Origin: Yuukianura sp. NJ FZ-2021
Taxonomy: Eukaryota
Reading direction: 5' to 3'
DNA: 64,000 nt
Assembly (NCBI GenBank): GCA_046563655.1
Contig: CM102286.1
Span: 14,198,001 to 14,262,000 of the forward strand
The notes beneath the pieces were generated by a model, which had not been told where the DNA came from, ran no database searches, and saw nothing but the letters and a program-made list of their open reading frames with translations. Shown here one piece after another: positions 1 to 64,000 of the stretch. The translations under genes were made by a program, and so were the position numbers. Numbering within the stretch: position 1 is the first letter of the stretch; each line of letters begins with the position of its first letter.

Positions 1-3000
1 CATCATCATTTTCAAAATGATTGCTCAAAATTTGGCGCCGGACTGTCTGACTTTTTTAAAAAAAAAAGACTCTCCCTACAAAAAAAAAACTTGTCAGTTC
101 TCCTCAAAAAATTTTTGTCGCTAAAAACCACTTCACCTTTTCTCATAATTTTGTTTGTAGTAAACCTGAAATTTGTTTTGAGATTAAATTTGTGAATGCT
201 CAAAAACATCTAATGTATAAACCAGGCATTATTTTTGTGAAAGCTGTCTGACCAAAGTACAGAATGGCGGGGAACTTCAAAAGTTTGAAAAAGTATCACT
301 ATCTTGGTACCTATTTTTCAAAGGTTGTTAGGTTATTCAGAAGCCCTAAATCAAAAAAGGCAGAAAAATTTCGAAACGTGTGAAATTTGAAAAGCAGATG
401 CAAAAACTGTTCATGGTTAGAGAAAGTGGGCACCAAGTTTGCCTTGGACATGGATTTTTGGAGCGAGCTAAAAAGTGAAAGTCGCTTCTGCTCATGCTTT
501 CTCCACTTTCACCGATCTCGGACCTTCTTTCACTTTTTTCTTGCCACTTCCAAGCCTTTTCTTTTCCTCTTCCACTAAAAGTAGAAGCGAAGGATCCCCA
601 AGCCCTTCCTAAGTTCTAGAAGGGGCCTGGAAGGTGAAAGTCTCCACCCAACTTCTTATAGTACTTTATAGTCCTTTCTCCGCCGAAGAAAGTTTTATAG
701 ACGTTTGTCTTATAGGCTCCGACTTCTTCTAGAAGGAGGAGCTAAGGAGACTAAATATTAAGAAAAGCTTCACTTCTGAACGCCTACCATAAAAATCCTC
801 AAAGGTTTCTACTTTCTCCATATTTTCAAAAAAAATCGAATTTCTCCAATCTTGAATCAAAATTTTGAACAATTTTAAATTAAAAGTTTCAAAAGTTAAG
901 GAAATTAGCACAGATTGACCAAAACTTTAACATTTAAGTTCAGTTTTAGATAAAATTTGTACTGTATTTGTTGACTTAAGAACAAGGAAAGTAACTTTTT
1001 AGTAATATCCGCTCCAGAATCCAAATGAATCATTTTTTGACCAATGAGGTGCTTAGATTTTTGCTAATTTGTGTACAATCTCTTTTCCTGCTGCTCTGAT
1101 TAAAAAACCTCCGTTTTTTGTTTATCTTGACTAACTTTTTGTGCTTTTATTGACTTTTGTTACGAAAAGTTGAGGAAATTGAGTGTCGAAAACAACAAAT
1201 TTTTAAAAGTCAATAATTAATCACCTTCTTTGTCACTTTTTTAGTGTTCATGCTTAAAAAATGAGAGTTAAATGTACTTGGATTGATCACTTTTGGAGAT
1301 TAGACGGTTTTGCAGAGAATTTGCGTCATTTGTCAAAATGCTAAAAATGAGTTCACCTGCTTTTTAAAATGTAAAAAGTTGAAGGTTGAGAGTAGTGTAT
1401 CATATCAGCAGGTTTAAAGAATTTTTCTGATCAAATATTAGAAATGGCTTTTTTGATTTGATTTTAGCATTTTGAAGTAACACGTCGTCCAAGCGTTTAG
1501 TGTCAAAAGATAAGTAAAAAAAGTATTGCTCAATTTCCTGCAGAAACAAAAGGTGGGAGGAGAAGATAAAACTTTTTTTGCGAAACTGCGATGGAGGGGT
1601 TTATTTCTGTGAAAAGTAGAACTGTGCAAAAAATTAGCTAAGAAGGTAATGATAACTGGCGTTTTGTGATAACTTTTTGTAGTTTTTGTTTTTTAGACAA
1701 AAGAATTGGTCATAGAAAAAGAATAGAAGTTAAGGTGGCTTATCTCAAGTGGCTTTTCGCAACTCCCTGATATGGTCTCAGCAACTAAAAATGTACTGGA
1801 TGGTCCAAAGGTCAGAGAAACGGAAAAAGTTGAAGCTGTTTCAGTGCTGTAATAGTTTCTATAAGAAGCGGTGCGCTCGCCAAGTCGGATCGAGCGGAGT
1901 TAGTGCTAGCGAAGATAAGATTAAGCTTTCCATAACTTTTGTAGAGCGTGTTTAGTGTAAAAGAGTGAACGGAGGTTCTGGATCCTGGATGGGTGGAGTC
2001 TGAGCCAAAGTCTTATTTTTTGCAAAGTCTTCTTCGGGGAAAACTAGCCAATCCTTGAGACTTTTGGACGAAGCAGTCTCCACTCTCTGCAAACCTAAGC
2101 AGAGGAGAGCCGTGGGTTCGAATCCTGCAAGCCCCACTCTTTTCCACTGCCCATGCAAAACCCACTTCTTCCTTGAGACATGGGCAGAAAGACGGAGAAA
2201 GTTGCAGCTCCAGCTCCAGCCACCAGCGACACAACGCTCGTCCTTTCTTAAGGTCTGGTCCTCCTCTTTCCAAACTCAAATTGTGGAGGCTTAGACAGTC
2301 CACCTTCCAGTCTTCAAACTAAATCTAAGACAGTAGGAGGGAGAAAGGTAGAGAGAAAGGTCTTAAGACAACAGCCTATTGCACTTGAGACTTAGAAACA
2401 AAAAGAGAGTCGAGGGATCGCTTCCAGCCAGGAGTAAAATCATACCAGCAGGATTCCAGTCTCTTTTGAATCTATAAAAGTCATTCGGCACCAATTTCAA
2501 CAGAGAAGGTAAGCAGACGCGTTTGACTGCTATAAAAAAAAGTTCTCTTTTTTCTGCTTTCACTTTTTTTTTGAACTTTCTCTCCCACTCGGTTGAGTTC
2601 CGCCTGTTTTTGAGTATAAAAGGAACTTTGAATTTGGGTTTAACGGCATTTTGTGTTTAGAGTTTTTTAGAAGCGTTTTGAACTTAGCGTTTAGTTCATA
2701 TTTGAACATGTACAACTCAAAACGAGTTTTCGAATTCACATTTTTTCCTTAAAAATTTGAATTTTGTGATGAATGTTTTGAAAAAATTGAATTCCAAAAG
2801 TGTGTATCTAGAAATTAAGGTTAGTCGAAGTACTTATGCTATTCTGATCTAAAAATCAGGAAAAACAATTTTTGAAAAAGTAGATTTTAAACTTTAGTTT
2901 TGAGTGGCATTTTTGGTTTCAAACATAAAGTTTTGACTTTGGAAGAAAAAAAAATTCAACTGTATTGAAACCTAAACGAAGAGATTTTGGAAACTGAACG

Positions 3001-6000
3001 AAATCGTTAGTTTAAAAAACTTGTAATATGTTTGGCATTGTTGAAATTGACGAAAGCCAGAGTCAGTAAGATGGTTATCTAAGAACGGAATTCGACACTT
3101 CCAGAGATAAAAAAACGAAAACATTCTTTGTAGCTGTTCTCGTCTGTTTCTCTGTAATTAAATATGATACAGAGGGGGGCGTTTACTTTTCACAGAATTG
3201 TTGGGTAGATGGACTTTTAATGGGGTAGTACATGCGTCCACTTCCAGAAAAAAGAGAGTCCAAACACTTCATCTCTCATTTTTCCTTTCAATTTCCGTCG
3301 TAGTCGTCGTAAACAGTTTCTGCGGATGTGGACACGGAAAATTTCATTTCTATTTCAGATCTCTGAGATCCCTTTGTCTAAAATTTACCTGGTTGATCCT
3401 GCCCGTGATCATCACAATTGTTTACTTGCAACTCTTAGTTTGCTCTAATATGCACGACTTCCTTCCGAAAGCCTAGTTTACGTTAGGTTTTGGACCCCTT
3501 CTTCCTCTTCATTTTTTAAATCAGGGCTTTAACATCCGCACCAAGCCCTAATCTCATCTTTGTAAAACTTTAAAAAGTATCTCAGTCTCAGCAGGTAGGT
3601 TCGCTTTTTAAAAAGTCCCACCCTGCTTTTCATCCCCCTCTTTTACTTAACCTGTCTTCCTGTCAGTTCACTTCCTCCCTCGACAGTTTCATGGGACAAA
3701 AGAACAGGAAGGAAGTGGGTAGAAGAAACATTTCCCACTGAAACTATTCTAAAATAGTTTAGGTTGGCCATTAAAAGCTCCAGATCTAGCTTTTTCCACT
3801 GGGTGTGTCTCATTATTGTTAGACTTGAGATATGAGTAAAGCAAAGCAAGGTGTGGAGAGATTTCTAAACCTAGAGGATACTAAACTCTAATGTAAAAGA
3901 GTGACTAGTCTCTAGTCAGTTCCTCACACTAGCCCCCCTTCTCATTTTTGAGGTGGAGAATAATAGGAGTTTTAGATTGGACGAAATATGACAAGGAGGA
4001 AGGAGGTTTGCTTTTCATGCAAAAATCTCCTTTTTCTGGAAAAGATGAGAAACAAACGATTAGATTAGAAGTTTCCGCTTCAGGCTGAGGTTTAGTCCAC
4101 CTCGTTCTGATTGAGTTTAGTTTTGGTGTCACTTCCAGTCTCAACTGTCTCACCTTTTCATCAGGACGTCTTTTGCGTAGCCTCTGCGTCATCATAGTCT
4201 CAACTCACCCCACAAACTGAAACCGCCTAATTCAAAAACATTTTGAACAAGAAGACTTTCTACTTAAGAGTAAGTTGACAACTTTCCCCCACTTTCTCCC
4301 TACTTAACTTACTAACCTCAATTTTCCCCCGCTTTTCCCCTAAATCCGATCATCATCTCTTCACTTTCCCCTAAACTTTCTCCGTTCTACCCGGATTTCT
4401 CGCGTTTCAGTTTCACTTTCCAGTGTCTCACTTTCCCCCAGTTTTCACCCGCATTTTGTCTTTTCTCTCAAAGATTGACTTTTCGCCTAACAGTGTTGTT
4501 TTGAGGGAGAGAAATTTCTTGTTGCTTTCTACTTTCTCCCAAGCTCCTAAAGTTTATTGACCAAAATAAACCTTGTACAGTTTTCGGTTAGGTTTAGTTT
4601 TAGGTTAGGCTGACTTTTAGGTTATGTTTGTACTTTATTTGATCAGAGACGAAAGGCATAAGGCGTGTGTTAAAGGGCGGATGGTCAGAGGAGGAAGAAG
4701 GCTTTTGCAGCTCTCCGAATCGATTTTCCTTTTACTTTGTTTTATGTCCCGTATCATTCAAAAGTAAAACTAAAACCAGCTCCGTCTCCAGATAGTTAAC
4801 CAAAAACGTAAGGGAAAGTACATGTGTGTACTGTGTTTGAAGAAGCGATGAAAATTTAGGCGTAGGTTAACCAGTCTAACCCCATTTGCCATGAAGAAAC
4901 TGGATATTACAAGGGAGAGCCCTTAAGTCCCCTTTGAAAATTAAAGGGACCCTGAAGAAAGGGGTCCTCTTTTGAACAAATAAAACTTTCTAAAACTTAT
5001 TCTCCTCTTCTTTTTCATTTCCCTGCGCCTTTAATCCTCCTTCTTTTGTTATTCCGAGTCAGATGGGCTAGCGTTCTGCCTGGCTCGTGCCGAAAAAAAC
5101 TTTTTCCATCAAGAGAAAAGCGAAAGGAGCGGAGGGCCCTTCGCCTCCCTAAGTATAAGGGCCCCCTTTAGGGTCTTGGTCTCTCTCTCCAGAAAAAAAA
5201 GAGGGTTTTATTGGGGTCCTTCATTGTAAAAGAAATCGATGAAAGGAAGACTTTCCCCTTCTCCTTCCAGATGGTCGTGGGTTCGATTCAAGCCAGAGCC
5301 TCATTTTCTTTTGTACTTCATTCAGGCACTAACTAGTCATAAGGGAAAGATCGGCAGACGCTCAAGGTACCCCCGCTCCCTTCCAAGTCCCCCCTCTTTC
5401 TCGTTTGAAGGGGGGCCCTTACACTTTCCCTGAATCCTCATGGATGTTCCCAAGGTTCCTACAGTAACAATATATTTCCCTTAACAAGTTAGGCAATAAG
5501 TCCCACTTCCAAAAAAATATCTCCCCAATTTTTTTTTCACCCAAAGTTGTTTATCGCTCGTTGTGTACAAAAATGTAAAAGTTTACATGAAATTGAACGT
5601 CCAAAATTAATTAAAAAAAAACTCGATTTCCAAAAATTGCCCAGGAAAAGACAGTTGCCGTGACTGTCTTTTCATTTTTGGAATTTTCGGGGGAAAAAAA
5701 TAGAAAAGCGGCTTATTGCCTAACCTTTTCAAGAAAAAACTATTTTTTTGTTTATGGACCCTGCTCTTCCCTGAATTTGAAAAATGCCGCTGTGCCACAC
5801 TTTTCCTTTGGATCTTTACTATATTAAGGGGAGGGGGTACTTTTTCCAGTAGAGCGCGAGCCTTCAAATCGTGCGACGCTCACTTCCTTCAGCATTTGGC
5901 GAAGTTCAAAAAAAAAGTTTAGTGGTTCGAATTTTTTTTTTTTTGGATGGGCAGATGTTTTGAAAATCGGAAGAAGGAATGATGATGATGATGGTTGTGA

Positions 6001-8406
6001 TGAGGGGGAAGCCAAAACTTAATCTAGAAGAATAAGTGTTATGTGTTAGACCAGAAATGTAGCACAGGGAAGATAAAATTTGAAAAAATGGCGCTTCTGA
6101 AAAGCTAAGCGTCAAAAAAGTAGAGCACACCGCCGCCGCTACTCGATTATCCTCTTTTTCTTCTTTGTTTGAGCCAAACAAGACAAAACAAAGACAAAAT
6201 CCAATCTTTTTTTGTTTGTAATTTAAAAAAAGATATTAAAGGCCATTGCTATGTAACAGTGTTGAGATTTTAGAAAAGTGGAACATTTCAAAAAAAAGTT
6301 TGTGCCACTTTTAACTTTTTAATTCAACAAAAAGATAGAGATTACGGAATGCTGTGACAGAACTACTATGTAGGTTAGATTTACCTTAACTTTTCAATTT
6401 AACCTAAATTTAATGTAATCCTTTGAAGTTTTAAGATTTTTTTGTTTTGGTTTTCATTTTGGTTTTGAAAAACAACTCTTGAGGTTTTTCCGGAAAAGGT
6501 TTTCTGTTAAAAAGAAAAGTGTTTGTTGACTTTCTTAATGTCTCGTCTTGTCCTGGTGGGTCGCCAGTTCGATTCCCAGTTAAGGTGAACTTTTTGTGCA
6601 AACAAACCTAACCCTACCACCACCATCCCCTATAATTTGAGCCTTCTTCCAGGTGCAGGCAGTTTTCTTGTTTGCAAGAACTGTCTTACCCCCCCCCCCC
6701 TCTTCTGATGGGGGGGGGAGCTAATCTAAAGTGTCTTAAGACAATATAAAATATACTTTGACCTTTGACCCCTAACATGTCACTTCCTGATTATTATTTA
6801 ATGTGTGACATTGTATGGCGTGGCGGGAGAGGGTAAAATTAGATGATCAAAAATTCTAAAACGAAGCGTGAAACCCTGCAATTATGTTTTGTGTTCAGAT
6901 TATTCCAAAAATCGAAATTCATAAATCCTGCATCATTTTTCAAACCCTAGTTGTGTATTATATGCATCGAAAATGCACCGAGTGTAAACATTTCAAAATT
7001 TGAATTTTTAAAACTTGAAAAAAAGCAAAATCAAACTTTCACTTTTAGAATTTTAAGGAAAAAGTGAGGAAGTTACTTTTTAAAACAAAAACTTTTGTAA
7101 ATTCAAGTTAGTATGCACGATGAGCGGGTTTTTGAAAAAATGAAATTCGTTCCGTTAAGGCATCGTCTCGTGTTTCAACCTTCAACGACTTTGAAAATTC
7201 AAAATTTTTAGAACAGTTGTTTAAGAGTTTGCTCAAGCATTGTACTGGACACGGCGCCTTTTGTTAAACTTATCCTCAGAAGTGGATCTTAAGAAATTTT
7301 AAGCAAAGTCATTGTTCAAAAAAACTTTTTTGAAATGCGGGTGAGGTTTTTGAATTTTTCAACGGACAAAATGTTGCGTAAAAGAAAACGGAAGAAACTT
7401 TTTCATTCAAAACGAGTTTCCGTTGAGGAAGAGGAACTTGAAGATATCTTGAATCTTTCTTTTGTTGTTTCCTCTTGCTCAAGGGAATGCCAAGGCACTA
7501 GTTAGATAAGAAGGCCCTTCATTGAACAACTTTTTTTGAAATTTTGAAATTTTGATCCGTTGGAGGAAGTAACTACTAAGACTTTAACACTCCTCCAAAA
7601 CTTCCTTTTGTTCCGTTGAATCTTACGGAAGAAAATGGAAATCTTCGTCCGTTGGAAATTCCGGAACTCGTTTCGTCTTTTCTTTTCTTGAGCGTGAGAA
7701 TTTCAGGAACAAAAAGTTTAAAGAGGGGCCCTTTAAAATTTACTTTCAACAGGGAGCCCTTAATAGCTTTTTCTTCACGGACTCAAAAGAAAACCGGAAT
7801 TATTACTAAGGTTTTCAATGGAAGAAGAAGAATAAGGAACAAGGGGGTCTTAGAAGATTGTCTTGAGGCAGAAAACTTGGGGAGCCCTTGAAGGAAAAAT
7901 TTTCTTGGGGGGACCCTTCAAAAAGTTTTTGTTTCCTACAGTGCCATTTCAATTTTTTTGTTCCTTGCAGGTAAGAAGCGGAAGGAAGTGAAATCGGGAA
8001 CCGCAGCAAAGCGTGTACTGTATGACTCACGAGGAAGAACCATAAGCCGCCTAGCCTTAAAGCACCGGTCCTTTAAAAAGTACCCTCAAAACGGAAGTAA
8101 GGGCCGGAGGACTTGAAGGGATTCTTCAATGAATGAAAACTTTACCTTTGGCAGCACGCTCACTTCCCTTAGCCTAAGGGCCCTCCGAAGACTTTAAACT
8201 TCAGAGCCATATACTTCCTCTGTCGTGAGCCAAGCGTGTAACCTTACTGTTAAAGGGCCCCCTACACTAACATTTCAAGGGACCCTTAAGGCCTACTTCC
8301 GAAGAGAGCACGAGACACTTTTGGTTAGGTTTTGGGGGAAGCCCTTAGAGACGCTATTTTTTGTTAGTTCCTTGGACGCTTTAATTTCCAAGGCATCTGT
8401 CCCTTG

Positions 8407-11400
8407 ATGACGAGCTACAGTGGGGCTAAGGGCTCCTCCGAAGTGCCCTACTACCATCCAGGGCCCTCAGCGTCTGAAGACAACAACAACAATAACCACG
8501 GACGGAGACATTCGCAGGATTCGCGCCGAAGTAGCAACTGCGCAGGCCCCCCTCTCCTCCCCTTTACAATGGGCCCAACAATGGGCCAAACCTTGGGCCC
8601 AGCATCTGCACCGAACAATGGGCTTAGCAGCAGCCACTCGCCAAGATCCAGCAGCAGTCATCGCTCACCGTCTCAGTCGTCAGTGCCTTTCAGCCCTCCT
8701 TACACGTCTCCCCAGCATCTCTTCCAGTCAATTGCTGCAGTCGCTGCAAGTTCGAATGCTGCCGCTGCAGCCGCTGCTGCTGCTGCTAAGCGTACTCGCC
8801 ACCGTGTAGATGCCGGTGAACCGCGTGGGTGCTTCCAACAAAACTTCTACAGTAGTTACGAAACCAAAATGCTAACAGACTATAATCAGCAACTCTTGCG
8901 AGAAATGCTTGTGTCCAAAATTGGATTTGAAGAAGACGTTAAAGTCAACGGCTGCAAAAAACGAAAGTTGTACCAACCAGTCAAAAACGAAAATCCACCA
9001 ATCGGAACATCCAACAGAGACGGTAAGCCAAAAAAAAAATTGTCATTTTTCAAAGTAATAAGAAAATTTTAAGCAAGAAACAGAAAAAATAAGAAAATTT
9101 TTTGTTCGAATTTTTGCCTTTAGGAAAATTCGAGTTTTCCTGGTTGCATATTTCTAACTTTTTTAAAATTTTATCCGCCGAATTTTTTAAAAATTTTTCC
9201 AAGGAAAGAAAAATAAGTGGGCGCTTTTTTTAAAATTTCGCCAGTTTTAGTTTTTTTTTATTCAGTTTTCCTTTGTGCTTGTTTAAAAACGATAAAAATT
9301 TTTGGAAATTGAAATTTCGAAATTCTCCTCTTTTTTGAGTTTGGGTGGAGTGGAAATTGTCTTAGTGTTTGGGGAGCGAGTCTTAATTAATCGTTAATCG
9401 TCAGGTTAATTAGAAAGATGATGAAATGGATCTGACAGGGAAAGTGCTTGGGCAAGGTTCTCGCCTTTTCCCTTGTAAAATTTAATTCTCTTAATAAGAC
9501 TTTCCAATTACTAAAACTTTAGAAGAAGGGAGAGAGAAAACTTAGGGAGAAAACGGAAAAGTAACTTTTAGACTCCTGCACCTTCAACAGAAAAAAGAGA
9601 AACTGTTTAATTGAAACGAAGGTACATAAGGTGGTGGGCCTTAATTAATTAGGAACCAAACACGGAAGAAAAGTCTTGTCTTTCTCAAAGGAAAAACAAA
9701 TGTCTCTCCTACATGCAATGAGGGCGATAGATTTACAACCTCCATAACCTAACATCCTTAGCTTCTTCTTGTTATCTTCCTACACACTTTCACTTCACTC
9801 ACTTTCACTTTTAGAAAACTCAAAAAAACCGGACACACACACCAACACTACTTCAATAAAAATAGAAACAACGGAGAAACAAGTCAGGAAAAGAGAAAGT
9901 TTGTAAACAAGTCAACAGACTTGCGCTGTCATCTTCAGTAGATCAACATTGGACAAATAAAGAGTCTGAGTGATATACGCATTTAGTTGTTCCAAAAAAA
10001 ACGGACACAGTTAGTGGGAATCGTACCCCCACCCCCGTTTCCTGGGTAGGACGCACTAACCAGACCACTAGAAACTCAAAGACGTAAAATGTCATACATG
10101 GGCGTCGGAATTGCTTAGAAAAGAAGCGGGAACCAACAAGTTGACTTTTTTGCTGTCAATAATCAATAGACTGCTGCGGAATGGGCCTCGAAGGCAGACA
10201 AAGTTTGAGCGTTTGAAGAGGGAGAGGCTGATGAGTGGCTTTGATTTTCAAAGGGTCTAATTTCCCTACCTTTCACCACCGACTTTCTCCACTTTCTTCA
10301 TCCATTTCAAGGGAAAATTTAGTTGTAGACTGAAAATGTTGTAGAATTATTTTACAAGACAAAAGACTCTGCATTTGCCCAATTCTTACACTGTCATTAG
10401 CACAGTCCAATTTAAACATGTAACATGGAATCAAATTTTCTAAGATGAAGTCACATACACACATGCACAAAGCAAGATCGATTGTTCAATTATTTCCTGC
10501 CATTCTGAGGATCTAATTGCAACGACAAGGTGTTAATTATAAGGTTCAAATTTTGGAACCAAATTGGGCGGCAAACTCTCTGTACTTTCAAATTTTGAAA
10601 TTTTGAATCTCGCACTCCCTAATACTTTAAGCTTGAGTCAAAAAAAAGTAAAGTAGCTTTTTTAGTTAAAAAAAATTAAGTTGGTTGCAAATTTTAGTTT
10701 GAAATACCTTAGAAATATGGAATTTTTTTAGAAAGACAGGGATATTTTTTTTTGAAAATCAAAGGTCAAAGGTCACTCAATTTTTTTTGTACTTGTTAGG
10801 TGGGTCACCCGGACCACAACAAGGCATCATGCTTCCAAATCATCGTCGAGAACACACACCACCCCTTACCAACGGCAATTCTTGGGGAAGCCACCCCCTG
10901 CCACCCCACCTCCGAGCCACCCCCCTCCAGCAACAACTTCAGCAACACCCCATGTCCCCACCACCCCCCTCCTTCCCCCACCAAATCCCATTTCAATGGA
11001 AAGAAACCTTCAAGAACAACATCTTAGCCACAATTGGAGACTTAATCGACGCCCAGTTCGCTGCATGGAACCAGCTCAAAGATTCACCCCTCCTCAACCT
11101 CCCCCCACAGCAACCCCCACCCCCTCGCATCCAAGTTCCCACCCCCCAACTCCCCCTGCCACCTCAGCAAGTCCCCCCACCCCCCAGGAACTTCTTCCCC
11201 TCAGTCACAATGCGACAACAACCCCCACCCCTGTCTCCCCCCTACCCACCCCCTACGGACTCCCCCCTCTCGCTGGTCATGACCCCCAACACTAAGAAAA
11301 AGCGTCACAAAGTCACCGATACGCGACTTACGCCCAGGAATGTCCTGAAACTGGATGATGACGAAAAGTATTTTGGGAAGTATGACGTCAGCCCACCAGC

Positions 11401-12598
11401 CAGCTTGAATGACTTTGTAAATAGTCAGTTGGATGATCAACAGAGTGATGACACGGAGTTGAGTGGCGGGAATGAGGGGACGATTCGAAGTAGTGACGGA
11501 GCCAGTCCATGGTCAACTAATGGAGGTCAGTAAAAAAAAATTTCAAAAAAAAAAACGGGTTTTTTGGAAAAGTTGAGAAAAATGTGTTTTATGGCGTCAT
11601 TTTGTCTCTGCAGGAATTTCCTCCACGCTGACTCCAATGCATTTGCGGAAAGCAAAACTAATGTTTTTCTGGGTTCGCTACCCCTCCTCTTCGGTCCTCA
11701 AAATGTACTTTCCAGATATCAAGTTCAACAAGAACAATACAGCACAGTTAGTCAAGTGGTTTAGCAATTTTAGGTGAGCTTTTTCAAAAAAAAAGTTCGA
11801 AAAAAATTTTTTTTGAATGTTTTCTAGATTTTGGTTTTTGGATTTTTACACATTTTGGTTTTTGAAAATGTAGGGAGTTTTACTACATTCAAATGGAAAA
11901 GTTTGCTAGAGCTGCCCTGGCTGAGCGAGTCAAATCTGCTGAGGATATCCATATTACGACTGATTCCGATTTGTATCGTCTACTCAACCAGCATTACAAT
12001 AGGAACAATCATATTGAGGTAAATTGTGAGAAATTTTGAGTTTTTGGTTTCGAAATTGTGATTTTGAAATGATTTATAAGGTTTTTGGTTTTTTAAAATC
12101 AGGTTCCGTCTAATTTTCGTTACGTTGTTGAACAAACTCTACGAGAATTTTTTAAAGCAATACAAAATGGGAAAGATGCAGAACAGAGTTGGAAGAAAAC
12201 TATTTACAAGGTATGAAAATTCTTGTAACTCATAAAACAACATTTTATTTTGAGTTTTTTGCTTTTGTATTTTCAAAATTTTGACTTTTACTTTTTTGGT
12301 TTTGTATGATCGAGTCCTGATTAATTTTTTCATTTTTTTATGATTTGTCNNNNNNNNNNNNNNNNNNNNNNNNNNNNNNNNNNNNNNNNNNNNNNNNNNN
12401 NNNNNNNNNNNNNNNNNNNNNNNNNNNNNNNNNNNNNNNNNNNNNNNNNAAAATTTTGACTTTTTTGGTTTTATACGATCGAGTCCTGATTAATTTTTTC
12501 ATTTTTTTTATGATTTGTCAAAGCAGATCATTGCTCGATTGGATGACCCAGTTCCAGAAAATTTCAAGCGGGCTGAATTTTTGGAAACCTTGGAATGA
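8407..12598 (+). CDS. pros: Prospero homeobox transcription factor, ~608 aa; exons 8407-9022, 10800-11525, 11614-11773, 11874-12018, 12103-12210, 12527-12598
   Basis: Spliced translation gives the homeo-prospero domain ([24 protein letters not shown]...[29 protein letters not shown]...[22 protein letters not shown]) and conserved Pros motifs [18 protein letters not shown] and [24 protein letters not shown]. All introns are GT-AG with consistent phases. Extra exons in 9023-10799 are not excluded. Confidence 0.95.
12350..12449. other. Assembly gap (100 N) in the last prospero intron
   Basis: Run of N. About 70 bp on each side are near-identical (aaaattttgac...cgagtcctgattaattttttcattttttatgatttgtc), suggesting overlapping haplotype contig ends. 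Confidence 0.95.
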
Positions 12599-13191
12599 AA
12601 ATTTTCAAAAAATTTTTTTTCGAAAAGAGGTCACGAGGTCATCTTAACTCTTCCAGTCGCAGAGATTTGTAAAAGAGATGCAACACTTTTGTTGTCACTT
12701 TGTTTAGTCCACTAAAAAGTCAATCTGCAAAATCCAGAGTCATTTTTACCAACGGTACAACAAAAGCAAAATTTAACTTAATTTTTAATTAAGTAAAACC
12801 TACTTTCATTTAAAAAAAAAACTCTTGTGAAATTCAAAATTTCGAATTGAAATGATTCCAAAGAGAATTCCAATAATTAAGAGACTAAAATTCAGAATTA
12901 GAGCCAAAGTTCTTCCTGATTTCCATTCCAGTTTTAAACTTCTCCAGTATTAAGTTAGTTTTAGACTAAGGTTAAGGTCAAGGTCATTGACCTTGTTGTT
13001 GGACCTAGCTAAAGGTCAACCTAGAGTTAGCCCTGTTAAGGGATGAAAACATTTCAATGCTAAACTTTATTTAACCTAAATTATACGTTAACTTTAAGTT
13101 ATACGTTGCATTCCAAAAAATTCCACTTTGATTCTAAGTCACAGTCATGAACTAATTTATTTGCACGCACCCTCCTTGAAAGTGTAATATC

Positions 13192-13277
13192 AGTAATTAC
13201 TTTGAAGTAATTAGTAATTACTAGCAATTACTAATTACAATTACTAATTAATTAGTAATTACTAATTACAAGTAATT
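13192..13277. repeat. Palindromic (G)TAATTA(C) low-complexity cluster downstream of the pros stop
   Basis: About ten overlapping taatta/gtaattac units. Confidence 0.7.
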
Positions 13278-16200
13278 CTCTCTAGCTTCCTATTTGATTT
13301 TGTATAATAGCTAGTCATTCCATTTCTAAAGAATGAGTGTGAAGAGTCAAAAGAATAAAATATTTTACAACCTGTTTACATTTTCACTTTTTCAAAAAAA
13401 AATTCTTTGAAAATTTTTCATCAAAATTTTTCAGAATTCAATAAACATGAAGAAAAACAGCCCAAGAAGGAACGTCTGTAAGTGGAAATAGAAACCCGAT
13501 TTGCTGATTTGCACAAGAACGAAAAAGAGGTACGTGGTCAGCGTCGCGGATCGGATTGATGCTTCCGGGGTTCGATTCCAGTTAGGTTCATATAATTTTT
13601 TAGTGACTCTTATTCTTCAGTGACATCCCAAAATGTCTTTTTTCTAGCTGAAATGTAAGGAAAGTTGCGTTTGATTACGGTACTAAGGATTTTATTTTAC
13701 CTTGGCCACTGGACAGAGAGGAGTCTGGACTTTCTCTCGAATAAAAAGTGTTACAAGACGAGTAATTTTTATGTTTTTGGCTACTTTCTCTTTCTCCCCT
13801 CACTTGATGACTTGAATTTATGCTTTTCTAAGGTGAAAGTATCCATTTCTTCCCCTCTGTGCTGTAAAATAAGATCAAATTTCGAGACATTAATTCTGAA
13901 GCGTGTGTGGGTGAGGATGGGAGGAATCAATAGTGAAGGAAGACCTCGTCCACAACTTTCGTTTTTTGCATAAAAGTCCACTCTGCCCGCCGGATCCAAT
14001 CGGAATAAAAATTGGCGGGATTTTTGAGTGCGGTCATTTCCCTGGGTTCTGGTCAGAGATAGACTGAAAGAGTGGGAGGGAGTGGAAGCGGGAGTTGAAA
14101 TTTTTTGAATTTCTTTTGTTTTGCCGCTGCTTCTGCTGGACATTGAAAGTGGTGGGTTCTGGACTTTGTCTTGCTGGAACTAAATTGAATTTGGGTGGTG
14201 GTGGTCCTGTTTCTGGAGAGGATGACGTGAAACGTTGTGGTTTGAGGAAGTGGGGGCGGGGGGCGAGGGGTGGGTGGGGGAAGTTGAGTAAAAGTGCTGG
14301 ATGCTGGATGCTGGATGCTGTTCTGTGCAAAGGGTTGAAAATCCCGGGATTTCTGGCAAGAAAAAGGAGTGGAGCTCCTTCTCCAGCAGGGGCGGAGGGT
14401 TTAAGCTCAAGAAAAAACTGGACAACTCCCCGGGACTCACACTTCTTCCGGACACAAAAATTTCCAGAAGGTGCGCAAAAGATTTTCTCCAAGCTGAGGC
14501 TGGCGAAAACCACCCGCTCCAGTTTTTTTATCCGGAGAGCTGGAGCGCAGGGTCAGTTGAAGACGCCAGAGAAAGCACTTTCACCACTCCTTCGAACACT
14601 TTTTGGAATTTGCACTTTCCTTGGAACTTTCCAGAAAAAAGTGGAGCAGGAACCTGGACGCCCGAAAAACTGGACATGTTTGAGACGGCGTCCAGGAAAG
14701 AAAGAAACTCCGAATCCCGGGCTTTCTCCAGCTCCGGCAACCAAAAATCGGGAAAGGCTGGAGCCACTTTTTCTGGATCTTAAACTCATGCGTTCCACAA
14801 AGCAAAGGCAAAATGCCCTCCTGCAGCGAAGACCACACTACTGTGATGAGATACCGCTTCCTAGGACTTTCTGGATGATAGAGTTACACTTTCACACCAA
14901 ATTGGTCAACAGCAATCTGCTCAAAAACAAAATAATCAACCCAAACACAAACAAAAAACAAACATTAGCCAACAACCAACTTTTCCCAAACACCAAAGTT
15001 TATCAACATTAGACAATTCTTTTTTGTAATTCTCAACATCGTATATTTCATTGTAATATACGATTTTTTTTTATTCTAAAACTTTTTGACTGTTTTGCAT
15101 GTGGACTGTTTTACGTAAAAGTTGTAAACGGAAAGTTGAAATGTGTTGGGGAGAGTTTATTTTTACATTGAAAGTGTTGACCATTTGGCTGTGGCCTGTT
15201 TTGTCTGTTGACCATTTGCCCGTTCAGCGCCTACTGGAATTAGGTGCCAAACCCTCGATATCCAAAATCCGAAATCTAAACTACATCTCGCAGTAGCTAA
15301 CGTGTGGGTGATCAGAACTTTCTCCAGCGCTTTCTCCAGCAGCACCTCCTCATCATCCAGAAACTGTGGAGTGTATGTACACTAATGTCCTCCGTACATG
15401 TTTCAATCCCTGGGAAAATTCGACCCTTGCGGAGCTCCATTTTTCTTAGACTTTGCGGCAGGGCTTACACGCTCTCCTCAGCTCCTTTCTCCACTTTCCC
15501 TCTCACAACCTTGGCATTTCCACACACACAAGTCATACAAAGTTCATGCAATCCCGGCCATTTGAACAAACTTTTTAAAAAATAGTACTTGGAATGAGCT
15601 GTAGTCTTGCTCTCTTGAACTTCCACTTCAAATTATACCTTGCACACTTTCTGGAAAGCTCATCCTAATGATAGAAGCTCTCCAAGTCCAACACCACAAA
15701 AACCACCACCACCATCGTCCAGTTCCCTGGAAAAGCATCTCCAGCACCCTCCGGTCGATGCCCTCTACACGTGGACCAACTTTCACCACACTCCATCCCT
15801 CTTTTAAGCTTCATTTTTCTAATATCAACCCTCACTCTCGGATTTTTTACTAGGTCACAAGCATATCACAGGTCAAAGGTCAAAAGAGAGAAAAAATAGC
15901 TGGAAAACGAAAATCAACAACTTAACCTTCGTCATATTCCTTTTGTCTGGCATAAACTAATCAAAATCTGAACTTTTTGTAATTAGAAAGGCATGTAAAA
16001 AGAAAGCTTGTTTTTTCTACAATGCTTTCTCTATAAGTTAGAAGTAGGAAATTGTGTCATTTGCACGATGGTGATTTTTTGAAAAAATTTGATGTCAAAG
16101 ACCTCTATGGAAAATGCATAGGTTGGAAAATTTTTGTATATTTGTAAATACAGGAAACGTTAAGAATAAAATGAAATGAAATATTTGACGGTTATTATTA

Positions 16201-19200
16201 TTAGAGAAGATGCGACTTCAGCATTTGATGCAAAGTGAGGAAAGGATTATTTTTATTTTGAGACGTCGAGACTCATGTTTCTATGAATTTTCAATATGTG
16301 TTTGTGCATTGTGTTGTTTCGGCACAAAACCACTTCAGCACTTTCATTCAAACTGCACCAAAATCTCTTCAAAGCAAAACCAAAACTCGTCACGACTTTC
16401 ACGCTTCTCATAATTAAAAACGGTTGCACAAAATTTGAATAATCAAATTGGAATATTGAAAATCAAGGGAAAATTAAGACTTAGGTAACTACTACAACTT
16501 TGCAAGCTTCCTTAAACTGTGGAAATTTTTTTGGAAATTGATTTGGCGTTGAAGTTTTATGTTGAAATTTTTGTCTAGTAAGTTTTTGGATGGCTTGTAA
16601 TGTTGTTGATAGTTAAGGATGGAAGACTTATGTCCCAGTGCGTGTTTCATCTTAATTCAGAACATCGTGAAAAATCCTTTTAGGAAATGGTCTCTTCATA
16701 AAGAGTTACAGCAACACCCACCCATTTGGGATTTGGAGTAAACTTTAAGTAGTTTTACAAGAAACGAAACACGTCCATACCTTGTTAAACAAAAAAAACT
16801 TTCAAAACATGAAACAAAAAATGTGGTTCATAGTGACTAATCGATTCCATCAAAGTAAAAGCAAAGGAAAACACGCTGCTTCAAAGTAAAACTTCTAAGT
16901 AAAAGTGAAAAAAAAGTGAAAATATGAAGTTTCTTCTTTTTACTCCCAAAAAAGCCCTGAATTTTTAAAAAGTCAAACCACAAACTCCACTCAACAAAAA
17001 TTTACAACTTCCGAAAAGTCACAAATTCGCTTTCTAAAACTTCCCAAAGTTCAAAAAAAAGTTCAAAATGTAACTCTAACTTCTTAATTTTTTTTTCGAT
17101 TTTCTTGTTTACTTTGTGACTCGATGCTCCCTGTGTGTTTTAATTGATTTTTTCCTAAAAGATGGACATTAGTGTTAATGAGTTAAAAACCGGCAAAAGA
17201 GGGGAAGATGAAATTAATAACAAAAGCTTTTAAGAATTAGAAAGGTGTGGCCCACCAACTCTTCGTTAAAGGAACTAAAAAATGAACTTTTAGGAAGAAA
17301 CTGAACATTTTGAAAAAAAAAGAAAGAGGAAAAGCAAAAAAAAAAAAGTGAAAGTAAAAAAGTTGAGTGAAAGAAAGGTATTAATTAAAAGGAATCTCAT
17401 CTAGTCTAATGAGGACTTTCCTTTTGGCTTCCCTCCTTGATTAATTAAGAAGAAAGTTGTGTTCACATATACCCTAACATGTTAGGTCTTTAGCATACTC
17501 TAACCTATGTTTCACTTTATGGTGGTGCATATGTCTAGAAACCTATGCAAGTTTCAGTTGATGGTGCACATGTCTAGAACCTTGGAAATTTGAGTTTCTG
17601 GAAGGTTGAAGGAGTTGTTTAAGTGAAAGTTGTCGTTGGGTTTCCTTTTAACTTTCTCGCTTTCTCTTTTTACTTTCTCTTCTATTACCACTAATGATCA
17701 CACTAATTAAAAGAACATGGAAACAACGAAAAGTAAAGTGGAAATGGCTCGGAGCTTCAAATTCTCAAGTATTCTGCCATTACGGAGAAAGGGGGAAGTG
17801 AAATCTTTAAAGTTTTCTGTTTCTTCTTTACTCGTTTGCTCCAATGGAATTAATTTCAACTTTCTCCTTTTTGACTTTAAAAAGAAACTACCCGCCTACA
17901 GGAGCTTCCTAAAGTGGAGCTCATCTTCCTCTTTTTGGGGCAAAAAGAGCATCAGAGATGCAAATCTGGTCTACTTCATTTTGATGGGCTCAGACTCTAA
18001 AGTCCTTTAGGCCAAAAGGCTAATTTAGTCAACCACGTCTCACATTACCAAAAAACAAAGATGCACTAAAAAGAACTTGTCTCGAAGTTACTCAAGTGCA
18101 TCAATTTCAAAAAAGAGAGAAAGAAAGAAAACGAAGAGGAAAAAAACGGGAAAACTCCGCTGTTTCTTTGATATTTTATGAAAAGTTGCAGCTTCGCCGA
18201 CTTTTGCACAATACTAACCTTGAATCTGTCAACTTTAAAAAAAATTGTTCTAAAAACGATTGCAGGTTACACAGCATGTGATTTTGTTGGTGACATTGAA
18301 ATTTGTTCAGTTTGAGAGATACGGATGTCACTCGTCAAGATTAAAAAGTAAGGAGTTGATTAATTCCAAAAGATTAATTCAAGTAGAAGTTTGACGCCAT
18401 GAAACCAAGGATTAAGCTGCTTCAAGATTTGGAGAAACAAGGAGTTGATTGATGTAGTTTATGTAAGGATGTAAGTATGATGTAAGTAGCTTATATTAAA
18501 TATACATAACTGCACCAATTCTAATCCAATTGCCAATTTTTAGTACTATAATAGTTCCCATTGATATAGTCGCTATGTATTATAGACTTCCTTTTATAGT
18601 GTTGCATAAACTGTAATTGCGGCATGTTTGAGCCTTGATTTAAATGTGTTTCCAATTATCATCTTTTCGTCTTGCTAAAAACATATTTCAAACAAGCTCC
18701 AAAAGCCAAAGCAAAAGTTTAGCATTCGTGCAAATTGGCTCCAGATTTACACAAGGCAAAATTTAGCACTAGAATTTTTTAACCTCGGGAATTCGGAAAG
18801 TTCGATAAAAAAAATTCGATTTTGAAAAATACAAAAGTTGTGTATTTGTTGTCCAAAAACGCAACTTCAAAAGCAGTAACTTGAAATTCAACTAGCGCTG
18901 GTGAGACAAAACTATAGAAAAAAAATCGTAAGAAAATTTAAGTTTAAAGTACGTTACACGGAAGTTATTAATTGTGCTTTTGTCAGTCAAATTGAAATTT
19001 GTCACTAAAACTTCATTTCATTTGAAAATTTAAAGGAAAAAGCCACAAAACTTGTTTTGTTGCATTTCCGTCAAAAATTTAAAGAGACGTCACAGCAGAC
19101 TACTCAAGGAAGAAGTTGAATCACGCTTCTTCCCCTCTCGTTCAGACTCGTAGCTTCCCATTCATTAATTTTTTTCTTTTGTTGTGTCTCTAAATTGTTG

Positions 19201-19243
19201 TGTTCTTTTGATTTAAATTTTGAAAAAGTTGGCGGGAAGGAAG

Positions 19244-22190
19244 ATGAGTTTGGGCGGTGGCAACGGAGTGGAATTCCTTAAACCGGGAATTCACTTCCCA
19301 TGGGCAGAATACGTCGTCTTCATCCTTGTCCTACTTGCATCTTTAGGCATCGGAGTGTTCTATGGATTTTTTGGCGGGAAAAATCGCACGAATGAAGAAT
19401 TCCTAATGGCCGGAAGACAAATGTCAATTCTACCAGTGACTTTGTCACTACTATGCAGGTACGGAGGTCATAGGTCAAATTCAAAAACGATAAAACTTTT
19501 GCAAGCCATCTGAAAATATTTTTACAAAAGAATATATTAAATGCCACATCTTAATAGTTTACACGTTGTCGTCCAAATCTTAGCTTTGTTTCGGCTATTA
19601 CTCTACTTGGAAATCCGGTAAAAATTATTTGTTTCAAAATTTCGAAATTGAAAAAGTGTGAGGACGTTCAAAATTATGAAATTTGATGCTGGCAATTCAG
19701 TTGGAGATTTACTTTTATGGAGCTCAGTATACGTTCGTAGCCTTTGCAGTTGTTTTAATGACGCTCATACTCATGTTCATCCTCGTTCCAGTATTTTTCC
19801 GATTGCAACTTACTTCAGCTTATGAAGTAAATGAAAAGGAAAACTAATTTTAATTTTAAAATTTTTAATTTTATTTGAACCTCACACTATTTATATAAAA
19901 TAACATTTTTCTAGTACTTTGAATGGAGATTTAGCAGAAGAGTGCGATTGACACTTTCTATTTTTGCAATTATCCATTTGGTAAAATTTTTTTCCAAATA
20001 ATTTTTTTGTAGATGGGTATGGTGAAATTTCTTTTCACTTGCGTTAAAAAAATGTGATTTTGATTAACTTTTAGTGTTTCTACATGCCAACTACTGTGTA
20101 CGGTCCCAGCTTAGCATTGGATCAAGGTCTGGACTTCCAAATTTCACTTTTTTTAAAGAATTCTGTCGAAGAATTACGTTTTTTGAATATTTTTCGGTTT
20201 AGTTGCCGGTTTGGATACAATTGGAGCGTGTGCTGCCATCTTCTTTGTGTGTATCGCTTATTCGTCACTGGTAAAAAATAATTTTGAATAACAAACTGAT
20301 TATGGTGAAGTGTAAAAATATCCAAAATTTTTAAAAAATTAGGGTGGATTGAAAGCAGTACTTTGGACTGGTGAGACGAAAATACAAATTCATATTTTTA
20401 TTTTGTATTGCATGTTTTTTTTTAATTTTTTTTTATTGAATTATACATATTTTGTCACATTACAATTTCAGATGCACTTCAAGCAGTTGTAATGGTTGTG
20501 GCTTTAGGAGCAATCATTGGAGCGGGAATGTTTGAAATTGGAAGTTTTTCATACGTATGGGACCTCGCCGCAAAAACACAACGAACAGAGTTCCTCATGT
20601 ACCACTTCAAAATTTTCTGAACTTTCGTTAAAATTTCATTCAAAATTTTTGAATTTTCAGATTAGACATTGACATTCGTACAAGACACACATTGTGGACC
20701 GATACGATTGGAGCTCTGTTCATGTGGCTTCCGTTATTTGCTGCGACGCAGGCGCAGATTCAACGTTACAATGCAGTTCCTACTCTACGTCAAGCCAGAA
20801 TGTAAAAAATTGGACTCAAAATCAGGATATTTTCAAACTTTAAAAAAAAATCTAAAATTCTAAAAAATTCCATGTAGTTGCTTGCTCATCAACATGTTTG
20901 GATTGACATCGATCATTTTGTTTTGTTCTTGGATTGGACTCATGCTGTATGCCAAATACCATGACTGTGATCCCATTGAATCACAGGTAAGTCAAGCGAC
21001 AAGAAATTTTGACAAAATTTTGGATGCAAATTTTGAATTTTTTTTTATTTCAGATGATTCGATCTCCGGATCAACTTTTGCCACTGTTTGTCATTGATGT
21101 GCTAAAGAACTATCCAGGAATTCCGGGACTCCTTGTTGCTGGACTAACTTGTGGAAGCTTAAGGTTTGGCCGACGAGCTCAAAATTTTGATAAAATTTTG
21201 GAAAATCAAAATTTTTTTTATTTTGATTTAACTTTCAGTTCTGTTTCAAGTGCTTTGAACTCTCTAGCTGCAATAATCACCGAAGATTTTGTGAAACATC
21301 GCAAACCGAATCTTTCTGAAGAGCGTCTAGCAGTAATTTCCAAAATTATTTCAACCGTTAGCGGCCTCGTTGGATTTGGTTTAGTTTTTGTCATTGCAGA
21401 AGTTAACAAAACTGTTCAAATTTCACCGGTAATTCATGTTCTGTTTAAAATTTTTTAAAATTTTTGAGGTAGTAACTAAAATTAATCTTTTGAACAGTTT
21501 TCCACGCTTGTTCATGGCAGCTTACTCGGACCAATTCTTGCCACATTTTGTCTTGGAATGTTTTTTCCTTGGACGAATGAACTGGTAATAAAAATTTTCA
21601 AAATTTCATTTTGTTAGAAATACAAAAATTTTTTAATTTATTTGTATTTTTAGGGAACATTGTTAGCCCTAATAGCTTCAGTGTCCGTGTCAACCTTTGT
21701 GGGTCTGGGAAACGTAATTGCTGGAAGAGAAGGAAAACTGCCCAATCAGAAACTGAGTTTAAGCGTTGACGGGTGTCTATTGGCCAATGGCAGCACTTTG
21801 TCCAGTCATGCGCAGTCGTTTCTTGAACTAAGGACACTGGGCGACTGGAAGGTTGCGCATGAGCAAGATCCATTTCTGCTCAAACTCTGGTCAATTTCAT
21901 ACTTGTGGCAACCAACCCTTGGATTCCTGTCGACATTCTTCCTTGGACTAATTTTCAGTGCAATGATTGCGGCTGTGCAGAGACGAAAAGCACCAAAAGT
22001 CAACGCAAGTCTTCTCAGCATTCCATTTTTGAACTTGTGGCGAAAACTGTTTGGACAAACTCACGTACTAGAATGGGTAGATTTTGAATCACCGCCATTT
22101 TCTGGAAATCCCTCCACAAAAAAGTTCAGAAACAACAACGAAGTTATTCTAAAAGACATTGTGAAGCAAGGAGGTTTCATCAAATCATAA
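19244..22190 (+). CDS. Sodium:solute symporter (SLC5A8/SLC5A12-like sodium-coupled monocarboxylate transporter), copy 1, multi-exon
   Basis: SSS family motifs [93 protein letters not shown] across GT-AG exons. Confidence 0.92.
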
Positions 22191-22753
22191 TTTAGTCCAA
22201 AATTCTAAAGAAAAAAAAATTAAGAAAAGTTGTTTTTGAAACCCCTAACGCAGAATACTCATTAAAATCTTGGTTTTCAGCTTTTGTAAAGATACACTCC
22301 ATGTGACCTGTGTGACCTTTGACCTCTAGCACTTGCAATAATTTTGATATGATGCTAAATCCAACAACATTAAACTTGCAATCGTACTAAGTGAAGTTCA
22401 TTATCTTAGCTGCGTTTGCGGATTTATATTTTTCTTCATCTTTGTGCAAATTTTGTGTTTTCGATTTGAAAAAAGCTGCAATTGTACTTGCTGACTATGT
22501 GAAAAAATGAATAAAAAAAATATGTTTTTCTGCTTTAAACTGAAACTGAAAGATGAACTTTTTAGATCAAACTTTTCCATAAATACATCTAAATTAAACT
22601 ACACAGAAAGTCAGAAACAGTCAAGAAAACTTTTGTGCAATTCTGTATTCTGCATTTCAAAGTAAGAAACTCACATTTTACAAAATTTCAATTTTTTTAA
22701 ATAGATTTTGAAATGTGTTTCATTCTTTCTGTTTTTTTTCCCTGAACTTCCAG

Positions 22754-23328
22754 ATGATGAAAGTTATTCTTCTGCTCCTGTGTGGAGCGTCGCTTGCACT
22801 TGGATCGGCATACTGGGGTATATTTCTATATATAATTTTATATTATATTTTTTTAGTGTTTATATGTTATTATATTTTATTAAATTTTGATTTATAGGTT
22901 CATTTACTGAAGCTGGTTGTGAATCTAATGGGAAGAGACATTACTACTCGCGTCTCTGGGGCATAGATGGTGACTGGACAAAGGTTTGCTACAGCACACC
23001 GGGATGCCCAACGCCCACCTACTGCACCGTTCCAGACTTGTGTGAAGACAAAGGTAACATTTAAATATATTAAAAACTATTAAATGTAAAATAATTTTAG
23101 TAAAACTAATTAATCTTTCAAGGAATTGAAGGAGAGTGGGGAGACTGGTACGTGCCAGACACTACTTGTGACCACTTTTACCTAAGCAAGCACCCTCCAT
23201 CAAAGCGCGTTCCAACCAAGAAGCTGATTGGCTACCGCCGACATGACAAGTACCTAGCCAGCTACCACAAGTACTACAATATTGATGCTGTTCCCTACCA
23301 ACCACGTCGCAAAAGCAGCCAAAAATAA
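22754..23328 (+). CDS. Small secreted Cys/Trp-rich protein (~140 aa), function unknown; exons 22754-22817, 22898-23053, 23123-23328
   Basis: Signal peptide MMKVILLLLCGASLALGSA, then YWGSFTEAGCESNGKRHYYSRLWGIDGDWTKVCYSTPGCPTPTYCTVPDLCEDKGIEGEWGDWYVPDTTC and a basic tail. Two phase-1 GT-AG introns, GC-rich exons in AT-rich surroundings, AATAAA near 23418. Confidence 0.85.
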
Positions 23329-24008
23329 TTACTGCCAATTTGGGCTACAACAATATTGGCAAATTGACAACTTGTAATTTGACAATTCTGATTAGATCCA
23401 ATATGGTGAATGTAAAAAATAAAAGTCAAAAATCAAAAGTTTGGAGCCAAGAATGAATCACGATGTAAAAATTCTGGCTTACGTAACTGATACTTCAGAT
23501 TTTGACGCTCCACATTCCAGCAAATTTTGAAAAAAAATTTTTTCTTTGAAAGTTTTTGATTAATTTGGCAATTTAATTACAATCACGTCTCTAACCATTT
23601 GCAATTATAATTTTGGAAATTACGTAACTTTTTCTTAACAATGCACGGTTAATTTTCATGATAAATTTTAGTCCACCTTTAGTAGTACTTAAGCTGATGA
23701 TGGTTTGTCACAACACAACGTAGATTTTATAACATTTCACATTAACATACCGTGATTAGCCTAACATTTTTTCACACCTCTGGTGCGACGCTAAGTCCTT
23801 GTCAAGATTATCTTCACACCTCAACTTAATCTGTCGAATGTTGATACGATAAAACATTAAATACTTCTAACAATCACTAAAAACTTACATCATTTTGAGC
23901 TCCTGGGATTCCCCAAGTGGATTTACTTCCCAGACAGCTTTACTGATTTCAATTTATTTTTTGATTTTGATTTTTTTTTTTTTCGAAATTTTGGTTGAAT
24001 TCTAAAAA

Positions 24009-27000
24009 ATGGAAACTACACCTAAACCAGAGTTTGTGACGCCCGAAGTAACGTTTGCTTGGACGGAATACATTTTCTTTGGCCTCACTTTAGCAGCATC
24101 TTTAGGAATTGGAATTTTTTATGGATTTTTCGGCGGGAAAAATAGAACGAATGAAGAATTCCTTATGGCCGGAAGATCAATGGGCATGTTACCAGTCACA
24201 CTGTCATTGCTCTGCAGGTACAAATTCAAAAATCAAAATTTTGAAAAAATGAAAGTGGAGCTTAAAAACAAAATTCTAAAATTTTATATGACGTTCTTTC
24301 TATAGTTTTGTGTCAGCAATTACACTGCTGGGGAATCCCGTGAGTTTCTAATATCTATGAATTTCTATTTTCAAAATTTGCTTCGAAAAGGTTAATTAAT
24401 GAAGAGGTCAATTCTGATTTTTTTTTTGAAATTTTGAAAGGTTGAAATTTACTTGTACGGAGTTCACTACACAATGAGCATCATTGGAATGATTCCGATG
24501 ACACTCATTCTCATGTACCTCTTTGTTCCGGTTTACTTTAACCTCCAGTTGACCTCTGCATATGAGGTAATAATACGAGACATATTCGTGATTTACTTAA
24601 ATTATTTAATGAAATTCGCGAATTACCTAACATATTAATTAAATAACTTACTGATTATGAAAATACACCTGGGAAATACCTAATTTTAATTTGCAAGTTC
24701 CAAATTTTAAATTTTTTTTTTGTAGTATTTCGAGTGGCGTTTCAGTCGAAAACTGCGCTTAACCGTCTCCGTAATGGCCATTTTCCACTTGGTAAGTTTA
24801 ATAAAGACTTTTCGAATTTCGAAAAGTATTTTTTGATGAAATATTTTTTTCTCTTTTTTCAGATGTTTTACATGCCAACAACTGTCTATGGACCTAGTTT
24901 AGCTTTAGATCAAGGTGAAAATAAAATTTTTCAAAGTTATTTTTTCAGAATTTGTCGTAAAATTTTTGTTTTTTTCTTTATTTTGAAAATTTACAGTTGC
25001 TGGGATCAATACTTTCTTGTCCTGCGGAGCAATTTTCATTGTTTGCATTGCATATTCATCAATGGTGAGTTGGTCATTTGTCAAATGCAGTTTTGCAGTT
25101 TTAAATTGTTAGTAACCATTGTTACTAAACAAATTAAAAACACTTAATTAATTACTCATTCATTAAAACTTAGGGTGGACTCAAAGCAGTGCTGTGGACA
25201 GGTGAGATCTTGGAAAAACAAAGTTCAATTGTAGTCGCCAGTTCGAATCCCGGCTCAGTCAATTCTAAACAAAAGTTATTCAACTGTCTATATTTGTCGA
25301 AACGTTGTTAGATGCTTTGCAAGCAGTGGTCATGGTTGGGTCACTGGTTGCCGTCATAGTGGCAGGAACAATAGAAGTCGGTGGCTTGTCGTTCATGTGG
25401 CAACAATCAGAAATCACACATCGTACGGACTTTTATGTGTAAAAAAAAATTTCACTTTTTGAAATTACTCTGAATATAAGTTTAACAAATAAGAAAATTT
25501 ACATTAGCTTCAATTTTTTTTTTGTATTTCAGAGACGACCCTGATCCAAGGTCACGTCACACGATTTGGGCTGATGTGATTGGTGGAATGTTCGTGTGGT
25601 TGCCATTGTTTGGAGCAACACAGGCGCAGATCCAAAGATACAACTCAGTGCCAAAACTTAGTACAGCTAGGAAGTAATGCTTAAAAACAAATTCAAAATT
25701 TGGTGGGAAAAAAGCTTTTTCAAAATTTTGACTTTTTTCAGAACACTGCTTTTTAATATGTTTGGCCTCATGACAGTCGTCACCCTCTGTTCCTGGGTTG
25801 GTCTCATTATGTACGCTCAGTACTATGACTGTGATCCAATTAGTGCCGAAGTATGTCAAAAACTTTCAAATTTTAGTTTCACTTTTGTGAATTACTTTTC
25901 AAAATTTTGAAAATGTTTTGAATAGTTTGTCGACTCCACTGATCAAATGGTGCCGTTGTTCGTCATTCAAGTTCTGGCCAAGTATCCAGGAATTCCAGGA
26001 CTTTTAGTCGCTGGTCTAACATGCGGAAGTCTTAGGCAAGTGATAATTTTTTCAAAAATCAAAATTTTGAATTTTCATATTTTAATTTCATTTTTCAAAA
26101 TTTTGAACTTCAGCTCCATTTCCAGCGCTTTAAATTCATTAGCAGCTCTCATTACAGAAGATTTTGTAAAACCGCGTCGACCCGGAATGTCCGAAGAGCG
26201 TTTAGCTATGGCTTCAAAATTAATTTCTCTCGTCACAGGAATCATTGCTTTTGTCCTCGTTTTTATCATCGCAGAGGTCAACAAAACTGTGCCAATTCAA
26301 CCCGTAAGGTCAACTGATTATACAGTACAGTGAGAGTAACTGTACTGTATTATCGCAAATTTTTTGCACATTTTTGCGCATTTTTGCTTATTTTTTTGCA
26401 AATAGCTGTCAACTCTCATTCACGGAACTCTGCTTGGACCAATTCTGGGAGCATTCACACTTGGAATTTTTTTTCCATGGACAGAGCAACTGGTGAACGA
26501 AAAACTCAAAAAAAAAAAAAAAAACATGACCTTTGACCTTGACCTCTGAAAATATTTATTCTCAAAAACGAAAATGTTAAAAATTTTTTTCAATTTGGAA
26601 AATTTTCAGGGCGTTTTCATGGGCATCGTGACGTCAATTCTGATTTCGGGATTTGTCGGGGTGGGTGGAATTTTCGCAGGTCGTGAAGGGCTGCTACCTG
26701 ATCAGCGTCTGACGCTGCGAACTGACGGATGCGAATTTGCGACGGATCCTGTCCGGAGGATACTGGGCCTCGACCAGGCTGAATTTGAAATCATTGGGCG
26801 CGAAGACTGGAAGATTGAAGCTGCTGATGACTCTGTTTTGATCAAAATTTGGTCAGTTTCGTACATGTGGGGTCCCATCACGGCAGTTTTTACGACCATA
26901 ATTGTTGGTCTGATTGTCAGTGGAATAGTGGTGACCTTCAGAAAAGAAAAGAGGCCAAAGGTCAACCACAGTTTACTTGGCAAACCACTGATGAAACTAT

Positions 27001-27131
27001 GGAAGACTATTTTTGGTCAGAAATATTTGGACAAATGGGTGGACTTTGATTCCCCACCGCATTGTGGAGATCCGGCATCCAAAATTGCGAGAGTAATCAA
27101 CAACAATCCAGAAAAAGTTACTGAACTCTAG
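24009..27131 (+). CDS. Sodium:solute symporter (SLC5A8/SLC5A12-like), copy 2, tandem paralog
   Basis: Same motifs and intron positions as copy 1 ([49 protein letters not shown]). One intron is GC-AG (26036-26113). Confidence 0.92.
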
Positions 27132-27556
27132 CACATAATTTTGGTATTTAGAAAAAAATTGTGAATTTTAATTTTATAAAAAAAAATTAAATTTAAATTC
27201 ATGTATTTAAAAGATCGTTTTTGTAATAAAAAGTTGGCCTTCTTCGGAGTATCAAGCTTCATTCACAAAATCTCACTTTTAAAATGCAAGAGCAGGTAAG
27301 CAACTAAAATTTAAATTTCAGTTCGTTACCTGACGAATTCAAAATTTTGGATTTCGACAAAAAATCAAATGTTCAAATTTCTGTCAGTTTTGGGTTTCAC
27401 TAAAAACCCAACGCCTCTTCATATAAATACTTCAACACGACTTGCCAATCAGAGGTAAATTAAAAACTCAAAATTCAAAATTGTTTACACAAACCACAAA
27501 AAAACATCTTTGGTTAGGTTGTTTTTTAAAAAAGTTAAAGATTTTAAAAAACTACG

Positions 27557-29374
27557 ATGACTGTGATGGAGAATGACGCTGGTGGCACAAAATGGCACTA
27601 CTTTGTGCAGAAACTTTACACCCACACATCTTATGACATAGGGCAAGGTCATGGACCAAAAAATTCGAAAATGTGAGTTCGTCTACTAAATTTATGGAAA
27701 AAAATCTTTTTAAAAAATTACTGATTGCTTTTATAGAAATTTGGAAAACCCGCCTGCCATCAAATCTTCACAAGTTGACCCTGATGACCTCATTTTCCCG
27801 CCAATTTGTTCCGAGCATGTGGACAGCTTTAGAGCTTCAATTTCAAGTTTGAAGGTCAAAGGTCAAGGGATTGAAGAACCAAAAAATTTGTCACTGATTC
27901 GCCGATATGCTGGAGTTTTATTTGCATTGCTTGCAACAGTAAACTACAGTTTTGCTTCACTTTGTCAAAAGTCGATTCGAGGGTATCATCCGGTCACAAT
28001 CGCAACCTGGAGATTTATGGGTAAATTCTTTCATAAAACTTAAAAAAAAAACTTGCTTTTGTTAACTTTTTTGAAAATTTACTACAGGTTTAATTATACC
28101 TACGGTTCCCATCATGCTCTACCATGTGGCCTATGAGAAGCGACCAATTTTTGATTCTGTTTGGCCGCCAACTGAAGCAACCAAACTCAAAAATATTTTT
28201 TTCCTTACACTCAGAGCCACCGTGGGATCCGCTTGTAAAAAGAAAACAACACCAAATTTTAAAAAAAAATTTTGAAAAAAGCGGGAAACTCAATTTTAAC
28301 TTGGTGAAAATTTAACATTACAGGCATTGTTTTCCAAATTTATGCACTCCAGTACATGGACTTGGCCGATGTCACTGTCATTCTGTGCTCGAGTCCCGTT
28401 TTTATCATTTTCACTGCTAGAATTTTTCTCGGTACTCCAAAAACATTCATTCAGATATTACATAATTATTTATATAATTACATAATTTATATAATTAATA
28501 TTTATATCAAATTGAAAATTGAGATTGAACTTTGAGATTTTTTGACTTCATTTGTAATTTTAAAGGTGAAAAGGCCGGATGGTTTGCCGTCGTCATTTCA
28601 GTTTTTACTGTAACTGGTAAGATTTTAAATAAAATTTAAAAATTCAAAGTTTAAAAAATAAAAAAAAATTATCAAGAATTTTTTTTGTAGGTGTCACTAT
28701 CATCGCTCGCCCACCTCTGCTTACAGGCGAACCAATAGATGAAAACACTGTGGTAAAGTTTTGTTATTCTTTTATATATAAGGGAAATGGATTATAAAAT
28801 TTATGAAATTTGGTTTGACCTTTGACCTTAGCTGGGCATTACGTTTGCCCTGGTTTCTATGCTGCTCGCAACGTTAGCCTATGTCATGATCCGTTACATT
28901 CGTGACGTGCACTACTCTATGATGACCATAAGCTACGGAGTTGTATCCACTGTGCAATGCATCGCAGTGTCACTTGTGATTGGTGCATTTGAATTTCCAA
29001 AAACAGGGATAGAGTGGGCCTACTTCGCGGGTCTTCTGGCTGCAACTTGGGGTGGCCAAACTGCCTTAGTTGTGGCACTCCAACTGGAGCAGTGCGGAGT
29101 TGTGTCGCTTATTAACAGCTTAGACAGTTGTTTTGCCTTTGTTCTACAGTTTGTCTTCCTCGGAGTCATTCCAGACAAGTACAGGTCAGTAGAGAGGTCA
29201 ATGACCTTGTTTGAAAAAAAACTTTGACCTTCGACCTCTTTGTTTTCAAATTTAACCCTCATTGGAGCTTCCATCATTGTGAGCAGCGTTTTAGTTACAA
29301 CACTGAGAAAATACGTCGCCACTCTTCCAGAAGACAACAAAATCCGACAGCGATTCAGACTAATTTTGAAATAA
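27557..29374 (+). CDS. SLC35G1-like (EamA/DMT) transporter, copy 1; final acceptor is non-canonical (AC)
   Basis: RRYAGVLFALLAT, YALQYMDLAD...SSPVF...ARIFLGEK, ARPPLLTG, ALQLEQCGVVSL...FAFVLQFVFLGVIPDKYSLIGA. Exon structure is colinear with copy 2. Confidence 0.85.
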
Positions 29375-30050
29375 AAATGAAAATCTTATACAATTAAATG
29401 TTTTGACTTTGAGGTATTAAAACCAAAAAATTCGATTCAAATTTCATTTCTCAATCCATTCATTTAATTTTTTTTGTGGGAGGGAAACTCGTGTTCCATG
29501 ATTCTAACGATTTTCGTGTTAAATTTTTTTTTCAACTTTTGACGTTTAGATTTGTCGGAGCTTTAATAAACTTGATTTCAATCGCAATCATACGCCATCA
29601 TTCTGTTTTTGAAATAAAGTTTACATAAAAACAAAAACAGTTACAGAAAATGAACTTTCAGTAAATTGAAAGTTTGAAAACCTTGAAATTATTTTTATTA
29701 CCTTTTCTGTTATGCTTAAGAAGAATTTGTGATTTTAAGATATGCTAGAGCAGGATTTTGGAAAATTTCTTGACACTTTTCAAAAAGTTTATTTGCCCAT
29801 TTTTCCTGATGTAAAACTTTCATTTCCAGTTTTGACCAACTTGGTGAAATTCAACACCACCACAAAAGACGTTGGAATCGAAAAACAATTGAAGTAAAGC
29901 CTTGAACTGATGCAATGACGATTCCATTTCCATTGATATAAATATCTGGACACGCCTGTATTTTCTGTACCTTGCATTTCTCACACAACCATTCGGAAAT
30001 TCAAAAACCGAATTTTTGTGTTGAAAACTTTTGAAAACAGTTTTTAAAAA

Positions 30051-31903
30051 ATGAATGTACCAGATTGTGGCCCTGGTGAGACGCGATGGAAGTACTTCAT
30101 GAAGAGAGTCTACCCCCAGGCATCCTACGACTTTGGTCAAGGTCACCTGAAGCGAGCGACCAAAATGTAAGTTTTTGAAAAAAAAATTGAGAAATTTTAT
30201 GAAAGTTTGAACAGTTTCGTGTTGATTGACCTTGACAGAAGTGTGACCGAGCCTTATGCCGTAGCTGCATCAAAACTTGATCCAGAAGATGATGATCCGG
30301 ATGACCTAATTTTTTCGCCTATAATTTCTGCTCAAGTGGATACTATTAGTAAACACAGGGCGTCTATAAGTAGTCTAAAAATCAAAGGAAAAGGAACAGA
30401 AGAAGACAAGAATTTGTCAATTATCAGAAGATATGCTGGAATTCTATTTGCACTGTTTGCTACATTCAGTTACAGTTTGGCAACACTCATTCTAAAACTG
30501 TTTGAACAGTACCATCCATTCACAATCTCCATTTGGAGATTTCAAGGTACAACACAAAAATTCTCACTTTCAATTGAAATTTTGAGAAATTTTGGAATTT
30601 TAGGAATGATCTTACCATCAATACCAATCATCATGTTTCACATGTGTTATGAAAAGAAGCCAGTTTTCAGCGGAATTTGGCCTCCAAAGGAAGTTCGGAC
30701 GCTCAAAAATATTTTTTTCATTACGATGAGATCAATCATTGGATGTTCCAGTAAAATATTCAAAATTTTGAAAATTTTTTGAATTTCTTCTAAAAAGTGT
30801 GTTTTGAATTTTACAGGCACCGTTTTGCAAATTTATGCCCTTCAGTATATGAATCTAGCTGATGCGAGTGTCATCGTCTACTCCAGTCCAGTTTTTGTTC
30901 TTTTCGTTGCACGCATTTTTCTAGGTAGAATCAACAAGCATGACACCTTTGACCTTTTAAATTTTCAGTTGACCTTTGACCCCTAGTGCAAAAAATTGAT
31001 ATATATGCGTGTCAATGTACAATTTTAAATTTTTTTTGTGTGATTTCACAGGTGAGAAGGCCGGGTATTTTGCAATTGTCATTGCAATGTTCACTCTGAT
31101 AGGTTAGTAGCATTTGTTCAAAAAAAAAATCTTCAAATTTTTTTTTAGCAAAAACTCAAAACTTGTGTAACTTTTTTGATTTTTCGATAGGTGTGGCTGT
31201 TATCGCTCGTCCACCAATGCTCACTGGTGAACCGATAGATCAAAACACGCTGGTAAATTATAAAATTTCAAAATTTATGAATTTTAGATTAAATTAATAG
31301 CTTAGTTTATATGAAATTATGATTTGACCTTTGACCTCAGCTAGGAATCGGGTTTGCCCTAGCATGCATGCTAACAGCAACGTTAGTTTACGTTATTTTG
31401 CGCTACCTGCGTGAAGTGCACTACTCCGTTGTCACCTTGTGCTACGGCATAGAGGGCACCATCCAATGCCTCATTTTGGCATTTGCTATTGGAGTATTTG
31501 AATTTCCCAGAAGTAATTTAGAATGGAGTCTCCTGATTGGTCTAATCATGTTCACGTGGGGTGGTCAAACCGCACTCATTTTGGCGCTACAACTTGAACA
31601 GTGTGGAATCGTCTCACTCATCAACAGTCTCGACACTTGCTTCGCCTTTGTGCTCCAATTCATATTTCTCGGTGTTGTGCCAGACAAATACAGGTAATTT
31701 TCAGGTCATTCACCACATGAGAAAGGTCAATGACCTTTAGAAATTACTACTAGTGACCTCTTGACCTTTAACTTCTAAATTTCAGCCTAATCGGAGCATC
31801 GATCGTTGTAACGGGCGTAATTGCAACGACATTTCGGAAATACATTGCAAATCTACCAGAAGACAACGCCATCAGAAAAAGATTTTCGCTACTTTTAAAA
31901 TAA
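30051..31903 (+). CDS. SLC35G1-like (EamA/DMT) transporter, copy 2
   Basis: RRYAGILFALFAT, YALQYMNLADASVIVYSSPVFVLFVARIFLGEK, ALQLEQCGIVSL...VPDKYSLIGASIV; canonical GT-AG introns. Confidence 0.9.
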
Positions 31904-32468
31904 ATCTATTCCCGAGATGCTCTAAAATTGCACATTTTTAGTATTTAAAAAAATAATAACAGTATTAACATGTTGTACATAAAATTTAATTTTTTTTTCC
32001 AAAAAAAAAGTTCGGCCTGTGGGAGTCGAACTCCCAGAGTTGTAAATCAGAGTAATTTTCAATTGTGTGAATGAGCTTACAGGCCAGTTTGTGTTTGCTG
32101 TCAGATTTGCAATCATTGGCCAAACTCTCTCAGCAAATTTTTTCTCATTTTGTAAGTACAATGCTATCCTTTGTGCACGATTTTTTTCGTTCTGTACACC
32201 TACTTACCTCAATTTTGAAAAGTTATAGGCTTACACTATAGTACTAGTCTAAAGCGGTTTTTCACACCTCCAAAAGTGTTACAGTACAGAGGGGGACCTA
32301 CATTGTCATTTCAGATTCAGTTCAGATTGTGTGGATATGACTGTATCAGTAAACTTTTGAATTGGAATCGAGTGCGTCAATTGCTAATTCAGCAATTAGA
32401 AACTTCAGATTTTAGTTCATCCTATTTGGGAACAACATTTTAGAAATTTTGAAATTCGGAAGTTCAAA

Positions 32469-33250
32469 ATGGCCAGATTTTTTCGTGAACAGGATATTGA
32501 TGGTAAGTGACAAAGGGAATACAATATTTAAAAATGTTTTGAAATTTGAGTTTTAAAATGTAAATTAAAATATAAAATGCGTAATTTTTGTGTAGAGTTC
32601 AGGGAATGTTTCTACTTGAATGCAAGAAATGGAGTGATCAAATCCTTGGATGAACTTTGTTTAATCATGAGATCACTCGGTATGAGTCCAACCATTGCTG
32701 AACTCAAAAAGTATCTCAAAGACAAAGGTAAACTTTTAAAAAAGCACGTTTTTTTTTCCCCAAAATTTGGAATTTTAAAAACTTTTTGTTGCTTTGGTTT
32801 CAACTTTTCTGTAGGCGGGAAGATGACCTTTGCAGATTTTCTAGAAACTTTGCACAAACACAACCAAGTAGAAAAAATTCCAGATGAAATTCTAGAGGCT
32901 TTCAAAGCCGCTGATACAAACAATAGAGGTTAGTATTTAGGTATTTTGTCAAAATTTTGGAATTTGTATACCGAAATTTAAAATTTTTGAATTTTTAGGA
33001 GTAATTCCAGCAAAAGAATTGAAACATATTCTTGGAAAATGGGGAGAAAAATTGAGCGGAAGAGAAAGTAAGACAGAGGAAAGTTTTTTTCGTTTTCAGT
33101 TTTTCAGTAATCGAAAGTAGACTAAAAAGTGGAAATTTTGAAATTTTAGTTGACCAAATTTTTCGAGAAGCAAACGTAAGTTCAACTGGACTTGTCAAGT
33201 ATAAAGATTTTGTCCGAATCGTTTGTGCGCCGGCTCCAGACTACTACTAA
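32469..33250 (+). CDS. CALML4: Calmodulin-like protein 4, 5 exons
   Basis: MARFFREQDIDEFRECFYLNAR...IMRSLGMSPTIAEL...GKMTFADFL...WGEKLSGREIDQIFREANV...VKYKDFVRIVCAPAPDYY, the typical CALML4 N- and C-termini. Confidence 0.92.
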
Positions 33251-33474
33251 CGATAGGATTTGGACGGATCACGCGCATGCGCAGATTATCCATAATGTAC
33301 ATGATTCGCCGCTATTAATTATACCATTCTGAAAAACTTTTTACTCAAATTTTGATTGTTAAAGAATAAATTTCATCATATCAGAGATTTTCTGGATGTT
33401 TAGTCAATTAGTTTTGACTTGTAATCGTCACCAACAAATTCTTGAGTGACCTTTGACTTGTCATTGACATCAAC

Positions 33475-33621
33475 CAAACTCATAGACATGTAGACACCAT
33501 CAGGTTCTTATCCAAATTTTCTATAATTTCTCGTTCCAACTCCCGAAATGACTGCGATTTTGGTACTTCCATGTTCATACTTGGCAATACTCTCTGCCTC
33601 TTTCGTCAACAGCATACCGAA
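33475..33621 (-). pseudogene. Degenerate ~147-bp duplicate of the ELP3 3' coding end
   Basis: Aligns to 35336-35485 (shared core tttctcgttccaactcccgaaatgactgcgattttggtacttccatgttcatacttggcaata). Translates [45 protein letters not shown], with a one-codon deletion and an in-frame stop. Confidence 0.9.
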
Positions 33622-34290
33622 GACTTTTCTGTTGAGCGGAAAGTTTTATGTTCTAAAAATTGCAGAAATTCCTACAAGGTCCTTAGGGCTCTGAATTTCA
33701 ATTGTTATAAAAATAAAATTTGGGTTGGATGCTTCGGAAACAAAGGAAAATGGGGAGGAAAGTGTTAGAAATGAAGTGGGTACTTGAAGTACTCACTTCA
33801 TTTCTAAAATTTCTTCCTAAGCTAAGGTGCAAAATTTCAAAAAAAATTGGAATTTGCGTTTCTGTGCGGTCAGAAGTCAGTTGTGTGTGTATCTTCTGCT
33901 AGCATTTCTTAATTACAATTTGCCATTGTAAGTAATAAGCAAGTTGAGCCACAAGTTGTGACTCAAGGTCAGCATTTCAAATTCCGAAAGGACATTTCAT
34001 AATTTGGAAAAATTACTATGGTGAGCGAAATAACCAAGTAGCCTTATCCAGTATTAAATTAGCGTCATACATTAGTTCAGTAGGAAAATCTATCATGTAG
34101 TAGGAGGGGGGTATTTTTCGATAACTTCAGTTTTACCTTGACTTTTTTTAATACTAACTCCAAGTTAACTTATAAGTCCAGGAAAATGATGAAAGGCGTT
34201 TCATTTCGTTTTTCGAGTCAGAAGTTGTAGCATTCGTTGTTAAGGTAATAAAAGTCCAAAAGCGAAATTTTTCGTTTCCAATTTGAAAAC

Positions 34291-35138
34291 ATGGCTCTGC
34301 ATGCGCTGCTTCCGTTACACAATCTTGACAAGTACTTGACCCCGCTGGACTCCGAAGTCTTAGACTACGCACTCAAAGTAAGTAAATCCAAATATTGGAT
34401 CAGCGCCAATTCCACCAATCACGCCCGTCCAAATTGTGACGCATCTTAGTTCAAGGTCGTCTCTTAACAGCCAAAGAAAATTTTCATTTTTGGGTTAAAT
34501 TTTCATTTGTATTTTAATTCAGAATTTGAATTTATTTGTTTCAGAACATGGGCGTGGAGGGTGAAGGCACTGTAGCCAAGCAGAAACTAGAATCTGCCAT
34601 CAAGGAAGCAATCCATCTACAATCATTTGCATTTTACGGCTACCTGCAAGCCGCTGCACTTCCAACAACTAGTGCCGAGGAAATGTCGGCGAAACTACGC
34701 ATCGTTCAGGAACGTCGCCGTGACCTTGAGGGGGCTGTGACGGACTATAATGCGCTCATCAACGTGTATTTTCACGTGCTCAACGACTTGGCTGGTAAGC
34801 AGGATTTTTTAGTATGAACATGTAAAATTAAATTATGAAAATCGGTTACGGTAAAAATAACTTGCATGCATTGTACCACACTGCGTAACCAACGTTTTTT
34901 TTTAAAAGTTTTGTATGAAATTCGAGGTTACTTACAATGTAATTCTTACGTTGGGTGATGATTTTTTTATGTTTTCTCCACGTAAATGTAATCACCCGGC
35001 TTAACAACATAACAGGGTGGTTACAAAAATGCGTGTGGTTGCAATCAATGCAATTTAGGATTACCTCAATCGAAAAAAGCTGGCTATCATTTAATATAGA
35101 AATTCTTTAAATTAATTTCAGCTGGCATCTCCACTTAG
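34291..35138 (+). CDS. Uncharacterised small helical protein, family member A (~117 aa); exons 34291-34377, 34545-34794, 35122-35138
   Basis: In-phase GT-AG junctions (AAA|gtaagt...tttcag|AAC; G|gtaagc...tttcag|CT). Gap-free similarity to the ORFs at 40701 and 41847. Confidence 0.7.
34842..35073. mobile_element. Degenerate MITE-like inverted-repeat insertion in the intron of family member A
   Basis: Nested imperfect inverted repeats: tcggttacggtaa/ttacctcaatcga, ttgcatgcattgtaccacac/gtgtggttgcaatcaatgcaa, gtaacca/tggttac. No clear TSD. Confidence 0.4.
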
Positions 35139-35308
35139 GATCACCGAAAAAAATCAAAATCACTCACTGTGTCAAGGTTCACATTAAATTAAAAATTTTT
35201 CTGGAGGTATAATTAATGAGTATCTCAAATTAGTCTTTAATAAAATCGAATTGGCTTTACATAAAAATATTCCAGATTAATTCAACTCAGAATTAACGTT
35301 TGTTAAAA

Positions 35309-37247
35309 CTAGAAAAGTTCATTTCTTAGTCTTGTCAAACTCTTTGACATGTAGACACCATCAAGGTCATATCCGAGCTTTCTATAATAATTTCTCGTTC
35401 CAACTCCCGAAATGACTGCGATTTTGGTACTTCCATGTTCATACTTGGCAATATTCTCTGCCTCTTCCATCAACAGCGTACCGAATCCCTGATGTTGAAA
35501 CTTCCTTGGATTCTTGGAGTGAACTTCCACTGCAGATCCATAGACATGCAACTCACGAACAATAGAGCACCGGCCTTTCAACTCTGGACGAAAAGTCTCT
35601 TCTGAGCATTTGCGCAGACGCAGGAGTCCAATGAGGATGTCCTGATTCGGGTCTTCGTAAGATAGAAACGTTTCCCACCCACCGTTGGCCCAGTAGTCTC
35701 GTCTGATTAGTTCAACCTAACAAGAGAGAAAAATGATTGATAAAAGATTCTTGGTTTACAATTTGAAATTGGCGGGAAAAAACTGAACTTACGTCATTGG
35801 GTCGAATTTTGTTATGAATTTCCTGAATTCCGACTTCACGAGTTCGGACGTCTTTGCATTCCAATCCAAGATCTTTCATGCGAGCAAGTGCCAGTTCTCG
35901 GAGGTTACCGTACTCAACTCCAGACGAAACCAGTGGCATAGGGATGTCACGTTGTACACGATAAACTCTGGTCCATGGAGGTACAAGCGACAAAATGTAG
36001 GCCACAAGGTCAACTAAAGCATTTGGTGGGTATGACTTGTAACGTCCCGACTTCCAAAGTTCATAGAGACCGGTTCCACGGATGACCAGAGTTGGATATA
36101 ACTTCATGCCGTCGGGCCGGAAGTCTGGATTTTCAAAAAGTTCCTGAAAATGACCATTTCAACAATTAGCAATTCAAAAATGAAGTCAAAGTGTTTGTCT
36201 TACAGCAAACTGAAGCTCGTCTCGCTCCCACCCAACGTTTGGCAAATCCGGCATCATGTGTGTGACGACCTTGAATCCACAATCTTTCGATAGTTTGAAA
36301 CTTTCACAAACGGCTCGTACCGTGTGACCTCTGTTGGTATCTCGGGCGACATCTTCATAGACCGACTGCACTCCAATTTCAAGTCTCGTGCATCCATAGT
36401 TCAGCATGTCACTCAAATGTCTCTTTAGACAGTAATCCGGACGTGTTTCAATTGTAATCCCAATGCATTTGGTCCTAGATCGCTCCGAATAGTGAACAGC
36501 CTCTGCAACGTTCTCAGAAGTGTGACCCGAAAGAGCATCATGCAGATTTCGAATAAAGTAGTCTCGGTAGTCTTCAGGCAAAGACATAAACGTTCCACCC
36601 ATGACGATAAACTCGACCTTGTCCACGGGATGTCCAAGTTGTTTCAATTGATCCACTCTGTGACGCGTCTGAAGATAAGGATTATAACGATCTCGAATGG
36701 CTCTCATTGAAGTTGGTTCATATCCGGTATAAGATTGTGTAGAATATTCAAAATCGGAATCCGGTCCACCGGGACAGTACACACAAATGTTGCCAGTCAT
36801 GCTAATATGAGGGCATCGATGAGGCTTGCACATGACAGCAACGACTGCGATCTAGAGAATCAATTGAAATGAGTTAATTGATCGATTAAAGAAGATCAAT
36901 TGGCAACTTTACCCCACTAGCAGTCCTAACTGGTTTTGCTTTAATCTTTGGATACAAATATTTTCGATGTTCGATCGGAACAGCAGCAATGATGTCAACT
37001 AAACGAGGCGATGACGACAGCCCATATTTAGCGGAAATTCGGGTATTTCTTTTTGCCATTGATTCTGGTTTTTTGTTTGGGTCTTCGCTAATTAACTCCT
37101 GGACAATTTCCCCAATGGCCATGATCAGTCGCTGACTCTGAGGAATGGCCGCTAGCGCCGGATCTATCAACAAAAGATCGTTCATTAATCGATTAAGTAA
37201 AACATACAAAAATTGTAACTACCTTTCATCTTTGTTCGGAGAACCAT
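35309..37247 (-). CDS. Elp3: Elongator complex protein 3 (radical SAM + acetyltransferase); exons 37247-37223, 37163-36913, 36851-36204, 36143-35793, 35716-35309
   Basis: [24 protein letters not shown]...[40 protein letters not shown]...[24 protein letters not shown]. Confidence 0.97.
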
Positions 37248-38168
37248 TATGTTTGCAGGTCAGAAATGTCGCCAACCAGGAATCCCGATAACCTTTGGCT
37301 TTGACACAAATCAAGATCAATTTTAATTAACCGAAATAACTAATTTTTAACAAAATATGCAATTTATAAAAAAAAACAATGCAGAAAAACACATAAAAAG
37401 CCAAAAGTGTTCAAAAAATATGTTTGCGAACATTTGAATTTTAGTTTCCTGCCACACAGAAACCCACGCCAAACGTCACTTTCTTATCAATATGAAAAAT
37501 TTTCGGTTCCGTTCACAGAACTTTTAATTAAATACTTTACAATTTGTATAAATTTTAACATAACTAAATACTTTGTTTTATTTAATGATGGATGATTTAA
37601 TTATCATTCTCATTCAAAACTGTTTCATAAACGTTTACATTGTTTACTGGACACTGTTTTTAAACAATTCCTATTAAATTTGTAGATTCCCGAAAGGAAT
37701 TGTTCTGATGTAATTTTTGTTGGTACTTCCGCTATGATTTGCATTTGAATTGATTCTTCTCCGAGAATAACATGTTGAGCAGACACACAAATAACAAATT
37801 GAAAACTGCTAACCACCGAAAAATTTACAGTTAATTAGCAAATACTTGTCATTTTGATGCACTTGGTCGAAGTCACGAGGTTCCATGCTAAAAACTCATA
37901 GTCTACGTTTCATTGTCTTTAACCTCATAAAAAAAAGTTACAAAAAATTTCGAAAACAATCACATTGTGTCAATTTAGACTCCAAAGTTATATCACACTT
38001 CAGAATTACAAAATTAAACCAAAACCGCAATATTCCTCTCCATTACCACATACATACGCAAGCTAGATCATGGAAGGAAATGCGGAAACACGTACACTAC
38101 GTCAATTCATTCCGTAAACTGTCAAAAAGTTAAGTTTGTACTTAGATTTAAAGTTAGTTTTTAAAACA

Positions 38169-39895
38169 ATGGAAGAATTTTTGGCGGGAAGTGACAATCA
38201 CAGTGCAGTTATTCAAAATATAACAAAAATTGATCATCTCGCGTTTACAATTTTCCGTGGACTGTACAATGTTAACGATTTAAAAAAGTTGCAAATGTTT
38301 ACTGACGACGTGAATGGATTTAGTTTAGACAAATTAGTGGCCCAGAACAGGTATCGCCTTGTTGTCATGGGCTACATGTCACTTTTTGTGATCTGCGCAG
38401 GACTGGTAGGGAATGGGATCAACGCATGCGTGTTATCGCATCGCAAGATGCGCCATCTACCGATCAATTGTCTCTTTCTTGGTCTCTCTTTTTCCGATTC
38501 GTTTTTGTTACTCGTTCTTAGTTTTTTAGCAATTCCGACAATTTTGTCGTACTACGAAATCGTTGACTACACAACTTCAGCATACGCCTTAGGAATTCCT
38601 GTTCTCTACGTCCTATTCTTCGTTGGTAAGAAAAACTAGCATAAAACTTAGGTAAAACATACAGTAATCTGTAATCTAAATTAATCAAAACCTAACGTAT
38701 AATGATTTTTAACAATTTTTGTTAAATTTTCAGCCCATACAATGTCCGTGTTTTTCATTTTGTTGGTGACTTTTGAGCGGTACATGGCTGTTTGTCATCC
38801 ACTCAAACCAAGACTGTTGTGCAGCCCCAAACGCGTTTTAGTTGCGTCAATTGTTGTCGCCGTTGCGTCATTTCTGCTTAACAGTGCTCGATGGCTGGAA
38901 TTTACCGTCGTACAACGCAGACGCAACGTAGCAGGCCGGTCAGAGGTCGAGTACATTCCAGTAACGACAGAGTTGCGCCAAAATCCAAATTATGAAAAAT
39001 ACATTCTGCTCAACTATGTCATTCTCAACTGGTTACTGCCCATCGTCACTACGTTTGTTCTCAACTGCTTGATCCTCAGGCGGGTAAATTCAAAATTCAA
39101 AATTGAAATTTTAAATTATATTTAAAAAGTTACTTTTTTCCGCTCTTTCCGAACAAGGTTCGTAAACAAAAAAACTTGTTCTACACCAGGTTGTCCAATA
39201 ACTGGAAGTTTTAAAATTTGTTTGAAAATAACAAAATCTGCCTTTCTATGTTTTTTTTTCATGTAATGTAAATGGGATTGGTGCAGAAATTTGTTGAAAG
39301 TAAATTTTTTTGGGAACCCTGAGGTATTGGACAACCTGTTGTAGCAGTTACAGTTTGGTTGTCAAAGAACTATGCTTTCAGATTTACTTGGCCAATAAGG
39401 AGCGTCAACATTTGTCCCAAATGCAGAAGAACGAGAATCAGTTGTCCATGACGCTTTTGATTGTGGTTGCGGTGTTTTTGGCTTGTCTCTGTTCATTGTT
39501 AACATTGTGGCCAAACCTTTGACCGGGTCAACAGCAGTATTTGGTGTGGATTCGTTTAGAAACTTCCTTTGGATTCTCAATGCTTCTATTAACTTTACAA
39601 TCTACTGTGCCTATGGCAAGAAATTCAGAGAAGTATTTCTAGAACTAATGAAAAATGCTTGGATTTGGGTTCTCACTTTACCTCAAAAACAACGCTCATT
39701 TTGGTAACTAAACTAACTTAAGTTTAAAATAACCACAATTAATCTAACAAGATCTCAATTAACTCAAATTCAAACAGGAGGCGTGGTTCAGTGCCAATTC
39801 CGAGAAGAACGGCCGTATTTTATGGAAATCTGACAGAGTCAATTTCTGCCGTCACCGACAGCGGACACTACTCGGAAGAAATCGTACAAAGTTAA
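38169..39895 (+). pseudogene. FMRFamide-receptor-like class A GPCR with a frameshift in TM6; exons 38169-38625, 38734-39083, 39382-39703, 39778-39895
   Basis: GLVGN, LSFSD, TFERYMAVCHPL, RWLEF, TELRQNPNY, LNASINFTIYC..GKKFR. The frame breaks after VAVFLAC (~39486), and TM6-end/TM7 continue in another frame (ORF 39483). Could instead be an assembly indel. Confidence 0.75.
39153..39374. mobile_element. hAT-like MITE, copy 1 (in GPCR intron 2)
   Basis: Highly similar to 40085-40320; internal inverted repeat caggttgtccaata/tattggacaacctg; 8-bp flanks ctttccga/ctttcaga (7/8). Confidence 0.75.
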
Positions 39896-40084
39896 CGTTA
39901 ATTTCAAAGCTTTTATTATAATTAGTTACTTATAATTTTTCTATAATTAACAACGAAATTATATTAGAATTAAAGGCATCATCTCGCCTACGAGGTTTTG
40001 CTTTGGCTTATGAAGATGAAAATGCTTCTTTTTTTTGTTTTAGAATTTTTTTACTGGTTTAGGACACCCGTCAAAAGGAATACC

Positions 40085-40320
40085 CAAAAGTTCGTAAACA
40101 AAAAAAAAACTTTTTCTACACCAGGTTGTCCAATAACTGGAAGTTTTAAAATTTATTTGAAAATAGCAAATCAGCCTTTCTATGGAAATCTTCTGCATGT
40201 AATGTAAATGGGACTGGTGCAGTGTTTGAATATATTGTAAAATAAGTAATTTTTTTTGGAACCCCTGAGGTATTGGACAACCTGTTGTAGACGTTACAAT
40301 TCGGTTGTCAACGAACTTAG
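40085..40320. mobile_element. hAT-like MITE, copy 2
   Basis: Termini aagttcgtaaacaa/ttgtcaacgaactt; same internal inverted repeat; 8-bp flanks ggaatacc/ggaaaacc (7/8). Confidence 0.75.
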
Positions 40321-40700
40321 GGAAAACCCCCAGGCTATGGATTTGAAGTTGGATTTCCTGTTCAATTTCAAGTTGTTCCAATTGTTTGATTTAAAAATAA
40401 AATTCGGTACATGGGTTAAGGCTAATGTTGAACCGTTTGGAACGAATATTGAAAAACCTAAAAACGAAGGAGCACTTTGAATTTCGGAATTCCGAAATTT
40501 TTCTACTAAAATTCCCTCCTTACACTTTGGTTCAAGTTTTTAGTCTTTGACTTTTTCCCGTTAGGTCTAAACTCGTTAGGTTAGGTTAGGTTTTGGTTCA
40601 AAACTTCCAAAGTTTGTTATATTACGCTCGTTTGTACTGAAAATCATTCCTATTTTTTAGCCAGTTTGTTAGTTTCACTTTTTTAAATTGACTTTAGAAA

Positions 40701-41307
40701 ATGAGCACCTTGAGTGAAGCAGTGAAGTTCAGGGAAATTCTGCATCGAGGAATATCGGTTCTGATGAAACTTGTAGCAGAAGCGTCGCGAACATTGATTG
40801 CCATGAGGGCACTTCCTGATTCCAGCGAAGCAGAAAAAACAGCGAAATTAAAGGCAAACGAGGAATGGAGACGACAGTGGCTTGGTGGATTGAATGACAT
40901 AAGTGCTCTACAAACAATGTTCTCATACGTTAACAGTGAGTTGGAAGGTAGAAATTTTTAATTAAAGTTTTAGCAAGGTTCGTTGACAACGAAAAATGAA
41001 TTTTTTAACAGGTTGAGTACTGCACAAAAAGGACAAAAAGAAAAAAAAATTGGTACCAATTTTGGCACCAATCTAAAAAATTGGTATCGATTCGTATGTA
41101 GAATTTAAAAATACCCGGAAATGAAAGACGCTCTTTTTTTTGTAAAATCGAAAAAAAAGGGTTAATACTCAACCTGTTAAAGATACTCAAAGTCAACAAA
41201 CCTTGAGTTTTAGAATATCGGTTTCAAACAGGCATAAAAGTCTTGTAAAGTTGGAAAATGATTCAAAACCATTTTAAATTTCAGCTTACAACATGCCGTA
41301 TTATTGA
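40701..41307 (+). CDS. Uncharacterised small helical protein, family member B (~89 aa); exons 40701-40947, 41285-41307
   Basis: MSTLSEAVKF...ALPDSSEAEKTAKLKANEEWRRQ...SALQTMFSYVNSELE, phase-1 donor, then tttcag|CT TAC...TGA. An alternative acceptor at 41011 gives G-stop. Confidence 0.7.
40974..41205. mobile_element. hAT-like MITE, related family, in the intron of member B
   Basis: 14-bp TIR CAAGGTTCGTTGAC/GTCAACAAACCTTG (1 mismatch), perfect 8-bp TSD AGTTTTAG (40966-40973, 41206-41213), internal perfect 15-bp inverted repeat 41005-41019/41166-41180. Confidence 0.85.
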
Positions 41308-41846
41308 AGTGGGACGTTATCATAAATATTTTCATAACATCATCATTCTGCCAAAAAATTCTTATTGGACTGAATTGATTGGTAGACGTTGTAGACTTTC
41401 AAAAAAAATTTTTTTTTCAAAATTTTGGTTTTAAAAATAAAATTTGGAATGGACGGTGGTTCCGTTCAACCGTTTGGAAACAAAAGAAAGGGAGACTTAA
41501 AGTTCCTTTGAATTCCTTCCTTAATTCAGCTTAATTGTGGTTCAGAATTTTCAAAAATTGTTTTGTTATTTCTTTAACATTTAAGGTAAAATTCCATTCT
41601 TGCCTTGTAAATTTATCTAGTTGTCTTGTGAATCTTGCTTTTTTGGTTACCATTCAAATGTCAATCCCAAATTTTCAAAAAAGTTCTTTCAAGTGTTCCA
41701 AAATCAGCGATTTAAACAAAACAGCCTCAAAGAAAATTTTGATTTCAAATGCGAAAGCATGCAGATCTTCGAAACGTAAATAAAATTAAAAAGTTCTAAA
41801 AAAAAAAAACTTTTAAAAATTTGAAGCAGTCTTCTTTTTCGGAAAA

Positions 41847-43060
41847 ATGGGCACTGACGAACTAATGCTTGCCTTCAATCACACGATTCAAGCAATTTCT
41901 GTTGTTGGCAAATTCATCGATGCGGCGCATGTTGCAGTTGCAGTCGCTTATAGTCTCCCAGGTTCGAGCGACGCTGAAAAGGCAACAAAAAGGGCGGCAA
42001 AACAGGCAGCGTTTCGACAAATGAGTGCCATATTTGATGAGATTGCTGCTTTAGATGGGATTTTGCGTAGCAGGTGAAATGGTCAAAACAATTTGGCCAA
42101 AAGTGAAATGATCAGAGGTGAAAAGGCCAGAAGTGAAATGGACAAAAAGTGAAAATATCAGAATTGAAATGGCCAAAAAGTGAAAAGGCCAAAAAGTGAA
42201 AAGGCCAAAATATGAAAAGACCAGAATTAGGAAAAGAATTACTTTCAGTGGATAACTCGCATTTTGTTTATTTTCTATTTTTAATTGCAAATATGAACTC
42301 CTGACCATGAAAAAAAATATTTTTTGGCCCGCTCTCAAAAACCTCGAATTTTCAGAAAATTATGAAAAATGCAATTTTGCTATAAGGTCATACGTTAATT
42401 TTTTTCAAAATATGTCTTAGCTTATATTTTGTTAGGTTAGGTTACGTTTTTAACTGCTTAAACAATTTTGTTATAGCATTTAGGTTAGATTTGGTTAACT
42501 TTCAAAAAATGGGATTTGTTTGTTTAGAAAAAGTTAACATGGAGTATTTTTCCCATTTTCTACATCTTCTAAAAATTCGAAATATTTTAAGCGGATCGCA
42601 AAAGAATATATTTTCATGGCAGGGGGTTATATTTGTATTCAAAAAAAAATGTAGAAAACCGAGTTACCCACTGAAAGTATTTTTTTTCCTAATTCCGGTC
42701 TTTTCACTTTCTGGCCTTTTCATATTTTGGCCTTTTCACTTTTTGACGTTTTCACTTTTTGGTCATTTCACTTTTTGGCCATTTTCTTTTTGGCGTTTTT
42801 AGATTTTGGCCTTTTCACTTTTTGGCCATTTCAATTCTGATATTTTCACTTTTTGGCCATTTCACTTCTGGTCTTTTCACCTCTGATCATTTCACTTTTG
42901 GCCAAATTGTTTTGGCCATTTCACATGGAATCGGGATTTTGAGACTAATAGAAAGTGAAATGAAAGGTAAAACTGATTAACACACATTTTTTTAATATAT
43001 ACATGTATACATATTCTACTAACATTTTTAACAGAGCAATTTTTTCAAATTTCAGGTTAA
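41847..43060 (+). CDS. Uncharacterised small helical protein, family member C, interrupted by a transposon (truncated allele or pseudogene)
   Basis: MGTDELM...SLPGSSDAEKATK...AALDGIL[insertion]RLIESEMK|G*. Removing 42066-42932 plus one TSD copy restores the frame and the shared phase-1 donor at 42967. Confidence 0.7.
42066..42932. mobile_element. Mutator/Foldback-like non-autonomous DNA transposon (867 bp)
   Basis: Perfect 9-bp TSD GGGATTTTG (42057-42065, 42933-42941); long inverted arms made of ~15-bp subrepeats (gtgaaa[at]ggccaaaaa); central TTAGG-like repeats; no coding capacity. Confidence 0.92.
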
Positions 43061-43420
43061 AGCAGTCCAATTTTTTCCAATTGGAAATTAACTTACCTTT
43101 CTACTTTATGTTGCTTTTAACTTATCGATTTTGTGGAAAAAGTGAAAAGTTCATTTCTTCATTCACTTCATTCTAACTTGGAAAGTATACTGTTCTAAAA
43201 ATTATCGCAAATTTCTGCGTTTTCCTTAGGACGTCGTGTTTTAATTGCTGGTAATTGTGAAAATGAAATTCGACTGCTACAAATCCTTTAAAAAAAGATA
43301 GGATAGTGTTTAATTAACTTCAATTGGCGTTATAACTAATTTACATAACAATATGTCCAAATAATTAAAACCAGAGCTAACTTTTGTCAAAACTAGCACA
43401 TATTTAAGAAAAAGTAAAGT

Positions 43421-46356
43421 TCATTTCTTCTTTTTTGGTTTTGAGTCACTGGTTTTTTGTACAAATTTACTGGCAATTCCAAAAAGACTTCGAGAATTCC
43501 CGCCACCGAGGATCGATCCCGTGCTCTTTGACTTTGTAACAGAACCAACTGCCACTAAGCTGGTTTCGGCTAAAGAAGGATCCAGTTGAGCAGGATTAGT
43601 TTGACCTTTGACCTCGTTCTCATCATTTCTCACCGGAAGTTGTAATTCATTCCTAGGAACTCTAATACCCGGAACTCTGCTAATACCCGGATTCTGAAAT
43701 GAGTTGGACCTCGTAAGACTCAAGAGACTCACTCCACTATTGCTCTCGTCACGCAACGGTCCACTACTAAAACTATATTTTTTTCTGGAACAACCTGGAG
43801 AAGCGTTTACCGGGATTCGTGACGGTCTTGGCGGAGGAATTGGAATAGCATTGGCTTCTAAAAATTTGTCCAAACTAAATTCCTGTTCTTGCGGTCGAAA
43901 TTTTTCTGTTTCAAAATAGTTACTCCCGCCGCCATTTCCTGCTGAATTCAAACCGTTTTCATTTTGCTGAGAATCCAGAAACCTCCGACGAGCCATGAGC
44001 GGTGAACACCAAACCGGTATTTTACCGAGAATCGGTTTACTTCCGTCTTTAATTTTTGGTAGTTTTTCTAAAGCTGGGATTGGTGGCAGGCGAAAGGTAG
44101 AAGGCGGCGGAGCTCCGGTTGCCGAATTTTTCCGAACGGCTCCGATTATGCGCGGTGGCGGTTCGGAAATTTTTTGAGACGATGGTTTCCCGGGATCGTT
44201 AATGCCGACTTCTGAAAAACCGTGAAAACCGGGCGTTTGAAACGAATCTTGAAACCTTGAGCCCGACGAATCAGCGATTTCTGGTGAGCGTGAAAGTTGA
44301 GCACACAGGGTTTTCACAAGTTTCGGAGAGTTTAGATTACTAGATGCTGAAAACGACAAAATGGCGTCTTCTGCGTCTTCAACCGGTTTGAAAATCGTTC
44401 GTTGTGTTTTGACAATAACGCCGGCGACGTTGTCGCCAATGTCGTCATCTTCAACAACGATCGGTTTTGCTTTGACGACGACCGGTAACGGTTTCTCTTC
44501 GGTCCGCTCCTCTTCATTTTCAGCGACAGTTTGAAGCATAAAATTCTCTTCGTCGTCCGAAGTACAGCAAGAAGGAGAGGGAGATCGAGCAGACGAAAGT
44601 GGAGTCGAAATGGCATCGGATGACCTACGACGAAAACCGGGTTTTAGGTTGAAACAATCCGAATCGGTGTTTGAAGCTCCACTGGCCGGTTCGTCTTTCG
44701 TGGCAAACGAATCCGTTGCATCGTATTCGTCGTAGTACTCGACCTCACTCACTTCTTCTGACTGTGAACTGTAATCTTTGCTCATGCGCTCTTGAATTTC
44801 TTCAATCGGTTCAGGATCTTGAACAGGAAGCGCCTGGAATTAAAAAAAAAATATTTAAAAAAAAATTTTCCGCCAAATTTAAAAATTTGAACATATTTTT
44901 GTACCCATGGTGGCAGTAATGCTTCACAAGCCTAAGATTACCTTAAATCCTGGCTTGTAACACGCAATTACAAAAAAAAAATCTGACAAAATGATTTAGT
45001 TTTCTCGCCAATAAAAAATTCCACCTTTTTTTTTACCGGTTCGGTTTCTGGTGTCGGATTTTGTTCCGGTTCGGGCGAAGTCGAGAAATATTTTGGATTG
45101 AGAAGTGCCATTGTGGAACATTCCGGTTGAATTCCGCGCTTTTCTTCCCACTTGTACAACTTTTTCGTAAATTTTTCATTGAGGCCTTCAACTTTACATT
45201 CCGCCGTCGGCGTTTTAATCCAAACTTCTTGTTTTGGATTTGGATTATTTCGAATTGCTTCCCGCATTTTTTGAAGTCTCTCTTCCCGCTCACAGTATTT
45301 CGTCATTTCCCGCTCCAATCGTTTTTTCTCAACTTCAATTTTTTCTAACTGCTTCTCCAACCATGCCAATTCCTTTTGACGATGAGATTCATCATTTTTC
45401 TTCTTTTTTCTTCGTTGCTCATTTTTGGTCGGAGCAGTACTACTGGCACTGCTGCTCAAAACTTCTGAGCCGCACCCTCCAGGGTGCGCTGGATCCGGAA
45501 TTTGGCGGGGTTTACTTTTAATGTGTTCCCACTCTTGTAACTTTTTTGAAAAATCGAGCGGGATTAATTTTTGAAGTTCTTCTTCTGTGTAATGAAATTT
45601 CCCGGTACTTGCTTTCCACATTTCCCATTGCTGGAGGCGTTTTTTGAATTCGGCTGAAAGGGCTTCCTCTTTTCGTTTTTCGCCTTTCATGACTTGGTGT
45701 AGTTCATCTGAAAGCCGTTTTTGCAATTCGACGTAATTGCGAACGACTTGGTCCACTTCAGGGTCAAACGGCTCGGGACACTGGTAGTACTGGTGGTCGT
45801 CACGTGGTGGTCGCCGATCAGCCGAATTCGGCTCATTTCGGCTCCGATCAGCATCATTTCGGCTCCGATCAGGATCATTTCGGCTCCGATCAGCTTCATT
45901 CTTTCTTTCAAAATTTTCTTGTTTTTGATTCGGCTTCCGATCACAGCCGATCGGCTCCACCTGATTTGTGATTGGCTCAAAGTCAAAAACGAGCCGTTTA
46001 CTTGGTGTTGACGGTGGAGTTGAAGAGTGACTGGATTTAAAAACTTTTGAGAACGACGGCGACATTAGGTTGGGCGAATCTGCCAAAATGTCGCCCGACG
46101 GCGACTGTTTCGTACGACTGTTTCTTCTTCCTGAGGGGTGGATTATCGTCATGACCTTGTCCCAAGTTTTTTGTAAAATTTTGACTTTTTTGGAACCTTG
46201 ACGCTTAAGGCCCCCAGACGCCCCTCCACCTTCGGTTGACCTTGACGGCTCTTGTCCCGCCAAAATTTGAATATTTGGCATAGACTTTCCACTGATTTTG
46301 GTCTGAATCAACCGGTTACTCACGGCACAATTTCCTAACGAATTGGATCGCCTCAT
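43421..46356 (-). CDS. Uncharacterised ~910-aa largely disordered/coiled-coil protein; exons 46356-45037, 44833-43421
   Basis: Two long ORFs joined in phase 0 (CCG|gtaaaa...ttccag|GCG); three FxK[KR]LxxWE motifs and a charged coiled-coil segment. The start codon is uncertain. Confidence 0.8.
45830..45897 (-). repeat. Coding 21-bp tandem repeat (~3 copies, [AP]DRSRN[DE])
   Basis: tcatttcggctccgatcag[cg]a repeated three times. Confidence 0.85.
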
Positions 46357-47412
46357 GTTTTCAAAATTTTGAAAAATCAGTCTAAAAATTTCTAAAAACC
46401 GAGTTTTAGCTTTCACCGGGACAAGCTCTGTAGACAAACTGATTTTTCGGATCAGAACTTAAACTGGGGTTGTCCTGTCGTTTTCTACGTTCAGAACAAG
46501 ACGCTGTTTTAAAAACCTATTTTTAGAACAGGGACAATTTTAGAACATGTTTTTAGTTTCTCCTGCTCAGCTATTCCTGTTCAAATGATCTTCAACAAAA
46601 AATGTGATGCATGGTATAAGGAAATGGGATGGATGAACGATTTGCACAGGACTTTGTAAATATAAATGTTCCTTAAAAATGCTGTTTGAACATGTTTGAA
46701 CAGCTTGGAAAGCAAAGCATAGTTTAATGACTCTGACTTCAAACATGATTTACTGTCCCCAAAACTCATAAAAATTGTTCAAAATCATCCAAGCGTGGTG
46801 TTCCTCTTCTTGCAAAAAAAGTAAGAAGTTACAAAAAAAAAAAACTTTAAAAAAAAGTTTCGAACAAGAAATTAAAAAATTCGTTTTCTTTTTGTAAATC
46901 TCAAAATAGAACAATTGAACAGGCGGTCTGAGTGCTCATTAGAGTTACACTTTGTTTAAATTTTGTTGGCAGTTGAATAATCACTTTTGTTTAGAACAAG
47001 ATCAAAAGCTTGTTTAGAAAAACGTTTCAAAAGAATTTGAAGCGTAATTTTTTTAAATTTAGAATTTATGTCTCAGCAGGTGAAGACAGTAACTGGAGCA
47101 TGACGAGTAGCAAAGTCCAAAAATAGAAGATTAAGGGCGCACGATGAAAGGGAACTACTTCCGTTCCGTTAGATTTTTTTGGAACAGGGCCCTTAAGGGT
47201 CTCTTCTAGAAATTTTCAAAATTTCGAAAATCTGAGGTCCTTAAGGGCTCGTTTCCGGGATCTTTCCAACCCCGTTAGCCCACATTCTCAAGGGTGGCTA
47301 TTTAAATGGCGCTCAACTCCTTTTGTTGTACCAGTTCGAATCAAGCTTTTGATCTTAATCAAAAAAATTTTTCAAATTCAAAATTTGAACTTTGGGTTTC
47401 AAAATTTTGAAA

Positions 47413-48373
47413 ATGAATTCTAGAACAGCTTTTGTGATGCTGGTTGCTGTGCTGCTTGCAGCGATGGCAGATTGTGGGAAAATCAAGCGTAGACCAATCA
47501 CAGCTTCAGTTCCAGCCGAAAACGAAGTTCAGGAGCTGTCAGACGCTGATTCGTCTTTAAAAACGGTATCGGTTGACCTCGACTCCAAAACGGAACTGAC
47601 TCCGACCAATGAAACGAGTGCTACTTTCACAATTACCGTTTCGAGTGACGATACGGTACAAGGTGAAACCGATCTCAAGGGAGAGACGGATTTGATGCCG
47701 AAACCGAGACCGGGCTTGGCCTACTTGAGTAAGAAAAAATCAAGAATATTAAACAAAATCAATTTTTCTTGGAAAACTTTTGGAAAATGTAATTTCGAGT
47801 TTTGAAATTTTGAAAAGTGTGTTAAATTTTGATCTTTTATTCGTTTTCAGCTCAACTACAAAGTTTGATGTCCCAATTTTTGACGTTCTTTGGATTCCGT
47901 TCCCAAGTTGAGCGAAAGAATCGTGGACTTGACCTTGGTGAAGTTGAGGTCAATGACCTCGACCTGTACAAAGATGGACTCAAAACGACATTGGGTGCGG
48001 TCATGGGCAAGCGCGAATGTTTCAAAAAAGTCACATGCAGAGCGGGAAAGTATTTGAAAACGATCAGAGGAAAAGAAATTGTGCTTGTGTAAGTTCAAAT
48101 TCAAACGCTCAAAGCTTCAATTCAACGAAAATTTATTTACAACACTCTGAATATGAGCAGGACAACTTACTTAGTAACTTACTATAACTTTCATTAGTAT
48201 ATTAATTATTTACAATAATTATATCTTATGAATATTTTACATTTTTTAACCAATTTTTATACTTTTGCAGGATTCTAGAGAAAGTGACTCCTTCGTCATG
48301 GACCGAGACAGTACGCATGCTCAAGGAGTCAGCAATTCACAACGACAAGTGTGAGTACAAGTGCTTGGACTAA
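47413..48373 (+). CDS. Secreted protein with C-terminal four-Cys motif (possibly DM4/DM12-like); exons 47413-47728, 47851-48088, 48271-48373
   Basis: Signal peptide MNSRTAFVMLVAVLLAAMADC; ECFKKVTCRAG...SAIHNDKCEYKC; consistent phases; TATTTAAA at 47299 and Inr-like CCAGTT at 47331. The family assignment is tentative. Confidence 0.75.
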
Positions 48374-48889
48374 CTTTACAACTTACAACTATATTTTGAT
48401 GTACATTTTTATAATAAATAGTACGTAATATACTAAAAATATATTATTCTAGTTTTACATAAAATTATACTAAAAGCAACAAAAGCCACAAAGACCAATA
48501 AAATATTTATATAAAAAAAAGGCCTTCCCTACTACATTTTTTAAACAATTTTTGTCGAATTTTTTTTTAAATCTCCAATTACAATTTTGTTAAATTTAGT
48601 CAATTAGTTGAAATACGCACGTGAATTTTCTTTTACGCACTCAATTTTCTTCGAAATCGAAAACCTTCAGATACAAAAATTCCAAAATTTTGAACTTTTA
48701 CCGTAAAACCACAAAAAAACAAGGAAAAGTTTTTGATTTGGCTTTGAAAAAAAAATTACGCGGAAAATAAAACCACAATTTGACGCAGACGGAACAAAAA
48801 AAATGTCTTCCGCCGGAGACGACGTGCATGAAATTTGTAGACAAAAACCGGGAATTTCAAAAATTTGAATTGAATTGAAAAATTGAATT

Positions 48890-50766
48890 TCACTTCCTGC
48901 GGAGAAAGCTAAAAATGTCTCTGAAAGCATCTCGGAATGGTTTGATGCTGGAAGCATAGATGATTGGATTCAAACAGGAGTTGAAGTAGCGAATCCAGCC
49001 AAGCGCAATAAAAAGTTGTCCCGGCACGAGGGTTTTATCGATTGCCATAACCATGAAAGTTGTAAAAAATGGAAAGTAGCAAACGAAAAAGGCGCCAACA
49101 ACCATGAATAATTTTTTGGCCAAACTTGTTTGTTTCTTTCTGCTTGCCGTCAGAGCATCGTCCTCCTTGGAATGACCTTTGACCTTCTTTGTATCCACCA
49201 TCTCGCAACTGTCAGTGCTGTTCAAGTCAGCTCCACTGTAGCCAGAATTGCTGTGGCCAGAATCGCTGTGGCCAGCATTGCTGTTTGTTATCTGGGTGCT
49301 CACTTTTGAATTTTTGGCGGCACGCGAATCCACTCCAGAGTCTGCAGAGCTTGATGTAAGTCCGTGTGTTTTTTGGCGTCGTTCGGTAATTCCGCGAAGA
49401 TGAGCTCTGGCAACTTTGTAGATCATGAAGTAGAAACTGAGCATGATGGCACAAGGAATGTAGAACATGAAAACCATGACAGTTACGACATGCCCAACTT
49501 GGAAGTTGACTGGACAGTCGTAGGGTTTAGTAAACGGCTCTTCCCAGATGAACAGTGGACCGACGCTGAGGATTCCAGCGATCAACCACACCACGGCACA
49601 GGTAGGTAGCACAACACGCTCCGAATTCAAAACCTACAAGAAAAAAAAAATTAAGAAGAATTTTAGTACTAAAGAAATCTTATATCTACTTGTCCGTCTG
49701 ATTTTGGTTTGTAAGGTGACGTTTTCGGCTTTATATGTGTGAAATTGGCATTCTGAAGTAATAATGTTGAAATTGAAAAACTTGATGTTCTTCTTAAAAT
49801 TTAAGAACAGCCAAAGAAAAATTTGGGGCGACATCCCGACGTCCATTTCAAGAATTCTTGTCTAACCTAAAAGAAATTCTAAAGCCAAACCTAAAAGAAA
49901 TTAGACAAAAATTTCTTGTCTAACATACCTAATTGAAAAGCTACTGTTGAGATTGAAAAAAATTGATGTTGTAAAAAAAATCACAATAATTAAAGAAAAA
50001 TTTGGGGAGACGTCCCAGCGAGCATGCAAAGAATTCTGGTCTTAAAAAAAACGCACTAAAATTAAATATTTCTGTTTCACATTGCCCCAAATCACCAAAA
50101 AATCGGATTGGCTGGCATAATCGATCAGAATCATCAACAAGTTCAAAATCGACCTGAATGTTCGCTGACCTTGAAATTCAAAATTGACCTGAGAGGTCAC
50201 TGACCTTGAAATTCAAAATTGACCTGAGAGGTCACTGACCTTGAAATTGAAAATTGACCTGAGAGGTCACTGACCTTGAAATGTGTGAGGGGGAACTTGA
50301 CCCCGATGAACCGTTCCACACAAATGGCCGTGATGGAGAGTATTGATGCTGAGCAGAGCCAGTAGTGGATGCAGTGGAATGCTCTGCAGTAGCCCTCCCC
50401 AAAGTACCACTTCCCGCTCACACTCAAAACAGCCAGGAACGGCATCACGAGCAGCCCCACCAGGAAATCAGCCAATGAGAGACTGGCGATGAAGTAGTGC
50501 GTGGAACTCTTGAGTGTGTTTCTGCGCATGACCATAGCCAATAGCACAAGTCCATTTCCACCAATAGTGCATAGAGTAATTGCAGTAAAGATCATGGACT
50601 TGATCACACTGCCAGTATCCCACTGGAAGTCAGTTGACGCTGCAGCGGCAGCGTCTGGCGTCACTGTGACAGTGTCAACACCGTGCTGCGCTGCTGTGCT
50701 GGCGTTGAACACCGTGATTGGTCCAGTATTGAAAAAGTTGTCATCAACTTCTTTGCAAATGTACAT
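48890..50766 (-). CDS. Aminergic-like (alpha-1 adrenergic/octopamine-receptor-like) class A GPCR, ~411 aa; exons 50766-50275, 49633-48890
   Basis: GGNGLV, THYFIASLSLADFLVGLLVMPF, WYFG..YC, CSASILSITAICVERF, FYIP, FFVCYFPFF, YFNSCLNPIIY...FRDAF. Confidence 0.9.
49765..50045. repeat. Diverged ~100-bp direct repeat pair (period ~180 bp) in the GPCR intron
   Basis: tgttga.attgaaaaa..tgatgtt...aaagaaaaatttgggg.gac.tccc...aagaattct.gtct at ~49765 and ~49945. Confidence 0.7.
50165..50282. repeat. 35-bp tandem repeat x3.4 spanning the GPCR splice donor
   Basis: Unit ctgaccttgaaattcaaaattgacctgagaggtca at 50165, 50200 and 50235, partial at 50270. Confidence 0.95.
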
Positions 50767-51733
50767 TCTAAAATCAGAATTTTCAAAAAAATGTTCAAAA
50801 ATTTTTTTACAAAATATTTTTGAAAAGTTGTCAGACCTCACAATAAGTAGAGTTTGTTTTTACTTTTTCTTGGGAGAAAAGTGCATGTGTTGAATCAAAA
50901 TTTGAGATCAGAATTTGCAAAATTTTACCTTTCCGTTGATGGAGTGCAAAATTTGACAGCCGAGAGAAAATTTTAACAAAACTTTTCAAATTGCGGAGCA
51001 AATAATTTTTCTACAGGTATGTATCCTTTAACGTTGTTTGTTAATTAGTAAGAAGTTGTTAATTACTTTTCTTAAGAAAGTCAATTAACAATTTTTTTTT
51101 CTTTACATGTGTATTGGTTGATAATTGAAAAGTTTCTGAAGGAGTTGAACGTCTTTTGACAAGGTTTTGTGTCTTTTCGGTTTTAATTTTTTGTAAGTTT
51201 TAGTAGTGATTCAGCGTCACACGTCAAAGAAAACCAACAAAACCAAAACAATACAGTTACGAAAGGCGTCATTTGTGTGGTGTTAAGTTTAAGTCAAAAT
51301 AGAACCAACATCACGTTTCCGATTAAAAACTGCAACTTCAACATTTCCAAAGAAAAAAACACGAAACTAACATTTTAAAGTTTAAGAAACCACGTACAAG
51401 GAAAAGTGACAATTTTCAAATCAACAAAAACTGACATTTGATATCCGGAAAAAAAATCTTGTGACCAAAGAAATCAGCGTCAGCGACACTTCTTCAGAAA
51501 ATTGCAGCGATTCGTCACGCTCTCAAGCTCTTTCAATTTTTACTTTTAAGCACGAATTATAAACACTCAAAAATTTTTAGTACCCATACAAATTTAATTC
51601 AATTTCAATTTCATTTCAAAGGAATCCAAAAGTTAAGCCAGGTTAAGCAGCTTCCATTATTTAACTCGATGTAAATTTAAAAGTTACATTATGTATATGT
51701 AAGTTACATTATGTAACTTTATGTAAATGTAAG

Positions 51734-52289
51734 TTACATTGTGTAACGAAGGATGAACAGTGTTATCATGCTAAATGTTAAGAAGAGGCCAAAAGTCACG
51801 GAGTTTGCGCCGTTGCAGTTGTCGGTGAAGCAAATGCAGGCTACTCCGTCGAAATCCGGTTCTGGATTGTCGTCTTCCTTGATGCAAACGTCTTTTTCTC
51901 TGCCGATGTTTGAATTATTGTCAATGCATGAACGAATCGTGACCTCTGACCCATCAGGCAGAGTTTGCACACTTTTTAAACAACCGTAGACCGGCACCGG
52001 AAGTGGCCCTGGGAGGCTTGGAACGTTTGGATCCTCGGGTGTATTTTCTGCGTTACATGTTTGAATGAGATTTGAATCCGGAACATAGCCCCACTTGATA
52101 CAGGATGGGTCATCCGCACTTGAGCAAAAGTAGCAGTTGAGCGCTAAAATTCAAAAATTTTCAAAATTTTTATGAAATTCTAGCAATTTAAAAAAAAGAT
52201 TGATAAATTCATGAAGTTACAGTTACAAATTAGTTACCTGAACCGGAGCTGAACGCCGACATAAGGACGAGAACAACAAAAATTTTCAT
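51734..52289 (-). CDS. Ly6/three-finger (quiver/sleepless-like) GPI-anchored protein; exons 52289-52238, 52143-51734
   Basis: Signal peptide, ALNCYFCSSADDPSC, GCLK...TIRSC, CICFTDNCNGA, then a hydrophobic C-terminal GPI signal. Confidence 0.88.
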
Positions 52290-52777
52290 TTTGAAAAAAA
52301 TGAGGAGAAAAAACAGGAAATGAAATTTTTGCAAATGCGTGACCAGTTTTTGCACTTTCGCAAAAATGTGGAACCTTGTGAGCTAAAGTGTTGACGATGC
52401 TTTTCCTCTACGCCAGAGATAACTAATTTGTTGATTAATTGTGATTGAAAATTAGAACTTGTCAATTTTTTATCACCACTTCATGACAATTGAAATTTGT
52501 CTCGATTAAGCATTGTGATTCAATTTACTAATCAACCTTTTTTGAAATTTGAAATTTACGTCAAAGCATTGCATTTATAGAAAAAAATTCGCATTGCGTG
52601 TGAAAAAAGATTAGCAAAAAAGGGAGGAAATTGTTCAGCGGCGTGGAATTATTTTCTGCAATAATTCAGACAGAGTCTATGAATTAAAAATGATACAAAC
52701 AAAACTAAAATTTAAAAAAAATTGAAAAATTATGTAATCATAATTTTTTTTTCTAGAGAAAGTTTTAAAAAAAAAGA

Positions 52778-52897
52778 ATGCCAAGAGCACCCGGGGTTCC
52801 CAGGCGGTCACCCATCCAAGTACTAACCGGGCCCGACGTTGCTTAACTTCAGTGATCGGACGAGAACTGGTGCTTTCAACGTGGTATGGACCTTGGC
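52778..52897 (-). rRNA. 5S ribosomal RNA, single dispersed copy
   Basis: GCCAAGGTCCATACCACGTTGAAAGCACCAGTTCTCGTCCGATCACTGAAGTTAAGC...TTAGTACTTGGATGGGTGACCGCCTGGGAACCCCGGGTGCTCTTGGCAT, followed by an oligo-T Pol III terminator. Confidence 0.97.
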
Positions 52898-54923
52898 GAA
52901 AGTTCATGCATTTTAATTCACCCTTGTTATAAATCTGTACTAAAAAGTCCAAATAAAATGCAAATTGACCTTTGACCTTTCGTGCTTTTACGATTGCCAA
53001 AAAGTACAAAGGCAGTAAAAAATTCCCACGCGAATAACTTTTTTCCCGCTCATTTGCAGTCACAAGGCCTAACATTTTCTTTGTAACCCGTCCAATTTTA
53101 TTGACCTTGACCTTGACAAGGTGCTAAAAGCTCTAACAAAAACTTTGCAAAACTCGGACTCCGTTTCCCATTTCGAGTTCCACAATTTAGTAACAAAAGG
53201 AAACCAAGAATTTGTACATTGGGTACATATTCAAACAGGGTGCCAAAACCAACATACCGACTACAGTTTTCGGATCTTGTTTCAAATAAATTAGTCTAAA
53301 GAGCTTAAGGTCTTAATGTGACCAAGGCACGAGATGTGCCAGGAATTCGTTAATTCTCTACACATCTAGAACATTACAAAGGTTAAACATTATTTAATCC
53401 GTTTTGCTCCAGAAGTAGTTCAAGTGGGTGTGGCACTTTCACTTTAGACATTTCAGTACAGGATGAATGATTAGCCCAGTCCACACACACCATCGTCCAC
53501 AAGTTCCAGAGTGTCAAAATGTTAAACATGAATCTTAAAAGTACAAGTTCGGGCGTTTCCTTTTCAAAACTCTGAACATACTGTAAAAGTTTAATTCTCG
53601 AAAACGTTCGTGAAATGGTACTTTCGGTTTTGTGTTTTCTTTAGATTTCGGTGATAAATTGTAGGTAAGTAAAGAGCTTTCAAAGGTTGGAACTCGTTAG
53701 TTGCTGAAATTTAGTCTAAAAATCTGAAAAGCCCGAATTCCTGACCCCCCATTGCTGCCGCCGCGTGTCCCTGGAAAACTTTTTACCCGGGGAATTTTTA
53801 TGGCATAAGCAATCTGGCATCGCTCTGGCACAGACCTCGCTAAACCTCGTTCCCACCAATAATCTGCGAGACACAAGGTAGGCTAATGTTGTTTGATTAA
53901 TTAACGAATTAATTGACCCCTAAAAAGGTTGTAGTTTTAGTTAAAAACGTTTAAGAAAAGGAAGAAAACGTTTTTTGGTTAAAGTGAAAGCGGGAAACTT
54001 TCTCTTTGGGTGAAAATTTGAAACGGGGAGCGGGAATTTTCTTAAGTGGATTGAGAGTTTTTCACTTTTTTTTCACACCTTCGCTGTAAAAAGCTTTTCT
54101 GGATAGTGTTTTGTTAGGACTAGGAGTACATTGTGTAGTATGTAGTTAGTTGAAGAATTAGCATAAGTTAACTTTAATTGATAATTAAACTTCCTCGTTC
54201 CTCCTTCCCCGTTCCCCTTTCATTTTTACGACTTATTATCTAGATAGAAGATATAAGTTTCAAGTAACCATATGGTTATAAGCAGTAGTTTTATGATGGA
54301 ATTGTGGTTATGGTTTAGCTAGTCATCATGACACTTCTTTCACCATTGTTTTGCGTAGTACGACTCCGTCAAGGTTGAGCAACTCACGATCCGATTACAT
54401 TCAGGGATCACGGAACCTGGAGGCACTGCACGACACGGCCAGCGAAGACCGGTTTGGACGATTGACCAGGTTGAGGTAAAGGTCATCTTCATTTTAATTA
54501 AGTTGTTAAGTATTAAGTTCCTAAAAGTACTATAATTAGGATCGTGCGTATGCCACATGAGTGGGTGTAATTCAATGGTAATTAGGACAAGGGGGTTTAC
54601 CATGTCATATTATTGAAATGAGGTCTGTGTTAAATTCCTAATTTGATGATTGTTTCTTTTTTTTATGTTCTTGCTGGTGGAACGTTCGGCTGACAGACTG
54701 CCATTCACGTTCGTTGGATTTGGAAGACTTCCAGAGGTCCGTCCTGCTTGATGTATCGGTATTCGTGGGGATTACTTGCAGTTTAGGAGTTGGAGGATTG
54801 TTTAATAAGACCGTCCTTTATTCACGGGTGAAATACGTAAACGGATCTGGCCATACTTGATCTCATCTCTTGTCTACTCTTTGGAGTCTGTACTGATTCC
54901 GACCACAGAAAAACGTTAGGATA

Positions 54924-57626
54924 ATGCTTGTAAACGTATTAGTTCAAAGTGATCTCTCAGCACCAGCCAATGGCTACCTCCAAGTTACTATTGACAGTGG
55001 TCTCCCCGTTGGCGACTTGATTACGAAGTTCTGCGAGGCAAAGGTACATGATCAATTAACGTGATTAACTAAATTGTTCAACTGACCAAATGTGAATCTT
55101 CTTATTTGTATCTTGCAGAGTATCGAAGAACGTTCGCAGTACTGCCTTCTGAACAACCAGAATCACGTTTTGGATGCAAAGAAACCAATTTCTCACTATG
55201 GACTTCAAAGTGGAGACAAAGTTATCTTTTGCTCAGGTCAGTTCAGAAATTTCGATAAAATCGTCACCATACTTGCCAAGTATTTACCTTTTTTTTACTT
55301 CCAGTGAATGAACAGCCACAACAGTTCCAGAGTTGGGGATTGGTTGCTGTCATCGCCGTAGTTTTCTCAGTGATTGGTTTCATTGTCTGTCTCGGTATTC
55401 ACTTGGGATTGGTCACTGTACCTGACAGCGTAACGACTTAATATTTATGTCACAATTCATGTCACCTTCCTGGATTGTATAATGACTTCCTTTATTTTTA
55501 GTACGCACTCGTCCTTGACGCTGGATCTACGCATACATCAGTCATACTCTACAGATGGCCTGGAAACAAAGTCAACAATACCGGAATTGTTGTCCAAGAA
55601 GACTCATGTGGAATCAAACAAGGTACTGCCTAATTTTTTGACTTTTGCTTTTACATTACTCCCATCTGGATCCTGTATGTCACCGTTCATGTCATAATCA
55701 TTCACTTTCAGGAGGAATTGCCGAGTTACACAGTGCCTCTGATGTGCCAGCCTACTTAGGTCCTTGTGTAAATAGACTCAGAGGGAGCATTCCGCCGGAA
55801 TCTTTGGATCATGCCGAAATATTTTTCGGTGCCACTGCTGGCATGAGAGTTCTCGAGTAAACAATTCATAAAAAAACACAAAATGAAGCTAACATTGTGC
55901 TAAAAGCTAACAACTAATGGTATCTTTGATTTTAGGGAACTAAATGAGAAATTGGCTGATGAAATACTGATTCAAACCAGAAAGACACTTCATGACACTG
56001 GCCTTAAGTTTACGGAATCCAAAGCTGAAATTTTGACTGGCAGTACTGAAGGAGCTTGTGGCTGGTTAACAGTCAACTACCTCAACAATAACCTCCAAAC
56101 TCGAGTTAGTTTAATTTTAAATAATTGAAATTAATTGAATAATTTGTAACTCAATTTGCAATTTATAGGCTGAACCATGGGGTGCACTGGATCTGGGCGG
56201 AGCTTCGACACAAATTTCATTCGAGCTGAAAGAAACTGACATTCTGCCACAAAATGAGTCGCTTGTTGCCAACTTCCAAGTTTATGGAAGAGAAGTGAAA
56301 GTTTTTAGTAAAAGCTTTCTTTGTTACGGCCTTGTCCAAGCAACCATAAGATACCGAGCTTATCTCATCTTGGTAAAATCAGTCAACACTTTTTTGACAA
56401 CCATTTTTTCATTTCTAGTTTTTCAAAATTTTATAAAATTTTTAGGAAGCGGCGAGTAAAAACCTTCCAAATGGACACAACATTACTAGTCCATGCGAAC
56501 CGGCTGGATACTCACTGGATTCCGACATCAAAAGCATTTTCAGTTCACCTTGCTCTCCGCGGATACCAGTGGAAAATCAAACAGTGAGAATGAAAATTTG
56601 AAAAGATTATAAGAATTGCAAAGCTTTTGTGCTTTAAAAAAAAACGAAATATTTATGATGTGGTTTTTAGATGAGTGTAAATGACAACGTAACGTTTGTG
56701 GGAAGCAGTAATTGGGAGGAGTGTCAGTCAACAATGCGCTACATTCTGAGTGAAACGTTTTGTGAAAAATATAATTTACAAGAATGCGTTTCCATCAAAG
56801 AAATTCCGATAGGATTTCAACAACAACATTTCATGGTACTTTAAAAAAAAATTCTGCTTTCCAAAATATTTTTTTTTAAAAAGTTTTTTGGTTCCAGGGA
56901 TTTTCAGCGTTTGGTTACACTGATCAGTCGATTGGGCTAGGGAAGAATGGAACTCATGAAAATTATTTAGCAAAAATTAAAAATATTTGTACGAGGGATT
57001 TGGTCCAACTCTTCACCGAGTACTGTCAGACGAAGGATCGCTCTAGTAAGTTTTTACCATTTCATTTTCGAATAGTTCAAAACGCTTGTTCAAAAAGTTG
57101 AAAAAAGCTTTTGTTTTTCAAAAATATTGAGCGTAACCAACCAATTAGTTACTACATTGTATATGAAGTAGCGGATTTACACTTTGGCATTAGTATTTAA
57201 TATGATTTGAATTTTTCAGAGCCTCCGCCAAGGAGTGTACAGCAGTTGTGCTTTCGCTCGACGTACTTGTTCACTCTCCTTTCAGATATTTACGAATTCA
57301 ACACTGAGGAACGATGGGCCAATCTTCAGTTTGGAACAAAGGTAGAAACATCAACTTTAAAATTTTGAAAATAACTTTTATAATATTGATGAATTTGTTT
57401 TCAGATCAAAGAAAAAGATCTGGGCTGGGCACTTGGTTTCATGGTGAACGAAACGCAGTCAATCGCTGCCCCTCCTTCACGTTACGGCATGAATACGCTC
57501 GTTTTCGTTTTACTTGTGATTCTCTTCTCCATTTTCTTCTTCATCTCCGCTGGCTTTGTTTTCCATGCTCTCAAATCCAGAAAGCCACTCAATCGTACTT
57601 ACAGTAGCTTAGGTCTTTCTGCTTAA
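54924..57626 (+). CDS. Ectonucleoside triphosphate diphosphohydrolase (CD39/NTPDase, GDA1 family) with two TM helices and an N-terminal ubiquitin-like segment
   Basis: All five apyrase conserved regions: VLDAGSTHT, GATAGMR, GSTEGACGWLTVNY, ALDLGGASTQ, LGWALG; N- and C-terminal TM helices. The 5' end is uncertain (candidate upstream exons ending 53877 and at 54359-54475). Confidence 0.9.
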
Positions 57627-58407
57627 AAGTATTTTCACAAAGTATTTTCCTTAACTAAAATAGTTACTCCCTGCATTGTTCAATATGTCATTGTGATAAC
57701 TCCAACATTTCTGTCCTCTGCTACACAAAACTAGGAACTCTGTTAATTTAACTACTTTGTGTCTAAAACACTTTGCAATTTGCAATTTTCAGTATGATAT
57801 GCATGAGTGTTTTGCAAAAATTGCAAGAAATGTTGCAATTTTGTGGTGTAAGTGTTGCACATGCACACTTTTGAACTATGGACACAAATTGTTGTGATTG
57901 TTAACTTTTGAACCTGAATTTTTTTTATCTCTCAGAAATCTCAAGTTCGTCTGCATAGTCGTGATAGATCTGTACTTCAAATTGCAATTATTTAGCAACT
58001 CTAATTACTACTTGAATTTCGAAAAAACGGTAGGATAGTGTGTTAAAAATTCAAAATTTTGCAAATTTTTGGCACTATTTGCAGAAATTTAGCAGTCAGC
58101 AACGCCGTGGCTTTCAACCTCTGGAAATAAAAATGCGGTGCTTACTTTCCATTTTTTTTTTCAAAATGGAAATAATTTTTATTAAACTTTTCATGTTTAG
58201 AGCAAAAAAATGCTTTACAGTCGTCCTTTTAAGTTTAAGTTTGTGTACTTATGTTCTAAATAACTTAATTTTTTTTTTAAAACTTTTGTTCAAACACTGA
58301 ACAAAGTTGTACCCTGAATGGAAGCTACCTAATTCTAGTTGACTTTGAGAAACAATTCATTAGATCCAAAGTCCAAAGTAAGACAAAATTTCAAAAAACT
58401 AAAATTT

Positions 58408-60198
58408 TCAGGATTGTTTTGATTTTTCTGAAAATGGGTTCGGTGTTGTTCTGCTCATTTGTTCCAGTGCTCCTGTGAAAAAGTCCATCGCTGGCAGCGG
58501 TTCATTAGGATCAATGTTAAATTCTTTCAGCGTCTCTTCAAACACTTTTTCCAAATGGTGCAACTTGGAGTGACAAACGGCTGGAAAGAGGTGGTGCAGC
58601 GTATGGTCGCCAAATGTCGTCAGGATCACAAACAGCGACTGGTGGATGTCGCCAGCCTTTTCCCTCACTGCATCAAGTTGACATAGACCAAAATCTGGAT
58701 CTGGACGGGCTTCGTCACCATCGTGGAAGCAAACTGGATGGTGATGTGCTGCGTTCATGCCAATCAGAACGAACCAATAGGAAGCCACGGTGTGAATGAT
58801 CAACCAAGATTTGACCCCGAGCTGTAAGGTCAAACAAAAATTTTTTTAAAAAGTCCAAAATTTCAAAAGTTCAGCCTTCTTTGGCTTCAATTTTTCATAA
58901 TTTTGTTGTTGTTTTTTCAGCTTACCCAAATGCTTGGACTCATTGCGATGAAAAGAAAAAGTTCAGCAAAAACGATCAAATTTTCGGGGCGGAGTTCCTG
59001 TTGTTTTTTCCAAATTTTGATCATTCTGGCTACGAGGACGTTGAAAAACATAACTGCATAGAGCGGATGTGAGTAAATGTAGGGTCCGTACCGTTGAAAC
59101 CAACTTTTCTTGTCGTTGACCAAAAAATTGAAATGTGGTTCAAGCATTTGTACTTCATAGTCCTAAGATTCAAAAAAAAAATACAAAATTTTGAACTCTG
59201 TTTCCCAGAAATTTTGAAAAATTTGACAATTTTGGGAAGGTTTTCTAAGTTTTTCTAACCAGAATCGTGTTTGGAAAGTTATGGTGGCTGAGAACATGTG
59301 AAATCCGCCATTCAAAAGACGAAACCATCGTTAAATCCCAATAGAATCTTCGCCAAGTATCTCTGACATGGAAAAAGTTGTGTGCTGCGTTAACACACAG
59401 CGCAAGTGCAAATCCAGCCAAGAACATCAGCACGACCGAATGGAAGTAAACGGCTGAAAGGCTCAAGAGAATCACGGCTGCCGCAACGCCGTCTTGCATC
59501 AACAGAATTTTACGAGTCGATCCTGATCCAACTTCCTAAAAAATTTTAAAATTTCGAAATTTGAAATCTTGAAATCTGAAATTTTGAATGTGAAACGCCT
59601 TACCTTCAGAATCGGTTCTGCCTTGCGTTTCAAAGTTTTGTAAAATCCGTTTTCATGAAAAGTGTACGGCGCATTCCTACGAGTTGTGGCTTCGCAAACA
59701 TAATATTTTGCAAGTATGGATTCGACTTCTTGGATTTTTACGACATGCGACACTTCAAATGCTTCGGTGACGTCAGTTCCACGCGACACTGCAATCCAGT
59801 CACGCCCACCAGGATGTCTGTCAATGAAATCCGTGAGGTCGTACAACTTGTCATGAACGCGCCAGTACTTTTCTCCAATGTCGTCAGTTTTCCGTTTTCC
59901 TAGTTTAAAAAAAAAGAATTTTCAGAATTTCCAGGATTTTTTAGAATTTTGAATTTTCACAAATTTTAGAATTTGGAAGTAAAAACTTACCTTCCAGCCA
60001 TTGAATGGCGCTTTGATTTGGTTTGTCTCTTCCTTCCAGTTGTTTCCAAACGTTTGGAAAGCTAGATGGCGCTGGAAGCGATGCTTGCGCTGTAGTTGTG
60101 CCTGGAAAATGAAGTTGTTCCGTTTTAGTATTGGAGGCAGAGATACTTTCAACTCCTAAAGTTATGTCAACAGGCGGTTCCGGAAATTGTGGCGGCAT
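58408..60198 (-). CDS. Cyt-b5-r: Cytochrome b5-related protein (cyt-b5 domain plus desaturase-like His boxes)
   Basis: WLEGKRKTD...WRVHDKLYDLTDFIDRHPGG..W...GTDVTEAFE..H, AAHNFFH, WRISHVLSHH, NAAHHHP, FGDHTLHHLFP. Confidence 0.92.
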
Positions 60199-60521
60199 TT
60201 TCAAAAAAATACGTAGAAAATGATACGATTGCTTCGGCTTTTGTCTATGAATTGTCTTTGTGAACAAATTGTTTCAAATTAATTTTCGAATTAGGAAGCA
60301 GTTGAAACTGCACTGCAAAAGTAACGTATGAGGAATCTGTTTGAGCTTTTTATGCAAAAATTTAGCATTAGCGAAGCGGATTAGGTGTGTGTGAAAATTT
60401 TTGGACGTGGGATTCTGAGTGACCTTTGCTTATCCATGGAACGTATGGACGCGGCAGAAAAAACGTCACAAGCGCCTGGCAACAAAATCCAAAGTACCAA
60501 GCCAAAAATCCAACTACCAAA

Positions 60522-60956
60522 CAGGGTTAGGAAATGGAAGTTTTGTTTTTCGAGAAAAAAAAACCGGTATTATACCAAACGTCGGTATAATACCGGGGTT
60601 TTTGGTATAATACCTAATGGAACTCAGAAGTTCAGAAAATTCGACAAAAGCGCTAGTATTTGATTCTGTACTACCATTATTTATCTCCAATCTGCGCCTA
60701 AGTAATTAAAAAGCACAAAAACATTCAAATAACTCTTCAGAATGTCAACTCCGAATTTGAAAAGTTTGAAGAAATGTGAAAACGGTAATTCTAGCCTCCG
60801 CTCTGTGAAAAACGTTGAAATCATGGGCATTATATGGGTTTGACGGGGACAAAAACACATTTCTCCTATGTGAATTTTTCACTGATTTAAAAAGATGTAT
60901 AATACCATGAATAATACCACAAGGTATTATTCGTATAATACCGACTTCAAACCCTG
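60522..60956. mobile_element. hAT-like MITE upstream of Cyt-b5-r
   Basis: Termini CAGGGTT...AACCCTG, subterminal ggtattatacc/ataatacc repeats at both ends, 8-bp flanks ctaccaaa/gtgccaaa (6/8). Confidence 0.65.
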
Positions 60957-61227
60957 GTGCCAAATCAATTCATTTGCAAATTTTTAGTCTAAAAACCACG
61001 CCTCTGAGTTGTGATTGGACAAGGCGGAAGGTGTAAACGAAACGTTGGAAAATCAAGTGCACTTGAATTCAAGTTTATCACATTGTTCCATTTTCTGTGA
61101 TGGCGTGATATGTGACGAGTTTGAAGTGTTATTCAAAAGTGTTTCTAATTCGAGTTCGATTTTGTCATTTACACGTGTTAACATTTTTGCACTCAACACT
61201 TCATTTTTCAAAAATGAAATCATTTGA

Positions 61228-61577
61228 TTTATTAAGTAGAGATGCTTTGCTACTTTATGATTTAACCTTGTCTGTCTGTCTCTCTGTCCGTCCGTCCGTC
61301 TGTCAGCTACGCATTATCTGAAAATCTTCTTAAAAAAAAAACTTTCAAAATTTCATGTGAACGCCGGGTGACCCGGGGGGTGTTCACGATTGAATATCAT
61401 CCCCCATGGGTCAAATCCTTCCAGGTCAAAGGTCAACTATTTTCTATCAACGTATACAACTATATACACGATTGTTCATCATAGTAGTATTCTGTTGTTA
61501 GGAGTTGTTTGTTAATATAACGTCATCTCTTCCTTCGCTACTTTCGTACATTCCAGTTTACGACTGGATTTATTGGT
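61228..61577 (+). mobile_element. DINE-1/HINE-like non-autonomous Helentron element
   Basis: 5' aagtag with inverted gctacttt at ~61249 and again at ~61537, (GTCY)n microsatellite 61270-61303, 3' hairpin tccagt-ttacg-actgga, T-rich flanks. Confidence 0.7.
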
Positions 61578-62720
61578 AAATGTTTTACGTTGAGGTAGCA
61601 AAATATTCACTCGTTTCTGGACAAACGTTTTAGATTAATGTAAACTTAAGGAATCAAAATTTAGTAGCCTCAGTAAATTTCGCACTACGTGACCTCATAC
61701 GATAACATATAATTATAGTATAATTTATATAACTTAACACTTGTTAGATTAGATAACCTGACAACTACGAACGTTAGACTGTAACCTTGAACGATGTTGG
61801 TGCCTACGTTGAACATAAAAATTTAAAACGCATTTGAACCATTGTTTTTCTCAAAAATTGTCACGTAGTTTCAGTTTTTCCAGTTGACAAGTTCTGTAAA
61901 CAAAATTTTTGTGAAACTGCGTCGATATTTTTTCCACATTGTCGTATTTTTCCATGAAATTTCCGCATTCCGTCATAGCATTTCCGTTTGTACTAATTTT
62001 TTATCAAAAGTTATTTCTAATCTCACTTGAAACGATAACATTATTAATTAATCTTAATCCGATTACTTTGAAGCACCGGGATTCTCTCTAATCGTTTTGG
62101 ATTTTCCAAGGTGATACAGATTTACGCCTCTTCTTGATAAATTCAAAAAATAGGTGTGGCAATTTGATATTTTTTTTGGAAACTTTATTTTTGATAAGTT
62201 TAATTGATTTATTACTAATCCAATGATTACGTGATTTGACTCACAGGATTCAATCATCCAGGATGATTTTGATAGCTGAATTTGATCACGGTCGCACTAA
62301 AACGAAATTTTTTGGGAAAAAAATGATAATTTTGATTTTTTTTTGTATGTAATGAAATTTTTATGATTGTAGCTTCAGTATGTCTTAATTGTAGGTTAAC
62401 CTGTTTTATGATCTCATTGACTGACACTTCTCGTAAGGAAGTAGATTGCTGCCAACACAAATTTAAACGGATCACGCCAAACTAAAATTTATTGCAACTA
62501 AAATCAAAGTCATAAAAAATTTGATTTTGGCAAGGAGTTATGCGTTGCATTTTTAGTTTGATTTGCAACTCATAAATCAATTTTAGTTTTCTGTTCTGTA
62601 AGTTTGATGATAGAAAATTAAGATAAAATTTAAGGATTTGAATTACATAGAATTATTATAAATCAAGTTTGGATGAAGGCGGAGAAACAGAAGTCGATTT
62701 CAAATTGTCTAAAACACTCC

Positions 62721-63077
62721 GGCAGCCCGCCATTTCTCCGAATGAAATTCGCCGAAGCGAATTCCTCCGAATGAATCGCAACGACATCATTTGCTCCAAA
62801 AACTAAATTCCTCTTACAGAAAAGTTAGGTTACTTCGTTTGACCCAAAATTAAATAAACTTACATTAATGTGCTTAACGTCACGTAGGCTGAGTTACGAA
62901 TCATCAATTTATGTTTTGTTAAGCTAACAATCATGAGACTAACGCTTGGCTGAATTATCTCACAAGGTTATGCTAGATTAGTGTACACCAATCTCACTTT
63001 CGGAGAATTGGTTTCATAGCATTTCCGTCGAAGGAATATGTTTCGGAGTAATTCATTCGAAAGAATGACATGGAACC
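62721..63077. mobile_element. Mutator-like MITE
   Basis: Inverted arms of ~15-bp ccgaa/ttcgg subrepeats; right end catggaacc resembles catggaatc of the 42066 element; flanks aacactcc/aaaactcc; internal gttaggtta. Confidence 0.65.
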
Positions 63078-64000
63078 AAAACTCCAAAGTCAGGATTCGT
63101 TTAACAAGGATCAAGTAGAAGTTCGGGACTTTCGGATTTAGTTGTAATCTCCACTTTGAATACAATTTCAAAAGAATCCGATTTCAATTGTATTCTAAAT
63201 GTACAATTTATCTTGTTTTTTGCTTCAATCGGATCTTGAAAATGGAATAATTTCAAAGTGTTTAATTTTTTTTTAAACTTTATTAATGCATATGTTCTAT
63301 TCTTTGAATTCTATAAATATACTTTGCATGTTAATTTTAAGTACTCGAGGTCAAGTCTGTCTAAATAAATTTTTATATCATTGACCTTAAAACATCATTT
63401 GCACAGTTAGTTCATCTGCACTTTTCCTAATCAGGCTCCAGTCATACTCAACTTTTACACATGCAGTACTTAAAATCCATGCAATTCAACCAATGTGCTT
63501 AACAATTGTGCAGTTTCACAAATGTGCTTAAAAGCAGTGCAATTTTCTAACTTTCAAAAATAACCGCTGCACTGCAACTGCCTGCATACATTGATGCTAA
63601 ACTTTTTTTTTGATGATTGAAATTGCAATTGTCAAAAACTGAAAATTTCAATTTTTTTTCTTTTGAATTCTGCGAGTCCTCTTCCTCCGTGTTCTTTTTT
63701 CTCAAGAAAAGTAGTTTTTAATTACTCTCCCACCATGAACGCCCACTTTAAATCAAGTTGTAATTTAATTGCAAATTGTGTTACTCCCATTGTTAGATTG
63801 TTCTTGTCCAACACAGTTTTTCACCATTGTTTCAATTAATTAAGAAGATTTAGCTGAGACAGTAGCAAAATCAAAGTGTCTCTCTGATTCACATCTAAAT
63901 GACTTCCACTACCTTCCATTGTTTTTATTCCAAAAAAAAATGTGTAGGTCAAAGGTCACGTGACCTCTGAATTCACCACTTTTGAGCAAAACCGTTGCTG

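Follow-up and report, generated by a model that had tools for sequence, protein, structure and literature searches.

A direct repeat of the half-site AGGTCA with one intervening nucleotide (DR1, AGGTCA-n-AGGTCA) is the response element of HNF4, RXR/USP, COUP-TF/Seven-up and TR2-TR4/HR78 dimers. Ordinary nuclear-receptor sites tolerate variants, and GGGTCA and AAGTCA are among the half-sites that these receptors accept. The palindromic element AGGTCAATGACCT, an inverted repeat with the same spacing (IR1, 'PAL1'), is that of ecdysone-receptor/USP. Other dispersed words have readers of different kinds: in C. elegans, pairing-centre motifs are read by ZIM/HIM-8 and the rex/MEX motif is enriched on the X, and in Drosophila the TAGteam heptamers of early enhancers are read by the global pioneer factor Zelda. 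In mammals, HNF4-alpha sites are reported to be carried in Alu (PMC3252374), and mouse zygotic genome activation to make use of an Nr5a2 motif in SINE B1 (bioRxiv 10.1101/2022.05.17.492379). Here we analyse a 13-mer, AGGTCAAAGGTCA, in a 64-kb stretch of DNA (the window) from a springtail-like arthropod.

A perfect DR1 word in excess

The window contains 12 exact copies of AGGTCAAAGGTCA with both strands counted (5 on the plus and 7 on the minus strand), a density of about 1 per 5 kb. As a preliminary description of this DNA had recognized, the word is a perfect DR1, with two AGGTCA half-sites head to tail and a single A between them; all 12 exact positions that it listed are correct, and its five near-copies (6759, 19465, 29225, 30970 and 33447) are all real, each with one mismatch. 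Single-base frequencies predict 0.002 exact copies in 64 kb, and none of 100 dinucleotide shuffles of the window held any. Markov backgrounds of order 1, 3 and 5 (30 simulations each) yielded 0.0, 0.03 and 0.07 copies, the last under the model that preserves hexamer frequencies, so hexamer frequencies do not account for the 12 copies and the excess survives this check.

The mismatch spectrum of the word in the window is very sharp: besides the 12 exact copies there are 6 with one mismatch and 5 with two, and the latter number is at background level. Two of the one-mismatch copies are GGGTCAAAGGTCA on the minus strand, at 6759..6771 and at 30970..30982, the latter in an intron of the second of two EamA/SLC35-like paralogs. 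A copy with a T spacer, AGGTCATAGGTCA, lies at 19465..19477 (plus strand), late in the first coding exon of the first of two sodium:solute-symporter-like paralogs. AGGTCGAAGGTCA occupies 29225..29237 (minus strand) within the final intron of EamA paralog 1, the matching place in paralog 2 being taken by a DR2 at 31754, and AAGTCAAAGGTCA is found at 33447..33459 (minus strand). The sixth, absent from the earlier list, is AGGCCAAAGGTCA at 26952..26964 (plus strand), with AGGCCA as its first half, within the final exon of symporter-like paralog 2. Among the six, the variant half-site is GGGTCA in two and AAGTCA in one.

Positions relative to genes and repeats

Three exact copies lie in exons of unrelated genes and are translated as VKG[QH], as previously described, all in the shared reading frame xAG GTC AAA GGT CAx. 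The copy at 27853..27865 (plus strand) falls in a coding exon of EamA paralog 1 (SLKVKGQG); its counterpart in paralog 2 reads SLKIKGKG, and the DNA there is not the motif. A second, at 43602..43614 (minus strand), belongs to a 472-aa open exon (NEVKGQT) whose protein matched no Pfam family. The third, at 49173..49185 (minus strand), encodes part of the third intracellular loop of a rhodopsin-type GPCR (KKVKGHS), a loop that is not conserved among the six closest relatives found. The copy at 52966..52978 (minus strand) gives VKGQ in translation too, though solely in a spurious open reading frame, with which a full-length 5S rRNA gene (52779-52897, minus strand) overlaps. The copy is non-coding and stands 69 nt upstream of that gene.

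The copy at 10763..10775 (plus strand) falls in a putative intron, some 27 nt before a candidate splice acceptor of the Pro/Gln-rich open reading frame 10703-11533, and a partial extra unit (ATCAAAGGTCAAAGGTCA) precedes it. That at 22313..22325 (minus strand) lies 123 nt beyond the last open reading frame of symporter-like paralog 1, with a third half-site at 22304 in DR3 spacing. A 117-nt intron of symporter-like paralog 2 carries, 34 nt in, the copy at 26527..26539 (minus strand), which a third half-site adjoins at 26540 (DR0); the equivalent intron of paralog 1 contains no DR1 copy. No recognisable gene accompanies the copies at 15870..15882 (plus strand; another AGGTCA at 15852) and 61423..61435 (plus strand; GGGTCA 17 nt upstream), and the copy at 63946..63958 (plus strand) is followed by an inverted half-site at 63961 (AGGTCAcgTGACCT). 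Altogether, 6 of the 12 exact copies have additional half-sites close by.

At least eight unrelated genes contain or adjoin an exact copy, among them transporters, a GPCR, 5S rRNA and unknown proteins. The positions of the copies in the window are compatible with a uniform distribution (KS p = 0.76; n = 12) and strand bias is absent (5:7, p = 0.77), which upholds the earlier statement that copies occur regardless of gene function. They could be ordinary nuclear-receptor elements whose density is local to this window, for example in a hormone-responsive gene neighbourhood. Our view is limited to 64 kb, AGGTCA half-sites range from 1 to 18 per 4 kb and are densest at 24-32 kb and 48-52 kb, and two intervals, 1-10.7 kb and 31.3-43.6 kb, hold no exact copy. 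Copies are nevertheless present in both halves of the window, the uniform scatter fits and many unrelated genes are involved, and we consider a purely local density unlikely.

The sequences flanking the 12 exact copies show no relation to one another, even immediately beside the motif, in line with what the preliminary description had noticed, and no second motif or common word was found within 100 nt on either side. Self-BLAST of the window placed none of the 12 in an intra-window repeat, the EamA paralog pair aside; at the scale of the window the excess is therefore not carried by such repeats. A DINE-like element had been suspected as the dispersal vector, and nothing in the window supports it. 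That suspicion and the mammalian precedents of HNF4 sites in Alu and Nr5a2 sites in SINE B1 would suit the view that the copies descend from an old dispersed MITE or SINE whose core, the 13-mer, stayed conserved while its flanks decayed. We hold this to be very improbable given the unrelated flanks without a common word, the lack of intra-window repeats and the three copies in frame within coding exons.

Retention between EamA paralogs

The two EamA/SLC35-like paralogs share 65% protein identity and are identical at 12 of 38 fourfold sites, that is, saturated. With the 13-mer set aside, their upstream introns align at 45 identical columns compared with 41.6 ± 2.0 in shuffles. An exact copy at 28816..28828 (minus strand) forms the pyrimidine tract abutting a splice acceptor of paralog 1 (TGACCTTTGACCTTAG, ending at the junction), and another at 31325..31337 (minus strand) does so at the equivalent acceptor of paralog 2 (TGACCTTTGACCTCAG), with 13 of 13 letters kept, which confirms the placement first reported. 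In both paralogs the acceptor copy is followed in the next intron, the last of the gene, by the exact palindromic IR1 AGGTCAATGACCT, at 29195..29207 in paralog 1 and 31724..31736 in paralog 2, again with 13 of 13 letters identical. The chance of keeping 13 of 13 letters neutrally between these paralogs is about 4e-7. Retention of both words despite saturated silent sites and scrambled introns argues for selection on the DNA sequence and not for recent copying. Judged from this one paralog pair, selection is retaining at least its acceptor 13-mers and IR1s. The idea that the motif is actively generated is contradicted for the two acceptor copies, which are older than a duplication saturated at silent sites. 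Site turnover is nonetheless real, since the positions 27853 and 30970 in the EamA pair and 26527 in the symporter pair have no paralogous counterpart.

The retained EamA sites lie in transcribed introns, one at a splice acceptor, and their constraint may instead be exerted at the RNA level. Extended to all copies, this would make UGACCUUUGACCU or AGGUCA a splicing signal, or pairing partners that bracket an exon. The two conserved copies are indeed the pyrimidine tract at an acceptor, and complementary AGGUCA words occur in the next intron of both EamA paralogs. However, both orientations are found within transcripts, some copies lie outside recognisable genes, one stands upstream of the 5S rRNA gene, and the downstream partners give 6-bp helices only, so that RNA-level action has very little credence as an account of the motif.

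Half-sites in other layouts

AGGTCA alone occurs 98 times in the window compared with 27.1 ± 5.1 expected, and is its top over-represented hexamer once low-complexity hexamers are set aside. Direct repeats of AGGTCA number 13 at spacing 1, with A as spacer in 12, compared with 3 for DR0, 2 for DR2, 1 for DR3 and none for DR4 or DR5. IR1 (AGGTCAnTGACCT) was found 7 times (0 expected) and TCAAGGTCA 14 times (0.73 expected); 3 of the 7 and 4 of the 14 lie inside one 35-bp tandem repeat in the intron of the GPCR gene (50142..50282; 4.0 copies, 94% matches). The three half-sites of its unit make up an IR1, TCAAGGTCA and an everted pair, whose members point outward with 3 nt between them. A further cluster, AGGTCAAGGTCATTGACCT (DR0 plus IR1), is located at 12975..12993, with more AGGTCA words at 12628, 12636 and 13013. 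A full or one-off AGGTCA half-site precedes 16 of the 20 occurrences of CAAAGGTCA, which indicates that the unit is dimeric. Four copies of the HNF4-specific word CAAAGTCCA were counted (0.46 expected), none with an upstream half-site; HNF4 is thus not specifically indicated.

The period of the 13-mer raises the question of unselected mutation, by 7-bp tandem duplication or slippage of AGGTCAA or through transposon excision footprints or target-site duplications. The 13-mer equals two units of the 7-mer, in 10 of the 12 copies the period of 7 continues to a length of 14 nt where about 53% would be expected (p = 0.03), partial third units are seen at 10760 and 26540, and the 35-bp minisatellite is made of half-sites. 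Yet the window contains no array of three full AGGTCAA-type units, and duplicating 7 bp would disrupt the reading frame, whereas the three exonic copies are all in open frames. Neither could a neutral burst give exact retention in paralogs with saturated silent sites, and the enrichment of IR1 would be left unexplained. We regard mutation as highly unlikely to be the source.

The co-enrichment of IR1, DR0 and TCAAGGTCA points to a half-site grammar of nuclear-receptor type and not to a single architectural protein. A non-nuclear-receptor protein, multi-zinc-finger or lineage-specific, might instead read the whole 13-mer as a genome- or chromosome-wide mark, with possible roles in chromatin architecture, insulation, dosage compensation, meiotic pairing or chromosome identity. 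The predominance of exact over one-off copies suits a reader of a long word, as do their even scatter on both strands without regard to gene structure, exons included, their density whatever the gene function and their exact retention over a saturated duplication. However, the half-site and layouts without the 13-mer are strongly enriched too and the IR1 is conserved between the EamA paralogs, so the hexamer looks like the recognition unit. By our reading, 7 of the 12 copies lie inside genes and not at their borders. The architectural mark proposed earlier is not supported here, and we consider a reader of the whole word doubtful.

Candidate reader

We favour, with a probability of roughly 0.45, the explanation that the 13-mers are selected binding sites whose candidate reader is a DR1-preferring nuclear-receptor dimer. 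The likeliest would be a homodimer of an NR2-class receptor, with one DNA-binding domain per half-site and the 1-bp spacing setting the dimer geometry; a USP/RXR, Seven-up/COUP-TF or HR78/TR2-4 type fits better than HNF4. Perfect sites at such density over unrelated genes, introns, exons and intergenic DNA suggest a broadly acting regulator (a global repressor, an activator or a pioneer-like factor) rather than gene-specific enhancers. Two points count against this reading: the mismatch spectrum is much sharper than expected of variant-tolerant sites, and gene-blind positions with 3 of 12 copies in coding exons are odd for enhancers. All the evidence comes from one 64-kb window, from which we infer that the reader is a nuclear receptor, which receptor it may be, the effect of its binding and the genome-wide density. 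Such use of a perfect consensus across unrelated genes is unusual and points to a broad control signal of uncommon density.

Comparison with known systems

The Zelda TAGteam resembles the present motif as a short word of kilobase-scale density with a global pioneer reader, but it is a degenerate 7-mer, not far above chance in frequency, and its reader is a zinc-finger protein. Like the 13-mer, the C. elegans motifs are exact words of about 12 letters, dense irrespective of local genes and served by a dedicated reader protein; they differ in being confined to one chromosome or region and in not being dimers of receptor half-sites. With the receptor motifs of Alu and SINE B1, the likeness would be a very high genomic copy number and, for Nr5a2, a proposed global (pioneer) role, whereas the copies in the window have no detectable carrier repeat and some are in frame in exons. 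The textbook DR1 has the same consensus, A spacer included, its receptors tolerate the GGGTCA and AAGTCA half-sites of the near-copies, and other receptor layouts are co-enriched here. The window differs from it in having about one perfect consensus per 5 kb, more perfect than one-off copies, and a placement blind to gene structure that extends to coding exons. The ecdysone-receptor/USP IR1 is represented by four non-tandem exact words, two of them conserved in paralogous introns; known here from sequence alone, as is the DR1, it is a companion of the 13-mer and distinct from it.

An exact DR1 word in excess of background

The 13-mer AGGTCAAAGGTCA, a perfect DR1 in which two AGGTCA half-sites stand head to tail around a single A, is present in 12 copies in the 64-kb window, on the plus strand five times and on the minus strand seven times, with no strand bias. 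All 12 positions named in the preliminary description proved exact, each reading AGGTCA-A-AGGTCA (12/12). Single-base frequencies predict 0.002 exact copies in a window of this size, none of 100 dinucleotide-preserving shuffles contained one, and sequence simulated under Markov models of order 1, 3 and 5 (30 simulations each) gave 0.0, 0.03 and 0.07 copies, respectively. Because the order-5 model preserves hexamer frequencies, these do not account for the excess (12 copies against 0.07), an explanation that the preliminary description had itself raised.

Perfect copies dominate the mismatch spectrum, which is unusual for transcription-factor sites. Alongside the 12 exact copies there are six with one mismatch (one-off) and five with two (two-off), compared with 0.6 and 5.5 in the Markov-5 background. 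Five one-off copies had been named before and all are genuine; the sixth lies at 26952. Nuclear-receptor sites accept degeneracy, and weaker variants are usually commoner than the perfect consensus, whereas the window shows the opposite (12 exact against 6 one-off). Had the copies arisen in a single neutral burst, the one-off-to-exact ratio would point to a divergence of only about 4% since then.

The positions of the 13-mer are compatible with uniform scatter (KS p = 0.76), with gaps of 963–12,277 nt (mean 4.8 kb), and the 12 copies show no regular spacing within the window. The sequence around them is unrelated right to the motif edge, and no second word co-occurs with the 13-mer within ±100 nt. 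Self-BLAST placed none of the 12 copies in an intra-window repeat, the two copies of the EamA gene paralogs apart. A repeat-borne site of the Alu, SINE B1 or MITE type would be expected to bring homologous flanks, which were not seen among the copies of the window, and on this evidence we rejected it; that the word is the core of a decayed transposon is very improbable. An (AGGTCAA)n microsatellite was also rejected, as the window holds no three-unit array.

A second dispersed word, the AT-only palindrome TCAAAATTTTGA, occurs 11 times (for example at 857, 12273, 24233, 25899, 26059, 26095, 46361 and 47399), and longer forms of it, up to TTCAAAATTTTGAAAA, occur seven times. Its copies have unrelated flanks and are mostly intronic, and its recurrence possibly reflects low-complexity intron composition.

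Half-site grammar

The half-site AGGTCA is itself the most over-represented hexamer in the window, low-complexity ones apart, with 98 occurrences against 27.1 ± 5.1 expected. Direct repeats of it peak sharply at a spacing of 1 nt, with 13 DR1 pairs, 12 of them with spacer A; every other spacing between 0 and 7 nt has 0–3 pairs (DR0 3, DR2 2, DR3 1, DR4 0, DR5 0). The IR1 palindrome AGGTCAnTGACCT, a palindromic pair with a 1-nt spacer, occurs seven times against 0 expected, a count inflated by three copies within one 35-bp tandem repeat; TCAAGGTCA occurs 14 times against 0.73 expected, likewise inflated by the four copies that lie in that repeat with the three IR1. A full or one-off AGGTCA half-site stands ahead of 16 of the 20 CAAAGGTCA words. 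A nuclear-receptor DR1 is defined by two RGGTCA-type half-sites that point the same way with 1 bp between them, and the 13-mer has this form. AGGTCA, IR1 and TCAAGGTCA are all enriched as well, as expected if the hexamer is the recognition unit and also serves in other dimeric or extended-monomeric layouts. Two local features involve such half-sites: a 35-bp minisatellite at 50142–50282 (4.0 copies, 94% matches), composed almost wholly of AGGTCA/TGACCT half-sites, in an intron just past a GPCR exon; and a run of 100 N, an assembly gap, at 12350–12449 near a half-site cluster at 12628–13018.

NR2-type dimers, EcR/USP and FTZ-F1/ERR-type monomers classically bind DR1, IR1 and TCAAGGTCA, respectively. 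We favour the reading that selection keeps the 13-mer copies as binding sites of a nuclear-receptor dimer with a preference for DR1, in exceptionally dense use, and put its probability at roughly 0.45. The HNF4-specific motif core is CAAAGTCCA, which occurs four times against 0.46 expected; none of the four words in the window has a half-site upstream, and the HNF4-specific variant is therefore not indicated as the site. On sequence grounds, a reader of the USP/RXR, Seven-up/COUP-TF or HR78/TR2-4 type would fit better than HNF4.

The reader might instead be a protein of another family, for which the 13-mer would serve as a mark of architecture or of the chromosome. Insulator and architectural sites of the CTCF, Su(Hw) or BEAF-32 type tend to sit in intergenic DNA, at promoters or at the borders of domains; by our reading, three of the 12 copies are exonic, four intronic (one putatively) and five elsewhere. 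The co-enrichment of DR1, IR1 and TCAAGGTCA makes a nuclear-receptor reading likelier than a single unrelated architectural protein, and we consider the latter unlikely.

Genes of the window and placement of the copies

The window is eukaryotic and gene-dense. Recognisable genes comprise two sodium:solute-symporter-like paralogs, two EamA/SLC35-like paralogs (EamA paralogs 1 and 2), ELP3, two rhodopsin-type GPCRs, a Quiver/Ly-6 protein, a cytochrome-b5 desaturase and a full-length 5S rRNA gene, together with long open exons of no known family; no nuclear-receptor gene was found in the window. The ELP3 exon has its best identities, 94%, with two springtails, Allacma fusca and Folsomia candida, those with fish and bugs being 92–93%, and a symporter exon groups with arthropod clusters. 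On these grounds we take the source, with moderate confidence, to be a springtail-like arthropod. Long open frames without a family match run on both strands at 14000–15000, and the 8–12 kb bin is the most GC-rich (0.43); base composition or the remains of a decayed element may account for this. A 16/31-bp unit (AAAAGTGAAAAGGCC...) forms two tandem arrays, at 42097–42237 and 42700–42924, in opposite orientation and about 470 bp apart, in a foldback-like arrangement.

Three copies lie in real coding exons, in the common frame xAG GTC AAA GGT CAx: at 27853 in EamA paralog 1 (SLKVKGQG), at 43602 in a 472-aa open exon and at 49173 in a GPCR, within its third intracellular loop. The preliminary description had read exonic copies as VKG[QH], which holds for these three; at 52966 the VKGQ reading exists only in a spurious ORF, and we rejected that copy as coding. 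The best relative of the GPCR exon in an exhaustive protein search has 51% identity, and the motif-bearing loop shows no conservation across the six nearest relatives found, so the 13-mer there sits in protein sequence tolerant of change. Searches among longer proteins gave no relatives of the 472-aa exon or the GPCR exon. A metagenome scan returned three contigs with a distant GPCR relative at 29–37% identity; they hold no 13-mer, no CAAAGGTCA and 9 AGGTCA against 4.4 expected, and their total of 11.3 kb is too short, and its source too remote, for a control.

Among the intronic copies, that at 10763 is putatively so, that at 26527 lies 34 nt into a 117-nt intron of symporter paralog 2, and those at 28816 and 31325 abut a splice acceptor. 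The copies at 15870, 22313, 61423 and 63946 fall outside recognisable coding sequence, and that at 52966 precedes the 5S rRNA gene by 69 nt. This gene (52779–52897, minus strand; Rfam 108 bits) is followed by a T-run terminator and stands solitary among protein-coding genes. Besides the DR1, its upstream sequence has a TATA-like TTTATAA at a distance of about 35 nt and a DR0 (AGGTCAAGGTCA) at about 205 nt.

Retention and turnover in the EamA paralogs

The two EamA paralogs share 65% protein identity, 42% of third codon positions and 12 of 38 fourfold sites, which are thus saturated, and the remainder of the upstream intron has 45 identical columns against 41.6 ± 2.0 in shuffled sequence. By this divergence the pair is old. 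An exact 13-mer nevertheless abuts the equivalent acceptor in both (TGACCTTTGACCTYAG|; 28816 in paralog 1, 31325 in paralog 2), and the next intron of both holds an exact IR1 (AGGTCAATGACCT), after which comes a degenerate DR1 in one paralog and a DR2 in its partner. The computed chance of neutral retention of 13/13 letters is about 4e-7. On that estimate, the retention across a saturated duplication shows constraint on the exact word at the acceptor copies and excludes that these were actively generated in recent times. The interpretation in the preliminary description is supported only in part, its suggestion of an actively generated motif not being borne out for these copies. Elsewhere there is turnover: only one EamA paralog has the exonic copy at 27853, only one has the near-copy at 30970, and symporter paralog 1 lacks an equivalent of the intronic copy found in paralog 2.

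These comparisons bear on two further explanations. The copies could be mutational products such as 7-bp duplications, and 10 of the 12 do extend to 14 nt of period 7 (p = 0.03); however, the reading frame is intact in the exonic copies and the word is conserved between the EamA paralogs, and we regard this origin as improbable. The conserved EamA sites are transcribed, one of them at a splice site, so that constraint at the RNA level is conceivable there. Since the motif occurs elsewhere in both orientations and outside genes, RNA is not the general explanation, and an RNA element is highly improbable. At the last acceptor of EamA paralog 1 (29240–29262), AAC stands where paralog 2 (31770–31790) has CAG, with no AG near; the splice site may have been lost from paralog 1, by decay or by read-through to an early stop.

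Scope and comparison with known systems

We infer the identity of the reader, the effect of its binding and the genome-wide scope of the 13-mer from one 64-kb window. The copies may instead be ordinary receptor sites whose high density is local, a reading that we think rather unlikely. A more far-reaching view, which we hold to be doubtful, is that springtails keep an exact 13-bp DR1 word under selection at about one per 5 kb, genome- or chromosome-wide, as a global landmark. Such a word would span introns, intergenic DNA and coding exons, and its reader would be a DR1-binding receptor or a factor that took over its site; it might serve as a signal for pioneering or genome activation, as one for chromatin domains, or as a mark of chromosome identity. 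If the density is genome-wide, there would be tens of thousands of letter-perfect receptor sites, kept exact by selection even within protein-coding sequence, and a tractable case for how a short DNA word is imposed on a whole genome. It would allow a test of whether nuclear receptors are global, pioneer-like or architectural readers beyond mammals, and annotation would have to reckon with DNA-level constraint that overlaps the protein and splicing codes at exonic and splice-site copies.

For chromosome-specific words of the pairing-centre or rex type, enrichment is limited to a single chromosome or region. We found no published dispersed DR1 in springtails or other arthropods in the literature outside subscription journals and supplements, and no landmark system of this type described for any arthropod in the literature searched. 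The closest parallels, in which receptor motifs reach very high copy numbers, are repeat-borne: the HNF4 sites of Alu (PMC3252374) and the Nr5a2 sites of SINE B1 (bioRxiv 10.1101/2022.05.17.492379). The 13-mer of the window has no visible carrier. Its sequence is identical to the textbook DR1; what is new beyond that would lie in its density, its exactness and its indifference to gene structure.
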